NCBI GenBank assembly: GCA_965153355.1 | Contig: OZ231126.1 | Location: 35,154,001-35,218,000 of the forward strand | DNA: 64,000 bases | Origin: Flaccisagitta enflata | Lineage: Eukaryota | Direction of reading: 5' to 3' | Shown: piece by piece, positions 1 through 64,000 of the stretch | Position numbering within the stretch: position 1 is the stretch's first letter | Layout of the letters: each line of letters opens with the position of its first letter | The notes under the pieces: generated by a model | Database searches by the model: none | What the model was told of the DNA's origin: nothing | The model's input: the letters and a program-made list of their open reading frames with translations, nothing else | Translations under genes and position numbers: made by a program

Positions 1-59
1 TTTGTTTGCACCACGAGTGGCAAGACCAACCACAGCGCCGCAGATTAGGAGCAGTGGGA

Positions 60-162
<103 letters not shown>

Positions 163-1221
163 GTCGATTTTCAAACAGAAACAAGAGCTGAGACCAGATC
201 AGACAGACAGACAGACAAGTATAAGGGACAAATAGACACAAAGAAACTTGGACAAACGGACAAATAGGCACTAACAAACAGTATACTGGGAAGTTGACAG
301 CTGGTAGGAGTTCCGGGGCGTTAAAATCACAACCAAGAGAGTAAACAAAATACTGCAAGAGTTGTAACAGTTGGGATACACTATAGACTTGGTATTGAAT
401 AGACTTGATTTGGCGTATACATGATTGTATTTGAGGGAGAATATTGAGAGAACGAGGGGGGAATTGAGTCAGTATCAAGTTGCAAGATTGCGTCAGTTTT
501 ATCGGGGAAAAAGTTGAAGTCAGTCTTCGACTTTTTGACATATTCGAGAGAAACATGGTTTTCATTTTCTTATGCGGAAGTTTAGGAACTCATTAGGGTG
601 ATTGGGGCCTCCAATGAAATTGATAGGTTAAGTAAATTTGATAATTCTCTTTCATTTGGTCCTAAGCAGTATTATCTACGACAAATATTTTTTGAGTTAC
701 AAATTTTTCAATCTTTTTTTATGTAAAATCCAAATTTAATTCTTTTCGATTTTTTACAATTTTGTGTAGGATCAATAGAGAAGTGTATTGATGATTGTTT
801 GAGCATGCAAATACAAGAAAACATTTTCCTGAGTGTATCTGCTCATCTTTGAGGGTGCTTTTGAGTAATCTAGCTCATTTTGCTCATTTAGCTCAATTTT
901 TTTTTAATTTTAAATCGGAAAAATAAATAAATATTTTGATACTTATCTGAGCATGCAAACAGCCCTCTTAAAAGTGGAGTAGCGGGTAGCGCCACTACTC
1001 GGAAGAGAAGAAGATGTGTCGGAAGGTTTTGGCAGAGGAGGAGGAAGAAAAAGAAGAAAAAGAAGGAAGAAATGAAGAAAAAGAAAAAAAAAAAAGAAAA
1101 AAAAAAGAAAAAGAAAGAAAAAGAAAAAGAAAAAGAAAAGAAGAAGGAGGAGGAAAAAAAGAATTAGAAGAAAAGGATAAGGAGAGAAAGAGAGAGAAAG
1201 TGAGAGAGAAAGTGAGAGAGA

Positions 1222-1397
<176 letters not shown>

Positions 1398-1668
1398 CTT
1401 GGAAGAGAATAGGACTTATTAAAGAAGTTCCGACATTCGAAACTATGTTCATAAAAAATGAACTAAGTTCCGACGTCGGAACTTCGTGAAAAAATGAACA
1501 ACAGCTTCTCATTTGACTGTCGGAACTATGTGAAGGAAACATAATTGAGTGAATACTACAAGAAACTGAATTTGATCATTTAAGCAAACTTATAACCACT
1601 CGCAGTGCATTTCATTGTTTTGTTCTGTTCTCTGTTGATTTTGATATCTATCTATCTATCTATGTATG

Positions 1669-1731
<63 letters not shown>

Positions 1732-2224
1732 ATTTATATCTCGCTTTCTCTCTCACCTCTAAAGAATTGAAATATGACTGATTATAGTCTAAATCACGCT
1801 CAGTGAGCAACCAATCAATATCAACATCTTTCAATCTCTAAATCCCAAAAGCTTACACTTTTTTTAAAAGAACATCATTTTCTTTCAAAGGCTTCATGTT
1901 CTTATTTTCAAGGCCAAATGAAGCCTTTAATGTTCTAAGAACACTCTTGATTCAAAGTACTATATAAACTGTAAAAAAACCTAGAATGTAGTTCTATTAT
2001 ACTAAATATACTTCAGGAGCGGAATAGCAATCAAACATCAATTTTTGTTTTTGTTACAGACAGACAGACCAACCGACATAGCAAGTTCAAGATCAAGAGT
2101 CGCGAGTCCGCAACTAAAAACGAGAGGGGAGAGGGACAATGAGATGATCATGACAATGAATGGACATGCAAGGACATGGTTACAGACAGGCAGACAAATA
2201 GACGGAGTAGACAGACAGACAGGC

Positions 2225-2259
<35 letters not shown>

Positions 2260-2609
2260 GAGAGAGAGAGAGAAAGAGAAAGAGAGGGAGAGAGAAAGAG
2301 AGATATTGTCATTTAAGCAAAGTATGAAAGTATGAAAGTGATTGAGTTCACATAGTTTAGACAGAGACGTTGAGGGGGAAAGCACGTAGTTCCGACGTCG
2401 GAACTATGTGTATTTACAACAAACGCATGGATTTCTGACCTGCACTGTCGTAACTACGTGGTTGCCCCGAGAATAGGGTGAGTGGCAGGAGGAAGAAGAA
2501 GAAGAGAAAGAAAAATTAGAAGAAGCAGAAGTAGGGAAGAGCAAGAAAAAGAATAAAAAAAAAAAAAGAATAAGAAAATACAGGAAAAAGAAAACAAACA
2601 GAAGAAAGA

Positions 2610-3243
2610 AATACTCGCAAAAGCGCTACATGGTCAGCGGTACCCGATGCTCCTAAGTTAGTTTATGTGGGAATGAGATTATGAGAGGGGCAGCGGCCCC
2701 GGAGGGGCCAATGACCTATGATTCCACATAGGACAATTTTCTCCGGTTTGAGAAGCTGGTTTGGAGGGCTGAGAGGCCTGATTTGGGGTCTGAAAGGTCT
2801 ATTTTAGGGTTTGAGAGGCGTGGTGTGGGGTCTGAGAGGCTTGATTTGGGGTCTGAAAGGCCTGATTTGGGTCTTAGGGTCTAATTTGGGGTCTGAGAAG
2901 CCTGATTTGGGGTCTGAGGCCTGATTTGGGTCTTAGAGGCCTGATTTGGGGTCTGAGAAGCCTGATCTAGGGTCTGGAAGGCCTGATTTAGGGTGTGAGA
3001 GGCCTGATTTGGGGTGTGAGAGGCCTGATTTGGAGTCTGAGAGGCCTGATTTAGGGTCTGGGAGGCCTGAATTGGGGTCTGAGAGGCCTGATTTGGGGTC
3101 AGAAAGGTCTGATTTTAGGTCTGAAAGGACTGATTTGGAGTGTGAGAGGCCCTATTTGAAGCTTGGGGGAGGGGGGGACGGAAACCAGAGAAAATTGCCC
3201 TATGTAGAATCATAGGTCATTGGCCCCTCCGGGGCCGCTGCCC
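2610..3243. mobile_element. Dispersed non-autonomous repeat family B: ~55-bp inverted repeats around a 21-bp minisatellite
   Basis: GGGCAGCGGCCCC..GGGGCCAATGACCTATG inverted ends with internal (GGGTCTGAGAGGCCTGATTTG)n. Related copies at ~9365-9820, 14060-15143, 20315-20390, 62097-62560 and 63680-63800. Confidence 0.75.
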
Positions 3244-4557
3244 AAAAGAGGAGAAAATGGAGAAAATGGACAGAGTGTGATATCATTGAAAATGCAATTG
3301 TCGGCATCATAATTTTTTTTTATGAGATTAGAATTTTCAGTAAGGGTTACATTTTGATTTTTTTTTTCAGGCAGTCAGTTAAGCAAGTACAGTTTTCTGC
3401 TATGTTCTTGAAAGTCAATAAAAGAAAAAGATTGGGATTTCTTTTAAATTTTGGTGTATTTTCACTAGTGGAGTTGGGTTTTTCATGTCGGAAGACTTGA
3501 AGGGCAAAATCCTGCTACTTGGAAGGAAATCATTTCAAGAGGGCTGCATGCAAATACAAAAAATCATGTCAGTGAGCATAGCTGCTCATCTGTGAGGGTA
3601 TTTTTCAGTATTCTAGCTCACTTAGCTCATTTAGCTTATCTTTTTTCTAATTTTAAATGGGATAATTGAATGTTTTGATACATGTCAGAGCATGCAAATA
3701 CAAGAACATGTCAGTGAGCATGACTGGTCATCTGAGTGAGTGATTTTGAGTATTTTAGCTCATTTGGCTCAGTCCTATTTTTCTCTGATTTTCAGTACAT
3801 TCAATGCATATAATTGCTCTTGATTTCTTCTAACAAATAAAAAATTTGCAGTGACTGAAGATGAGAGCATGGTGAAAAATGACCGATGCTTATGACTTTT
3901 TTCCTCACGGCGATAGCCGCCATTACTGGTACTTGAGAAAAAGAGAAGGAGGAAGAAGAGAAGAAAGGGGAAAGAGAGAGAGGAAGAAGGGTAGATGGAG
4001 GAGGCAATACCTCGGAAGGTAAGTCAGTAACGCATCAAAAGCGACGGACAAAAGCGAAAGAGGAACGCGCCAAAACATACAGTACGATGGGAGCAATAAG
4101 GAACTCAGATGGAGGGTCATTTCCTGCTTCAGTATTTGAATGAAGTACCTTCAACTATGGTTTATCTGAGAGCTAATGGGCGAGAGCCTTGATTGAATAT
4201 AATCTTGTATCTCTTGCTGTAACTGTTGATCAAAAAGAAAAAAAAGTACATCTGCCAGGAATTAAACCTGAGATTCTGAAGAGAGCAAATTTGCTTATTT
4301 AAATAACAGCATTCTACCAACAAAACTATTGCGCATCATGCAATGATGAAAAAATTATCGTCAGTTTTGTTTCAAATCACTTGGTTTGGAATTTTATATT
4401 CATTCAATGCCTTGGACCATAGGCTTTTAGAAAACCACAGCTTTCAGTCCCTCATTCCTATATGGAAGCTGAAGGAGGGCCTCTTTGTACTGCTGTTATT
4501 GCCTCCATTGTACTGTACGGGAGGAATTAAGAAAGATGCCTATTCATGATGAACATG

Positions 4558-4662
<105 letters not shown>

Positions 4663-4784
4663 CGTGTCGATACATCAAGAAAGAGTATGCCGATGTTTCC
4701 TAAAAACAAGCCCCCACGCCACGCCGTTAGTAAGAATAACAACGAAACTGGGGAATAATGGATGCACATCGCGTGAGTATGAAT

Positions 4785-4836
<52 letters not shown>

Positions 4837-4988
4837 TAAGCAGCAGGGGCGGTTTACTCTAAAGTGCCTATCTCCCTTTAAAATTCGAAAACCGTGAAGC
4901 TTCTTCTCAGTGTGTCTGTCTCTCTGCCTCTCTGTCGGTCTCTGTGTGTCTGTCTCTCTGTCTCTGTGACTCTCTGACTCTGTCTGTC

Positions 4989-5217
<229 letters not shown>

Positions 5218-5970
5218 CTCTCTCTCTCTTCCTTTCATCCAAAACCAAGCCGTATGAAATATGTAAATAAGTTCTCAGTCGAATTTCGTGAGTGTTTGAA
5301 GTCTCAACTCTGAGGAATAATTGATCGTCAAAAAATGGGATTGAAAAAAAAATGGCAAAACTGAAAAAAAAAAAAGGGAAATGAGGACTGACTGAAACAA
5401 AAAGAAATCGTTCAACTCACAGTAACTAGTTGAATGATCGATTGATTATCCCGGCATCTTCAGACTATACCCTAACAGATACAAATGGAAGAGTACTTCT
5501 AATCAGATCATTGACATAAAAGAGCACAGAGGAATGTTTTTTTTTAGCTACAGACGATTGGCAAAAATAAATTTGCTTGCCCTGTCTCCGCCCAGTTCTG
5601 TTAAGGATTCTACAGATGATTTATGTTCTTTTTTGTTTTTTCTTCTTCTAGTTTCAGCTAGATTTTGTCTTATTCTTCTTCTTCATCTTCACCTTCTTCT
5701 TCTTCTTCTTCTTCTTCTTCTTCTCCTTCTTCTTCTTCTTCTTCTTCTTCTTCTTCTTCTTCTTCTTCTTCTTCTTCTTCTTCTTCTTCTTCTTCATCTC
5801 TTCTTCTTCTTCTTCTTCTTCTTCTTCATCTTTTTCTTCTTCTTCTGCTGTTTCTCCTTCTGTTTCTTCTTCTTCAGCTTCTTTTCTTTTCGTTCCTTCC
5901 TCCCTGCCGGGTTCATGTGTGGGAATTGGGAAGGTCGCGCGACTTTGGCGTAGAAGTTATCACATCCACC

Positions 5971-6480
5971 ATCTGTCTCTGTCTCTGTCTGATCTCAGTC
6001 GCTCAAAATCACTCTTTGTCTGTCTCTGTTTCTGTCTCAGTCAAAATCTGTCTGTCTCTGTCTGATCTCAGTCGCTTAAAATCACTCTTTGTCTGTCTCT
6101 GTTTCTGTCTCAGTCAAAATCTGTCTGTCTCTGTCTGATCTCAGTCGTTCAAAATTTCTCTTTGTCTGTCTCTGTTTCTGTCTCAGTCAAAATCTGTCTG
6201 TCTCTGTCTGATCTCAGTCGCTCAAAATCTATCTTTGTCTGCCTCTGTTTCTGTCTCAGTCGAAATCTGTCTGGTTCTGTCTGATTTCAGTCGCTCAAAA
6301 TCTCTCTTTGTCTGTCTCTGTTTCTGTCTCAGTCAAAATCTGTTTGTCTCTGTCTGATCTCAGTCGCTCAAAATCTCTCTTTGTCTGTCTCTGTTTCTGT
6401 GTCAGTCAAAATCTGTCTGTCTCTGTCTGATCTCAGTCGCTTAGAATCACTCTTTGTCTGTCTCTCTGTCTCCGTCTTAG
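5971..6480. repeat. 73-bp minisatellite, ~7 copies
   Basis: TCTGATCTCAGTCG recurs at 6061, 6134, 6207 and onward. Confidence 0.85.
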
Positions 6481-7110
6481 TTTCAGTCACTCAAATTACA
6501 TCCATTTCGAGTAAGATTCCTGGGATGATTATTGTGCATTGAATAGAAAACTTTCTTCAGGGAAACAAAAATTCAAGTTAGAATTACATGTTTTAAATCA
6601 TTTGACACTGGTAAAAAGTGCAACAGGATCAGTGAACACAACAAGTGTTAATGAATCTTCATGGATTGGACCAGAAAATCATGATGAGGTCCATACTTGT
6701 CCAGCTAGTAGATGGTGAGTAAAAGAATTGGCTGCTGTGTCTTAGGTAACTCTGTAACTGTCTCAGTCTTTGTCGATGAAAATATCGCTGTCTTTGTCTC
6801 CGTCCCTGTCTCTGTCTCTGTCTCTGTCTCAGTCAACCGAAATCTCTCTGTCTCTGTTTCTCTGACATTTGTCTCTGTCTCTTAACTCAAAATTTTTTTC
6901 TCTCTCTCTGTCTCAGTCACTCTTAAACCCTCTGTCTATGTCTCTATCTCTCTCCCATTCTCTCTCTCTTTGTCTCTGTCTCAATCTGTGTCTGAGTCCA
7001 CAGCTGCGAGTAGCACTCTATCTCCGTCTTCGTGACTTGCTTGTCACTGGATTCAACTTGATCTGACTTCCTCTCTCGCGTCTCAATCCATTTCTCAAAC
7101 TTTTTTTTTC

Positions 7111-7197
<87 letters not shown>

Positions 7198-7206
7198 CTC
7201 TTTTTT

Positions 7207-7249
<43 letters not shown>

Positions 7250-7252
7250 CTT

Positions 7253-7410
<158 letters not shown>

Positions 7411-7507
7411 CTTCTTTTATTCTGTGACGCGGCTTTTTAGTCACCAAACTTCCATTTTGAAAATGAAAAGAAATGGCTGGATGACTGGATGTGAACCTAG
7501 AAGAATG

Positions 7508-7757
<250 letters not shown>

Positions 7758-10163
7758 GAAACAAAGGGGAAAGGGTTAAGTCTGGCTCCAAGCTAAAAAG
7801 AAGATGATGAAAGCCAATTAGGTTTAAAATGACGATCTGCCAACCTGCATTTGTGAAATGAATTGATGCCGGACGGCCGGTTTGTCATATTTTTTTGCTA
7901 TTTCGCAATTTTTAGTTTTTTCGTCTTTCCGCGTACTACCTGGTAGCCTTGTCATTCTGGCCTGACACCCCCCTCCCCCCAAGTGACACAGAGATATTGT
8001 GGGGGCAGTAGTGCCCTCTGCGTTTCTTTCCAACTCTAAGACTATGTCCAATTGTTCTCGTCACTTGATAGTGATTCTGATTCCATGCCAAAAGTCGCCC
8101 GTTGAATTCACTTTAGACGTCAGCATTTCAGTAACCCCGGGAAAACCACCCAAGATACTGCAACCCCCACAACATCCCTGCGTCATTTAGGGGGAATGGG
8201 GGTTCAGGCTGGAAGGACGAAGCTGCCAAGTCGTCCAATAGACAAAAACAAGCGACGCGGGGTCACAATATCGTTGCGGACGGGTGGGCAGGGGCATCCA
8301 ATTCCCATCCGCACCCCATGCCATCAACACACATACCCATAAAAGCATCCAAAACGGTCATTTTTCCACTTTTCGACTTGTGGGTTACGGACAGACCGAC
8401 GGACCGACGGACGGACAAAGCCTCCTATAGAGTTACGTGTCCGCAACTGAAAAAACAAAAAAAAAAAACGGGAAGTTACATTACAAACAGATTACTGAAA
8501 AAGGCCGAACGATGATGCGACACTTTTTATCAGTGCAGTTCGGAACAGTCAATCTGCAGAAAGAAAGAATACGTACCCAATGGAAAATATTAAAGATTTC
8601 ATCTTCAACTGCTGGAAAAGGCACATTGAATATTTTTGGAAGGTCTTTCAGTTTTAACAACGAAACAGAAGAAAAGAACTGAACTGACGACGTCTGGCCG
8701 AACGGCAAAAGAAAAGAGAAGAGAAGTGAAAGGAAGAGAAGAGAAGAGAGGATAAGAAAAGAGCAGAGAAGAAAGGAGAAGAGAGGAGAAGAAAAGAGCA
8801 GAGAAGAAAGGAGAAGAGAAGAGAGGAGAAGAGAAGAGAAAAGAAGAGAAGAGAAAAGAAGAGAAGAGAAAAGAAGAGAAGAGAAGATAAGATAAGATAA
8901 GAGAAGAGAAGAACTGAACTAACAGCATCAGGCCAAATGGCAAAAGAGAAGAGAAGAGAAGAGAGGAGAAGAAAAGAGAAGAGAAGAGGCGAAAGGAGAC
9001 GAGACGAGAAGAGAAGAGAAGAGAAGAGAAGAGAAGAGAAGAGAAGAGAAGAGAAGAGAAGAGAAGAGAAGAACTGAACTAACGACGCCAGGCCTAACTG
9101 CGTGCCTCTTTCACCACCATAATCTTCAACTTGAGACGAGTAAAGAACCGGGAAAGTAAACCGAAAAAAAAAGTAAATCGATGCCGTAAACTTAGAATGG
9201 AACTAAGACACACAATCTTGTTTTTACAAAAAGGAAAAATGGCCTCTCTTCTCTTTCGTGCTATCTCCTTTTTCCGTTGTATTTTTAGTCGCGTTCTAGA
9301 CAACTCTACACCCCGCTTTGTTGGTCTGTCGGTCCGTTGGTTGGTCGGTTTGTCAATCCCCTTTTGGGCAGCGGCCCCAAAGGGGTCGATGACCTCTGCT
9401 TTCACACATATGGGGAATTCTCTCCTCCTTCTCCTTCTTCTTCTTCTCCTTCTTTGTTCCCCCCTCAAATCCCAGTCTCGTGGCCCAAATCCCAGCTAAG
9501 AGGCCTAGGTCCCAGCCTCAAGGCCCAATTCCCAGCCTCCAGGCTAGGATTTAGGCCTTGAGGCTAGGATTTGGGTCTCAAGGCTGGGATTTGGGCCTTG
9601 AGCTTCAAAACTGAAATTTTGGCCTCGAGACTGGGATTTGAGGGGGTGGGACAGCGGAGGAGAAGAAGAAGGAGATGGAGGAGAAAATTCCCTATATGTG
9701 TGAAAGCATAGGTCATCAACCCCTTTGGGGCTGCTGCCCTGCTTCCTCTTCAACTTCATGCCCAAACTACTTTGGCAGGGCACGGATACCGCTGACCATC
9801 TAACGCTTTTGCGACTATTTACTTTTAAGCGTTTTTGAGTGTTTGAGCTTACTGCTGCTGCCCAAATGCCCAAGTGACCTCTATCACTGCTCCTGCCCAC
9901 ACGCACGCGACTGGGGAAGCCGTGTATCCGGCCTTGTTTTTTTTTCAGACGGGGAAAAGTGACTCCTTAGGAACGTTGTGATCGCCGGTTCGTTCCTCTG
10001 TCCATCCGTCTATGGGTCCGTCACATTGTTGAATTGCGTACATTTTCTTATAATTTTCTCATGATGTCTGAAGCAAACCTAAGGGGTCCACTGTCAAGTA
10101 TGTACGATTTTTTGTGGTTCTTCTTCTGCCCAACCGTCCGCGATTAATAGCCTGTGTTGGGTT

Positions 10164-10277
<114 letters not shown>

Positions 10278-10803
10278 CCTCATCACAAGATTGCCACGAA
10301 ATTGTCTCCAAATCTGGGCAAAGAGTTTCTCTCAACTTCGGCAAAATAAGAAAAAATAATGAAAAAAAGAAAAAAAAGAAATGAAGCGATGATTGTAAAA
10401 TCTTTTGGTGATCCGTGGTTTCCTCAAAGTCACGTAGAACTCAAACAACTCAAACAACAAAATCAAGGCACATACGTTGAGATTCCTTCTTGTCCTCCCC
10501 CAATGGTCCATTCATCTCTCCGCTTGTTACGTTCCTCCGTCTTAATTGTCACCTAGAAAATCTACATTCATTTACATCTCATTCAAAAAGAACAAAAATT
10601 GACTAGATTAACCAGCGAAAAGCGACCAGTTTTACCTGCGACAGTATCGCATAATTTGAAAACCCAATGTGTTATTTTGATTATAGCGTCCGTTTTCTTC
10701 AACATAGAATGCGACAGTCCAAACACCAATCGCAATTCAAAGGGCAAAAGGCTAATTATCCATGTTTGAATGAAGAAAAGTGAAGAGTGTAGCTATGTCT
10801 AAT

Positions 10804-11400
10804 CAGGGTCCGACAAAATTTTTTGCTGCCTACGAGCAAAAAATTTCTACTGGTCCCTGCCTACAAAACATGCGTATGATTTTCGCATAATTTCAGTGAC
10901 AAACAAAATTGATAGCAATCTGCAGTACATCAACCAAATGAATTTTGTGGGCAGGAATCATCTTAAAAACCTGATCATTTTCTTGACATGACCTTATATA
11001 GGTAGGACTTAATAAAATATTGTGTATGAAAAAAGTCCTTCGCTAAAGAAGATTTATATAAGCAATTCTACATCTATGTATCATTTGCTATTTGTTTACC
11101 ATGAATTTTAAAGGCAAAACTTTGTAGGCAGGAATTAATCAAATTTCACAATGTTTGAAATCTTTATTCTGTAATACCAGTTACTATCACAAACATTCTG
11201 TAAGCAGGTATTATTAGTTGGGCAATATCATCAATCAATCTTTTCCTTCCTTTTCCCCTTTTTTTCCCCTCTTCCTTTCTCTTTTTCCCTCTTTCTTTTC
11301 ATCTCTTCTTATACCCCCACTTTTCTTTCCTCTGCTGCCTACAAGACTGCTCGCTGCCTTGGAGCATTGCTCCCGTGCTCCCGCACTTTGTCGTACCCTG
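10804..11400. mobile_element. hAT-type MITE, copy 1 (597 bp)
   Basis: TIRs CAGGGTCCGACAAA / TTTGTCGTACCCTG; perfect 8-bp TSD TGTCTAAT. Confidence 0.92.
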
Positions 11401-11487
11401 TGTCTAATTGAGTAATGAGTATCGATGTGATTACGAAAGCAGCATGATACGTTTGAATCATTTTGTTCTATGCATGAGTGCGAAATA

Positions 11488-11991
11488 CATGGTGTTTCAT
11501 GCCAAATTAGATATAAGGAAACACTGCCATTCTGCTTTTAAAAATTCTAAGAAAAGATTCAAACAGCGCTTAAGCTCCAATTTTTTGTGTAAAAATTTCA
11601 AGGGTTTAGGTCAAATATCTTGACCACAACATCAATTTGAAATAAAATGAAGCTCTTTTAAAATGATTTTGATTTTAAAGTTCATCTTTGAAGTGCTCTC
11701 ACTTCTAAATGGCTTGAGTTACAGATGCCCGATTGGTCTCAAATTAAAGCTTAATGGCGTCTGTGGCACAAGCCGTTTCAAAATGAAAGTACTTCAAAGA
11801 CGTACTTTTAAAATCAAAATTATTTTAAAACAGCTTCTCTTTTAAATGCTCATTGTACTTCAAATTGATGTTGTGGCAAAAATATTTGACCCAAACCCAT
11901 GAAATTTCTACACAAAAAATTGGAGCTTAAGTGCTCTTTGAATCTTTTTTTCAGAACTAGTTTTGTATTTTTAGAAGCATGAAACACCCTG
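11488..11991. mobile_element. Palindromic Tc1/mariner-type MITE
   Basis: TA|CATGGTGTTTCATGC ... GCATGAAACACCCTG|TA with long imperfect inverted arms; related to 13416-13967. Confidence 0.7.
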
Positions 11992-12251
11992 TAGTGTTAA
12001 TCAGTGAGCTTAACAACAAATAAACAACTGCCTGAGGGTATAAACTTCATCGACCCGCTGTTTGCCAAATAAAAGATATGTTGTGTAAAAAGAATAAAAA
12101 AGGAAGAATAGAAATGGAACAAAGAGATAAAATACAGAAGCCAAAAGAAATTGAAAAAAAAAAAGATAGCAAAATGGACTTTTTCTTTGGGTTTGGAATT
12201 GGCGTGCGCAAAGCAGCGGGGAAAAAAAGAGGGGGAAAAAGAGAGAGAGAG

Positions 12252-12349
<98 letters not shown>

Positions 12350-12543
12350 GAACACGTAGAGAAAATAAGAATGAAATGAAATGATGAACATTTTGGTTGA
12401 GGGAGATGGCATAAAGATAAGGCAGAAGAAGAAGAAGAAGCAGAAGAAGAAGAAGAAGAAGAAGAAGAGGAAAAAGAAGAAGATAAGAAGAAGAAGAAGA
12501 AGAAGAAAAAGAAGAAGAAGAAGAGGAAGAAGAAGAAGAGGAA

Positions 12544-12578
<35 letters not shown>

Positions 12579-12742
12579 AGAAGAAGAAGAAGAAGAAGAA
12601 GAAGAAGAAGAAGAAGAAGAAGAAGAAGAAAAAGAAGAAGAAGGAGAAGAAGAGGAAGAAGAAGATGGTGAAGAAGAAGACGAAGAAGAAGTAAAAGAAG
12701 AAGAATAAAAAGAAAGAGAACAAGGTAAAGAAAAAGAAAAAA

Positions 12743-12773
<31 letters not shown>

Positions 12774-13415
12774 AGAAGAAGAAGAAGAAGAAGAAGAAGA
12801 AGAAGAAGAAGACGAAGAAGAAGAAGAAGAAGAAGAAGAAGAAGAAAAAGAAGAAGAAGAAGAAGAAGAAGAAGAAGAAGAAGAAGAAGAAGAAGAAGAA
12901 GAAGAAGAAGAAGAAGAAAATAGGAAATAGAAAATAGAAAATGGAAAAATAGGGGCATGGAAAGAGAAAATGGGACAATTTTTTTAGGGCTGGCAAAAAA
13001 AAAAATAGAAGCTACGCCTTTAGTCCACAGGCGGCCGAATGAAGCAACGCGCTGGAAGGCACGTTCCAAAGGAAAACCCTGAAAATTGACACGAGCCTAT
13101 AAAAGAATAATGTTTACATCGTCTTGTTGGGCTCTCAAACAGGCCGAAACGCCGACGCCGAGAAACACACACACACAAAGGGCGTGTTTCTAGTGAAGAT
13201 GAAAAACGCGTTTGTGCCCGTGAAACGAGATAACAGTGTGAACACATATTCAAGAATTTCAACTGTCCCACGAGGGAGTGAGCGAAGTGAGTGAGTGAGC
13301 CCGTGAACGGAGGGTAGCGAAGTGGAGCGCTGCAGAGCGAGTGAGTGGAGGAGCGGCGAGAGCGAACGAACGTAGCGAGCGACCAGTGGCAGGTTCAAAC
13401 GCGATTAACGACATA

Positions 13416-13967
13416 CAGGGTGCACACCAAATGATATGAAAACATGTTATTCTGCTTTAAAAATAATGAAACAAAACTGAAAATAGATTCATAGAGCCCT
13501 TAAACTCCGATTTTTCATGTAAAAATTTCATTGGTCTGGGTCAAGTAGTTTGGCCTCAGCAAAGATTCGAAAGAAAATGAACATTTTTAATTTTTTTCAT
13601 CCTAGAGATTTTTCTTTAAATCGCTCTCATTTCTAAACGGTTAGAGCTACAGATGCCAGATTGGACTCAAATGAAAGAAAATTTAAAAATCTTTAATATG
13701 AGATCAATCTGGCATCTGTAGCTCTAACCGTTAAGAAATGAGAGCGATTTAAAGAAAAATTTCTAAGATGAAAAAAACCTTGACTGAAAATGTTCATTTT
13801 TTTTCAAATCTTTGCTGAGGCCAAACTACTTGACCCAGACCAATGAAATTTTTACACAAAAAATCGGAGTTTAAGGGCTCTATGAATCTATTTTCAGAAT
13901 TGTTTCATTATTTTTAGAAGCAGAATGACATCGTTTTCTTATATATCATTTGGTGTGAAACACCCTG
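13416..13967. mobile_element. Palindromic (foldback) Tc1/mariner-type MITE
   Basis: TA|CAGGGTG ... CACCCTG|TA; the whole element is a near-perfect inverted repeat centred near 13690. Confidence 0.85.
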
Positions 13968-14165
13968 TAGAAACGCCCTCAAAGACGGAGATGGATACAT
14001 GAGAAGGAAGAGAATTACGAGATGGAAAGGAAGGAGAAGAAGGAAAATGAGGAGAGAGGAATAGGCGCAAAAGCGTCAGATGGTCAGCGTTACCCGTTGC
14101 ACCTACGTTAGTGTATATCAGATGTGGAGGTGAGAGGGGAAGAGGCCCCGAGGGAGCCAATGACC

Positions 14166-14762
14166 CAGGGTACGACAAAGTGCGGGAGCACGGGAGCAAT
14201 GCTCCAAGGCAGCGAGCAGTCTTGTAGGCAGCAGAGGAAAGAAAAGTGGGGGTATAAGAAGAGATGAAAAGAAAGAGGGAAAAAGAGAAAGGAAGAGGGG
14301 AAAAAAAGGGGAAAAGGAAGGAAAAGATTAATTGATGATATCGCCCAACTAATAATACCTGCTTACAGAATGTTTGTGATAGTAACTGGTATTACAGAAT
14401 AAAGATTTCAAACATTGTGAAATTTGATTAATTCCTGCCTACAAAGTTTTGCCTTTAAAATTCATGGTAAACAAATAGCAAATGATACATAGATGTAGAA
14501 TTGCTTATATAAATCTTCTTTAGCGAAGGACTTTTTTCATACACAATATTTTATTAAGTCCCACCTATATAAGGTCATGTCAAGAAAATGATCAGGTTTT
14601 TAAGATGATTCCTGCCCACAAAATTCATTTGGTTGATGTACTGCAGATTGCTATCAATTTTGTTTGTCACTGAAATTATGCGAAAATCATACGCATGTTT
14701 TGTAGGCAGGGACCAGTAGAAATTTTTTGCTCGTAGGCAGCAAAAAATTTTGTCGGACCCTG
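14166..14762. mobile_element. hAT-type MITE, copy 2 (597 bp, inverted relative to copy 1)
   Basis: Near-identical reverse complement of 10804-11400; 8-bp TSD CAATGACC; nested in an older repeat. Confidence 0.92.
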
Positions 14763-17700
14763 CAATGACCTATGCTAGGATTTAGGCATTGAGGCTAGGA
14801 TATAAGTCTCAAGGCTGGAATAAGAGCTAAGAGGCTGGAATTTGAGCGGTGAGACCAGGATTTGAGCCACGAGGCTAGGGTTTGAGCGATATGGTTGGGA
14901 TTGAAGCCTCCAGACTGGGATGGGAGCCTTGAGGCTGGGGTTAGAGCTTTAGGACTGGGATTGGAGACTTGAGGCTCAAATAGGAACTTGAGGTAGGGAT
15001 TGGAGACTTGAGCCTAGAATCTGGGCTTAGATGCCAGGAGGGGGGGATGGTGAAGAAGAAGAAGGAGAAGGAGTAGAAAGAAGAGAAATTTCCCCGTATG
15101 TGTGAAAGCATAGGTAATCGGCCCCTTTGGAGCCGCTACCCAAAAAGAAGAAGAAGAAGATGGAGAAGAAGAAGAGGAAGGAGAAAATGAAGAAGAAGAA
15201 GAAGAAGAAGAAGAAAAAGAAAAAGAAAAAGAAAAAGAAAAAGAAAAAGAAAAAGAAAAAGAAAAAGAAAAAGAAGGAAGAAGAAGAAGAAGAAGAAGAA
15301 GAAGAAGAAGAAGAAGAAGAAGAAGAAGAAGAAGAAGAAGAAGAAGAAGAAGAGAAGAAGAAGATGAAGAAGTAGAAGAAGAAGAGGAAGGAGAAAAAGA
15401 AGAAGAAGAAGAAGAAGAAAAAGAAAAAGAAAAAGAAAAAGAAAAAGAAAAAGAAGAAGGAGAAGGAGAAGGAGAAGGAGAAGGAGAAGAAGAAGGAGAA
15501 GGAGAAGAAGAAGGAGAAGGAGAAGGAGAAGGAAAAGAAGAAGGAGAAGGAGAAGGAGAAGGAGGAGGAGAAGAAGGAGAAGAAGAAGAAGAAGGGAATA
15601 AAGAAATAGAAGAAGAAAAAGAAAAGAACATGCGGAAAGCGATGTGATGATCCAGTGCGTAGTGGCTAAGAAATAGAGACTGAGATTGCCGTTAAAACGG
15701 AAGAATGTTCGTTACTAACGGTCATATCCAAGCATCACAATAATGATAACAATGCTACGGTTGATTATTAATTCTCATCGAAAAAAATACTTGAATCGAT
15801 GTGCAAGTATCACTGGTACGCACTACGAGAGTGCCTCATGAAGCTTGATATAAGGAGCTAAAGAGCGAAAAAACACGTCGGAATTAAAAGAAAATGGGCC
15901 AGAAATTATGGAGCTCGGAGATCGCTAAAAAGTGAACTCGTATCTGTCTCATGTGTCAACAAGAGAAAGAAAGTTGGATGGTGAGAGTTAGAAACATGGC
16001 AACGACGATGAAGGTCACGGCAAAAAGCGCGATGATCATCAATCTGAATGCCATCTTGTCAATTATGACTAATGGTAGAGTTAATGATTGACTGATGATG
16101 AAAATGATAAATTGCATTTCAGATGATCAAGATCGTGGTTACATCACCAGTCTTTATCAAAGCAAGATCGTACGCCTTCTCGCATCCATTCGTTCATTCA
16201 TTCATTCATTCATTCGTTCATTCATTCATTCATTCATTCATTTATTCATTCATTCATTCATTCATTCATTCATTCATTCATTCATTCATTCATTTTTTCA
16301 TTTATTCATTCATTCATACATTCGTGCATTCATTCATTCATTCATTCATTCATTCATTCATTTTTTCATTTATTCATTCATTCATTCATTCGTTCATTCA
16401 TTCATTCATTCATTCATTCATTCATTCATTCATTCATTCATTCATTCATTCATTCATTCATTCATTCATTCATTCATTCATACATTCATTCATATCATAA
16501 TCTGCGAGGCGTGCACACTGCCAAACACTCTGGCCCTGTTTGTGAGGGGAACTGATACGAGTCACGACTTAATAAGATCGTCGCTTTTATAAGTAAAACG
16601 GAGGAGATCTACAAAGACACTTACCACGAATCCTGAAGTACGAAAGCAATCAAATGAAATGGGAAAATCAAATTTCTCATAAGTCGGTTTTGCTTCAAGT
16701 TTGTCTGTCTCTCGATGAAATTTCCTTCATCTTCCTTTCTTACTACCCTCCTTCCTTCTTTCCTTCCCTCCTTCCTTCCTCCCTTCCTTCCTTCCTTCCT
16801 TCCTTCCTTCCTTCCTTCCTTCCTTCCTTCCTTCCTTCCTTCCTTCTTCCTTCTACTTCCTCCTTCCTTCCTTCCTTCCTTTCTTCCTTCCTTCCTGCCT
16901 TCCTTCCTACCTTCCTTCTTTCCTTCCTTCCTTTCTTCCTATCTTCCTTCCTTCCTTCCCTCCTTCCTTTTATCAAATGTATGGACAACAAATCGATCGA
17001 GCGCCAAATACATTCTACAGCTCATCTCGCTTTGCAACGTGAACGCAGCCGAAGAAAAACATCGAAGAGTCTTTCTTGCAAACGGAACTTGTTAACAAGA
17101 GAGGCAGAAACGAGCAATGAAGAAGAAAAGAATGGCCACCTTACAGCTTACCCCCCCCCCCTCTCCCCCACCCCACCCCCATTTCCGCCTTGACAGTTAC
17201 GAAAGATGAGAAAAGAAGAAAAAAAAGAGGAAAAAGGCAAGTATCTCTGAGGTTTGACGGATCGTATCTCTCTATAGTGTGTTTGCGAACCGCTGTTTAT
17301 ACGCAAACACACTCAAAATGATAACAGTTTACGAAGAAAAAAACCCCTGCACATTGACAAACGCAACCATTACAGTCACAATGCATCTACTGAACCTATG
17401 CATCTAATAACTTGAATCTGACCATCGCACACTTCAAAATGGTTATTCGTACATTTGCTACTAAAATTCTCATATGAGCACAAAGGACTGAGCATTTACT
17501 TGATCCAGTATCTTGTTGACGCATAGAAACTGGTGGCATTGAGAAAAAGAACAGAAAAAAAAAGGAAAAACAGAAAAAAAAAAGCAAAAAAAGAAAAAAC
17601 AAGAGAAATGACTGAAAAGGCAACAAATGCGACGAAAGAAAATGACGACGCGCGAGAATTTTGGCAACTGCAAATGTTTCTTTTCTTCTTTTTTCTTTCT

Positions 17701-18083
17701 CTTCCGCCCTCATTCTTCCTTTTCCTTTCTTCTTCTTTTCTTTCTTTCTTTCTTCCTTTCCTCTCTTCTTCACACTCATTCCTTTATTCTTCTTCTTCTT
17801 CTTCTTCCTTCTTTTTTCTTTCATCCTTTCTACTTATTTCATTCATTCTGTCTTTCTTTCCACTTTTCTTTCTTTTCCGCCTTACTTTTCGGTATGTCCG
17901 TCCGTTGGTCAGTTGGTCCGTGACCATCGTGTTAAAAAATTAAGAAAACGCGCATTTTTTTGCCGCAGTTGTGTCTGTGGCGGGGAAGGAGATGTGCGCT
18001 CCTGTCCACCCTTCCACGACATTATTGTAACCCCGCATTACTTGTTAATTCCTCATGTCTTTTTTGCCTCCACTTGTTGCAAG

Positions 18084-18205
<122 letters not shown>

Positions 18206-18904
18206 CAAATTCGCACTCTAAAGAAAACTATAAACGCCAAAAGCGTTAGCGAGACTCTGGAGATTCTCCTATAAAAATCAAGGAAAACTGGGAACAAACC
18301 GGGGAGGGGGGGGGGGTTAAGAAGAGGAGGGGTTGATGGGGGCATGAAGGGGGTAAGGGTAAGTGTAGAGGGAAGAATAAGCGGGGTTGAAAAGGGGGCT
18401 GGTGAGTGGTGACGATGGATATTCTGCATGGTTTTGCGACTGAAAAAGCATGTTCTGGTAAATGTGAAATTACCGTTGATTGGTGAATGACAATTCGAAG
18501 ACCTACAGGAAAGTTAAAATAATCTTTTCCTATAAATTTTCATTGCAAATTATATCCAGTCATGAAAAGTTGGCAACATTCTTTATGTTGAAAAAAAAAA
18601 AAAAAAAAACATTGATGCGAACGTGACACATTAGGGCCAGTTACAGACAGTCTCAGACACACTGAACCCTTTTCATTTTCTTCTTCTTCTGGTTCTTGTT
18701 CTTGATCTTGTTCTTGTTCTTGTTCTTCTTGTTCTAGCTCTTGTTCTTTTTCTTCTTCTTCTTCTTCTTCTCCTTCTTCTTCTTCTCCCTCTTTTTTAGT
18801 AGGCTCTTCCATGGACACGCGTCCCAACATGAAGGTTGATGGATAGGAGAGGACGATATTAATGGGAAGGGAGAATCGGCGAGGATTCGTCTGCACCCAA
18901 ACTG

Positions 18905-19016
<112 letters not shown>

Positions 19017-19266
19017 GAGAGACTGACAGATAAAAGGAGTCACAGAGACACAGACAAACACAAAATAAGGGAAAGAAGAGAGATGTGATCTATATCACGT
19101 GACCACGTCAAGGAAAAAAAGAGTGAGCAGAAGAAAGAGAAGTAAGGCTGAAGGGAAGGGGACAAAAACGACAGGAATTGAGAAGGTTATGCCAGAGAGG
19201 AAGAAAGCGACGAAAAAAGAAAGAAAGAAAGAAAGAAAGAAAAAGAGAAAGTAAGAAAGAGGAAAG

Positions 19267-19351
<85 letters not shown>

Positions 19352-19442
19352 TAAGAAAGAGAATAATAAGAGAATTTTGCCAAATTTTCGGAGGTCCATG
19401 CCCCCTTTATCATAGGCGTTAAAACCCGCAACATAAAAAAGT

Positions 19443-19525
<83 letters not shown>

Positions 19526-19933
19526 TCAGAATAAAGAAAGAAAGTCAGAATAAAGAAAGAATACAGAAAAAAAGGGAGCCCAAAAAAGAGAACCGAAATG
19601 GAGCGGCCAAGAAGAAGGAAGAGAAAAAAAAAAAAAAATAAGCTAAGAAAGGGAAAGCATGAAATCGAATCTGATGAGCAAACATATAAAAATCCGAACA
19701 TAAATCAAAAATGGTGATGAAGAAAGCAGAGAAGGGAAATAATAGAAAGTAAAGAAAGCCGGAGGAAATCTCTCTATTTGGACGCGCACGGACCTTCAAA
19801 GCAAGTTGGCAAGTCCGTCTTTGAGTATGCGCACCGTCGTCAGGTTTCCCTTTTTTTGTTTGTTTGTTTGTTTGTTTGTTTGTTTGTTTGTTTGTTTTTT
19901 GTTTGTTTGTTTGTTTGTTTGTTTGTTTGTTTG

Positions 19934-19985
<52 letters not shown>

Positions 19986-21423
19986 TGTGTGTGTTGTTTG
20001 TTTTTTGTTTGTTTGTTTGTTTGTTTGTTTGTTTGTTTGTTTGTTTGTTTGTTTGTTAGTTTGTTTGTTCACGGCCTTACAAAAGAGTCTAGAACTTGTA
20101 TTGCCGAGTCCATCATTGCAGAAAACCTCTAATCCCTTAAAAGGGGCAATACTACCTCTAAACTAGATGACTCTGATTTTTGACAGATTTATGAGTAAAT
20201 GAAAGGTAAGTAAAATTTAGAGCCCCGTAACCATTTTGATTTTAGCATGCATAAAGATGTTCGTTTGCAAATTTTCGGTCTTTGCTCCTCCGTGCCTGGC
20301 ATTTTTCGCTTTTGGGCAGGGGTCTCGAAGGGGTCAATAACCTATGCTTTCACATATGGGGGAATTTCTCCTCCTCCTCTTTTTCCTCCTGCGTCCTTCC
20401 CTCGAGGTAGCAAACAACGCACGAATGGTTTCACCGCGTCCTTGCTCTTTTTCTTTTTTCCATGGCCTCACAACAGTACCCACTGCTCGGGACTGGAATA
20501 TATACAAAAATGAGAACGAGAGAACAGTTTATATGTTCGTTGTTAAAACCATTCTCTTGCAAAATGAGAGCGAAAGAGAGATAGAGTTGGAAAAAAAAGA
20601 ACTTGGCAGAATTAAATGAGAAAGGCAAAGGAGTGAAAGAGTGAAGTTTGAAGAGTGAAGTGCAAATGGTAAAGAAGGGGAATGGGGATGACATGATTGG
20701 GTATCAGGTCTTTACAAGAAACCTTCACTTCATTTTCAGTGAATACCCATGCCATAGAGACAGACACATCGACTTGGTATAAGTGGGCAGAGCTTGATGT
20801 GCCGGCCATGCCGTTATTTTAGTGTAAGATTTTTCATTTCTATACCAAAGAAAGCTGAGTAAATCAGAATAAGCAACTTTTCTTGGGCAAATTATCACGA
20901 ATACTACCCTTTGTAGCCTTAGAATAAACCATTTCATGACCTACTAAGATTGGATATCTCTTTTATAGTTTTATTAAGACCCACGTTACAGAATTACTTT
21001 TTTTTTGTAAAGACTCGCTACACGATACAGAAATGGTGAAGTAGTTGGAAAAAAGTCGAATTACGTAATTCGACTTTTTGAAACGTAGGGGAGAAATCGG
21101 GTTTTCCATTTTTGATTTGGGGGAATTTGCGGAAGTTGAGCCATTTCCTGACTGGGATGATACATTTTTTGATATTCACAGCAAAGAAAGAGCTAATTTT
21201 TCTCTTTCAAATGGCGCCAACCAGAAGTCTCTACGATCATTAGTTTTGGCGCTATGAATTTTTGAATCTTTTTTTATTTTTTCGCATTTTCGCGAAGATA
21301 GATATTTTTCATAGATCCCAAACTTTTCAACTAATGTAACAAATATATAGTCAGTCAGAGATGTTAAATTGATCCAACTTTTATGATGCCAGTTTGCATT
21401 TCACTTGCTATATATATACATAC

Positions 21424-21467
<44 letters not shown>

Positions 21468-21504
21468 ATATATATAGAGAGAGAGAATGAGATATATATA
21501 TATA

Positions 21505-21554
<50 letters not shown>

Positions 21555-21607
21555 CATATATAGTGAAAGATATATATATTAGAGAGAGAGACAGAAACAA
21601 AGAGAGA

Positions 21608-21692
<85 letters not shown>

Positions 21693-21945
21693 ACATCACA
21701 CACACATCACATATCACATATCACACACCACACACACATCACACATCACACATCTCACACACATCAAACATCACACACACACATCGCATCACACAATATT
21801 CAATCACAATTTACTCTGCACTGAAAAAGAGATCTACTCACACTTTTCCGCCTCGGCTTAATAGCCTACTTATTATAGTGAACTGTGAGGTAATATTTAA
21901 GGAAATCATTGCTCCATTCCAACGTGTGAATACGATACAGACATG

Positions 21946-21983
<38 letters not shown>

Positions 21984-22408
21984 TATATAGAGAGAGAGAG
22001 AGAGACAGAGAGACAGACAGACAGACAGACAGACATAGACAGAGACAGACAGAGAGAAAGAAAGAGAAAAAGAGAGAGACTTACTATCTGCGTTCTCATT
22101 GAGAATCGGGGCCCTGGAACGTTGGTTACGAGGAGAGGTAACAAAAAAGAAAGGATGGGGAATTTCCAGGACGTAGGAAAATTGACGAGGACATTTTTGA
22201 AGTTTTGAGGGTGAAGACGTTTTTGAGGGGATGAGAGGAGATGAAGGGGGAGAAGGAGGAGGAGGAGGAGGAGGAGGAGGAGGAGGAGGAGGAAATGTTT
22301 ACGAGGCTTTCAACACGACGCACTCGCGCGAAATGCAGTAAAAGATAAGCGCATCGGAGGCGATCAACATGACAACATGAGAATGACATGAAAGCAAAAA
22401 ACACACAG

Positions 22409-22439
<31 letters not shown>

Positions 22440-22632
22440 AAAACAAGGCCAAGTAGGCCAATAAGGTGCGACGTGTGGATCGTCGAACGAATGTGTTACC
22501 AACAGACACAAAGACCAACCAACCGACGGACACATCCAGTTATAGAGGTGCTTTGTCGCACCTAAAATGATGTAGATGTATAGAAGATGCACTGATGAAG
22601 GCGACGAACATGACTAGATGAGAATAACATGG

Positions 22633-22829
22633 AACAAGGCCGGATACACGGCTACCCCAGTCGCGTGTGGGTGGGCAAGGGCCGTAGTTGAGGTCACCAG
22701 ATCATTTGGGTAGGAGCGGTGAGGCCAAAAACCCCAGAAGCCCAAAAAAGTAAAGTGTGACCGACGGACCGACGGACCGACGGACGGACCGATAAAGCGG
22801 GGTTTAGAGTTGCGTAGCACGAGACTAAA
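22633..22829. mobile_element. Helentron-associated (DINE-1/HINE-like) repeat family A, representative copy
   Basis: Subterminal AGTCGCGTG/CACGCGACT inverted repeats, (GTCC/GTCG)n microsatellite, terminal GCCG..CGGC hairpin and T-rich target. Copies at ~8264-8455, 9830-9938, 24551-24729, 47812-48008, 54495-54645 and 59965-60205. Confidence 0.7.
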
Positions 22830-23195
22830 GACAAGATGTAGATGTATACTAGAAGTGAAGATGAACGGATGAAGACGATGAACAGTACAAGATGAGAATA
22901 ACATGGGAAAAGAAAGATTTGTAGATGTATACAAGCTCAACTGCATGTAGACGTGTCGAAGTGAAGATGAAAGCGTAAGAGAAATCAAGAAGAAAAGATG
23001 GAGACTTTGTGATTGTCGGAAGTTGATGAAATGAGATGAAGATGTGCCAGAGTGGGAAATTGGGAATGTTACAGTAATGGACAAATGAGGCCGCACAACT
23101 GGTTGGGTATGAAATGGTTACGAAAAAATATGATTTAATGAAGTTCTGGATCAAACGAGAACTACACACTCGCCTCTCAAATTGAGTCCAGGTCA

Positions 23196-23751
23196 AAAGT
23201 CACAGTACAGTGGGTTTTTTTGCAGTTTCTCATAGTTTGAGGGTTGTTTGAACTATAACTATCATTCATGAAATCTTGTCAAAGGCGCTTTTTGAGAAAT
23301 TTGAAAAAAAGAAAATTTCTAATCTCATTTTGAATATAGATCTTTTGAAGTTATCCAAACCTCTTTTTTGTTAGTAAATTTGTAATCCTGATTTCCTTTC
23401 CTTTGATATGTCACACTGTATACTTTCTTGAAGGATTATAATTTTCAATTTTTTAGCCACCGGTGCAAAATAATAACGGTGGCTTAAACATTGAAATTTC
23501 TATTTCTTCTTAAAAACATCTAGTGCGACCTATCAAACGAAAGGAAATAACATCAAGATTACAAATTTGCTATCAAAAAAGAGGTCTGGATGAGTTGAAA
23601 AATTCTTAATTCAAAATGAGGTTAAAATTACTCTTTTTTTTTTTAATTTTTCAAAAAGCGCCCTTGAAAAGATTTCATAACTGTTAGTTTTAGTTAAAGT
23701 AACCTTCAAACTGTCACAAACTACAAAAAAACCTACTTTAGTATGACTTTT
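23196..23751. mobile_element. Old palindromic MITE-like element
   Basis: Degenerate inverted arms (AAAGTCACAGTACAGTGGG / CCTACTTTAGTATGACTTT; AAGGCGCTTTTTG / CAAAAAGCGCCCTT) around a central AGCCACCG...CGGTGGCT. Confidence 0.7.
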
Positions 23752-25218
23752 CACCTGCATTCACGCTGAGAGGACAGTGTACAGCAAAGCATAAGAAAAG
23801 TGTCTGGAGGAGAAAATGAAAAGATGAAGGTGATGTGAAAACAAGGATACAATGCAGCGATAGAGCAGCGGTAATGGAGTTACAGCGACGGAACAGCAGT
23901 AATGGAGTTACAGCGAAGGAACAGCAGTAATGGAGTAATGCGAAGGAGCTAGAGTAATGGAACAACGGTAACACCCAATGGATAAAGTGCAGGATGAAAG
24001 AACACAAAGGAAAGACAAAAGTAATAATAAAACGAAAGAAAGAAAAAAGAGAAATCGTATAAAAGAAGAAGAAGTGGAGCAAAGAAGATAAGAGGAGAAA
24101 TGTTTATGAGGCAATCAATGAGACGAGAGGCGAGAGAAGAAGAGGAAACGGAAACGAGTCTCATTCAATGCCGGATACCAACCAAGTTGTGGCGCTAGGA
24201 CGCCGGAAACCACCCACGCTCAAGGCGCTGGGACGCAGAAAAGCCACAACGGGGGAACCTCAGGAGTGCCGAGAGTGATGGATTAACGGGACGCCGTGTA
24301 ACCGGGACGCTGGGGGCGGGACTTGCCGTTCGCCGCGCCAGGAACAGTGGATGGGACGACGCGACGCTGGGACTCCTCATAACCGGAACTCGGAGAGGCC
24401 AGGTGGCCGAGGCTGGAACGCCAGGAGGCCAGGTGGCCGGGGCTGAAGTAGTTTGAAAAGATAAAAAAGACGACTCGGGGCAGTCCCCAGAGAGACGCCG
24501 GTAAACAATTGGATTATTCTTCGGCGTCTTCATGATCGCCAAAGAAATATTTTTAAGTCACATGCAGGCGACTCTACACCCCGCTTTGTCGGTCCGTCCG
24601 TCGGTCCGTCACACTTTACTTTTTTGGGGTTTTCATGGTCTTTGGCTTCACTGCTTCACTGCAAGTGACCTCAAATACGGCCCCTGCCCACCCGCAAGCG
24701 ACTTGGGTAGCCGTGTATCCGGCCTTGTTAAGGCTTACATTTCCTCAAGATAGTCGAATATTTAAAAATCTGTTTTCATGACTAATGTGCGTTAAAAGGG
24801 TCTCTCTTTCAATTTTCAACTATAGAGCATTTACCTGACCCAAATTACAAAGCGAAAACAAAATCAGGAATGCTTTGGTCAAGCAAAGAGGAAAGAATGA
24901 AAATTATCAATGTATCGGAGGAGGATTTGAACAACAAGACTTAAGGAGGGTGTCTGCCCCTCCTTAATCACAAACTCTTTTTCCCAGGTCAATGTTTCAA
25001 GAAATTAATTTCTATTCTCACCCTGCGCATTATCACAGTGCTCATGTCAGGCGATCTACCCACTAGCCATAGACGCTGACTGCTTCTATGAAATTGTGCT
25101 TTAAAACTGAGAGTTAGGGAGACTAAAAAAGAGTTGATGAAAAAAATCGTTCATAAGTTGTACCTTTACCCTGTATTTCTTACGATTTTTACTTTAATGA
25201 ATAGCAAAATAATGTCAA

Positions 25219-25503
25219 TTTTCTAGACGCTCGCTAGCCTGACTGGGGCAACGTAGGAAGCTGAAATTTTTACTGAAGAGAGAGAAGACATGTGGCTAGG
25301 GTAGACCTGAAACAAATTCCCAAAAAAGCTACTAGCCTCTTTATGGTTACATTTAACAGATTTCTTCTCAGATTTTTAGTATGTAAAATATCAAAATTTA
25401 AATTTTTTTTCCAGGTCTACCCTAGCCACATGTCTTCTCTCTCTTCAGTAAAAATTTCAGCGCCCCACATTGCCTCAGTCAGTCTAGCGAGTGTCTGAAA
25501 AAT
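25219..25503. repeat. Inverted repeat / hairpin, MITE internal remnant
   Basis: GCTGAAATTTTTACTGAAGAGAGAGAAGACATGTGGCTAGGGTAGACCTG and its exact reverse complement ~100 bp downstream. Confidence 0.75.
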
Positions 25504-27084
25504 TGCCTATATTTGTTATTTTTCAATTTTCTGAAATTTTTTGTAGGGGTTTCTTACACAGGTATTCGACATTGTATAAAAGAAAAACAATTTTCAGGGT
25601 CACTTCATTTTGAAGCAACGATAGCCTTAAGTCACATGCAGGCGACTCATTTACCCCCGCTTAATGACATACTTGGTCCGTTGTGAATTGGTCGCTTCAT
25701 CTGTCATACAAAGAACTGTTTGGGCATAAACAGGCTTTTAATGCCATACAGTTGCCTTCTTGCTCGCTGTCCCTGCTCATCCGTATGTGACCGTCGTAGT
25801 TGCGTATTTAAACGGAGGCACAAAGTCACGTAACTTTTTGTAGATAATCATTTAAAAGCTAGAGATATATTCTTATTGTTACAAAAGAAAGCTTGAACTT
25901 GTGCTGAGTTTCTTTTACGACTTCTTGCCAACCAAGAGGCCGGTTTTGCGGTTTAATCCTCTTTGCCTCTTTGAGTTTGGAGCGTAAAACATATTAAAAA
26001 ATGGTTTGCTTTGACATTGGTCATGTTTACCAATGATTCTCCTGATGTGCTTATGATACGATAAATCTTTGTGAGAACAAAGACATGTATCTATTAGAAT
26101 TTTAGTTTTGAGAGGTCTTGATGTTTTGGTTTTTGGGTTTTGGGTTTTCGAAATTTACATCAGTTATGCTTATTCATGTCTTCCTGTCAGACCCTCTCTC
26201 TGTGACCTTGTCTCACACTTTCCGCTTTGCTTTCCATTTTGACGATGCAGTCTTGATGAAACTCTTGAAAGTCCTAAATTCATCACCGATATCGATGCCA
26301 ATGTGTGAATGCGAACATTCAATCATGGGATCGTCGATAAGTCGTTGTCGTCATTTCAGTCGTGATCTTCGCCTGAGACCAAAAAAACAGAAATAGACTG
26401 ATAATGATTGAAGCGGAGACAAGTATTCAATGGACAACAGATTTTGTCGATACTGATTTATGAAAAAGATCGTTCGCGTGAATTAGCTGTAATGGCTGGA
26501 GACTCTTTGATGGAAATACAACCAATTGCGTCTTTTCTGACAGACAGAATGTTGCAGAATATTTTTTTTTTATCTTTTTTTTCTATTCAAGTAAAGAATA
26601 AGTTTTTAATATGCAAGACGTGAAAGAATTGAATCCCCTTAGTCAAATTGAACTGCAATAAAACAAGAGTATGGGCTACTTTATTTGTAGTTTCTGTCTC
26701 AAGCTCAAAGGGATGTCAATGTGCCATTCTTAGCAATCTTCTTATGAATTTCTTTTATTCGTACGTGCGTAAATCACTCTGTCTAACTCCATCCATTGAT
26801 TCACTTCCTCTTTCCTTCACAAAAATACTACATATAAAGAGACAGATTGACTGACGGCACATTTTATCATGAAGACACTCTAGGGTAAACCTAATAAGGA
26901 TATCAAAGTTGCACTTCTTTTAGCTCTCTCTCTCTCTCTCTCTCCTTTTTTTTCTCATTGGCGGGGAAAACGGTCCGTCATTGAGTCTAATGGATTCGCA
27001 TTTATTTCTAATCTTATCAACTGCGTGTTATCGATCCTCAACCGCGCGCGTTCCAGCATTTCTCTCTGTTGCAGATGTGCAACA

Positions 27085-28480
27085 CTTACCCACTTTACCC
27101 TTTCATTTCCCCCACTTTACCCTTTCATTTTCCCCACTAAACCGTTTTATTTTCCCCACTCAACCATTTAATTTTCTTCACTGGACCCTTGCATTTTCCC
27201 CACGTTTCTCTTTCATTTTCCCCACTTTACCGTTTCATTTTCCCACTTTACCATTCCATTTTCCTTGCTTTACCCTTTCATTTTCCCACTTCACTGTTTC
27301 ATTTCCCCAACTTTACCCTTTCATTCTCCCCATTTAACCATTTTATTTTCTCCAATTTACCCTTTCATTTTCCCCACTTTACTCTTTCATTTTCCTCACT
27401 TTGCCGTTTCAATTTTCCCCACTTTACTCTTTCATTTCCCCCGCATTACTGTTTTATTTTCCCCACTTTACTCTTTCATTTTCCCACTTTACTGTTTCAT
27501 TTCCCCCACTTTACCCTTTCATTCTCCTCACTTAACCATTTTATTTTCTCCACTGTATCCTTTCATTTTTCTCTTTACCCTTTCATTTTCCCCACTTTAC
27601 CGTTTCATTTACCCACTTTACTGTTCCATTTGCCTCGCTTTACCCTTTCATTTTCTCACTTTACAGTTTCATTTCCCCCACTTTACCCTTTCATTCTCCC
27701 CACTTAACCGTTTTATTTTCCCCACTTTACTCTTTCATTTTCCCCACTTTACCGTTTCATTTTCCTCACTTTACTCTTTCATTTCCCCCCATTACTGTTT
27801 CATTTTCCCCTTTTTACTCTTTCATTTTCCCACTTTACTGTTTCATTTCCCCCACTTTACCCTTTCATTCTCCCCACTTAACTGTTTTATTTTCTCCACT
27901 TTACTCTTTCATTTCCCCTGCATTACTGTTTCATTTTCCCCACTTTACCCTTTCATTTTCCCCACTTTACCCTTTCATTTCCCACACTTTACCCTTTCAT
28001 TTTCCCCACTTTACCGTTTCATTTCCCACACTTTACTCTTTCATTTTCCCACTTTACTGTTTCATTTCCCCCACTTTACCCTTTCATTCCCCTTCTTTAC
28101 CGTTTCATTTTCCCCACTTTACTCTTTCATTTCCCCCGCATTACTGTTTCATTTTCCCCACTTTACCCTTTCATTTTCCCCACTTTACCCTTTCATTTTC
28201 CCCACTGTAACGTATCATTTTACCCACATTTCTCTTTCTTTTTCCCCACTTCACCATTCCATTTTCTTCACTTTACCGTTCCATTTTCCCCACTTTACTC
28301 TTTCCTTTCCACCATTTTACCGTTCCATTTTCCCCACTTTACTCTTTCTTTTTCCCCACTTTACCGTTTCATTTTCTTCACTTAACCGTTCCATTTTCCC
28401 CACTTTACTGTTACATTTTCCCCACTTTACCGTTCCATTTTCCCCACTTTACCCTTTTATTCTCTTTCATTTTCCTTACC
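27085..28480. repeat. ~22-bp pyrimidine-rich minisatellite
   Basis: (CCCCACTTTACCCTTTCATTTT)n variants across 1.4 kb. Confidence 0.9.
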
Positions 28481-29269
28481 TCCGCTCCTAGCTTTTTCCT
28501 TAAGCTTTTATTTTCTTTCTTTAAAATGGTTTTTCTTTTCAGTAGTACAACAACCCGTAAGTCAAGCTTTTGATTAAGTTAACAACTCCATTTAATGATC
28601 TTCTCGATGCTCAGTTTCACTTTCCTTATTATCACGAGCACTGGACTGGAAGTTAATTTTCTTTCTTCTTGTTGGCTAGTTTATTGGAGACGATTTTTAC
28701 CGGTTTGTTCATCACATTGTAAATAACTTAGGATCATTTGAGTTAGGCTTTGCTGTATTTAAACTAAGTGATGAAAAACATTTAACTGAAAAGGAAAATT
28801 TAAATTTAGAAAAAAGAAAAGAAAATTGAAGTGTTCTTGTTGTAAGTTATGCTAATTGATCTTTATCATCTCTTTCAAAACGATTTAAAGTGATTTCTGC
28901 AGTTCAACCAGATAAGCCTTTGTCATTTGATTTAGGTTCGTTTTGATTATAATTTTAGCATTCTATTATAATGTTCTCAAATTATTGCAGATGTTGAGAG
29001 AACAAAAACAGTCATCGACCCCTTCAACTTCAAGCACAACCTACTTAGGCAGGGCACGGGTACCGCTGACCATCTTACCCTTTTGCGACTATTGCTTATC
29101 CATTTACCCCAACTGCAAACCATAGGGGTGGGTCTTGTGGCGGCTGAGTGGTTACGGCTTTTGCAAAAAGGTCGATTACACGACGGTGTCAACTTTCCTG
29201 CCATATTTTCCCCCAAATTAAGCCCAATTTCCGCTTTCCAATATTTATTCCCGATATTCAAGAAGCACC

Positions 29270-29550
29270 CAATAACAACGCAGACACAGTATTTCGGAGT
29301 AGATAACAACGCAGAAACAGTATTTTAAAATCGATAACAATACAGACACAGTATTTTAGAGTAAATAACAACACAGACAGTATTCCAGAGTTTATAACAA
29401 CACAGACACAGTATTTTTGAGTTGATAACAACGCAGACACAGCATTCCAGAGCTCATAAAAACGCAGACAGCATCTCAGAGTTGATAACAACGCAGACAG
29501 GATAATTCAGAGTTGATAACAGCGCACACTGGATTCCAGACACTGTATTC
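29270..29550. repeat. ~31-bp minisatellite
   Basis: GATAACAACGCAGACACAGTATT variants in tandem. Confidence 0.8.
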
Positions 29551-30256
29551 CAAAGTTACCAAAAAAGGCGGCTCTCGCCTTAGGAAAAAAGTCGTAAGTG
29601 CGAGGTTTTGAAAATTCTTGTGATTGTTTTTTGTCTGGTTGTCTGGTTGTCGGATGGACAGACAGACCAACAGACCAATAGATTGACTGACGGACAAAGC
29701 CTCTTGTAGCGTCCAGAGTTGAAATGAGAAAGAGACTGTGCTGCTAGGATGCACAATCATCACTTGGGACATTTCAAAGTTCAAATAGACTTCAACTAAC
29801 TAGATTCCTTGTTTTTGGGAAAAATGCAAAAAATGCGAAAAATATAAAAAGATTTAAAAAATCATAGCTCCAAAATTATCAATCGCACAGAATTCTGCTT
29901 GGCGTCATCTGAAAGAGGAGAATTAGCTCTTTCTTAGCTATTAATTTCATGCGTAGTCCCGCTCTGCCCCCAAAATGTATCAACTTTCCCAAACAACTCA
30001 TAAAACAAAGGGAAATCTGTTTTTCTCTGCAAGACTCAAAAAGACCGAAAGGACTTCGTCTCTTCGACTTTTTTTCCAAAATATTGACTTGAGGTGCGAT
30101 CATGGAAATCTAGACAATCGCTTGTATGCCTGTTCATGTTTGTTTGTTTTTTCAATCTTTTGATCTTTTGATTTCAGTGTGCAAAAAAGAAAAAAAAAAG
30201 AAAATTGTAACTTACTGGACATGAGATCAAATTCAAAGCCACAGTAGCGACTGACG

Positions 30257-30301
<45 letters not shown>

Positions 30302-30930
30302 CAAAGTTTCCATACTTCCTGTAGCGGTTAATGATATCAGCCAAACCAAAAATTCCGTTTTCCGATTCAGGATGCTTTTGCAGATGCTTTTGTCGTTATC
30401 GGCCTTGTTGCTGTCATCAAAATTGTTGTTGTTGTCGTTATCTTCCTTCTTACTGTCATTGATATCGTCGTTGTCGTCATCATCCTCGCTTTGTAACACC
30501 TGTTAAAGTGAAAACGTCACAGCAACACTAATAACAAAACACTGAAAAGCGTACTTAAAGTTGGCCCAGTGGGATAAAATTTTAGCTGGAGCTTCCTATT
30601 ACCTTCGAGCAGCTACAGCTAAAATTTCATATTACTGGACCGACTAAAAGTAACCTTTTCATAGTTCTATTTTGAGTGGTGCTGTGACGTTTTTACTTTA
30701 ATAGATGATATGGTCAACGGCGTTGTCGTTGTTGTTGTTTTGCATGGTAATTGATAGTTGTTGTTGTTAGTTGTCGTCGTTGTTGTTATTGATAGTCGTC
30801 GTCGTTGTTGACGTCAAAACGTTTTTTTTTCTCGCAGCCGTCATCGTCGATGTCTTCATCGTCGGCATTATTGTCGTTGCGCCAGTAATGACATCCTAGG
30901 TCATGTTTGCAGGAGTGTTCTCTCCCACAG

Positions 30931-31004
<74 letters not shown>

Positions 31005-31249
31005 GCGTCGTTTTTCATGGTCATGACAGTTGTCGTTGTCGTTGACGTTGTCGTTGTCGTTGTCGTTGTCGTTGACGTTGTCGTTGTCGGTGTCGTTGTC
31101 GTTGTCTTTGACGTTGACGTTGATGTTGACGTTGTCATTGTCTTTGTCATCGTTTTCTTAGTTGTCGTCGTCGTTGTTTTTTCCACGGGTAGTACTTAGT
31201 CTCGGAAGTGAACGTCGTGTTACAAATGGGAAATATTCCCGTCTCGTCT

Positions 31250-31850
31250 GCTACCCACTAATGGATCGCTGTAATTCATCACGAGTAAGTCATCAAGTGA
31301 TCTAACAATTAGACACTAGCCATTCATTAAGTTGTTCACTTGCCATCCACTAATGGATCGCTGTAATTCATCACGAGTAATTCATCAAGTGATCACACAA
31401 TTAAACAGTAGCCATTCATTAAATTGTTCACTTGCCACCCACTAATGGATCGCTGTAATTCATCACAAGTAATTTATCAAGTGATCTAACAATTAAACAG
31501 TAGCCATTCATTAAGTTTTTCACTTGCCACCCACTAATGGATCGCTGTAATTCATCACAAGTAATCTATTATGTAATCACACAATCAAACAGTAGCCATC
31601 CATTCACCTCTCCACTTGCTACCCACTAATAGATCGCTGTAACTCATCTAGTGATCATGCAATTACACAGTAGTCGTTCATTCAGTTTTTCACTTGCTAT
31701 TCACTAATGGATCGCTGTAATTCATCAAGTGATCATAAAATTTTACAGTCGTCATTCATTCATTTGTCCACTTGCTATTCACTAATGGATCGATGTAATT
31801 CATCAAGTGATCCCACAATTGCACTTTAGCCATTCATTCCTTAGTTCACT
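31250..31850. repeat. Tandem array of 92-bp then 78-bp units (7 copies)
   Basis: CACTAATGGATCGCTGTAATTCATC at ~31255, 31347, 31439, 31531, 31623, 31701 and 31779. Confidence 0.9.
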
Positions 31851-33243
31851 TTCTTCCCGCTGTAAAGTCACAACGGCGTTAACCAGCTGCATGCAGTAAC
31901 AATGTAACAACATTGAAACTGCCCCTGCCCAGTGTCACTAAAACGCGACTAGGATAGAGAGTTTTTTCCCTCGATTCTACTTTTCTCTTGAGCATCAGAT
32001 GCACACTTATATTACTCAGATGCTCACTGAGTTACTCAGTTACTCTACTTTTCTCTTGAGCATCAGATGCACACTCATATTACTCAGATACTCACTCAGT
32101 CACTCAATTACTCAGATGCATACTCATATTACTCAGATCCACACCCAAAATACGCGGATGCACACTAAAATTACGCGGATGCACACTCAGATTACACAGA
32201 TACACACTCAAAATACGCAAGTAGTATGGTATAGTACGCCGAACACCCTCGTTTTTTTTATGTTGATTTACACGTTCTCATAACATTTTAGTGAGTAAAG
32301 ACAATTAAAAAAAACATTGTCATTGCCTTTTACGGACACGGTTTATGATCGGCTTTTTGGTTCTGGTTTTGGTTTTCGTTTTTTTGTTTTTTTCTTTTTT
32401 TTAAAAAACATTCAGAACGTCGACATTTGTTTTTCTTTTATTTTCTTTACGCGCATGTGTTCACGATTGGCTCTGTTGATATGAATCTTTATAGTGTAAA
32501 AGGTTTAAGATGCAATATGACTAGAAATACAACAGCATTACATTTCAAACCTTTTCGTTAAAAGACGTTTTTAGTAGGAAGCCAATAAAGTGATATAAGA
32601 CGATGGACGGATGCGTTTGAAGAAAAGTGATTTGACGCGTAATTTAGGAAGCCGCAGGAGGATACAAAAATATCTGTGGTTTGATCTTTATTTCCTGCGG
32701 GTTACTAAAAGACGCGGCGCTCAATTGGTGCGAGAGATAGGTTGCGAAGAAAGTGAATCACCGCGTAATTAAGCAATACACTGTGGGTATAAGAAGACCT
32801 GTGGCTGTTCCTATTACCCCAGCATGTTACTAAAGGACGCGACGTTCGATGAACGCAAGTGACGAAGGAAGCGAAAGATTTACGCGAGAGATGTAGAAGG
32901 CGACACATATTTCCATACGAAAAGACTACCAGATCGTAGTTATTTATTGCTTTGGGCTGATAATCCCTTCATACAAATTCATATGTCCGTCAATAAGTTA
33001 TCGAAACTCTCTTATGTGCGTAACCAGGAGATTGACGACATGTAAGCTCTCTCTCGTCGCGGTAGCTGAAAGTTTGACGGTGACGAGATAAAATTTTGCG
33101 CGGCATTCTTTCAGTTACGCATATGAGCGAGCGACAGTAGCAGTAAGTATACGATCGCGATGTGAGGAAATATTTTTTTCTCGTATATTTTTATCGAAAG
33201 AAGATGCTATTTGATTTTTGATGTTAGTATTAGACGCAGTAAA

Positions 33244-33585
33244 AGACGAAAATTTATAGTTAGCTCGCTGACCTTTAAGATGTAAACTGACATACTAGTC
33301 ATACTAGCCATACTAGTCATACTCAGTTTGCACCCTACATGTCTACAAGATGAGACGCAGACGCAAGATGAGACGCAAGATGAGACGCAAGATGAGACGC
33401 AAGATGAAACGCAAGATGAGACGCAAGATAAGACGCAAGATGAGACGCAAGATGAGACGCAGACACATGATGAGACGCAGACGCAGAGACGAAAATTTAT
33501 AGTCAGCTCGTTGACCTTTAAGATGTAAACTGAAAGGAACTCGGCGATTGGAACTCAGTTTGCATCTTACTTGTCTACAAGATGA
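33244..33585. repeat. 12-bp tandem (GAGACGCAAGAT)n flanked by a direct duplication
   Basis: AGACGAAAATTTATAGT.AGCTCG.TGACCTTTAAGATGTAAACTGA at ~33244 and ~33487. Confidence 0.8.
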
Positions 33586-34400
33586 AAACATTCCTTGAAC
33601 GAACAAATAAACAAAAATGAATAAATCGACAAATGAATAAATCAACAAAATGAATAGATTAATAAATCGATGATTGCTAAATGAACAAGAAGGATGAATA
33701 AATCGATTTAATTTCAAATGAGCAAATCGCTTTGAATAATAAAATGAATAAATTGCATAACAAATGAATAAATTGTATAAAATGAATAAATCGCATAATA
33801 AATTTAAACCGCTTTTAATTTTCTTATCACGTCATTCAGTTCATCATCACCACTTTCCCCGCTCTCCGCTTTCTTCTCTCTCCATTTGGTCCATTTTCCC
33901 TCCCCATTATTCCCATCGAAAAAAACATTTTTCCCAGCTGAAAATACTTTCTCCTCCTTCACTTCCGTCCTTTTCTCCTCCCCCACCGATCGATAACGAA
34001 CGCGACTCGGTTGTTTTGGGATATTTTCATTTTTCTGTGACGTCAAACATTTGTTTGTGTGTGTGTGTGTGTATAGGGTGTAATAGTCGAAATGGAAAAA
34101 AATGTTGAAGATGGCAGAGGTTTTTTAGGGTTTTGTAGAAATGGAAAAAATGGCGAAGCGAGAAAGATTGAAAGGTACAGTTTCAGCGGTCATGATTGAA
34201 AATATAAGAATTAGCTACCCACCATTTGTTTTACAATAATCTAGTCCCAAAGTGCAGAAAGAGCTATTAATAGTGTGGACATCATAACCCGTAATAGTTA
34301 CAGGAAAAATTGCAGAAAAAAGCTGAACCAGCTACAAGAATAGTCTAAAGCCACAAAAATCCCGAGAAAACTTATCTATTATTTTTTTGTACCTTTCTTC

Positions 34401-35694
34401 TCACAAAGCAGTTGAACGAAAAAGCCCCACCAAACCATAATCCTCATCATCTCCACAAGTTCCCCTTCCTCTACCACTTGCTCCCCTCGGTCCTCCTCTG
34501 ACTCCTCTGTTTCCCCCTCTATTCGCTCTGCCTCCTCTGTTTCCTCCTCTTGGTCTCCCTACTCTTCCACCTCTTACTCCGTTTCTTCTAGCCACAACTC
34601 TTTCCATTCTGTCTCTCTCCGACCTTGCCTCTCTTTCATTTCTCTCCGCTCTAAGGGCACTCATCACTACTTCCAAATTTCTCAATTGCTCCTCATGCCT
34701 CTCCCTCGCCCTCTCCATCTCCATATCCATGCTCTCGTCAGTCCTCAACTCCTGCGCCTCCTCATCCGCTGCAATCTCATTTGGCATCGTAGGATCGAAG
34801 GGATCATTACGCAACTGTTGTTGTCGCGTTAATGAATGGAATTAAATAACTTAAACTTAGTAAATATAACTAGATACAATCAAAGAGGCGTATAATCTAA
34901 GAGGCGTACAAACTAAGAGGCGTACAAACTAGGAGTATACAAACTAGATTAGGATAGTCTCGTTTGTAACAGGCCTTGTAACTAAAAGTGTACAAACTAG
35001 ATTATGGTTGCTTATGGAAAAAATAATTACCAAGGCCGCCATATTGATGCCCTCCGGCAGCTGCGGCAGCTCCCTATCGCGGCGGCGGGCAACAAAGCGG
35101 CGTGTAGCCGCACCGATCCCGACAAAGACGCCGAGAGCCAAAATTGTTACCGCGGACCCGATCCTTATGAGGATTTGAACCGAATCGCGATAAAGCAGAT
35201 ACAAGAACTTAATTCGCGATATTTGATTTAGAACTATGAAAATTTGCGGTTCGAATACATGATTTAACTTACAATGCGCTTTTCCAATCGACGGTTTGCG
35301 GGTGGGGAAGCGGAGAAGAGGATGACGCGATCGTAATGTCCGCCGCTTGTCCGACCGAATGCTCGTCCGATTGTCCATCGTTGATTGTAATGTCCGCCGT
35401 CTGTTCACGTTTATCCGATTGTTCGTAGCCGACCGTAACGTCCGTTGTCTGGCTGTTGTCCGATGAATCCTCGACGTTTGACGAGAAGGCGGAGGAAGAG
35501 GAAGAGGATGTTGTGGTGGAGGTAGAGGCGGAAGCGGCGCGGAATGAGGAAGAAGTGGTGGAGGCGGATAAGAGGGACGGGCGCGTGGGCGATGCCGCCG
35601 ACGAAGTTGATGAGGATGATGACGAAGATGTTGATGATGTGGTTTGTTGTTGTTTTGTCTTGTTTTTCTTTTGTTTGTGTTTTGAAACCAGTGT

Positions 35695-35736
<42 letters not shown>

Positions 35737-35994
35737 TTGTTCCCGTTGTTTGTCTTCTTGTTGTTTTTGTTGTTCTTTTTGTTGTTGTTTGGGTTCTTCT
35801 TTTTTTTGTTCTTCTTGTTCTTTTTGTTCTTGTTCTTTTTGTTCTTGTTCTTTACGTTGTTGTTTTTTGTGTTCTTCTTGTTCTTCTTGTTTCTTTTGTT
35901 CTTTTTGTTTTTTCTGTTGTTCTTGGTCGTCTTGTTGTTTTTGTTTTTGATCCGTTTTCTGTTTAAATTCTTGTTGTTCTTGTTGTTGTTGTTG
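34401..35994 (-). CDS. Putative spliced single-pass membrane protein (Q/E/K-rich and S/T-rich region, TM helix, charged and RGG-rich tail); 5' end unresolved
   Basis: Stop-free frame 35994-35273, then GTAAGT...AG intron 35272-35164, exon 35163-35031, GTAATT...CAG intron 35030-34815, exon 34814-34401. Joins read VDWKSAL|IGSAVTILALGVFVGIGAATRR...NMAAL|LRNDPF...RGGRVGRPRGGNRGG. Confidence 0.55.
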
Positions 35995-36322
35995 TTAGTA
36001 GTAAGTCTTCTGGTCTTAGGAGTCGAAATTTATAGCTGGACACTATGACGTCATCACTAAATCTAAGGGAAATACCTAGTGCTCCTACCTACAGCTCTCT
36101 TTATTTCTATAGTAAATTTGATTTAGCAGTACAAGTTCATAGCTTGAAATCCCTATAGAGTGGCCAGATTTCTATGCTGGTCAAGCTTTAACTTAAGATT
36201 ACGGCCATGTGAACGTTTCTCCGGCCAATCATAAGGTACAGTACAGTATTTACTATCTTCTACTATACTTTGTATAGCAAATGAAGCTGACCACAGGTTA
36301 GTAACAAAGAAATAAAGAGGGA

Positions 36323-36358
<36 letters not shown>

Positions 36359-36534
36359 AGAAAGAGAGAGAGAGAAAGAAAGAAAGAAAGGAAGAAAGAA
36401 AGAAGGAAAGAAAGAAAGAAAGAAAGAAAGGCGATGACCATTGAAAGATAGCAGGAGGATAGAAGAAGATAGAAAGAAGGATAGAAATGATGATGACCAT
36501 CCAAAATACTATAAGATAAGAAGTATTACTACTA

Positions 36535-36745
36535 TCGCCAAAATCACAGTCTGTACCATGAACTTGTACCTTCTGTGATTTGGGCTCCGGCTGCCAAAAT
36601 CATGGCCTGTACCATGAACTTGTACCTTCTGTGATTTGGGCTCCGGCTGCCAAAATCATAGCCCGTACCATGAACTTGTACCTTCTGTGATTCGGCTCTG
36701 GCTGCCAAAATCATAGCCCGTACCTAGTTCGTGTACTTTCTGACA
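36535..36745. repeat. ~56-bp tandem repeat, ~3.5 copies
   Basis: GCCAAAATCA...GTACCATGAACTTGTACCTTCTGTGATT repeated. Confidence 0.85.
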
Positions 36746-37649
36746 TTGGCCTTTTGTTTCTTCTTAGATGAAAAGGAGAAGTACTTGGTATAGAGCTGAG
36801 AAATTAGGAACGGCTGAGTTAAGGAAAGGGTTGAGGAGGAGATGCACAGATATAAGGAATGGTTAAAAAACCTTGAAAGGCTTATTGAAAAAGTAAATTT
36901 TGATATATGGATGCATAAGTATATTGGAATGGCAGGTTTAAGGTTTTTGAGGTTCTTCTCAGGTATTTTGGTATACCCTTTCAGGTTTTTGGTAGTCCAT
37001 TTTAGGTGTATTGAAGGTACGTTTTTGGTTGTTGTATGAGAAATTGGGTAAATTATAATGCCTGAAAAGGTTTTTTATTGTTACTTTAAAGGTTGTTTTG
37101 ATTGAAATTTTTTTAAAGAGAATTGTAAAGGCAAAATGAAGTTTTGAAATACAAAATGGCATAGTAAATGTGATATGAAAGGTAGGAAGATTAAAGGGAC
37201 ATAGTAAGGTACATTTATAGTATTGGTAAATTTGAAGATTTTGGTTTGAGCATTTTTGGTAACATTTATATGGTGCAAAATACGGTTAGTTACCTAATGG
37301 TTCTATAGTCAGTTGACGGCTAAGATGAAAGATAGACAATACAGGTTAGTTTGATCATGAGATAGAACAACATAGATAGAAAGACAGAGATAGAAAGAGC
37401 GAAAAGATAACAGAGATAGAAAGACAGACATAGAAAGACAGAAAACATGACATGAAAAAAATGGAGGAGGAAGAGGAGTGAGGAAGAGGAAGAGGAAGAG
37501 GAACAGGAAATAAAAAAAATATATGAAAGTTAATAGGAAGAGGAAGAGAAATGGAGGAAAAGAAAGATAGAAAAGAAATATAAGGAGGCGGAAGAGGAAG
37601 AGGAAAAGCATATATATATATAAGCATGATTTTACAATTTTTATTCATA

Positions 37650-38723
37650 ATGATGGCTGAATTAAATGAAAATTTTTATTCCACAAAAACTCATAAATAT
37701 CCTCCGTCAAGTTTTCTACTTTTACTGGGAAATAGTAATTGTGGTATGCAACAAAAAAATACTTTTTATAGCTAAAATAAGACTTCAGATTTGAGGCCAA
37801 TACCTAGTTCTTATACTTTTGATTGGAAAATATTTTTCAAAGAAATTTGAGGCCAATACCTAGTTCTAATACTTTTGATTGGAAAATATTTTTATAGAAA
37901 TAATTTAAGCCCAATACCCTGTTCTAATACTTTTGATTAAAAATATTTTTCTTAGAAATTTGAGGCCAATACCTTGTTCTAATACTTTTGATAATAACTC
38001 GTTAAAAGTATTTTTGTTGCATATTTAATTTATGGATAAAAAGGAAAGACTACATTTTTATTGGAGACAATTAAAGACCATGAAAATCATTTTGTGACCA
38101 AGCCAACAAAGGTCATTTATTTTTTTCGCGAGGAGTGTAGTGCTGTGACAGAATTGAGAAAGTTTTTTTCTGAAAAAAATGATATTAAAGGATTGTTCCT
38201 AAGAAAGATTCCAGAGACAAATTTTATCGAAAGTTTGGGAATTGAAAAAGGATCCACTTGTATAATTTTTGACGACTTTCATGTACAAGCTTTATCAAGT
38301 GAGCCACTGAGGGAAACTCTTTTGAACCTCAGTAGTGTGTGGAATCACCATTATCAAATTGTGACATTTTATGTGGCACAGCAATATGACATGTTCCTGA
38401 AGTCGTCCAAACTGAATGGCCTTTTGGTTAACTCAACCCATATTGTCCTGTGGAGATCCAATCACGACGTTAAAACTATCAAAAGAAATTTGGATCGATA
38501 TTTTGTTAAGCTTAAAGGAGATCTGACATTGTGGAAAATATTTGAACGCTATGTTCAAAGTGAACAATATAAGTTTTTACTGATTTGTGTTTCTCCTTTG
38601 TGTCGACGGCCTTCGGTTTGGATGAATACTTTAATGTCGTCAGATGATCAAGTTCTTTCCTTCCATGAGTCGGACTCAGAATCGGATGATCAGGGAGAGA
38701 TTGATAGTGTGCAAGTACAGTAA
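37650..38723 (+). CDS. A32/FtsK-like genome packaging ATPase, 2 exons (37650-37743, 38044-38723), ~257 aa
   Basis: Splicing out GTATGC...AAG (37744-38043) rebuilds Walker A LLLGNSNCG|KTT. Walker B CIIFDDF and the A32-type NHHYQIVTFYVAQQ segment follow. Confidence 0.9.
37787..37992. repeat. 55-bp tandem repeat in the ATPase intron
   Basis: AGAAATTTGAGGCCAATACCT.GTTCTAATACTTTTGATT..AAAATATTTT, ~4 copies. Confidence 0.9.
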
Positions 38724-38734
38724 GCAGTCAATCT

Positions 38735-39064
38735 ATGGCGTGTCGAAAAAAAAAGCATTTAAGATCATTCTTAGATGCTTGTGTCACTGACTCCTTGTTT
38801 ACTAAGGATTTGAAGACCAACGTTTTCGTTTGCATAATTGAAATTGTGAAAAATTGCATGAAATCAAAGCTGAAGCATTGTTTCTCATCAAAAACTTTGA
38901 AATACATTGCCAAAAACATAAAACTTTTGAAATTCTTAAAAAGTAAAAAAATTTCTTTAAAAAAACGAAAAAAGAGATTCTTACGGTGTTCAAAAAAGGA
39001 GCAAAAATTGTTTTACAATCATATTTTGTATGATTTTATAAACAACTGTTTAGAATGTGATTGA
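38735..39064 (+). CDS. Small basic conserved Polinton/adintovirus protein (109 aa)
   Basis: CIIEIVKNCMK...KLLKFLKSKKISLKKRKK resembles the ICExxxNxLxG...LRxLxxKKxSxKKKK pattern of the small basic ORF I recall beside the ATPase in Polintons. Its stop overlaps the next ATG (TGATG). Confidence 0.65.
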   Translation: MACRKKKHLRSFLDACVTDSLFTKDLKTNVFVCIIEIVKNCMKSKLKHCFSSKTLKYIAKNIKLLKFLKSKKISLKKRKKRFLRCSKKEQKLFYNHILYDFINNCLECD

Positions 39065-40317
39065 TGGGCGAAAAAAAAATGAGTTCTACTAATCCCACTA
39101 GTTATGTGAAATCTCCTTTTTTGAAGTCGGTTTTAGACGAGGAAGGGACTTCATGCGAGGAAAAGATTGAGAAGATTAAAGGCCTTGTTGAGGGGAAAAA
39201 ATTATCCCTTTTGAAAAGTGGACAAAGTGCAACAGGAAGTAGTCAGACAAACAGCAACAATGCCCCCAATGGAAATGCACCATTGAATTCTAACAATAAT
39301 GGTAATGTGCCATTGGCTCCTAGCAACGAATCTGATGCTGTTTTGAGCGGATTAAGTGGGAATAAAGAGCGTCAACTTGGTGAAACAATTTTGGATGAAA
39401 TAAATCGAAGTAACTTAATTGACTATGACAAAAATACTTTTGAGATCATAGTGCAATCTGAAGTGATAAAGTTCTCAAACATAAAAAATTTGATTTCATT
39501 TTGTGTGACGTCAAACGCAGCGCAAATCCCAATTGGCTGCACAATTTTTATTGAAGCTTTAATGCAAATAAAAGCCTCAATAGCATCTCTGAGGAGTGGG
39601 GACGCTCAAATTATCAAAGAGGATTTATTGAGAGTGCGCGCTTTGCATGAACAAGATAGTAATTCTATGAGGCCATCGTTACCTAATACCGACGGAGGTG
39701 CGGAGGCTGACAGCGGTGGAGGGGAAGCAACAATTGAAAGTGGCGCTGGAAGCGGAGTGGCTGACAGCGGCGTTGGTAGCGAAGGTGTATCCGTTGAATT
39801 ACCAAGAGAGGGTATTGACGCGGAGATAGGAGACGGTAATAGAAGAGGGAGGAAGAGAAAGGTGGCGTCTTCTAGTGAAGAGGAATTGGCACCGGCGAAG
39901 AGACGGTTTAACGTTCCAGAATCGGATTTGTCCAATCTGAGGAGGTATGGTAATGGGAGTATGACACGGGAATGTTAAATGACTGTTTGCCTGATTGTCT
40001 GCCTATATGCTTGCATGTAAGCTTGTTTTTAGGTCATGTGTTTGTATACATGTCTGACTGTTGATTGGTTGCCTTCTAGTAACGGATAAGCGACTTTATA
40101 AGGGGTCTTGTCCGTCCGTCGGTCCATTGGTCCGTCGGCCGGTGCACCGTTCCGTGTGATCGAGTCTGGAAGTATGAAAACGCGCATTTACGCCCCTGCC
40201 CACTTTGTTCCTGTTTTTGTTTTTAGGAGTCCGAGGCTCGTATCAAAAATTGAGGAAGCTTGGTCTACAGGGGTTGTGGATGAACCCGCGAAAGGAAGAA
40301 GGAAAAAGAAAAAATGA
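39064..40317 (+). CDS. Conserved Polinton protein of unknown function, 2 exons (39064-39944, 40227-40317), ~323 aa
   Basis: ILDEINRSNLIDYDKNTFEIIVQSEVIKFSNIKNLI...PIGCTIFIEAL matches the Polinton WNxxGELIxxGxxIxGSNIxDL...PxGxxxFxxAL pattern. A GTATGG...TTTTAG intron joins LRR|SPRL, and the spliced stop overlaps the integrase ATG (ATGA). Confidence 0.75.
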
Positions 40318-41492
40318 GATCAAAAGTACGACAATTATTGGATTCTGGTTTACGTGATAAAAGTTCTCCATTGTTTCTTTCAAAAAACAAAACTGAAATC
40401 AAGAAGTTTTTTGAATCAAGAGGATTTGATATTGATGAAAAGGAAATAGACCAATATTTGCAAGAAGAACGGTCTAATGGCATCCTTATTAGAAATGATT
40501 CTGAACGGAAAAAAAAGGAAATATCTCGGGCGATGGTTTTAGCCCCAAAGTTCTTTTCTTGGGTATTTTCAGATGTTTTACATTTAAGTAAGAGTCGTGA
40601 TTATGGGAAAGATAGTACCAAATACGTGGTACTAATTGTTGACAGTTTGAGTTTATTTTGTTATTTAGCTCCATTAAAATCAACTAAAGCTGATGATTTG
40701 ATTTCTGCATTCAAATCTGTTTTTTTGCGTAGTCCTTATTTACCAGAGCATTGTGAACGTTTGAGTGTTGATATGGGTATTGAGTATCTCGCTAAAAAAT
40801 CGCGTGCTTTTTTTTCTTCTCATGGTATTCGTTTGAATCCCATCCCACCTAAAAGATTGGACCGAAGGTCGTATGGTGCAAATTTTGCAGAGGTCATGAA
40901 TAGGTCTCTGAGATCGTACCTCGAAAAACTTCAATTCAATGATGAAATGGTGAAGTTGACATGGGCAGAAAAATTGTTAGCCATTGAAAATAGAATGAAC
41001 AAAAAGGCAAGAGCTGTTTTTAAAGGGCACAGTAGCGTTGATATGTTATCGCAGTCGCCAAAATATGTACAAATGCTAAAATATGATCGGCGCTTTGTAA
41101 GTAGAAAGTTTTTAAAGGAACACATGAAAAATCCTAAAAATATTGTACTGTTTTCTATTGTGAAAATTCAAAAATACAAGCCTAAAGAAGGTTTGGGGTA
41201 CAAGGAAAGCTATTCATCTTTTTCATCACAGTTTTACATTGTTTTGGAAAGACATGAGCACGATCATATTTTTTTCTTTACCCTTGGATCAGTGTTTTCG
41301 TTACAGCCTGTGTCTGATTCGAAATTCTCCTTTTATGAGTTGAAGGTGTTTAATGAGGTATCTTTGGCCAAAGCTCGTTATCTTAATTGTCTTGCAGAGC
41401 CACTTGAAAAAAAAAACATTGGGGATTATTCATATTTTAAAGTGAAAAATTGTGATAAGGTTTTCTATGCTTCAAAACATGCCTTTGATTAG
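40314..41492 (+). CDS. int: Retroviral-like (c-integrase) DDE integrase, intact, intronless, 392 aa
   Basis: WVFSDV...YVVLIVDSLSLFCYLAPLKSTK...LSVDMGIEY...AEVMNRSLR: canonical rve core with D, D and E residues. Confidence 0.93.
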   Translation: MRSKVRQLLDSGLRDKSSPLFLSKNKTEIKKFFESRGFDIDEKEIDQYLQEERSNGILIRNDSERKKKEISRAMVLAPKFFSWVFSDVLHLSKSRDYGKDSTKYVVLIVDSLSLFCYLAPLKSTKADDLISAFKSVFLRSPYLPEHCERLSVDMGIEYLAKKSRAFFSSHGIRLNPIPPKRLDRRSYGANFAEVMNRSLRSYLEKLQFNDEMVKLTWAEKLLAIENRMNKKARAVFKGHSSVDMLSQSPKYVQMLKYDRRFVSRKFLKEHMKNPKNIVLFSIVKIQKYKPKEGLGYKESYSSFSSQFYIVLERHEHDHIFFFTLGSVFSLQPVSDSKFSFYELKVFNEVSLAKARYLNCLAEPLEKKNIGDYSYFKVKNCDKVFYASKHAFD

Positions 41493-41598
41493 TACGGTTT
41501 AATTGTGTACAGATTACAATGAATGCTACTACAGGGAATTGGTCTGTTGGGCCTGTATGGGATGAGCCAACACTACTCTAAGTAGCTGGGTTACCACT

Positions 41599-41889
41599 GT
41601 GAATGGAGAAAGTAATCGATCAACGACATATGATTGGACGACTGTGGCACCTGAGATTGAATTGGAACTGAAATGGATTGAACCTTTGGCGATAGTGATG
41701 GATGGTTTTTTCGTGATGTTGGCCTTGCTGATGGTAGCTGTCTTCATTTTTGCGAAGTTGGCTGCATCTGCCCGACTGAGATGGGGTAGAAGATTTGAAG
41801 TTGATATGCGCATTGGAACTGTGCGAATGGCAGGAGGGCGGCCTGTGGAAATAAATGAAAGAAACGTTGCCCTGAGGAATATGGTTTGA
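41599..41889 (+). CDS. Small putative membrane protein (96 aa, GTG start uncertain)
   Basis: Hydrophobic stretch GFFVMLALLMVAVFIFA followed by basic residues; sits tightly between the integrase and the penton-like gene. Confidence 0.5.
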   Translation: MNGESNRSTTYDWTTVAPEIELELKWIEPLAIVMDGFFVMLALLMVAVFIFAKLAASARLRWGRRFEVDMRIGTVRMAGGRPVEINERNVALRNMV

Positions 41890-41901
41890 AGAGAAAGAGA
41901 T

Positions 41902-43029
41902 ATGGAGACCTTGAAAGTGATAAGAGTGACGACAAAAGACAGGGGATGTTATGTGCGTGAGAAGTCTTCATTTCATGTAAATATGAATGGACTAAACTTA
42001 AATGTTAACGAGAAAGAAAAAACATTTGTGAAGATGGAACAATTGGTTATGCCTGAAAAAGTGAAAAAACTGAATTTCATCATGAACTTTGGGTATGATA
42101 CCAAGTTTCTGAAAAGGGAAGATACTCATGAATATGAAATTAAGTATGTGTCTCTGAACGATTTATGCCATCAAGTTAACACTCTTGTTTACAACAATTT
42201 CATAACAAAGACCGGCTGCATAGAGAATGTCAATTCGGGAAGCAACGATGTACCTTTGAATGCCAATGCCACCGAAGAGAATGCGACCATTGAGAATCCA
42301 GTCGATGAGAATGTGAACGAGAATGCAGGCGCGGATTCGGACGGGAATGCAGACGTTGCCGAGGGTACAGTGGTGATAGATGGAAATACAGACGTTGCCG
42401 AGAGTCCAGTGGTGATAACTGGTCCTCCACCTGTAAAAAGAAAAGACAATGGAAATGTAAATAAAGTAGATCCAAATTTTGTAAAATATTCACTACGACA
42501 AAAAATGAGTGCGACAAACTCCGTTGTTCCTGTGGAGAATATGTTTTGTTTAAAGTATGTAGATGGTAGAGTACAGATGAAAATGGCTGCTGGATTCATG
42601 TTTTTTGCTAGTGTTCATTTGTTGTTGGCTTTAGGATTTAGAAGTGAAGTGATGCGCACATTTACCAGTAGCGGGAAAACCGAGGCGGAAGTCATGAAAG
42701 AGAGTGATAATTTGACATTGAAAATTTGTAGTTGTTTCAATATAAGTGATATTGTACATTTTGTTGCCGATGAAGACAGAATATGTCATATTGGATTTAA
42801 GAAACTTATTGAGCCTACATTTTTTGTAGATGGAAATATGCATTCAATTCTTTGCTCATACGATATTGAAAAAAAAGTCGTTTTGTGCAATTTAAAGCGT
42901 TTGAATAATGTGTCATTTCGCGAAGTGCAGTTTTGCTTGTATAATAATTTGTTTGAGCCTTATGAATTGGGTGTTTGTGTGAAAAAATGTCCTATTTCAT
43001 TCAATTTGGTTATTTGTAAAAAATTGTAG
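41902..43029 (+). CDS. Probable minor capsid protein (penton, single jelly-roll) with acidic low-complexity insert, 375 aa
   Basis: N-terminal SSFHVNMNGLNL...FVKMEQLVMP and C-terminal LIEPTFFVDGNMHSIL...FREVQFCLYN...PISFNLVICK resemble the two halves of the Polinton penton. Confidence 0.6.
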   Translation: METLKVIRVTTKDRGCYVREKSSFHVNMNGLNLNVNEKEKTFVKMEQLVMPEKVKKLNFIMNFGYDTKFLKREDTHEYEIKYVSLNDLCHQVNTLVYNNFITKTGCIENVNSGSNDVPLNANATEENATIENPVDENVNENAGADSDGNADVAEGTVVIDGNTDVAESPVVITGPPPVKRKDNGNVNKVDPNFVKYSLRQKMSATNSVVPVENMFCLKYVDGRVQMKMAAGFMFFASVHLLLALGFRSEVMRTFTSSGKTEAEVMKESDNLTLKICSCFNISDIVHFVADEDRICHIGFKKLIEPTFFVDGNMHSILCSYDIEKKVVLCNLKRLNNVSFREVQFCLYNNLFEPYELGVCVKKCPISFNLVICKKL

Positions 43030-43036
43030 GGTTAAA

Positions 43037-43521
43037 ATGAGTATTACGGGTACTGCGCTGGAAGTAATTAAGAAGAGAATGCGTGGTGAGGAACGGGAAG
43101 AAATATCTACAAGTGTGGAAAATAAAACGGCGTGAAAACATATAATGAAGACGTTAAAAACATGAAGAAGGGAAAGAAAAGATCCGCCAAAGGGAAACCC
43201 AAAAAGAAAGATGAAAAAAAAGATGATAAAAGTGGAAAAAAAACAACCGAAAAAAAACAGAAAGTGGAAAGAAAGAAGACAGGAAGAAGAGGCGAGAAAA
43301 AGGACAAGAAGTCTGACAAGAAAAAGGGGAAAGAAAGGGAGAAAAGAAAAAAGTCACCAAAACCAAAGACTGAAAAAAAAAGAAAGAGACGGGATAGTGA
43401 CTCTAGTAGCTCCTCTAGTAGTTCCTCAAGTTCAAGCTCAAATATAAGTTTGAGTTCATATTCTAGTTTGAGTTCAAGTGGATCATCAATGTTGGAAGAT
43501 ACTGAAACAAAGGAATCATGA
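43037..43521 (+). CDS. Lys-rich basic protein with poly-Ser tail; -1 frameshift near 43125
   Basis: The ATG 43037 frame (MSITGTALEVIKKRMRGEE...) joins ORF 43132-43521 if one A is restored in the AAAA run. Confidence 0.5.
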
Positions 43522-43629
43522 CACTCTGTGAATGATGACACTCTGTTTATATTTGTATATGAATGTACATATTTGTATATGAATGCATGAAACTGTAAAT
43601 TACTTGGTTATTAGGTGTAGAAAGTAACT

Positions 43630-44505
43630 ATGGGTAGAGAGCACAATCATGCCCCGATATGTAGTCGGTCTACACCTCTATGCCGTCTTATGGAACTTTA
43701 TGCTGAGGGATATATGTTGAATGAAGAGGATGGACATGAATTAGTAAGACAGTTGTTTCAGCGTGTAAATGGTTTTAAAGAAGAGGAAATAAAAAGATAC
43801 AATTTGAATTCTCGAAAGCGTCAAAGTAACTTAAGATGTTATCATAACATAGAACCAACAGTTCCACCAACGGATTGGAAGGAGTATTTGGTGAAGCAAG
43901 AGAAACTGCGTGAAAAAAGAGAAGAGATGAAGAAAAGAAAACTTGATGACAAAGAATGTGAAGCGGCAAAAAAGAAACAGCGAATGTCGGAATCCACTAA
44001 CGGCAAACCGAACGGCGAAATGAGTGGCGAACGACAAACGACGAACGGTGAACGGGGAGCGACGAACGACGAAAGACAAACGGCGAACGGCGAAAGGGGA
44101 GCGGCGAATGGGGAACGACGAACGGGGAATGGACGGCGATGGGTGGCTGAAGAAGGGCGATGGGAATGGGCGTCGAATGACGAGGATGAGACGTCAAATG
44201 TCGATGGAGGAAGGATGAATGACAAAGAAACAAGGAACAAAATGAATGACTAAAACAATGAAAATGTCCAGGATGGAGTTAAGTGGGAAAGCATATCTCT
44301 TGACGATCTCGATAAAGTGTTGGCATCATTAGATAAAAACGTTTATGCATCACAAGAAGATTGGGACAAAAGTGTAAGAGACTGGGAGAAAATGATAAAT
44401 GGCGCTGCGAAATGCCTGCCAAAAAAAGATCAAAAGAAAAAGACAAATGAACAGAAAGGAAAAGAAGGAAATAATGACGATGGCGATATCATTGTAATTG
44501 ATTGA
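43630..44505 (+). pseudogene. Hypothetical protein (~290 aa) interrupted by one in-frame TAA at 44251-44253
   Basis: ORFs 43630-44253 and 44317-44505 are in the same frame and the 21 codons between them are open. Contains NGER-type repeats and a coiled-coil-like segment. Confidence 0.55.
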
Positions 44506-44613
44506 TTTAGTTTGGCATTGTATACAGCGTGTTATAATGAATTGAAATATCATATTTGTGCAGGTAACTTTGACAAAATTGAACCTTGAACACTGAACAT
44601 TAAACATTGAACT

Positions 44614-45159
44614 ATGTCATGCCCGGGCATTGATATGAGGCCACAACCAGTGCCTATTTTGCAATGTAGGCGCTGTCAATGTTATGATGGATGCGATTTG
44701 GTTAAAGTCAGCGTTGTGACGAAGAATCTTCAAAAGTACAACGACCAATGCGAGTTGGTTACCTTGGAGGAACTGTTGAATGGGAAGATGCCAAGATGCT
44801 ATTTCGATGAGAAACCGGAGGAGCCATCGCCATCGCCAAAGCCATCGCCATCGCCAAGGCCGGTGACAAGGGGAATGAAACGAAGAAATGAGGGCGAGGA
44901 CGCGGTGCCCGTGGACCGAAGAACGGAAGAGCGAAACGCGAGTATGAAGAACAATGCGAAGGCGGTACGCGTTTGCGTTGGACCCGAGGATGGCGTTGTC
45001 ATGGAGATATCGTTATTCAAGCAGTCCTGCGTTGGGAGATGTGAGAAAGAACATTGTGGATTTTGTTATGCAATGAAAAAGCCTAGTGAAAGTATGAAGG
45101 CTGTGCGTAGAAAGAAGAAACAAATGTTGCGAAAGCGAGTTGTGAACCACTACTATTGA
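44614..45159 (+). CDS. Cys-rich hypothetical protein (181 aa), possible Zn-binding
   Basis: ATG-initiated ORF with CRRCQCYDGC and CVGRCEKEHCGFC clusters and an SP-repeat linker. Confidence 0.6.
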   Translation: MSCPGIDMRPQPVPILQCRRCQCYDGCDLVKVSVVTKNLQKYNDQCELVTLEELLNGKMPRCYFDEKPEEPSPSPKPSPSPRPVTRGMKRRNEGEDAVPVDRRTEERNASMKNNAKAVRVCVGPEDGVVMEISLFKQSCVGRCEKEHCGFCYAMKKPSESMKAVRRKKKQMLRKRVVNHYY

Positions 45160-45236
45160 GACATAAGATGTTAAGATGTTAAGATGATTAAGGAAAGATT
45201 TACATGTGAATGAAATAAATTTGATGTGTTGTATAT

Positions 45237-45800
45237 TTGTCTCAGATTGATATTGAAAATTGTGGTTTGGAACTGGAAACGTTGACATTTGCAGTGAAAA
45301 AAATGGATGAATCGAGAAGCGATGAAGAGTTTAACGATGGCATGGATTGTGGAAAAGTGATGGAGGGGAGAGATGTTGATCAGGAGATTGTGGCTAGTGG
45401 GGGAGGAGAGGGGGCTGAAGCAAGTGGGTGCGATGTTGAAAGTGAAACTGACAGCGATGAAGGGATGCCAGTTTCTCTGGAACAGCGTTTGGATGCGATC
45501 GACGCGAAACTTGGCGATTTGTGCATGGGGATGTCGTTGTTTAGCGAAAGACTTGGCGAACTAGTTGCATTGAGCAACAACCAAGCTGAAAGGAATTATG
45601 GAAAACGGGACACGGTGACGTCATTGATGTTTGAAACGTACGTGGATGAGGCCATTTCAAACGGGCATTCGTTTGGTGTCAGCCGGTGTTTCATTCAGGA
45701 ATTCATCACCAAAACATTCTCGCTGCCTTGCAACAAATATCTTCAGAGGAGAATTGGGGCAACGCTGGCAAAAAAGTTTCTGAAGGAGCTTACAAGTTGA
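45237..45800 (+). CDS. Acidic protein with C-terminal linker-histone (H15)-like winged-helix segment
   Basis: YVDEAISNGHSFGVSRCFIQEFITKTF...LQRRIGATLAKK fits the H1/H5 globular pattern hhxEAI...GxSRxxIxxYIxxxY. Start may be the ATG at 45303. Confidence 0.5.
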   Translation: MSQIDIENCGLELETLTFAVKKMDESRSDEEFNDGMDCGKVMEGRDVDQEIVASGGGEGAEASGCDVESETDSDEGMPVSLEQRLDAIDAKLGDLCMGMSLFSERLGELVALSNNQAERNYGKRDTVTSLMFETYVDEAISNGHSFGVSRCFIQEFITKTFSLPCNKYLQRRIGATLAKKFLKELTS

Positions 45801-46111
45801 GAACAACCTGTATTCCTTCTACAAGGAACAGAGCAAAAAAATCTGATTCATAGTGCTTTATGGGCATGTGTTTAAGTGCCCAAGTGCCCAAGTGCCCAAG
45901 TGCTAAAGAGCCCAAGTTTAAAAGTGCCCAAGTGGCCAAATGTTAAAATTTTGAAGTGCCCAAATGCCAAAGTGTTTAAATGCCTATATGTTTTTTAAAT
46001 GCCTTCATGTTTTTGAAATTCTAAAGAGATAAAGAAAGTAATTTTGCATGTGTTTTGATGTTATTTTTTTTAATTTTAAGTGCTGCTGTGACAAAGAAAA
46101 AAAAACTGAAA

Positions 46112-49089
46112 ATGGAAACTTTAGTGTCAGATTCAACTATTCAAATTTTGGATATATGTAAGCTATCCATCATCCCGGATTCCTTTGCTGGCATATATAG
46201 TGGATCAATTATTGATGTGGCACAGCAAATACGTTGAAAAATGCTACCACGGTATGAATATTGGTATTTGAGGGGGGGGGATATGAGATATGATAATGCA
46301 GTTGTAGATGGTTGGTACAGATAAATGGATCAATAGTTGCATATTCTTTTTTTTTGTATTTTCAGGTTACTTTCCAAATTCCCCCGAATGTTCCCTCCGA
46401 ACTGTATGGCAAAATGTCACATTTGATATTGACGGTGCATTTGAAAAAAACGGGTGGAAGTTATGAAAGTACAGACCAAATCAGTTGTGTCAACTTTCTT
46501 CCTTGTTTTTTATTCGAAACAATTAGAGTGTTAATTGGAGGAGATGAAGTAAGTATAGTGTGTATTGGTGGTGCTCATGCCCATGCCCACATCTATAGAA
46601 ATGCCCACGTTTGCATTTGTATATACCCATGCCCTGTATATACCCTTTGAAGTACATGCCCATGTCTCGTGCCAGTACCCATGTCTGTGCCCATTTGAGT
46701 GTTTAAGTTTATGCCCGTGCAATCGCCTGTGCCCGTGTCCATTACATGCCCGTGCCCGTGCCCCTGTCCGTGTTCGTGCCTGTGCCCAAGTACATGTTTG
46801 TGCTCATCCACAGATGTTTTGTTGGTGAATGATTGTGATTTTTGTTTGTACAGGTGTTTGAGGACGATCGCATAACAGATCATTTATTGTTTTTGCGTCT
46901 CATGCTGGAGTTCACTGAGCAAGAACGACAGACAGAATTCCATACTATGGCTTACCGAAAAGACACGGATGGTAACAGCGACTCATGTGAAACTGAACAA
47001 GACGGATTTTGTGTATGTAATTGTAAGTACTTTTTGGTATTTTGGGTATTTTTGGTATTTTCGGTATTGGTACCATTTTTTTGTCACATTGTAACAGTAA
47101 AGTTATATAGGATTTGTTACGCTAATTGACTCTAATAAATGTACTTTAGGCGGGCGCTGTTTTTGCAATCTCTTTTTTATCGATGGAATGGGATCTGGAC
47201 TTTGTGGTCTGAAGGATTATGATGCCATTGTCAAAGATGGGGTAAAACAAACTGCCGCACAAATAAAGGATACTTTACTCAAAAAAAAAAATTTCAACGA
47301 AGGTAAAAAAAGCCAATGAGAGAGAGGGGGATGAGAGTGTTTATTGAAGAGGGTTAGGGGGTAGGGGTAGGGGTAGGGGTAGGGGTAGGAAAAGATAATT
47401 ACATGTAGTAATAAATGTTATAACGTTTTAGGTCTTTACGAGCGATCAAAATTGATTCGCAAATGTGCTGAAACTGAGGGCATGGAATTTTGTGTCCCAC
47501 TGCGGCTGCTTAGCCGTTTTTTCGATTTAGGATTTCTGATACCTCAAAAAAGAATTGTAGGTCAGTGCAATGTATTTAGCCAACCGACCAACCGACCAAC
47601 TGACCAACCGACCGACACGGCCAGTCATAGATGCTTTTGTCGCACCTAAATTGTAATGCTTATTTAAAGAGGTCTCACTGGAGATGCACGGTGAAAGAAA
47701 GATTTTGATAAAGAACACGACAAATTCTGATAATTTTGAATTATCGCTTTTGAATGCTCGCGTGGCTCTACAATATTTCAAATTGGAAACAAATGTACGG
47801 ACAAGGTGAGTGTGGCGGCTACCCCAGATGCGTGTAGATGGGCAGGGGACTTAATTGAGGTCCACAGATCATTTTGGCAGGAGCAGTAAAGCCCAAAATC
47901 CCAAAACCCAAAAAAAAATAATAAAGTGTGACTGACGGACGGACGGATCAACGGACCAACGGACCTCCAAAGCGGGATGTAGAGTCACGCGTAACACGCG
48001 ACTAAAAAAATATGTGTTTGGTGGATTTTTATATATTTTTTCATTGATACTGTGTGGATTCATGGCATTTTTGTATTAATTTTACAGTTGGTACGATTTA
48101 ATAAATTCTGAGAGCATTCGTCGTGTCATTCCTGTCTCTCACATTAGGTATGTGCATGCAAGTAGACGGATGGACCAATTGACAGAGGGACAAGCTGATA
48201 GATGGACAGACAGGGTTGACCACAAACGGATCAGTTGTTAGAGTACAAGTAGTGTTGATGGTTCCTGTAAGTATGACAGTGAGATAGAGGGATTGACTGC
48301 TGACATGTATTGACACGTTTGCATACTTTTAGGCATTACACACTTCAGAAAGGATCGTCTCTGTACTTCCTTAACTCGGCGTGCTCATTCCAGCGTATCC
48401 CAGACTTGCTGGTGATTTTCTTTTCTGATGAGGTGAGTTTATAGGTTGAATTTGATATATTTTCACAGAAATTTGAGGCTAATACCTTGTTCTTATACTT
48501 TTGATTGAAAAATATTTTTATAGAAATTTAAGCCCAATACCTTGTTCTAATACTTTTGATTGAAAAATATTTTCATAGAAATTAAAGCCCAATACCTTGT
48601 TCTAATACTTTTGATTGAAAAATATTTTCATAGAAATGAATAAATGATTGTATCATACAGGAGAAATACCTTGGGAATTTCCAAAATCGCTTTGTGTATC
48701 ATCATGAGGACCTACAACAGATTGAGGTCTTCAAAAACGGCCAATTGGTGCCTCAACCCTCTTTCTTGAACAACATGGATCTTTCAAATGAAAATTCATT
48801 GGCTAATGACCATTGGTACCGTGAGTTACTTCGGAATTTCCCGAAAGCGGTCGACAGTATTTCCAGAGTGAAATTTCAAAAAGAGTTATATTTGTTTTGC
48901 TTCCCATTTGAATCCACTCCGAGGCATTTGATGAATTCAGATGATGGTTTGAATCTCATTTCCTCTGGAACTATTGATTTGCGGCTAAGATTCAAATCTA
49001 GCCTTACATCAAACAAGATTATTCAAATCGCTTCCTTCGAAAAATCACTGGTGCAATGTGATGCATCTGGGAATATCCTTGTTAATTGA
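46112..49089 (+). CDS. Double jelly-roll major capsid protein, 9 exons/8 introns, ~499 aa; 1-nt frameshift in exon 1 (~46229)
   Basis: Exons 46112-46251, 46366-46548, 46854-47022, 47150-47302, 47432-47560, 47670-47805, 48088-48147, 48333-48432, 48661-49089. All introns are GT-AG and phase-matched. The product has Polinton MCP motifs in order: VTFQIP, VNFLPCFLFETIRV, AYRKDT, NEGLYER, YTLQKG, GNFQNRFVY, GTIDLRLRF, VQCDASGNI. Confidence 0.9.
48467..48637. repeat. Same 55-bp tandem repeat in MCP intron 8
   Basis: Units start at 48467, 48522 and 48577. Confidence 0.9.
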
Positions 49090-49113
49090 ACGTTTATGAT
49101 AGAGAGAGAGATT

Positions 49114-49187
<74 letters not shown>

Positions 49188-49316
49188 CGTGTCACTTAGA
49201 TTGATATGCATCCCCCCATTTGCCTATGATTTGTAAAGCTGCATTGTGAATTTTGTACTGATAGTAGATGTATTGAAATTTGTTTTTGTGTAGTTTTGCT
49301 TTGCCAGTTACCTGAG

Positions 49317-49565
49317 ATGGCTAAGGCACGGAGAAATAAGAAAGGACAATTTGTGCGAGACGAAACTCTCCATGGAACGCGAAGGCGAAAGAGACGACGC
49401 AGACGACGAAAATCTCGAAGGTCGAAGCGAGGACGAAGGAGAAAACGTGGGCTTTTGTCGGCGACAAAGTCGAGAAGAAGAAGAAGGAGACGCCGGAGCT
49501 CTGGGTGCGATGGAATTCCGAGTCGTTTAGTAGTGATGGCCAAGAGAAGGCTGAAATCAAAGTAA
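49317..49565 (+). CDS. Protamine-like Arg-rich core protein (82 aa)
   Basis: MAKARRNKKGQFV...RRRKRRRRRRKSRRSKRGRRRKR; mixed Arg codons, so not a microsatellite artefact; lies directly after the MCP. Confidence 0.7.
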   Translation: MAKARRNKKGQFVRDETLHGTRRRKRRRRRRKSRRSKRGRRRKRGLLSATKSRRRRRRRRSSGCDGIPSRLVVMAKRRLKSK

Positions 49566-49569
49566 AATG

Positions 49570-50072
49570 ATTTTCTACTCTATAGGAAATCTTTTGGCGA
49601 CAATTCTATGTACGAAAGACGAAGAAAGTTCCGACGATTTGAGGGTTATTTATGAATAATAACTATTGCCATGAAAAGACAGAGACCATATTATCAGTTT
49701 AAATCATCAACTACTGCGCCCTGTCATGACTGCACCGTGCCAAAATGCAGTGTTTTACATTGGTTTGCTGTAATGAAAATTGTAAAAAAAAAATGATCTA
49801 TGCTATGGATCGTGATTTTAGCTGAATAATGAATGTTATTAATTAACTATTTGTTATAGAAAATTACAAAAAAAAAAATGGTCACACATTTAAAAGACAT
49901 TTATCAGTGGTACTGAAACTGCGGCAATCACCTGCTCTTGTCCTTTGCGTTGCATGGAATTGGAAAATGTAGGAGTGGAAATAGTGTCAGCGTGGCACCA
50001 CTGCCTCGAATGCGGAGAGTGACGTTTCCAGATAAACTCAAATTGAGAGGCCGAACTCAACACCAAAAATGA
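49570..50072 (+). pseudogene. Possible decayed adenain-type cysteine protease
   Basis: LHWFAVM (His codon 49758), IYAMD in a shifted frame, and YQWY*NCGNHLL (Cys codon 49920) give the H-D-Q-C order. That frame's stop overlaps the PolB ATG (ATGA). Several stops are present. Confidence 0.35.
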
Positions 50073-53000
50073 GTGGTCTAAGTTATGCTGAAATAAATAA
50101 TGCGATAGATAGGGATTTGGACAGTACTGTCGCTGGAAATGACTATTGTGATGAATTAAGAAGAGTTGTTGAAGCCAACTGGAACACTGTAAGAAATCAG
50201 ATCACGGTTAATCCCAACATGATGGTGAGCGAATTTAATTTTCGTCTGTCAAGTAATCGCCCGCTTAGTGATGCCCATGTCCGTAACTGGTGGCCGTCCC
50301 CTCTACATGTGTCAAACTACCTCATAGAATTTGTGAGAGGGGTTTTATACCACTATTATGTCAGATTAAGGAGATCAGTAAGAATTCAGTTTAGTCCAAA
50401 CATGGCGATTATCTCAACTACTGGAGGGCCTAGTAACTTCATTTGGGCTTCCCGCAGTAATTGGGGGATTTTAGGCCAATCCTATCTCATACATGACATT
50501 CAATCATTTAACCATTTCATTGATGTCATTCTCAAAAATGAGGATTTACATCAAGCCATGTTAGCAAGTTTATCGAGTTTAAGCAGTAAATATAGTGACG
50601 GCTTTTGGCCCCGCTTTCACTGACATTTCATCTAACAAGTGTGCCCTCCAAGATATTTGGCAACAATGGAAGATGTTTAAGTGAGCATAAATGTACCGAT
50701 GGTAGTTGTGACAGCAATGCATGTGTGTGGCTTGCATTAAGCAGTATTTTTGACGTGGACAAATGTGGAAATGCAAAAAGGATGAGTTCAGAAATGGGGA
50801 AAGGAAAAGGACAAGGGCAAAGAACAAAGTTAACAGAAAAATATGCAAAGTTAGGGAAAAAGTTTTTGGCATGGCTGAAAAAAAGAGGAAAGGAAAAGGA
50901 CATTCTTTCAGAGAAAATTGGTCATTTGGGATTACCAGAAAGATACTTAGGCGAATTGGAAAAATTCTTAGGTCATTCCATGATTTTGCTAAGTGAAAAA
51001 ACCATGAATATGAGAAAGGTTGCCAATGACACAGTATTAAAAACTACAAAATATCAAAGATACTTCTCTTCAAAGAATGTGTCAGACAGTGATTACGGGA
51101 ATTTCATTTATCTGTTAACCAAAAATGAAAACCACGTGCAGACAGTGCTAAACTTACAGAAATATTCTCGAAAATTTGTATGTTCAAAATGCACAAGGTG
51201 TTTTTCTCGTATAGAATGGTTAGAATATCATCAAAAGTTCAAAGTATGCGAAAAAAAACGCTTTGTTGCCGAGAAGCAAGTGAATTTTCCCTATTCCGCG
51301 GAAAAAATTGTGTCAGAAACGGTTGAATTTGAACATTTGAGCATTTGCAAGGATACCAAGTACACTCATTGCTTAATTAATGTTGAAAAGGACTCATCAG
51401 TGAGTTTGACGATGCAGATTGATTTGAAAGGCACTGATCAAATGTTGATGTCAAGGAGATTTGAAAGTTTAGGGGAATGTGCCTCATTCATCATGAAATT
51501 CGGAGCAAAATGTGCCATATGGGTCTTAGGAGAAAGATTAGTGTTGCACTTTGACTCACTACAAAAAATAGAAACAGCAGCAGTTATGAAAATTGCGACC
51601 CGGAAGCAATCGATAGGAGCAAATTGAAGCATCTGCAGATGGTTAAAACTGAAATTGTCAAATATTTGAGCAAATATGACATTTATTTGTCAGTTGGCCA
51701 GGAAGACCCCAAAATAGTGAGCAATTTTATGTTTGAATTGTTGTCAATGCTGAGCGATGGTCGAGAATGTGAAACCATACATGTCAAGTTCGATCAAAAT
51801 GTGCTACAATTTGTTGCTGTAGACCAATTTCCTCTGAATTTTATACTGTTAAATAAATTTGGAGCAACATTTCAAGGGAATATAGCGACTGCAGACATGT
51901 TGGCACATTTCAATGATACTGTGAGTTTGTTCAAAAGTGAATTTGGACTGAATATTGTGGGTCAAAGAAATTCAACTCAGATCGGTAGGCATTTAATGGC
52001 CAGTACATTAGATGAAGGCAGGAGAAACGCCCTGTTTTCCCCGCCCTTGGCTTTTTCTCATGAACTAGACGAAACATTTGTTTCATACGGAGTATTAAAT
52101 GCCAAAAAAGCATTTGTCATGATCAAGGATTTATGAAAGGAGCAATGAATGTGGATTTCGAAAAATTTTATGGCCATTTAGTATTGAAAAAAAATGCTAA
52201 TTGGATGTTGGTCGGACTGCCGCACATGTACGTGAGAAAAGGAACAACATATGTCACAAAACAGAGTCGAAAGCGTCACACATTTTCTAACATGATTTTA
52301 GGCGTTATAGAGTTTTGTTGAGACGCTCTGTTTTCTATATCTCACTTAAATGGTCAAGAAAATATGAGATATGGAATGCTATTCGATGCTATTCTCAAAA
52401 TCGAAGGGAACGAGGTGTTCTATGAAGCCGACGGGTGCATATGGCATAGTTGCCCAAAAATATGCCATTTAAGTGAAGCTAATGTGATGAAAGGTCACAA
52501 ACCGTACTGTGACGCATGCAAAAATGACGAAATGGTTGGCGATGGTAGCGCCCACTTGAAATTCTTAAAGCCTCGACTCTGGAAAATGAGAACAAATGAA
52601 CAAAGAGATTCGGTCCACGCTCTGAAGAAAAACGTTACCTATGATGAGGATTACAAAAACACGTTAGAGAAGGCGGCACTTATGTATAAAAGAAGCGGAA
52701 AAAGAATTGTAAGCGTATCCGAATGCCACGTGCTGCGTTTTTGGCATAAAAGTATTGGAGCATTTATGGACAGTCTAAAACTGCCATGTAAATTTGACTG
52801 TCGTGATATACAGTTATCAACACTTGTGGAGCAGATAACCATGCAAAATTTCCCTCTGCTAAGATATGGAGCATTGACTCATGATAAGGTGATAACTGCA
52901 ATCAAACATGGAGATTTGAATGGCTTTGTGAAATGCACCACAGTTGCAGGAGACAAAACAAGGCATAACTTAGGAGTTTTGAAACCTTTTTTTTACACAA

Positions 53001-53967
53001 AAGATGGTATTTCACAGACTAGTTATGACGTGGAGGACAAAATTGTCTCAACTCTGATTTTGAGGGAAATGCTAACCAATGGTTTAACCAGTGATTTCTC
53101 AATTACTGCTATCACTGAAATCATTGAATACCGCGTCTCAGCATCAAACCCCTTTCATACACTGGAGGCGCCAGTGTTCAACGCTTTTAAGAATTATAAG
53201 CAATGCACTGGGTTTATTCAAATACTCAAAGGAAGTTTGAATTCTGCTATTGGAGCGTTTGGCATATCTGGACACAAGCATAAAAATAGCTATCTAATGA
53301 ATGAAAACGATATAAAAAGCATACAGGATCTGCATAATCTCTCTCATGGCACTCAGGTCAATGCAGAGAAAAGACTTTTCCATTTTGCAAGTTCATCGAG
53401 AATTTGTAACCTTAAACAATTGCATATGGCCATAATATCAAATGGAATCTCGATATTTATGAACTTTTTTTTGACGTGGAATTTTTATTTTCTTGGAGAA
53501 GCAGTACGTTTTAACACCGATGGTTTTTTAACTATGTTTAACCGAGCTTTCACCCCAGAAACACTATGTTCTAGTACATTAACTAGTGTATTGCTAGATC
53601 ACCATTTAAAAGTAACTATGAATACAGAGGAAGCTAATAGGTATTTTAAATGGAAAAAAAAGTTTTTTATTGCTTTGGACGAGATTCGGATTTGACCATA
53701 TTTTAAGTCACCCTATTGTATACGTTAGTTAATGGTGATATGTTTAAACAACGTACGTGATGCATTAATTACATGTCTAATGGTCTTGATTTTCCTGTGA
53801 AATTGGAGTTTCTTGGAAATGTATCAGTCGTGACCTCAGTCAACAAACTGTCCGTATTCAATAGCTATAAAAATGAGTATTTCATAAAGTGCAGTGGTAG
53901 CACTGATGAGTTTTTGTCAAACATCCACATGTACAGTTATGATCAGTTGAATGAAAAACTCTGTTAA
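50069..53967 (+). pseudogene. polB: Protein-primed family B DNA polymerase with N-terminal terminal-protein region, Zn finger and Vsr-like insert; disrupted
   Basis: Six ORF pieces linked by four -1 shifts and in-frame TGAs. Motifs: VRIQFSPN...FIWAS, DSNACVWLAL, FVCSKC...YH, A: NVDFEKFY, Vsr-like FYEADGCIWHSCP, B: KGSLNSAIG, C: RFNTDGF, and C-terminal KLEF...IKCSG. Confidence 0.85.
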
Positions 53968-53974
53968 TTTAAAT

Positions 53975-54055
53975 CTATTTATTGATATTTATTTTATTTA
54001 TTGAAATTAGGTAAAGCGATTGTGACAATAATATAAACGAGCAAAGCAAAATAAA
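53975..54055. terminator. Convergent polyadenylation signals between polB and the helicase
   Basis: Several TTTATT (AATAAA on - strand) at ~53977-54002 and AATAAA on + at 54050-54055. Confidence 0.4.
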
Positions 54056-54294
54056 TGACAATGACACATTTTGGGCCAATGACAAAAGATTGTGTATTTG
54101 GGCCAACGACAAAAGAACAAAGGAAATGGATGAATAAAGTAACTAATGAGTCGTCGAGGGACTGCAATTGAGTCAATGTCAAGCTTGGAAGATGCAAAAG
54201 TTATCTTGTCCAGGGATAACCATGAAGAAGCTAAAACAGTGCCCAATAAGTCAATTTTTTGACTGTGTGTCGCCCGGGGTTACGGGATTTGATG

Positions 54295-55755
54295 TCAGGG
54301 CAGATCCTGGATCGTGTCTTGCCCGGGAATGACGGGATCCGGACGGTCATTTAAATTGAAGTGACGAAGCCAAAGCCCGACCCAGTGGGCAGGGGTGATT
54401 ACGATTGGCGCTGGCAAAATGTAGCTGTATAAGAGGAAAGGATAGGGGGGGGGGCGCTTAAATTGATAACAAATGATGCAGAAAAGAGGTCTCTTTTTAG
54501 TCGCGTACACGCGACTCGCCAACTAGCTATGTCCGTTGGTTGGTTGGTCCGTCGGTAAGCTTTAGTTGTAATTGATGTTATGAACGGTTTGCCTCTTTTA
54601 TTACTGTCCCTGCCCACCACATGCGACTTCAGTAGCCGTGTAGTCTAAAATAATTACCTGAAAGGCCGGTTTGGGGGTATTTCGTATTTTGTCTTGAGCC
54701 GTGCAATTTGTTGAGGGGTCGCGGCCTCGATTTGCTCCTTAGTTTCCGTGACCACGGGGGTGGACATTTGGAACTCGAAACATCTGTAAAGTAATGCGGG
54801 GTGACATTTGGTACAGGTCAATGAGTAAGGGAGACTGTATATGAAATGCATATAAGTGCCATCCGTTTAATTTGTCCATCCGTCCGTCTGAATGTGTGAC
54901 GTAACTTCTATTGTGCATATTATGAAATAATTACCTTGAACGCAAAGCGTTGAGGTTTCTTTGGTCCCCTGCGGGCACGTAGGCACTTAATTCGTCAGTG
55001 GATGTCACCCAAATGCGGTAGGGGGTGGTTCTCATCGACGCCGATTTCCCTTTTTTGTTTATTACCGTGGGAGAACCTTCAAACATGAGCTTGAGCTAAG
55101 AAATCGGCAAAAAACCTGTCTTGAGCTCCTAAGGGAAGGGACGCGGGGTTACATTTATAATTACATGGGCATGGGCAATGGTAGTAATGATTTTTGATTA
55201 CGGACATGCGACTGTATATTTTACCATGTTGGTTGTTAGGGTTGTGAGTCTGTCCGTAGCATAAGATTTGAAAGCATAAGCAGAAGCATAAAGCATGAGT
55301 AACAGCTAATGTTTAAGGCTAAGGCTAAGGCTAAGGCTAAGAGCTAATAGTAAAAAAAAGAAAAGCAATAAACTAACCTCGGCAAAGACGATATGACATT
55401 AGTCATTCAGTCACATGAAAAAGTTCGCTGAAAATAAAAGAAGAAAAAAATTGTATAGGAACCTGGGATTAACGACATGATGGGCAGGGGTGGGTACGGC
55501 ACAATGGGCAGGGGAGGGTACTTCAATTTGAGAATATGTGAAGATTTGATTGATCAATAACTCACCTTTCATGATTTGGATAACAAAGATAAATGCTCTC
55601 AAGGAGACATTTGCTGAGGAAGCTTTTCTATAGGGAAATGGATGGGCAGGGGCAGTGATATGGATGGGTTGGAATGAAAGAAAAAAAATCAGGGAAAAAA
55701 ATAATTATGAACGTGTACTTAGGTTTTATTTCTTCTATTTTGCCTTTTTTCTTGT

Positions 55756-55807
<52 letters not shown>

Positions 55808-56090
55808 TATTTCTACATCATGTATTTGTTTGTTTGTTTTATGTTTGTTTGTTTGTTTGTTTGTTTTTCATACCCCAGAATTGGAACTCCCATAGAAGAA
55901 CGCGCGGGTTATTGAGTCGCGTGCACGCGACTAAAAACAACAAAAAATATCGGATTCAACAAGATTCTTAGCGCATGACCTACAGGCTACAGATGTATCT
56001 ACGTTGCTCCTTACCTTTTTGCCTCATGTCAGTCGTCTTTAGTTGCAGAAACACGTCTCAATCTTGAAGGCCATTATTTCTGATGTTCGT
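54295..56090 (-). pseudogene. Spliced superfamily 3 helicase, parvoviral NS1-like; nonsense-disrupted
   Basis: Exons (56090-56015 tentative), 55930-55874, 55627-55566, 55427-55378, 55128-54935, 54783-54658, 54424-54295, with GT-AG introns. Rebuilds Walker A FFYGSSNSG|KS, Walker B HIVFAE|EL, B' LKLMFEGSPTVINKKG, motif C RIWVTS and ALRS|RCFEF. Three stops and one frameshift in the core. Confidence 0.75.
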
Positions 56091-56344
56091 CTTAAAATGA
56101 AACTCCCAAAGAGCGCATTAAGAAAGCCGAAAAAAAGGCATTCGAGATACCTCTGGTTCTTGACTTTTTTTTTCTCTTTTTTTTCTTTTTTTTCAATTGC
56201 GTTTCCTCCGAATTCCTTTTGAATCCGTCTTGGATCTAGTCACGATTCATGAGATCACAAGATCATCTCAACAACAAGACAACCATCTCAAGGTTTCCAC
56301 GCAATTCCGTCTGACGTCAACAAACCTTCTCAAGGCGCCGGCAC

Positions 56345-56520
56345 GTTACTGTGCTTGGCTTTGCTTTCCTGGACGTGACTGTGCTAGACTGTGCTTTACT
56401 ATGCTTGACTTTCCTTGACTGTGCTTGCCTGTGCTTGACTTTGCGTGACTATGCTTGACTGTGCGTGACTGTACTTGCCTGTGCGCGACTGTGCGCGACT
56501 GTGTTTGATTGCGCGTGACT
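56345..56520. repeat. 10-bp tandem (TGACTGTGCT/G)n near the putative right end of the element
   Basis: Direct reading of the sequence. Confidence 0.8.
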
Positions 56521-57741
56521 CACTTCACTGCACAGTCTTTTTATTCAATGTCGTGTTTAACTGTCGGTCCGTGGGTTGGTAATGCTACAGTTTTTCTGTT
56601 TTTTCTTTAAATTTTGTATCTTGGTACTTGCTTCCCCGTGCGACTGGTTTTGTTTTTTATTTATTTATTTATTTATTTTCTTTTTTTTTTAGTCTTTCTG
56701 TCTGTCCGATCATTCATGTGACGAATCCATAAAAAAAACGCGCTAATGAAAATGAAATCAGTGATCGATCATAAATGACCCTTTTCTCACCTCCACGAAA
56801 CCCAACACGAGAAATGATCGTATTTCTAAGACATCTGCAAAACACTCGCTCACCGCTCAACGAGTCAATCGCCCGTCTCATTATTACTGACCTTATTTCT
56901 CTGCTGCTGAAATCCAATACACTACGCTTCATTAGCGAGGCAGGATACACGGCAATCTTCCAGTGGGCAATCTTCAAGTTCAAGTGGGCACGGGTAGTGT
57001 AGTGGGCAGGCAGTAAGAATGAAGTCTTCAAAATAGCTTTTAGCATTTTAGGTTTTAGTTAAAAATGCTTGATAGCAAAAGCGCGACCGACCGACCAACC
57101 GACTGACCAACCGTAAAAGGATTTTATAGATTCGCTTAACACGCGACTCAAAACGACCGTAGTTCTCAACTTTCGGTAAATGGATATTACATTTACTTTT
57201 GATTTGAATCACGATTATTTTAGTCTGAACATCAGGACCCTTTACCAATATTTTGTGCCTTTTTGGAAAAAAAACCTTATTTTGACTTGCCAATATCGAA
57301 TAGAAATTTTGGCTCGCAAACAAACCGCACATCAAATCCAAATCAGAGGCCCCGCACTTCTTATTCACTGCCCTGCCTACCTACACGCTAGTTAGATACC
57401 CGCATGTATGAGCAAACGCAATGTATGTGTATGTTCCCTGATTCTCTCAGCATCAATGTATTTCTCTGTCTCGCATCCAATTCCAAATCAGAGGCGCCGC
57501 GCCGCTGTCAAAATCACAGAAGCCTCTGCAGAACAAGCCAGCCAGTAATGAAAAGACTAACAAAGCAATTTAAAAAAAAACGAAAAAATGAAGAAAAAAA
57601 ACTGCGCCCTTTGTGTGTGTTTTTGAAATAAATGAAATTGAAAAAGCAAATTATGGATAGTGCTCTTGGATCTTGGTGCGGTTGAAGATAATAAAGTCCG
57701 CAAAATTTGATTCGAATAACTACAACAAAATTACAATTGGC

Positions 57742-58353
<612 letters not shown>

Positions 58354-59023
58354 CGTGGCCACGATTGCAAATGTCGAACACAAGTCGCATCTGAAACAAT
58401 CTTCCCAATCTCACTCCGTGCCGCGGTTTCAAATGACTGCATGAGCTCATTTTCCATTAGTACAGGATTACCTAGTTCCGGGGATGAAAATTGGGGTAGT
58501 TTAGTAGATAGCATGTTGTGTGGGCTATGTGAAGGAGATAAAAAGTATACACGGTCAGCGATATACTTGAATTAAAAGAACTAACTGGATACTTAAACTA
58601 ACAAGCTCATTAGAGCTAAGTCGAGTGCTTCGGCACTTACAAAAAAAGTCAGGCAGACAGACTGACAAACAGTTTTTTTTTTCAAAAAGACATTTGAAAT
58701 GGCTGTTTACTCCACAAAGTTCCTACTCTACCATTCATAAACATGAAAAACGCTTTGAAAAGCCTTTAAAAGAGTTTTTTACGGACCGACCGAAAAGTGG
58801 CTTATAGAGTCGCGCAGCACGCGACTAGAAAGAAAGAGCAAGTGAGGTCAAATGGGCCAAAAACGTGCGCCGTGTGGATTGCCAAATGTTTGCGTTACCG
58901 ACAGACCAACCGATCGACCGACCGACCGACGGACACAGCCAGATATAGAGGTTCGTTGGGGCACCTAAAAACTGCAGAAAGAAAAAGAAGCTGAATTGAT
59001 ACGGCTTTAGAAGCTAAGCCAAA

Positions 59024-59478
59024 CAAATCCGGATACACGGCAACCCCAGTCGGGTGCGGGTGGGCAGGGGCTGTAATTTAGGTCACAAGATCATTTGGGC
59101 AGGAGCAAAAAACCAAAAACCAAAAAAGTAAAGTGTGACGGTCGAACCGACGGACCGACGGACCAACGGACGGACCGACAGACCGACAAAGCGGGGTGTA
59201 GACTGTAGAGTCGCGTAGCGACTAAAAACTGTGATGTTTATTTCTTTCTTCTTGGCAAACCGGAAGTAAGCAGTAACAAGGCCGGATACACGGCTACCCC
59301 AGTCGCGTGCGGGTGGGCAGGGGCTGTAATTGAGGTCACCAGATCATTTGGGCAGGAGCAGTGAAGCCAAAAATCCCAAAAACCCAAAAAAAGTAAAGTG
59401 TGACAGACGGACGGACCGACGGACGGACCGACGGACCGACAAAGCGGGGTGTAGAACCGCGTAGCACGCGACTATAAA
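59024..59478. mobile_element. Two adjacent same-orientation copies of HINE-like family A
   Basis: CCGGATACACGGC..CCCCAGTCG...AAAGCGGGGTGTAGA...GCGACTA present at 59024-59228 and 59275-59478. Confidence 0.75.
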
Positions 59479-60784
59479 AAAATCAACAAAAAAATAATAA
59501 CGTCACGACATGGAAGCATACTAGCTGTGCCCGCTGTTTCACCCGTTTCCAGGTTTTATGATAAAGATATTGGCAAACTTTCTCCTACCTTTAGTACCTT
59601 TACGTGTACCAACGCGCCTCTTTAAAAGGCTCTGTCCGCCTGTCCGTATGTTGGTCCGTCCAATTATCAGCACATGTATCTGGCCTTGTTTTCTCGCCTG
59701 TTTCCTCTTTTTATTTCCTTGTTTTGCTTTTGAAGGTTGGATGCAAAAACAAGGAGGAAGCGGAGAAAGCGGAGGGAGCAGAGGAAGCAGAGGCGGATAT
59801 CACAACAGAAAATGAATTTTGTTAATATATCGGAGTGGGAAATTTACAGCTTTCTGAGGACACGCATTGAAAATATAGAAGTGGGTGAACCATGAAAAAG
59901 AAAATGGAAGGAAATGGGAGGCGGAGATAGAAATTCTTTTTTTTTAACAAAAATTTTTGTTTTTTTAAGTTGCGTTCATGCAATTCGATAAGAGGCTTTG
60001 TCCGTCCGTCCGTCCGTCCGTCCGTCCGTCCGTCCGTTGGTCCATCCATCGGTTCAGGGTCATTGAGTTGAGAAGTGGAAAAACATGCGTTTTTGATACT
60101 AATTGTGTATGTTTGTATGTATGGGATGGGGGTTGGGGTGTACATGGGGGTTGGATGCCCCCGCCCATCCGTCCATAACAATATTGTGACCCCGCGTCAC
60201 TTGTTTTCTATCTTTAGATGAAATGCTTAGTAATTCCCCTCTCCTCTGCATTCTGCCACTCCCGCATCGCATCTGCAAAAATTCATGATCATTTTAATAA
60301 AATGCCTAAATCTTAATCAAACAAACCTGTACCAAATGATACCAGCTTACCTGATTCAATTACAAAGATCATTTTAGATCATTTTGCTAGAGAAGATAAA
60401 GGTCAATTAGCACAGCTCAAAACGACAATACTTCAGTTTTCTTTTGAATTAAAGTTTTCTTATTCAGATGAAAATTTTTCATTACCTAGTCTAAAAACAG
60501 TAAAGCTTAGTTCAGATGATCTGAAGCCATTGGCAATGTGCATTGGTCTGAAAAGAAAAACAGTTCAAGCAAACAACTAAAGAGAGAGAGTGCTATTAAA
60601 CCCGATTGGGCGGTAAAACCAATACGCGTCAGGCGTAAAAAAGATCCTCCCCGGAAGTAGTAAAAATTGAAATTTGCGAGCAACCACCTGAACTCAAGCT
60701 CCGCAGGTTGTAGGTTCATGTCACAAACCGGCTGGCAGATGGTTTAAGTTTTTTTCATACTCTTTTATACTGGTGTTGCATATA

Positions 60785-61186
60785 CAGAAGGGACCCTAAT
60801 AAGAGCGGAGGAGGGACCCAATTGTTACATGCCCCCCCTACAGCTCACATGGTTCAATCAATTTTCTCATTTGCAGTGGCAGTTGACACCGTAGGTGGAT
60901 ACAATTGGCGCCACCGTGGCGATTTTTCAATTTCCACCTTTAACCCCCTCAAAGGGCCAAATTTGGATCAAAATCTTAGAAAAAAAATTATTTAATTTTC
61001 CGAGCTTTTGGAGTGGTTTGGGGGGGTTCAGGGTGGAAATTGCAAAATCGCCATGGTGGCGCCATTTGTATTCACCTAAAATGTCAACCGCCACTGCAAG
61101 TGTGGGAATTGATTGAACCATGTGAGCTGTAGGGGGGGCATGTAACACTTTGGGTCCCTCCTCCGCTCTTATTAGGGTCCCGTCTG
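60785..61186. mobile_element. Palindromic TA-flanked MITE
   Basis: TA|CAGAAGGGACCCTAATAAGAGCGGAGG ... CCTCCGCTCTTATTAGGGTCCCGTCTG|TA. Confidence 0.85.
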
Positions 61187-64000
61187 TATATATCATCTTG
61201 CCTTATGATTGAACCTGGATGCTTCAATTGAGGGTGAAATAATATTCTCTTTTTGATCACGACGAAATACTTGATCATGTTTTTAGTCGCTTGCTAAGCG
61301 ACTCTATAAGAGGATGTGTCCCTTGGTAGGTAGGTATGTTGGTTGGTTGGTTGGTTGGTTGGTTGGTTGGGAGATTGACTGAATTGAATGAATTATTTTT
61401 ACTGCCCTGGCCAAACTATATTAAAGCCTCTCACGATTCGTAATTAATGGGAAGTACATATACAAACAGACCATCGTCCAATTCTTGGTCATTTCGACCC
61501 AAAATTGTGTGCTGAATGCCGGAAAACCGTCGCGAAATATTTTTAGCTGTAATATTTTTGTCAGTCTGCTGATCTTTACAGCCTTCTTGATGATGGAAAA
61601 AGGAAAAAAATTGTTTACTTTATTTTCTTTATTATTTCTAAATGGGTTGGAAAAGAAAACTTGGTATTGGTCTCATTTGAAAGATATTTAAAGATTAAAA
61701 ATGGATCATGGAAATATTCAGGATGAGGGCCCGTGAAGGGTCCTTCAGGGGCCCCTTAAGGGCCTGAAATGACCAAAATTGCAAAATATGACCAAAATCA
61801 TGAGTCCCTTCTGGTTTTTTTTCTTCAACAAATCAGGCCGGATACATGGCTATCCAAATTGTGTGCTGGTGGGCAGGGGTAGTAATAAATGGCCCCTATA
61901 TAAGTATAAATAGATGTGTGGTAGTGAGAGGTGCAGCTGCCTCAAAGGGGCCAATGACCTATGCTTAGTGAGTCTAAAGCCTCTAGGATGAGAGCTGAAC
62001 CTGAAAGGTTAGTTTTGAGCCTTTAGGCTGGTATTTGAGCCTTGAGGCTGGTATTTGAGCCTTGAGGCTGGTATTTGAGCCTTGAGGCTAGTTTTTGGGC
62101 AGCGGCGCCAAAAGGGACAAAGTCCTGTAGAACACAGGATTGGATTTGGATTTAACATGCTTCTAGAACACAGGAGACTTTCGTTTGTTCGTCCATCCGT
62201 TCGTTCATTCCCCCCGGGCCCTTTCAGGCCTTGAATCTGCCCTCTTAGGCCAGAAATTTGCCCTTTCAGGCCTGAAACCTGTCTTCTCAGGCCTAAAATC
62301 TGCCCTCCCACGCCAGAAATCTTCCCTCTCAGATGCTAGGCCTGAGAGGGCAGATTTCAGGCTTGAGAGGGCAGATTTTAGGCCTGAGAGGGCCACAGGG
62401 GGGGGGCGAACGGACGGACGGACGGACAAATGAACGAACGAAAGTCCCCTGTGTTCTACAGGACTTCGTCCCCTTTGGAGCCGCTGCCCTGCCTCTCATT
62501 CCAATTTACAACCATGCAAAGCAGGCAACGGGTATCGCTGACCATGTATTGCCCTTGGGCAACCTGTTGAGCCTTGAAGCTGGTATTTGAGCCTTGAGGC
62601 AGGTAGTTGAGCCTCAAGGATGGAATTTGAGCCTCTTGGCTGGAATTTGAGCCTCGGCCGCTGCCCAAAACGGCTTACCAAGTAGGCAGGAGCAATAAGG
62701 CAATAAGGCCGCTGCCCAAAAAAGGGAACAACCAACCCACCGACCGACCAAGTAGGCAGGAGCAATAAGGCAATAACTGTCTGTAAATGTTGAGAAAGTA
62801 AAGTTTGATGGATGGACTGATCAACGGATGGACCAAAGGTTGGACCAACAGGCGGTTTGACAAAGCATGTATTCGCGTGCATGGGACAAAATATCAGAAC
62901 CAGTTGCTTAAGGGCAGATTTCAGGCTTTTTGCGGGCAGATTACAGGCCTGAGAGGGCAGATTTTAGGCCTGAGAAGGCAGATTTTAGGCTTGAGAGAGC
63001 AGATTCCAGGCCCACCCTGAAATCAAAAGCTGCTGATACCAGCAAAACCTTTATTGTGCCTGAAATATTCATTTTTAGAAATTCGGATTGGTTTTGTCTT
63101 AAAGCACATTACCTACCATTTATTTATACAAAATTTCATAGCACTGGCTCTAGCAGTTAAGCTTCCACACAGTTTTGGGTAAAAATATGATTTACCCCAT
63201 GTGAGGTTTCTGTAGAAATTGATAAACTGACCTCTGTAGCTTTAAATCGATGTTATATCTTTATGAATCAGTCATAAATGCTAAAAGAACAGAAAAGTTT
63301 CTGAAAAGAATTCGCAACGACACGTTTCTGGCTGGCTTGTTCTCGCCTTAATTCTCTGTACTTCAATTGATTATTGTACTATTTTCTATTTATTTATTTT
63401 TCTTTTGTACCACTACACTACTGCTGTGTGAATACATTGATTATAAATGGCCAGATTGGTCTTAAAAGTAAGACATTTAAAAAAATAAAATATCAAGATA
63501 CTGAAATTCATCATGCAATCCCAATTTTTTCCTCTGATTGTTTCTGTTTGAGTAGGTTTTGTCCCCTTTGGAGCCGCAGCCCAAAAACCAGAACATGGCA
63601 CTTTTTAGTGGCATGTTACGCGACTCAACACCCTGCTTAGTGCAATGGTGCTCACAAACCTAATTAAGCAGAAATCTCCCTGTGTTCTACAGGACATCGT
63701 CCCCTTTGAGGCCACTGCCCTGCTACCCATCAACTACATTGACAAACATCCAAAGCAGGGCAACAGGTATTGCTGACCACATATTGCCCTTGGGCAACTG
63801 GTTTTGACCTGAAGAGCAGATTTGAGATAAGGTGGCAGGCCTGAGGCTCAAAGGGCAGCTTTGAGGTCTTGAAAGCTGATTTGAGGCCTGGAGGGCTGAT
63901 TTGAGGACTTGTTTTTTAGTCGCATGCTACATGACTAAAACCTAATACAGTGGAACCCCGCAATAACAGCCTCGCTTTCAAAGGTTCCCCATCAATAAAG

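Follow-up and report, generated by a model that had tools for sequence, protein, structure and literature searches.

The search for Polinton and Maverick elements, and the judgement whether one is "intact", usually relies on long single ORFs. The locus described here raises the question whether a lineage of such elements can carry genes that are split by introns of the host type, or whether the interruptions seen in one copy are simply damage. The window (the whole 64-kb stretch of DNA that was analysed) had been read, from its letters alone, as containing a Polinton-like element with at least 16 introns across five genes. Our analysis retains nine of these by sequence, one in the ATPase gene and eight in the MCP (capsid) gene. 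The at least four introns assigned to an SF3 helicase and the two assigned to a membrane protein fell away.

Gene content speaks for the Polinton/Maverick-like identity of the element, which has an MCP of the double-jelly-roll type, a large polymerase-like gene, an rve-like integrase and a P-loop ATPase. All recognised genes lie on the + strand. The features are as follows.

37,650-53,967, + strand: Polinton/Maverick-like element, about 16 kb
37650-37743, + strand: packaging-ATPase-like exon 1, from the ATG at 37650 to the first half of Walker A
37744-38043, + strand: predicted ATPase intron, 300 nt, phase 1, GTATGC..AAAAG
38044-38723, + strand: ATPase exon 2, remainder of Walker A, Walker B IIFDD, stop TAA
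38708-39978, + strand: two ORFs (118 aa and 305 aa), no family match to indicate function
40314-41492, + strand: rve-type integrase-like gene, single ORF of 1.2 kb, no introns
41902-43029, + strand: ORF of 375 aa from the first ATG, 379 aa stop-to-stop (41890-43026)
43126-43521, + strand: lysine-rich ORF
43621-44505, + strand: split reading frame, in-frame stop at 44251-44253
44611-45800, + strand: two ORFs (182 aa and 191 aa), no function assigned
46112-49089, + strand: MCP gene, nine exons, stop TGA after 49086
49230-49565, + strand: arginine-rich ORF
50069-53967, + strand: polymerase-like gene, 3.9 kb, no introns, four frame changes and two TGA codons
53968-56090: no recognisable gene, SINE-like fragment (54494-54556) and (TTCT)15 microsatellite (55755-55814)

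The outer parts of the region (34401-37649 and 53968-56090) consist of low-complexity DNA and repeats only. The host genome context is repeat-rich and that of a marine planktonic eukaryote. The GC content of the window is about 40%, and neither this value nor the canonical GT-AG sites would point to a dinoflagellate host.

Other hallmarks of a Polinton were not recognised. The only TIR-like pairs found are low-complexity (TTG)n/(CAA)n pairs, no target duplications were found, and a blastn search of 30-38 kb against 53.9-62 kb for TIRs returned nothing. In family searches no window ORF matched an adenain-like cysteine protease or a penton (minor capsid). No element protein reaches the curated cut-off in Pfam. 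The integrase matches PF00665 with an E value of 9e-5 and 23.1 bits, under the curated cut-off of 32.6 bits, and has no match in the PDB; its residues D97/D163/E203 (ORF numbering) were picked by eye. The 375/379-aa ORF has no match in Pfam, PHROGs or Atlas and is a minor-capsid candidate from its position only. The stop site at 44251-44253 is variable in metagenome contig X2. The window copy is decaying: there are six breaks in its polymerase gene and a stop in one other reading frame, and terminal repeats were not found.

The polymerase-like gene is also where the intron count had gone wrong. It matches an uninterrupted 1,291-aa sister ORF (P0081) in five abutting pieces (frames 2>1>3>2>1) with no intervening DNA. 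What had been taken for helicase introns are therefore four frame changes (at about 50603, 51560-51580, 52105 and 53680-53715) and two in-frame TGA codons (52319-21 and about 53758). The SF3 helicase label was rejected as well: Pfam and PHROGs helicase families are absent from the window ORFs, P0010 and P0081, and the Atlas look-alikes are DNA polymerases. In the Atlas feature search, 25 of 30 matches belong to PF03175 clusters, with a best score of 0.93 at 168 shared features, slightly under the tool's mark of 170. Pfam, PHROGs and the PDB gave no match, and the AlphaFold model (pLDDT 29.7) is too low for use. Motifs that resemble Pol A, B, C and KxY were picked out by eye. The gene is probably a pPolB (protein-primed family B). 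The proposed membrane protein was rejected too; its hydrophobic ORF (55634-55912) is the translated (TTCT)15 microsatellite. At least a third of the introns called by eye were frameshifts and stop codons in a decaying gene, which calls for caution.

In the ATPase gene the claim of a single intron was borne out. Removal of 37744-38043 restores the Walker A loop, and this is the only one of three frame-compatible GT-AG pairs that rebuilds the GxxxxGKT P-loop across exons 1 and 2. Walker B (IIFDD) is conserved. The part of the gene (exon) that carries Walker A is missing in all eight relatives, which are 40-91% identical. There is no profile match in Pfam, PHROGs or the PDB, and the Walker A and B motifs suggest a packaging-ATPase-like protein.

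The MCP gene accounts for the remaining eight introns:

46112-46216, + strand: exon 1 (prediction only)
46217-46365, + strand: intron 1, 149 nt, GT-AG (donor is prediction only)
46366-46548, + strand: exon 2
46549-46853, + strand: intron 2, 305 nt, GT-AG
46854-47022, + strand: exon 3
47023-47149, + strand: intron 3, 127 nt, GT-AG
47150-47302, + strand: exon 4
47303-47431, + strand: intron 4, 129 nt, GT-AG
47432-47556, + strand: exon 5
47557-47671, + strand: intron 5, 115 nt, GT-AG
47672-47805, + strand: exon 6
47806-48087, + strand: intron 6, 282 nt, GT-AG
48088-48147, + strand: exon 7
48148-48332, + strand: intron 7, 185 nt, GT-AG
48333-48432, + strand: exon 8
48433-48660, + strand: intron 8, 228 nt, GT-AG
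48661-49086, + strand: exon 9

The exons add up to 1455 nt (485 codons) without a stop or frameshift, and every intron would terminate the frame. Exons 2-9 follow the order of the homologues P0050 and P0054 (508-513 aa), which have no introns, and are also collinear with P0012 and P0013, with gap-free junctions throughout; exons 3-9 tile in a further alignment. Across the junctions a CxCxCGxCxC motif is rebuilt, along with stretches that are unbroken in P0012, P0013 and P0050. All eight claimed introns thus agree with the open frame and the GT-AG ends, and homologue collinearity supports all of them apart from exon 1 and the donor of intron 1, for which no homologue support was found. The earlier statement that intron removal rebuilds conserved motifs also stands, for Walker A as for the cysteine motif.

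The fold of the MCP was judged by proxy, through an AlphaFold model (pLDDT 63, pTM 0.61) of P0050, a homologue 23-36% identical to the window MCP. Its top PDB matches are Sputnik (3j26_A, E 3.5e-12) and mavirus (6g43, 2.4e-11), and it also matches iridovirus and PBCV-1 MCPs (PDB matches from E 3.5e-12 to 1e-6). The top BFVD matches include adomavirus LO7 and an adintovirus capsid, and virophage capsids are matched as well. The model indicates that the MCP family has the double-jelly-roll fold that these capsids share, at TM-scores of about 0.45-0.5. Sequence identity to them is only 9-15%, and no exogenous virus genome emerged for the window lineage.

All nine confirmed intervening sequences have GT-AG ends. 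Seven have donors of the form GT[AG]NGT or GTATG, and three are flanked on both sides by AG|GT or TAG|G. As a control for chance, segments of matching lengths were drawn at random from the window and scored for a GT start and an AG end; 0.35% of trials qualified, or 4.4% if both ends may slide together by up to 6 nt in either direction. At these rates nine out of nine would arise by chance with a probability of at most 6e-13. A search of the whole window with Rfam at gathering score gave no match to any family, self-splicing introns of group I or II included. The nine would therefore be canonical introns of the spliceosomal type, as judged from sequence and sister copies rather than from RNA.

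RNA gave no such support. Junction reads were looked for, and no GT-AG joint was found in any of four runs. A poly(A) run from the same organism (X24, about 6% of the run read) yielded 7 partial reads over 20 kb; the window copy is silent in this one poly(A) run as sampled. Every RNA-library contig that spans a predicted splice site is unspliced: record 1 of X12 covers the ATPase acceptor, record 12 of X17 the start and end of MCP exon 2, and record 13 of X17 the acceptor of MCP intron 8. These contigs have a depth of 3-10, evenly distributed among exons, introns and spacers, and may therefore stem from carried-over DNA.

Other copies of the element bear on whether the introns are inherited. 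MCP exon 2 is identical to the sister ORFs P0111, P0112 and P0113 at 61, 53 and 50 of 61 residues. In P0113 the similarity ends no more than 4 residues from either predicted border of exon 2, and its intron 2 is apparently about 130 nt long, as read from a read-through ORF, versus 305 nt in the window. P0011 matches exon 9 at 122 of 142 residues, and its upstream frame is unrelated. The borders of exons 2 and 9 are thus common to sister ORFs at 82-100% identity, and similarity fades beyond them; exon and intron divergence was compared through read-through ORFs only. The same intron-bearing structure occurs in an independent DNA metagenome (X2, records 18-23). Several diverged sister lineages of ATPase, MCP and polymerase exist on many contigs, and sister sequences recur across marine metagenome assemblies; among IMG/VR and JGI metagenome contigs nothing related was found. 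Because positions are common to sister copies, and exon sequence is kept while intron sequence and length drift, these comparisons indicate that the introns are inherited in the element lineage and are not private damage.

Host repeats lie inside five of the nine introns (MCP 5, 6, 7 and 8, and ATPase):

37789-37992: 56-nt tandem repeat, inside the ATPase intron
47816-48015, + strand: SINE-like dispersed repeat, (GGAC)n core, A-rich tail, inside MCP intron 6
48455-48640, + strand: 55-nt tandem repeat, inside MCP intron 8

The two tandem repeats (55-56 nt) are about 90% identical and absent elsewhere in the 64-kb window; the ends of the two introns differ. The SINE-like repeat, of which the window has at least six further partial copies, stops short of the splice sites of intron 6, where 10 nt precede it and 72 nt follow. 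It is also found in MCP intron 5 and, by eye in translations only, in intron 7.

We consider it likely that the window holds an integrated Polinton/Maverick-like copy from a lineage with eight MCP introns and one ATPase intron, and with polymerase and integrase as single ORFs. In active copies, transcription would take place in the nucleus with the host's polymerase, and the mRNAs for capsid and ATPase would require the host spliceosome. The introns would spread by DNA copying, travelling with each new copy because the element copies itself as DNA, and the SINE-like element and the 55-nt satellite would later have enlarged several of them. One could also argue that the intervening sequences are host repeats inserted after integration into a dead family and never removed from RNA. 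The repeats in five introns, the unspliced contigs, the missing junction reads and the visible decay of the window copy would fit. But the repeats are internal, with the splice sites outside them, and all nine sequences have exact GT-AG ends that restore frame and collinearity. The exons are free of stops and the neighbouring polymerase is not, and the positions are common to copies down to 82% exon identity with differing intron sequence. This makes the insertion explanation very improbable.

It is quite improbable, too, that MCP and ATPase are host-domesticated remnants of a Maverick, which would have acquired their introns as ordinary host genes, with a replication module now in decay. The polymerase has six disruptions in 3.9 kb versus none in the combined 3.4 kb of MCP, ATPase and integrase, every confirmed intron lies in a morphogenesis gene and TIRs were not found, all of which would suit domestication. 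However, the integrase is intact as well, a sister copy has the uninterrupted polymerase ORF, the poly(A) run shows no expression, and diverged lineages on many contigs are more in keeping with an element present in many copies than with one host gene. An introner-type mobile element inserted after integration could also have made the introns, as in dinoflagellate Maverick-like proviruses. The published precedent (PMC12166617), the repeat common to two introns in different genes and the three introns flanked on both sides by AG|GT or TAG|G speak for this origin. The differing ends of the two repeat-bearing introns, the lack of a common family among the rest and a SINE-like repeat without splice sites speak against it, and we hold it to be unlikely. 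It concerns origin only and is therefore compatible with the explanation we prefer.

How new is such an element? Like animal Mavericks, the element is about 16 kb long and integrated in a eukaryotic genome, with an MCP and putative ATPase, integrase and polymerase genes, and most animal copies are likewise degraded by stops and frameshifts (PMC8097293). Intact vertebrate Mavericks are described as lacking introns and as having TIRs and target duplications of 6 bp (Barreat and Katzourakis 2021, PMC8097293). In contrast, the window has eight MCP introns, one ATPase intron and no TIRs that we could find; its genes all share one strand, no protease or penton was recognised, and its proteins are too diverged for Pfam. 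Dinoflagellate Maverick-Polinton-like proviruses carry introners (Gozashti and Corbett-Detig 2025, PMC12166617 / PMC11957031). Their introns belong to catalogued high-copy introner families, with only about 25% in coding regions. They resemble the window in being integrated Maverick-like elements of a marine eukaryote with host-type introns, some of them coding, and repeat-derived content, whereas the window introns are concentrated in one gene. Since introner-type introns in such proviruses are already in print, the novelty claimed for an intron-rich Polinton is lowered.

Two further systems are comparable in part. Punuivirus, an endogenous giant virus of Chlamydomonas, has 61 genes with spliceosomal introns (bioRxiv 10.64898/2026.10.09.758095). 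It is likewise an integrated DNA virus with GT-AG introns of host type (mean 176 bp there, 115-305 nt here). Unlike in the window, where the capsid gene is rich in introns, it is the latency genes of this virus that introns mark; most of its virion genes have none, and its MCP contains one of group I. RNA-seq backs its splicing, whereas splicing in the window is predicted from sequence. Ginger1 DNA transposons, whose integrase-like transposase genes have 1-4 GT-AG introns (Bao et al. 2010, PMC2836005), are also DNA-copying mobile elements with which canonical introns spread, but they move by cut-and-paste, lack capsid genes and have far fewer introns per gene.

The host-like exon-intron architecture that had been proposed for the element as a whole thus applies to MCP and ATPase and not to polymerase and integrase. 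There are eight introns per 1.46 kb of capsid coding sequence versus none in 5 kb of polymerase plus integrase. It is possible, although we regard it as tentative and on the unlikely side, that the virion module alone of a Maverick/Polinton lineage has turned into host-style split genes. In that case the host's splicing machinery would be required for capsid production and could act as a gate on it. Possible benefits of the introns are higher expression, export from the nucleus or escape from defences that silence intron-less mobile-element transcripts, and the element would be a natural vehicle that carries repeat-seeded introns between genomes via DNA copying. A lineage with a nine-exon capsid gene and no Pfam-level proteins would escape ORF-based virus detection. 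If the introns of the window are spliced, then a virus-like element would have lived long enough in the nucleus to adopt host architecture in its structural genes, and the link between Maverick-like proviruses and intron-generating repeats would extend beyond dinoflagellates.

On the sequence evidence, the window holds a real Polinton-like element whose capsid gene is truly split by introns. The sequence-only reading had counted at least 16 introns in five genes (an ATPase, a conserved ORF, the major capsid protein or MCP, an SF3 helicase and a membrane protein). That number was overstated; what stands on sequence evidence is eight introns in the capsid gene and one in the ATPase gene. The genes line the + strand from 37,650 to 53,967, and none of them is recognisable as a host gene.

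Gene order of the element (+ strand, window positions where a feature is discussed in the text)
P-loop ATPase-like gene, exon 1 at 37650-37743 and exon 2 from 38044
two unknown ORFs
rve-like integrase ORF
379-aa ORF
lysine-rich ORF, 43126-43521
three further unknown ORFs
nine-exon capsid gene (MCP)
arginine-rich ORF with runs of R, 49230-49565
3.9-kb polymerase-like gene

The capsid gene carries most of the argument. When homologous protein ORFs from metagenome assemblies (the P-numbered sequences below) are compared with the window by tblastn, exons 2-9 appear as eight collinear blocks that lie 115-305 nt apart. All eight proposed MCP introns have canonical GT-AG ends; removing them preserves the frame and leaves the protein collinear with its homologues without a single gap. 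The exons add up to 1455 nt free of stops, and their junctions rebuild a CxCxCGxCxC motif as well as several stretches that are uninterrupted in the homologues P0012, P0013 and P0050. Exons 3-9 also tile end to end in a MAFFT alignment; MAFFT misplaced exons 1 and 2, and the position of exon 2 is taken from tblastn. Exon 1 and the donor of intron 1 are predicted, with no homologue supporting them. Among 200,000 random window segments of the same lengths, 0.35% start with GT and end with AG, a chance rate that rises to 4.4% when the ends may slide jointly by ±6 nt. The chance of finding GT-AG in nine out of nine introns is at most 6e-13.

The ninth of these introns is the one proposed for the ATPase gene, and it holds up as well. 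Exons 1 and 2 are joined across a 300-nt GT-AG intron, and of three frame-compatible GT-AG pairs this one alone yields the GxxxxGKT loop. Walker B is conserved, and each of the eight relatives that were found (40-91% identity) begins downstream of the Walker A part. The ATPase protein has no match in Pfam, PHROGs or PDB.

The fold of a homologue marks the split gene as a capsid gene. With the last MCP exon (a 149-aa open frame) as query, 49 relatives were found among 1.84 billion representatives. A single ORF covers the full length in P0050 (513 aa) and in P0054 (508 aa), and several other relatives of 300-350 aa span the C-terminal two thirds. We used P0050 as a stand-in for the window MCP. 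Its AlphaFold model, built with 21 family members as input (pLDDT 63, pTM 0.61), matches double-jelly-roll capsid proteins and no other type. The top PDB matches are Sputnik (3j26_A, E 3.5e-12), mavirus (6g43, 2.4e-11), Singapore grouper iridovirus and PBCV-1; the BFVD matches include a bracovirus-borne protein, adomavirus LO7, an adintovirus capsid and virophage MCPs. The intron-less 513-aa lineage of P0050, P0060 and P0061 occurs on up to 30 contigs of up to ~17.7 kb, and these contigs may each represent the whole genome of a free virus that is kin to the element.

In Pfam searches the sole match is that of the integrase ORF to PF00665 (rve), which is sub-threshold (E 9e-5, 23.1 bits against a cut-off of 32.6), and sequence searches of PHROGs and PDB add none. 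There was no usable match in the Atlas for the 379-aa ORF. On either side of the capsid region lie the arginine-rich and the lysine-rich ORF, neither with a family match; they may be DNA-condensing core proteins. One of the frames is divided by an in-frame stop (44251-53), a site that is variable in the DNA metagenome run X2.

The gene that had been called an SF3 helicase, and credited with introns, requires a different explanation. A search with its 457-aa ORF matched one cluster (P0010, 75% identity), which includes P0081, an uninterrupted ORF of 1,291 aa. P0081 aligns to the window as five abutting pieces (query 1-179, 179-495, 485-676, 669-1196 and 1207-1288) in frames 2, 1, 3, 2 and 1, with zero intervening DNA. 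Instead of introns the gene has frame changes and two in-frame TGA codons, at 52319-52321 and ~53758. Two of the four frame changes fall at A-runs, where assembly error is possible. A GTAAAT..CAG "intron" at ~50586-50793 was ruled out, since the sister ORF is homologous across this stretch. Both TGA codons align with Cys in P0010 and P0081, a coincidence that is probably due to chance. Reading TGA as Cys (table 10) was rejected, because the frames generally stay unmerged and the MCP gene itself ends in TGA. The helicase label is a misnomer for which we found no evidence: in the Atlas, 25 of 30 matches of P0010 are clusters of PF03175, the protein-primed polymerases (best score 0.93). Pfam, PHROGs and PDB give no match for this polymerase-like protein, and its fold model (pLDDT 29.7) is unusable. 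The supposed membrane protein at 55634-55912 dissolves into a translated (TTCT)15 run, and the intron claimed for a conserved ORF was not located.

Some of the introns contain repeats. The ATPase intron and MCP intron 8 have in common a 55-56-nt tandem repeat of ~90% identity, at 37789-37992 and 48455-48640 respectively, that is absent elsewhere in the 64-kb window, and the ends of the two introns differ. Window 47816-48015, positions 11-210 of MCP intron 6, is a SINE-like repeat whose core is (GGAC)n and whose tail is A-rich. The splice sites of this intron lie outside the repeat, 10 nt upstream and 72 nt downstream of it. The flanks carry at least six partial copies, and pieces of MCP intron 5 match these flank loci as well.

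Other copies of the SINE-like repeat of ~200 nt (window positions)
22649-22839
59038-59171
59291-59483
24593-24713, - strand
9282-9358, - strand
54494-54556, - strand

This arrangement fits repeats that landed in already existing introns, and an introner-type origin of the introns themselves would be compatible with it. The distant MCP relative P0046 has an N-terminus that reads through a SINE-like repeat of this kind, which hints that diverged lineages of the element share one host or related hosts.

Microsatellites and dispersed repeats make up most of the flanks (1-37 kb and 54-64 kb). The stretches 1-34000 and 56000-64000 consist almost entirely of tandem repeats and microsatellites ((CT)n, (GT)n, (TTCC)n, (CAA)n and the like), and no host genes were recognised there. 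No terminal inverted repeats bounding the region were found, and Rfam and tRNA scans of the whole window came back empty. The contigs of two RNA libraries, X12 and X17, both leave the window at 53982, 15 nt past the polymerase stop codon, with an identical 30-nt continuation. They may come from a further copy or allele whose right-hand neighbour differs, or the element may truly end here. Summed metagenome depth is 15- to 30-fold higher in the bins 39935-40601, 45271-45937 and 55276-55942, which are high-copy repeats within or beside the element.

The stretch is present in DNA runs of the same organism and in marine metagenomes of nine studies. Across 36,600-56,599, run X2 preserves the intron-bearing structure; it differs from the window by ~0.3-2.6% and has some indels. 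The X12 and X17 metatranscriptome contigs cover exons, introns and spacers alike at a depth of 3-10 and are unspliced across four predicted splice sites. From X24, a poly(A) RNA run of the same organism of which about 6% was read, there are seven partial reads. No splice-junction reads occur in the runs aligned to 36,600-56,599 (including this ~6% of X24), where the only joints in reads are changes in tandem-repeat copy number: the 55-56-nt repeat differs between runs by joints skipping 133 and 55 nt. Hence, the copy in the window looks silent and the splicing of its introns is a prediction.

How unusual is such a gene? Intact vertebrate Mavericks are reported to lack introns (PMC8097293, which also relays the "no introns" statement of Kapitonov & Jurka 2006), whereas here the MCP gene has eight. 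In dinoflagellates, Maverick-Polinton-like proviruses are populated by introners, of which about 25% lie in coding sequence (PMC12166617; PMC11957031). Ginger1 transposase genes have 1-4 introns (PMC2836005), compared with eight in the MCP and one in the ATPase gene. An endogenous giant virus has spliceosomal introns in 61 genes (10.64898/2026.10.09.758095); here they are predicted in MCP and ATPase. Gaps in an Oxyrrhis PLV were judged not to be introns (PMC12721341). Our literature search turned up no description of a Polinton whose capsid gene is interrupted by many conserved introns.

The age of the introns can be approached through sister copies. Since no DNA of relatives was found in IMG/VR viral contigs or JGI metagenome contigs, we compared introns through metagenome-contig ORFs that read into them. 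In exon 2, 61 of 61 residues are identical in P0111, 53 in P0112 and 50 in P0113. Similarity to P0113 ends within four residues of both predicted exon 2 borders, and its intron 2 is apparently ~130 nt long, against 305 nt in the window; in P0112 similarity extends some way into both introns beside the exon. P0011 shares 122 of 142 residues with exon 9, and its upstream frame is unrelated. More distantly related ORFs (P0012 and others, 30-40% identity) run straight through the sites of introns 3-8. In P0023, P0108 and P0110 the equivalent of exon 9 contains ~35 additional in-frame residues that lack homology, and this stretch may be a further intron. Sister ORFs that match the exon borders, together with uninterrupted distant relatives, show that the introns arose before the close sister copies diverged and are variable across the wider family.

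Follow-up and report, generated by a model that had tools for sequence, protein, structure and literature searches.

A probable old spliceosomal intron inside the Walker A motif of a putative Maverick/Polinton-like packaging ATPase

Introduction

A packaging ATPase depends on its P-loop, and at the locus studied here the P-loop is encoded in two pieces with 300 nt between them. Is the insert an intron that is removed from the RNA, or has it killed the gene? If it is an intron, was it made by the repeats that it now contains, or is the site older than they are?

We approached these questions with the frames and signals of the locus itself, its sister copies, its distant relatives and public sequencing contigs. 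Below, the window is the whole 64,000-nt stretch of DNA that was analysed.

Materials and Methods

All or part of the stretch is contained in 20 public runs, four of them recorded as RNA. The 24 runs listed comprise marine metagenomes, DNA of one organism and one run without an organism label. Contigs of two RNA runs and two DNA runs were compared with the window, and the two RNA libraries (X11 and X14) come from one study.

Sister copies were followed as ORF translations from public contigs, their DNA being unseen. Deep relatives were placed in a quick IQ-TREE tree of 29 rows with the N-termini cut at GK, from which 14 fragment representatives of the 38 found, P0005 and P0006 were excluded. 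The outgroup was the seven most distant rows, all uninterrupted and including three Pox_A32-positive relatives.

The split Walker A codon

The ATPase gene consists of the following parts.

37650..37743, + strand: ATPase exon 1, with the ATG at 37650, a beta-strand and the first part of Walker A (…FLLLLGNSNC plus the first base of the second Gly codon)
37744..38043, + strand: intron of 300 nt, phase 1, GT..AG, with donor G/GTATGC and acceptor GGATAAAAAG/GA
38044..38723, + strand: ATPase exon 2, with the rest of the Gly codon (GA AAG ACT = G/KT), the ATPase body and TAA at 38721-38723

Read in frame from 37650, the exon 1 product is MMAELNENFYSTKTHKYPPSSFLLLLGNSNC, followed by the first base of the Gly codon at 37743. 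Beyond that codon exon 2 encodes K-T-T-F-L-L, and it amounts to 225 aa alone. When 37743 and 38044 are joined in a script, the product is in frame, the Gly codon is rebuilt as GGA and the loop reads GNSNCGKT. Unspliced, the frame continues as G-MQQKNTFYS and stops at 37773-37775, nine codons past the Gly, so that translation of the RNA would end at 41 residues. Just 5′ of exon 2, its frame meets a stop, the TAA at 38037-38039.

The ends are GT..AG and the excision restores both the frame and a conserved motif, as in a U2-type intron. At the 38043 acceptor, the pyrimidine tract and the YAG expected of this type are absent. The sequence there, …TTTATGGATAAAAAG/G, has an A at -3 (AAG), and its last 10 nt are purine-rich with few pyrimidines. 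The preliminary description of this DNA had placed the cut inside the second Gly codon, expected an early stop in unspliced RNA and called the pyrimidine tract weak; reading the letters and frames bears out all three, with every coordinate.

Upstream of the gene, a run GCATATATATATATAAGC at 37608-37625 lies 25-40 nt 5′ of the start codon and is a possible TATA-type promoter element.

Identity of the ATPase

By sequence the gene appears to encode a packaging ATPase of the A32/FtsK-HerA type. The Walker A pattern [GA]xxxxGK[ST] behind a hydrophobic strand is present only once 37743 and 38044 are joined (FLLLLGNSNCGKT). The spliced product aligns with residues 3-229 of the relative P0011 at E 9e-36, gap-free over the junction, and P0017 and P0018 behave alike. 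Their uninterrupted loops (CSLLAPSNAGKS, CSIFGISNSGKS and LVLLFGQSRSGKS) align with FLLLLGNSNCGKT of the window. The gap-free alignment shows true homology in the split P-loop; its GK is not there by chance. The alignments of the spliced product with uninterrupted relatives begin at about residue 7-20, so exon 1 is the true N-terminus of the ATPase.

The second nucleotide-binding motif is found in exon 2.

38271..38276, + strand: Walker B aspartates (…CIIFDD), D78 and D79, unchanged in all of 23 aligned sequences

Exon 2 alone (225 aa) matched no Pfam family at E<=0.01 and no PHROG. Among 1.84 billion representatives, a full HMMER (phmmer) pass identified 38 relatives with E<=1e-3; for 20 of these E is <=1e-10. 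The link to Pox_A32 (PF04665) goes via these relatives and not via a Pfam match of the window ATPase itself: the cut-off of 22.8 bits is passed by the distant relatives P0040 (42.1), P0035 (32.3) and P0034 (24.9). The family profile gave generic P-loop matches only against the PDB. Pox_A32-positive relatives and the invariant Walker B DD, together with the sister copies described below, support the earlier naming of the gene as a packaging ATPase.

The surrounding element

Other genes of a viral type follow on the strand of the ATPase.

40284..41492, + strand: integrase-like open frame, 402 aa, with a Pfam rve (PF00665) match at E 9e-5 and 23.1 bits, under the cut-off of 32.6
48433..48660, + strand: putative second intron, 228 nt, phase 0, in a capsid-like gene (GAG/GTGAGT … CATACAG/GAG), the flanking open frames being in one frame
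48661..49089, + strand: capsid-like last exon, with an Atlas feature score of 0.97, taken as a lead only
52322..53695, + strand: putative protein-primed polymerase, with 22 of 30 Atlas matches in PF03175 DNA_pol_B_2 clusters and a score of 0.93

An rve-like integrase together with a putative protein-primed polymerase and a capsid-like gene, all on the ATPase strand, suggests a Maverick/Polinton-like element. The Atlas clusters for the capsid-like exon belong to Preplasmiviricota; DJR-like_dom is carried by 31% of the members of one cluster, and Capsid_NCLDV by 10% of members. The exon itself had no Pfam or PHROG match. The integrase-like frame had no match in the PDB. The polymerase gene is spread over several frames, and its pieces had no Pfam match. 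PHROGs gave nothing for five ORFs of the window.

The splice signals of the 48433-48660 interval are much better than those of the ATPase intron. The capsid-like gene 5′ of it (46025-48432) is read as many short frames between CA/GT microsatellites and other repeats, which would mean either several more introns or decay. Since this gene is in so many pieces, the present copy of the element may be decaying. The long terminal inverted repeats with a 6-bp target duplication that mark Maverick/Polinton elements were not found: in the window, 37-54 kb is not enclosed by any inverted pair, and the ends may be elsewhere or decayed.

Several further features of the window were recorded. Between the ATPase and the open frame 39061-39978, there is a basic, Lys-rich open frame of about 109 aa (38736-39064, from ATG 38736) that has no annotation. 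Between frame 39061-39978 and the integrase, a depth of 240,000-318,000 in run X6 and a high depth in the RNA runs at 40014-40279 come from a GTCC/CCGT-type simple repeat with short matches in five other regions of the window, not from an RNA gene. Rfam and tRNA scans gave nothing at 40014-40279, and no tRNAs were found. A scan for bacterial promoters and terminators was empty, which is irrelevant for this DNA.

Farther away, 601-nt inverted repeats at 10804-11404 and 14162-14762 are 99% identical and 2.76 kb apart, and the interval 10804-14762 looks like a young element with long inverted repeats, unrelated to the ATPase intron. Two tandem arrays (27083-28465 and 31249-31854) show self-matches of 80-84% across up to 1.2 kb. 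A 439-aa open frame at 27172-28491 lies entirely within the first of these long arrays and had no Pfam match.

Arms, array and fold of the insert

The insert is largely made of repeats, and one of them recurs in the second intron.

37745..37757, + strand: left inverted arm TATGCAACAAAAA, 13 nt, 100% complementary, overlapping the donor
38011..38023, + strand: right inverted arm TTTTTGTTGCATA, ending 20 nt ahead of the acceptor
37789..37992, + strand: tandem array, 3.6 copies of a 56-nt unit (period 56, 86% matches)
48455..48637, + strand: another array of the 56-nt unit, in the second intron, with about 3.3 units and 89-90% identity to the array of the ATPase intron

The inverted terminal arms, the 56-nt array and the second array copy in the element's other intron had no mention in the preliminary description. 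A 13-nt arm length is reached in 2 of 5000 dinucleotide shuffles and in 1 of 425 real 300-nt tiles of the window. TA borders both arms and is too short to count as a target-site duplication. No further copies of the arms were found in the window, and the second array copy (48455-48637) is without them. The array unit occurs in other contexts too, in contigs of X1 (record 1) and X14 (record 20). A loose end at 37834 in X6, taken at first as a new repeat context, is the second intron (48431-48460).

The 56-nt units contain acceptor-like T-runs followed by AG, and these decoys, three in the array, look better than the true acceptor. Folded as RNA, the intron reaches a minimum free energy of -57.4 kcal/mol; shuffles average -44 (sd 4.27), which gives z = -3.14, and none of 200 is as stable. 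In the predicted fold, the intron ends pair and enclose the whole repeat body, with the donor in the stem and the 20-nt acceptor tail unpaired.

By its 300-nt size and stable fold the insert might alternatively be a group I or group II self-splicing intron, or some other RNA element. However, no Rfam family reaches its gathering score anywhere in the window, self-splicing introns included, and the single Rfam match at E<=1 within 37500-38200 (17.8 bits) lies inside exon 2. Moreover, the insert has GT..AG ends around a tandemly repeated body, and we hold such an origin to be hardly conceivable.

The arms raise another origin. An element of the MITE or introner kind, bounded by terminal inverted repeats, would have landed in an intact P-loop codon and been spliced out since, making a young intron. 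The rarity of perfect arms in the shuffles, the TA at both borders and the recurrence of the array in the second intron and in other contigs all speak for it. Introners are moreover reported from dinoflagellate Maverick-Polinton-like proviruses (PMC11957031, PMC12166617). Against it, the arms are missing from the second array copy and from the rest of the window, and excising the arm-bounded piece would leave about 23 nt. The age of the site also bears on this origin and was approached with the sister copies and the deep relatives.

Sister copies

On the exon-1 side, all six clusters read …GNSNCG-M-Q…, which fits at the peptide level the window donor GTATGCAA, and none of the six goes into GK. 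Past exon 1, the clusters P0076, P0077 and P0078 are as the window. P0079 (10 members) departs after MQQK, and its tail matches the repeat unit weakly (E 0.35). P0080/P0081 (27 members) continue past the donor with MQMKIIEKENIV…, unrelated to the window intron. An X6 DNA contig tracks the window to 37751 and then departs into P0080/P0081-type sequence; this lineage shares the first 8 intron bases with the window and differs in the rest.

On the exon-2 side, six close clusters have 131-217 aa, none reaching the P-loop, and their listed members have 66-242 aa. P0093 (22 contigs), the longest of them, matches exon 2 at 83% identity across 225 aa and has 16 unrelated residues immediately before GKS, its last pre-Gly codon being consistent with an …ACAG acceptor. 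An ORF spanning both exons (123-394 aa) is found neither among the six close clusters nor among their listed members. As for the sister DNA, metagenome contigs gave 595 pattern matches, none of which was confirmed, viral contigs gave nothing, and an exact 24-nt scan of metagenome contigs gave nothing.

The sister lineages appear to share the intron site and to differ in the intron body. An uninterrupted P-loop together with an insertion flanked by a target-site duplication, which the preliminary description had named as the finding that would refute its reading, did not turn up, and the intron is in all sister lineages seen.

Deep relatives and the age of the site

The 38 representatives were sorted by eye and by a pattern search for the state of the P-loop. 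It is uninterrupted in 11, interrupted before GK[ST] in 7 and ambiguous in 1, and the other 19 start downstream. The interrupted seven (P0009, P0012, P0014, P0015, P0016, P0028 and P0033) have an unrelated stretch just before GK in which I, L, F, Y and K abound. P0009, which formally fits A-x4-GKS, starts 7 residues before the loop without the strand and was counted as interrupted. The ambiguous relative, P0019, starts with MSGKS.

A phase-1 intron ending in AG predicts both a G before the K and a codon ending in A before that G. Both features are seen in six of the seven interrupted relatives, where G precedes K and the residue before it is encodable by a codon ending in A. In P0016, a stretch resembling exon 1 is followed by 18 in-frame residues and then GKTT, as would be expected of a short intron, about 57 nt long, that stays in frame.

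In the tree, four closer uninterrupted rows fall into one clade with three unknowns (SH-aLRT 97). All eight interrupted rows, the window included, lie outside that clade, and the state needs two changes. As judged by ORF read-through, the intron position is common to the sisters, at 80-91% protein identity, and to relatives at 30-42% identity.

The interrupted site is common to deep relatives, so it would predate the repeats and appears to be much older than those now within it. This argues against an intron made by a young transposon: relatives at 30-42% identity have the site with unrelated residues before GK, one sister lineage keeps the first 8 intron bases with other content, and a recent gain, with the site empty in related genes, is not borne out. 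We consider that origin quite improbable. From the shared site and the divergent sister content, the repeat at most colonised an already existing intron. The sisters and distant relatives common to the site also support an intron over a lethal insertion, which were the two possibilities first put forward.

Selection on the exons

The gene may still be dead, the insert or its later growth being no longer removed, so that no packaging ATPase comes from this copy and the locus is a decaying relic. The weak acceptor, the decoys within the repeats, the window's lack of element-level terminal repeats and the fragmented, microsatellite-rich capsid-like region all fit such a state. The substitution pattern bears directly on it.

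Differences were taken from contigs matched to the window at a likeness of at least 88%, with 40 substitutions listed and 8 more existing. Among those listed, 5 of 6 in ATPase exon 1 and 7 of 8 in exon 2 are synonymous (12/14 for both exons), as are 8 of 10 in the integrase frame (40284-41492). The intron (37744-38043) has 9 listed substitutions. Of the nine listed indels, six fall in the intron; the integrase frame and both ATPase exons are free of them, and one affects the opening codons of frame 39061-39978, before its second ATG.

Both ATPase exons are under purifying selection. Exon 1 would be useless unless spliced to exon 2, and its constraint argues that the intron is, or very recently was, removed. 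A dead gene is also at odds with the two exons being open, with the retention of exon 1 in six sister clusters and with the mostly synonymous variation of the integrase. We regard it as unlikely.

RNA and contig evidence

The junction 37743^38044, proposed earlier as the check on splicing, was not found in RNA: it is absent from the contigs of the two RNA and two DNA runs, contigs being a form of data that drops rare forms. This negative result is the chief weak point of the intron reading. The contigs of the two RNA libraries show the unspliced form alone, which is the remaining point in favour of a dead gene. They cross the donor unspliced in X11 (37620-37787) and X14 (37620-37762) and the acceptor unspliced in X11 (37796-38568). 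Their depth of 3-7 is like that of intergenic stretches, e.g. 38831-39172, and they may therefore be genomic DNA carry-over, read-through RNA or unspliced pre-mRNA. The stretches 38019-38151 in X14 and 38285-38949 in X1 have no cover and are uninformative.

Two other joints were considered as splices and rejected. The sole joint within the intron, 37787 to 37921 (skipping 133 nt), is in RNA and DNA runs alike and, being present in DNA, reflects copies that differ in how many tandem units they have. A joint at 39062-39188, which skips 125 nt at the start of frame 39061-39978, is in RNA X11 and in DNA X1 and X6 and is a DNA length variant.

In one X14 RNA-library contig, position 38180 is followed by six other letters and then by 37933, as in a rearranged copy or an assembly chimera. 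Contigs of X6 are near-identical to the window over 37652-41092, with a word depth of about 2,800-3,300 along the element compared with 10-11 in the metagenome X1. At a likeness of at least 88%, 1,544 contig pieces match, mostly 90-95% alike. The depth in X6, which is no copy number, and the divergent pieces suggest a very large, diverged family or an amplified form.

Discussion

The insert in the Walker A codon is probably an old phase-1 spliceosomal intron of the U2 type (GT..AG), whose body has been inflated in this lineage by a small repeat with inverted ends. We infer that this particular copy is spliced, and a role of the stem would likewise be a matter of inference.

In the proposed mechanism, the element would be transcribed in the nucleus and the host spliceosome would join 37743 to 38044, giving GGA (Gly) and the loop GNSNCGKT. 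A functional P-loop would then come from spliced nuclear RNA only. The inverted arms could pair and loop out about 250 nt of repeats, which would bring the donor within about 20 nt of the acceptor region, yet bury it. The purine-rich AAG acceptor, the decoys within the 56-nt units and the burial of the donor in the stem may make splicing inefficient, which could amount to regulation or to decay; the preliminary description had suggested inefficient or regulated splicing from the weak pyrimidine tract.

A core morphogenesis gene would thus be readable only after splicing, with the intron site conserved in part of the family. Surveys of integrated viral elements usually rely on plain ORFs and assume intronless viral genes, as stated in two sources (PMC9356565; 10.1101/2025.04.19.649669). 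An ATPase readable only after splicing would lead such surveys to score the element as ATPase-less and dead, whereas the substitution pattern says that such elements are under selection. Splicing implies the nucleus and so bears on where these elements are expressed. The locus is also a concrete one for asking if intron retention controls virion production.

A wider reading is that a whole marine clade of Maverick/Polinton-like elements keeps spliceosomal introns in its virion-module genes (the ATPase P-loop and the capsid) across deep divergence and under purifying selection. We offer this as a speculation that has some chance of being right, though not a large one. If true, the production of the capsid and the packaging motor would depend on the host nuclear spliceosome, and the elements would be viruses expressed by the host in its nucleus, in contrast to those of the virophage type, which rely on the cytoplasmic machinery of a giant virus. 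Where splice sites are weak and buried in a stem, intron retention could then switch the packaging motor off. The introns would also shelter a small inverted-end repeat that travels with the element between hosts.

Exon-intron models have been drawn for some invertebrate Polintons. A search of full-text literature turned up no paper on an intron with a conserved position in a Maverick/Polinton ATPase.

The putative product resembles Maverick/Polinton packaging ATPases in its P-loop GxxxxGK[ST], its Walker B hhhhDD and its size of about 250 aa, and its neighbourhood has the rve-like integrase, the putative protein-primed polymerase (pPolB) and the capsid-like gene. The genes of intact vertebrate Mavericks are reported as intronless in one study (PMC8097293). 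The present gene differs from that account in that the P-loop codon is split, at a site conserved in part of the family.

The dinoflagellate proviruses of the Maverick-Polinton-like type carry introners, about 25% of the viral ones being in coding regions (Gozashti and Corbett-Detig 2025; PMC11957031 / PMC12166617). The likeness is that of an inverted-end repeat family appearing as an intron in Polinton-like genes of a marine eukaryote. Compared with those introners, which are described as young family members mostly outside coding regions, the site here appears older than the repeat; there are only two array copies in the window, and the arms are bordered by no more than TA.

There is also a likeness to the colonisation of pre-existing introns by repeats or MITEs, as the array is in two introns and its unit number is variable at the DNA level. 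In a compact element under selection, insertions survive only where they are spliced out.

The adenovirus packaging ATPase IVa2 is made from a spliced mRNA, with an intron near the start codon. By analogy, it would be a packaging ATPase of a related virus lineage that likewise needs host nuclear splicing. The intron here is instead inside the Walker A loop, and no homology of the two introns is implied. Set beside these systems, the split Walker A codon is an ordinary mechanism in an unusual place.

Follow-up and report, generated by a model that had tools for sequence, protein, structure and literature searches.

A 55-nucleotide tandem repeat shared by two predicted introns of an integrated virus-like element

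Introduction

The occurrence of one tandem repeat in introns of two different genes raises the question of whether the repeat created those introns or was brought into them later. This question is posed by a 64,000-nucleotide stretch of Flaccisagitta enflata DNA (hereafter the window), in which an integrated element of about 16 kb, frameshifted in this copy, carries a 55-nt unit in an intron of a putative ATPase gene and again in intron 8 of a capsid-like gene. The initial annotation proposed either an introner-like mobile sequence that had created both introns or a cis-element shared by two virion-assembly genes. Alike introns in capsid and packaging genes have recently been regarded as a sign of intron-generating transposons in mirusviruses, and integrated Polinton-like viruses have been proposed as vehicles for such transposons. 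The locus described here repeats the mirusvirus pattern in a small, previously unannotated element of a marine eukaryote, with intron-rich virion genes, an intronless replication gene, shifting intron positions and two alike introns. It also touches the weak point of the similarity criterion, as likeness confined to a satellite may tell nothing of intron origin. If the cassette created the introns, the locus would be a small system in which the birth of viral introns could be studied; otherwise it would represent a neutral minisatellite that was copied from intron to intron, and would be of modest interest. The reading favoured here, to which we assign a probability of about 0.5, is that a repeat cassette private to the element was copied between introns that were already present.

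The repeat unit and its two arrays

The unit is 55–56 nt long and forms two arrays on the same strand that are about 90 % alike. Its presence in both introns, in one orientation, is as the initial annotation had described.

37787 to 37992, plus strand: array A, units A1 (56 nt), A2 (58 nt), A3 (55 nt) and A4 (37 nt, partial)
48445 to 48637, plus strand: array B, partial unit B0 (24 nt), followed by B1 (55 nt), B2 (55 nt) and B3 (59 nt)

Tandem Repeats Finder delimits array A at 37789–37992 (period 56, 3.6 copies, 86 % matches, score 306) and array B at 48457–48637 (period 55, 3.3 copies, 93 % matches, score 313). The arrays, of 181–204 nt, are direct repeats 10.7 kb apart, and blastn aligns them with 89.5 % identity over 172 nt and 90.3 % over 165 nt (E ~1e-57). 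Upstream of array A, a degenerate partial unit extends to about 37758, and the 5′ flanks of both arrays resemble the unit slightly (p 0.02 for array A and 0.03 for array B). Read by eye from the alignment, a full unit comprises a near-palindrome (AAAATATTTT), the branch-point-like word TTCTAAT and a T-rich stretch ending in AG.

The unit is confined to these two places within the window. A 28-nt core, allowing at most 3 mismatches, matches seven times, always on the plus strand, with four matches within 37797–37993 and three within 48479–48616, in agreement with the roughly four and three units counted earlier; none of 100 shuffled windows contained a core match. An nhmmer profile built from six full units and run on the 64-kb window likewise returned seven matches with E of 4.9e-12 or lower, every one within the arrays, followed by E values of 0.13, 0.15 and 0.61. 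Neither the flanks nor, by core pattern and profile search, the other genes of the element hold the unit.

The window as a whole is very rich in tandem repeats (301 Tandem Repeats Finder rows at a score of at least 30). One of these repeats, a separate array upstream of the ATPase gene, had been thought to resemble the unit faintly at its end.

36537 to 36724, plus strand: separate array of a 56-nt repeat, unrelated to the unit

This resemblance is not significant: the blastn match spans 23 nt at 87 % (E 0.5), the nhmmer match has E 0.61, and consensus comparison gives scores of 11–12 against shuffle means of 11.8–11.9, with 346 of 500 and 278 of 500 shuffles reaching the observed values.

The arrays are not an assembly artefact of the window, because contigs that bridge array and unique flank occur in public sequencing runs (X4 record 17, 37921–38839; X12 record 1, 37902–38568; X12 record 7, 48247–48488). 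Depth in the host DNA run X4 bears on a further explanation, namely that a common host minisatellite lies in both introns by chance. The richness of the window in tandem repeats and the entry of GTCC-type host repeats into the element lend this some plausibility. However, the array bins have depths of 6519 and 3502 as against 2782–10604 for the other bins of the element, while bins of the host-wide GTCC-type repeat reach 177,620–195,659, some 60 times higher than the arrays; this comparison limits unit copies outside the element only to the order of the element's own copy number. Since array depth equals element depth and host repeats are so much deeper, the unit is not one of the common minisatellites of the host; had it been one, scattered without regard to introns, the initial annotation would have taken its own proposals as refuted. 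No further copy occurs in the window, which includes about 48 kb of flank, and a 25-nt unit pattern has no exact match in three public collections that include few eukaryote genomes (metagenome_contigs, viral_contigs and genome_contigs). Chance presence of a host minisatellite is thus highly improbable.

The element is present in many copies in X4, where 3918 contigs were found, 485, 724, 2290 and 419 of them in the likeness classes 99+, 95–99, 90–95 and under 90, respectively. The make-up of the arrays varies between copies or strains. A joint from 37787 to 37921 recurs in X12 and X4, and in X12 record 1 the tail of a B-type unit lies directly upstream of A3, a junction that is absent from the window and is not explicable by a shared 31-mer.

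The element and its genes

Besides the ATPase and capsid-like genes, two further coding regions characterize the element.

40284 to 41492, plus strand: integrase-like open reading frame, 402 aa, rve/DDE type
50069 to 53964, plus strand: large replication-type gene, intronless, polB-like by motifs read by eye

The integrase-like product matches Pfam rve (E 9e-5, 23.1 bits against a required 32.6) and, in NCBIfam, the IS481 (E 2.9e-6) and IS30 (E 0.0039) transposases, each below the cut-off; it has no PDB match. The replication-type gene corresponds to a single 1299-aa open reading frame in a 96 %-identical relative (P0063), and the window copy is frame-broken into five colinear pieces (frames 2, 1, 3, 2, 1) with no DNA gaps. 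The 1299-aa relatives have no Pfam or PDB match except for a C2H2 zinc finger. The KxxxNSAIG and NTDG stretches are invariant in their alignment, and we take them to resemble polB motifs B and C.

Taken together, an ATPase, an rve integrase, a capsid-like protein of about 510 aa and a replication protein of about 1300 aa are suggested as the gene set, and the ‘viral’ labels of these genes are weakly based. The capsid-like protein has no family or PDB match at the sequence level, and the two halves of its relative P0049 align with each other weakly (E 0.015; hhalign probability 0.5 %). No terminal inverted repeats of the element were found by blastn between 30000–38000 and 49000–64000, and comparison of 36000–37700 with 53600–58000 gave nothing beyond chance. 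The GTCC-type host repeat is seen inside the element at about 40100–40143 and in intron 6 of the capsid-like gene (about 47930–47964). The intron load is uneven: the capsid-like gene has eight introns and the ATPase gene at least one, whereas the 3.9-kb replication gene has none.

The two predicted introns

The array-bearing intron of the ATPase gene, referred to as intron A, is bounded as follows.

37650 to 37743, plus strand: ATPase gene exon 1, with an ATGATG start; its last residues are GNSNC, followed by one base of a Gly codon
37744 to 38043, plus strand: intron A, 300 nt, GTATGC...AAAAAG, phase 1, GC 0.25
37745 to 37766, plus strand: 5′ arm of the intron A inverted repeat, 22 nt, 90.9 % identical to 38023–38004 (blastn)
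38004 to 38023, plus strand: 3′ arm of the intron A inverted repeat, ending 20 nt before the 3′ splice site
38044 to 38723, plus strand: ATPase gene exon 2, with a Walker B-like IIFDD

The open reading frame at 37584–37775 reaches a stop within intron A. As read from the sequence, excision of the intron restores the frame and yields GNSNC-G-KTT, a Walker A motif (GxxxxGKT), one conserved codon of which the intron splits; the splice signals are weak. The product of exon 2 has eight relatives among public metagenome proteins and no match in Pfam, PHROG, NCBIfam or PDB.

The capsid-like gene is more heavily interrupted, and with a start at 46112 the second array-bearing intron is reasonably numbered 8.

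46112 to 49089, plus strand: capsid-like gene, nine exons and eight GT–AG introns, colinear with uninterrupted relatives of 508–513 aa (P0049, P0054)
47023 to 47149, plus strand: capsid-like intron 3, 127 nt, the one intron for which RNA shows splicing
48433 to 48660, plus strand: intron 8, 228 nt, GTGAGT...ATACAG, phase 0, GC 0.24

Removal of intron 8 makes the gene colinear with P0011, P0012, P0049 and P0054, and the homologues are ungapped across the junction. On these grounds, both intervals are readable as spliceosomal introns, with GT–AG ends and a frame that is restored on removal, and we infer that both are spliced. Splicing in this gene is recorded for intron 3, where an X15 joint from 47022 to 47150 skips 127 nt with GT..AG ends (one contig, depth 3.5, side 61) and fits an in-frame solution for the gene. 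Neither intron A nor intron 8 is skipped by any joint listed from four runs. The RNA-library contigs that cover these two introns are all unspliced, crossing 38043/38044 (X12 record 1) and 48432/48433 (X12 record 7), and may be DNA carry-over. The other capsid-like introns measure 109–305 nt, and seven of the eight introns of this gene carry tandem repeats, each of another kind, so that short introns inflated by repeats are the rule in it.

The position of intron 8 is older than the window copy, as a relative that is 87 % identical (P0010) departs from the window exactly at the junction. The surrounding region is variable among relatives. In P0031 and P0032 a boundary lies nine codons downstream, a further boundary in P0031, P0032 and P0036 follows SISRKRY, P0021 has an in-frame insert, and P0011, P0012, P0049 and P0054 are uninterrupted here. 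Such varied intron positions fit active intron gain in the lineage.

Intron A is further distinguished by its terminal inverted repeat, which reaches a local alignment score of 33 against 14.8 ± 3.0 in shuffled sequences (2 of 5000 shuffles reach 33). Its minimum-energy RNA fold (z −3.14) is closed by the arms of this repeat. The part bounded by the inverted repeat, 37747–38022, has TA on both sides; a TA target duplication is possible and indistinguishable from the palindrome itself. With at most 3 mismatches, the 3′ arm occurs once in the window and has no second site. Intron 8 shows no inverted repeat above chance (1978 of 2000 shuffles do as well), and its RNA fold is worse than that of its own shuffles (z +2.16).

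These properties bear on a functional role, in which the arrays would act as intronic regulators of two virion genes, for instance by binding proteins, by modulating splicing or by giving rise to small RNAs. The shared orientation in two genes that are expected to act late is consistent with such a role, and the near-palindrome, branch-point-like word and T-rich AG stretch together resemble a 3′ splice-site module. Nevertheless, no Rfam match at E ≤ 1 was obtained over 36400–49200, intron 8 has a poorer fold than its shuffles, the units differ by 6–15 %, array make-up varies between copies and the unit is absent from the element's other genes. Expression of the element was not seen in organism A, whose polyA RNA gave no read on its unique parts, all 344 aligned reads being partial and confined to dispersed repeats. 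Apart from the occurrence of the unit in two genes, nothing favours the cis-element proposed by the initial annotation, which is regarded as improbable.

Shared unit subtypes and unrelated intron ends

The relationships among units bear on how the arrays came to be alike. Two subtypes span both arrays, alpha (A1, A2, A4 and B1) and beta (A3, B2 and B3). A3 is nearest to B2 (51/54) and B3 (50/54) as against 46–47/54 to A1 or A2, and B1 is about equally near to A2 (51/55) and B2 (50/55). As the units do not group by array, the subtypes alpha and beta predate the split of the arrays, and since both subtypes are present in both arrays, a block of several units was copied.

Outside the arrays the two introns are unrelated (p 0.18 for the 5′ flanks and 0.93 for the 3′ flanks); blastn finds no alignment between the flanks, and the likeness ends at the arrays, inside the introns. 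Array A begins at unit position 1 and breaks off near position 37 of its fourth unit, while array B opens with the tail of a unit and closes with a complete one, so that start and end phases differ, as do the distances from array to splice site. When array-derived sequence is subtracted, about 46–65 nt are left in each intron.

Interleaved subtypes might also be expected if both introns descended from one old intron-forming sequence, whose ends diverged past recognition while the arrays, being direct repeats, were kept alike by gene conversion or by unequal exchange, both inside single copies of the element and from copy to copy. The direct-repeat arrangement of the arrays, the multiple element copies in X4 and the B-type tail beside A3 in X12 record 1 are compatible with such exchange. 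On the other hand, arrays of this length that are some 90 % alike are poor substrates for conversion, and identity within array A (86.9 % by blastn) is below that between the arrays, which does not indicate strong homogenization. Moreover, among the contigs shown, no recombinant has unique sequence on both sides. Common descent with concerted evolution is accordingly decidedly unlikely.

Under the reading that a cassette was copied between introns, the unit would be a minisatellite private, or nearly so, to the integrated virus-like element, and a block of no fewer than two or three units, by then differentiated into two subtypes, would have been copied at the DNA level, either from one intron to the other or from a single low-copy source to both. 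A small tandem-repeat cassette with inverted-repeat flanks, in the form seen in intron A, may have transposed locally, and patch repair or template switching is another possible mechanism. The recipient sites would have been short introns already present, and the arrays would since have changed by gain or loss of units and by point mutation. From the one locus that was read, in which no intron empty of the array was seen, we infer that the introns came first and the arrays later. Counter to this order, excision of the part of intron A bounded by the inverted repeat would leave an intron of about 23 nt, which is implausibly short for a pre-existing intron.

Possible creation of the introns by the repeat

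Alternatively, a small repeat-bearing mobile sequence may have been inserted into coding sequence and thereby created one or both introns, in the manner of the intron-generating transposons of aquatic eukaryotes and integrated Polinton-like viruses. In favour of this are the inverted repeats and flanking TA of intron A, the split Walker A codon, the weak splice signals and the varied intron positions among relatives of the capsid-like gene. A third site may exist in a relative, as in one X15 contig unit sequence reaching 37948 is followed, after 19 other letters, by capsid exon 9 starting from 48919; this contig is a single low-depth record. In mirusviruses, candidate introners are defined as two or more introns of the same viral genome that match one another at blastn E < 1e-5, with likeness that does not reach the exons (PMC12768974). 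The present pair, in unrelated genes of one element, falls within this loosest of definitions, with E ~1e-57 and alignments that end inside the introns. For four dinoflagellate genomes, about 25 % of the integrated viral elements are reported to contain introners (PMC12166617).

Stricter procedures lead elsewhere. Introner family pipelines ask for four or more alike introns per genome, located in non-paralogous genes (PMC9860276), as against two sites in the 64-kb window and no large excess of depth in X4, and curated pipelines reject pairs driven by a satellite (PMC12130899), whereas here all likeness lies in the 55-nt array. A consistent splice-site position, which these works also consider (PMC9860276, PMC12130899), is contradicted by the differing phases and distances. 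The satellite alone is common to the two introns, the ends that bear the splice sites are unrelated, and intron 8 lacks an inverted repeat. Intron A itself is not identical to a mobile element, because the 3′ arm stops 20 nt before the splice site. Of the introner proposal of the initial annotation, the sequence likeness, the lack of a scattered high-copy host repeat and the inverted repeats of intron A thus stand, but the creation of both introns by one sequence finds no counterpart in the intron ends, and an introner origin of one or both is unlikely.

Comparison with known systems

MCP (n=21) and terminase (n=15) genes account for most of the mirusvirus candidate introners, three traits of which, namely alike introns within a genome, intron-rich virion genes and shifting positions, recur here (PMC12768974). 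In contrast to mirusviruses, the present element is far smaller (about 16 kb), has an rve-type integrase and is integrated and frameshifted, and what its two introns have in common is a tandem repeat rather than a whole intron (PMC12768974).

In size and suggested gene set, the element resembles Polintons/Mavericks, but it differs from them in having no detected terminal inverted repeats and no family match for its capsid-like, ATPase and polymerase-like proteins (PMC5718144). Intact vertebrate Mavericks are reported to be intronless (PMC8097293), whereas the capsid-like gene has eight introns. A close parallel for intron-type insertions in integrated elements with ATPase, MCP, pPolB and rve integrase genes is found in the eupolintoviral (Polinton-like) introners of dinoflagellates, most of which were judged to have been inserted after integration (PMC12166617). 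Those introners form abundant host-wide families with a curated consensus (PMC12166617), whereas no host-wide family was seen here, and the present host is AT-rich with GT–AG introns. A bolder possibility, which we consider unlikely, is that the 55-nt cassette is a virus-borne tandem-repeat element that generates introns, is mobile in one lineage of small DNA viruses that integrate, and plants new spliceosomal introns in their capsid and packaging genes independently of host introners. If so, Polinton-like viruses of marine eukaryotes could both carry and disseminate intron-generating elements.

The layout of intron A is matched by DTC84, a MITE of the clam Donax trunculus with as many as five core repeats arrayed at its centre in ordered variants, a palindrome in each unit and short inverted repeats in the flanks (PMC3879986). 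DTC84 is present in high copy number with a conserved AA target duplication (PMC3879986), whereas two copies are seen here, one of them with inverted repeats; a high dispersed copy number is not found, as the window holds two copies and a single occurrence of the arm, and X4 shows no excess. Ordinary intronic minisatellites are likewise short AT-rich arrays of variable unit number with no coding role, as here. What sets the present unit apart from them is that it alone is common to two introns 10.7 kb apart, while the other arrays differ from one another.

A tandem unit shared by two introns

Two introns of a putative integrated virus-like element carry the same tandem unit of 55-56 nt, one in a gene labelled as an ATPase and the other in a capsid-like gene, both labels being tentative. 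The features concerned are as follows.

37650-37743, + strand, exon 1 of the ATPase gene, terminating in ...GNSNC plus one base
37744-38043, + strand, intron A of the ATPase gene, GT at its start and AG at its end
37789-37992, + strand, array A in intron A, 56-nt period, 3.6 copies (TRF)
48433-48660, + strand, intron 8 of the capsid-like gene, GTGAGT...ATACAG
48457-48637, + strand, array B in intron 8, 55-nt period, 3.3 copies (TRF)

The sharing of the unit is confirmed. Arrays A and B are 89.5-90.3% identical across 165-172 nt (blastn), and a 28-nt core, searched with up to 3 mismatches, matched seven times in the window, always on the + strand and always within the two arrays, as against 0 matches in shuffles. 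A profile built from six full units likewise yielded seven significant matches in the window, all in these arrays, the next best having an E value of at least 0.13. The initial annotation had placed one unit in both introns in the same orientation, as TRF, the core search and blastn now corroborate, and had seen it nowhere in the flanks, which agrees with the confinement of all core and significant profile matches to the two arrays in the 64-kb window. The faint likeness it saw in an upstream array did not hold: the 56-nt array at 36537-36724 was rejected as kin of the unit by blastn, alignment against shuffles and the profile search. The exact unit pattern had 0 matches in metagenome_contigs, viral_contigs and genome_contigs, a result of little weight given that these collections are poor in eukaryote genomes. 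Searches for related loci with alignment A1 (viral and metagenome contigs), and with the metagenomic protein relative P0049 and alignment A5 (viral contigs), gave pattern matches and zero relatives; alignment A2 held no conserved stretch usable for finding such loci.

The units of array A (A1-A4) and of array B (B1-B3) belong to two subtypes, alpha (A1, A2, A4, B1) and beta (A3, B2, B3), each present in both arrays; unit A3 is closest to B2 (51/54) and unit B1 to A2 (51/55). Since both subtypes are common to both arrays, a block of several units appears to have been copied, rather than one unit amplified twice. The unit phase at the start and end differs between the arrays. Array composition varies among copies or strains, as seen from a joint 37787->37921 in X12 (an RNA-library run) and X4 (a DNA run of organism A), and X12 also contains a junction new relative to the window, with a B-type unit tail next to A3. 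The reading that we favour, with a probability of about one half, is that the unit is a repeat cassette private to the element, a multi-unit block of which would have been copied from one pre-existing intron to the other, the copied arrays then evolving neutrally.

Intron structure and the origin of the arrays

By the logic of the sequence, both intervals are introns. The exon that follows intron A completes a Gly codon and continues with KTT, so that excision of intron A rebuilds the Walker A motif GxxxxGKT, downstream of which the ATPase gene has an IIFDD stretch; homologues of the capsid-like gene are gapless across the intron 8 junction. No spliced form of either intron is present among the records listed for four runs, and contigs from RNA libraries, which may contain DNA, span 38043/38044 and 48432/48433 unspliced. 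The GC content of introns A and 8 is 0.24-0.25, versus 0.28-0.48 in the remaining introns.

The likeness between the two introns stops at the arrays, their 5' flanks (p 0.18) and 3' flanks (p 0.93) showing no relationship. A partial, degenerate unit is present in each 5' flank (p 0.02 and p 0.03), which places the start of array-derived sequence 14-24 nt from the respective 5' splice site. Common descent of both introns, with concerted evolution, is in our view improbable.

Intron A, unlike intron 8, has terminal inverted repeats (20/22 positions paired, one 2-nt gap) with a score reached by 2/5000 shuffles, and comparable repeats are absent from the seven other capsid introns tested, the best of which was equalled by 47/2000 shuffles. 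These repeats, intron turnover among relatives and one unexplained X15 contig would suit an introner that carried the unit and made the introns, but the ends of introns A and 8 are unrelated, and we hold this origin to be rather unlikely. The contig in question (metatranscriptome run X15, depth 3.7) joins unit sequence up to 37948 to capsid exon 9 from 48919, with 19 other letters between, and may be chimeric or may come from a relative in which a third intron carries the repeat. The predicted RNA fold of intron A is closed by its inverted repeats (z -3.14), and that predicted for intron 8 is poorer than its shuffles. A functional cis-element or RNA seems quite improbable.

Three other origins were rejected: transposition of whole introns via reverse splicing, on account of the unrelated ends; intron birth from tandem duplication of exon sequence, because intron content is unlike the flanking exons; and a simple MITE, formed by the inverted-repeat-bounded part of intron A, in an older intron, of which a residue of only ~23 nt would be left, with a stop when read as exon.

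Host repeats and expression

Summed contig depth in X4 was 6519 and 3502 in the array bins, 2782-10604 in the other element bins, and 195,659 and 177,620 in two bins with GTCC-type repeats. Array depth lies within the range of the element, which excludes a high-copy host minisatellite but limits the number of unit copies outside the element no more tightly than to roughly that of the element itself. The initial annotation had named a common minisatellite, scattered through the host without regard to introns, as the finding that would speak against its proposal; as regards high copy number the unit is no such repeat, its X4 depth being like that of the element, and this explanation is very improbable.

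A GTCC/GTCG-type low-complexity repeat occurs on opposite strands in the spacer that precedes the integrase ORF (~40097-40143) and in capsid intron 6 (~47930-47964). It reaches ~60x the element's depth in X4, and no other part of the stretch is matched by polyA reads, which indicates that host repeats entered the element. X24, a polyA RNA run of organism A of which ~6% was sampled, contributed 344 matching reads, all partial and all <95% alike, on 3/30 bins with dispersed repeats; these data give no support for expression of the element, and none against it elsewhere. Metatranscriptome contigs cover 25/30 and 23/30 bins at a depth of 2-9, introns and spacers evenly included, and this coverage may be DNA.

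The element and its surroundings

The gene set and size of the element suggest that it may be a Polinton/Maverick-like integrated virus. Its main features are listed below.

~37650-53964, gene content of the element: ATPase gene, integrase ORF, several unmatched ORFs, capsid-like gene and large replication-type gene
Within the element, rve/DDE-type integrase ORF (Pfam rve E 9e-5, IS481 E 2.9e-6, both under curated cut-offs)
50069-53964, + strand, large replication-type gene, intact as one 1299-aa ORF in a relative of 96% identity

A search for terminal inverted repeats of the element found none. In the window, the large gene lies in five colinear pieces (frames 2,1,3,2,1) with zero DNA between them, and is therefore without introns; either this copy is frameshifted or decayed, or the assembly contains indels. 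A dozen listed sites show single-base insertions or deletions in run contigs relative to the window. Motifs spotted by eye suggest that the large protein may be polymerase-like. Sequence searches of Pfam, PHROGs, NCBIfam and PDB returned only a C2H2 zinc finger for the 1299-aa protein and no match for the ATPase, the capsid-like family, a 305-aa ORF or a 379-aa ORF. All relatives of the element proteins are metagenome proteins, and the stretch is present in marine metagenome runs and runs of organism A (20 rows, 10 studies).

The window is AT-rich and eukaryote-like (GC 0.34-0.47 per 2 kb) and dense in tandem repeats (301 TRF rows), and no recognisable host protein-coding gene, Rfam family or tRNA was found in its 64 kb. 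Minisatellites occupy the flanks at 27089-28461 (22-nt x 63), 5978-6465 (73-nt x 6.7) and 2745-3158 (21-nt x 20). An inverted repeat at 10804-11404 / 14162-14762 (601 nt, 99% complementary) surrounds a 2.7-kb AGA-repeat-rich segment, and the whole structure (10804-14762) resembles a TIR or foldback-type element with no connection to the shared unit.

Intron turnover in the capsid-like gene

The capsid-like gene was modelled on relatives retrieved by searching the full library with its final exon (48 proteins at E <= 1e-3), including P0049 (513 aa) and P0054 (508 aa), which are uninterrupted and are both matched in order by the window pieces. Introns 1-7 each admit a GT-AG solution that keeps the frame, and a single metatranscriptome contig from X15 (depth 3.5, side 61) has the capsid intron at 47023-47149 spliced out. 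P0010, the 87% relative, parts from the window precisely at the junction of intron 8 and therefore shares this intron position. In P0031 and P0032 the change comes 9 codons past the junction, with another after SISRKRY, where P0036 changes as well; P0021 carries an in-frame insert in the intron-8 region, through which P0011, P0012, P0049 and P0054 are continuous. None of the eight ATPase relatives extends to the Walker A motif, and two break ~21 residues past the position of intron A in the window. The differing breaks among capsid-like and ATPase relatives indicate that intron positions turn over in the family. Introns are concentrated in virion-type genes, with eight in the capsid-like gene, at least one in the ATPase gene and 0 in the 3.9-kb replication-type gene.

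Capsid introns 2-7 (46549-48332) each contain a tandem repeat of their own (24-nt, 9-nt, GGGGTA, CCAACCGA, ACGGACCA and 16-nt units), these repeats being mutually distinct and the exons almost devoid of them. Residues 82-218 and 361-503 of P0049 are 24% identical over 157 aa (E 0.015; not significant in profile comparison) and have in common an I-x-V-x-I-N/G-G-like stretch, which hints at two related domains. The intron-rich capsid-like gene, belonging to a small integrating element that lacks annotation, is of as much interest as the repeat itself.

Comparison with known systems

The open literature that was consulted yielded no Polinton-like element with a capsid gene rich in spliceosomal introns and no description of a tandem-repeat introner. 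PMC8097293 reports that intact vertebrate Mavericks have no introns, and PMC12166617 describes introners within integrated Polinton-like elements of dinoflagellates. Stricter introner pipelines need at least four introns (PMC9860276), of which two were seen in the 64-kb window, and introner curation drops satellite-driven cases (PMC12130899), among which the intron A/8 pair falls. Of the earlier proposal that an introner-like sequence created both introns, what stands is that both carry the unit and that it is not a common host repeat; the unrelated intron ends and the satellite character of the pair tell against the remainder. Tandem-repeat-containing MITEs such as DTC84, as described in PMC3879986, resemble intron A in layout, although intron A lacks their copy number. 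Three intron patterns of the element recur in mirusviruses, whose virion genes PMC12768974 describes as rich in introns, with MCP introns at varying positions and mutually similar introns chiefly in MCP and terminase; that paper treats two or more similar introns per genome as candidate introners.
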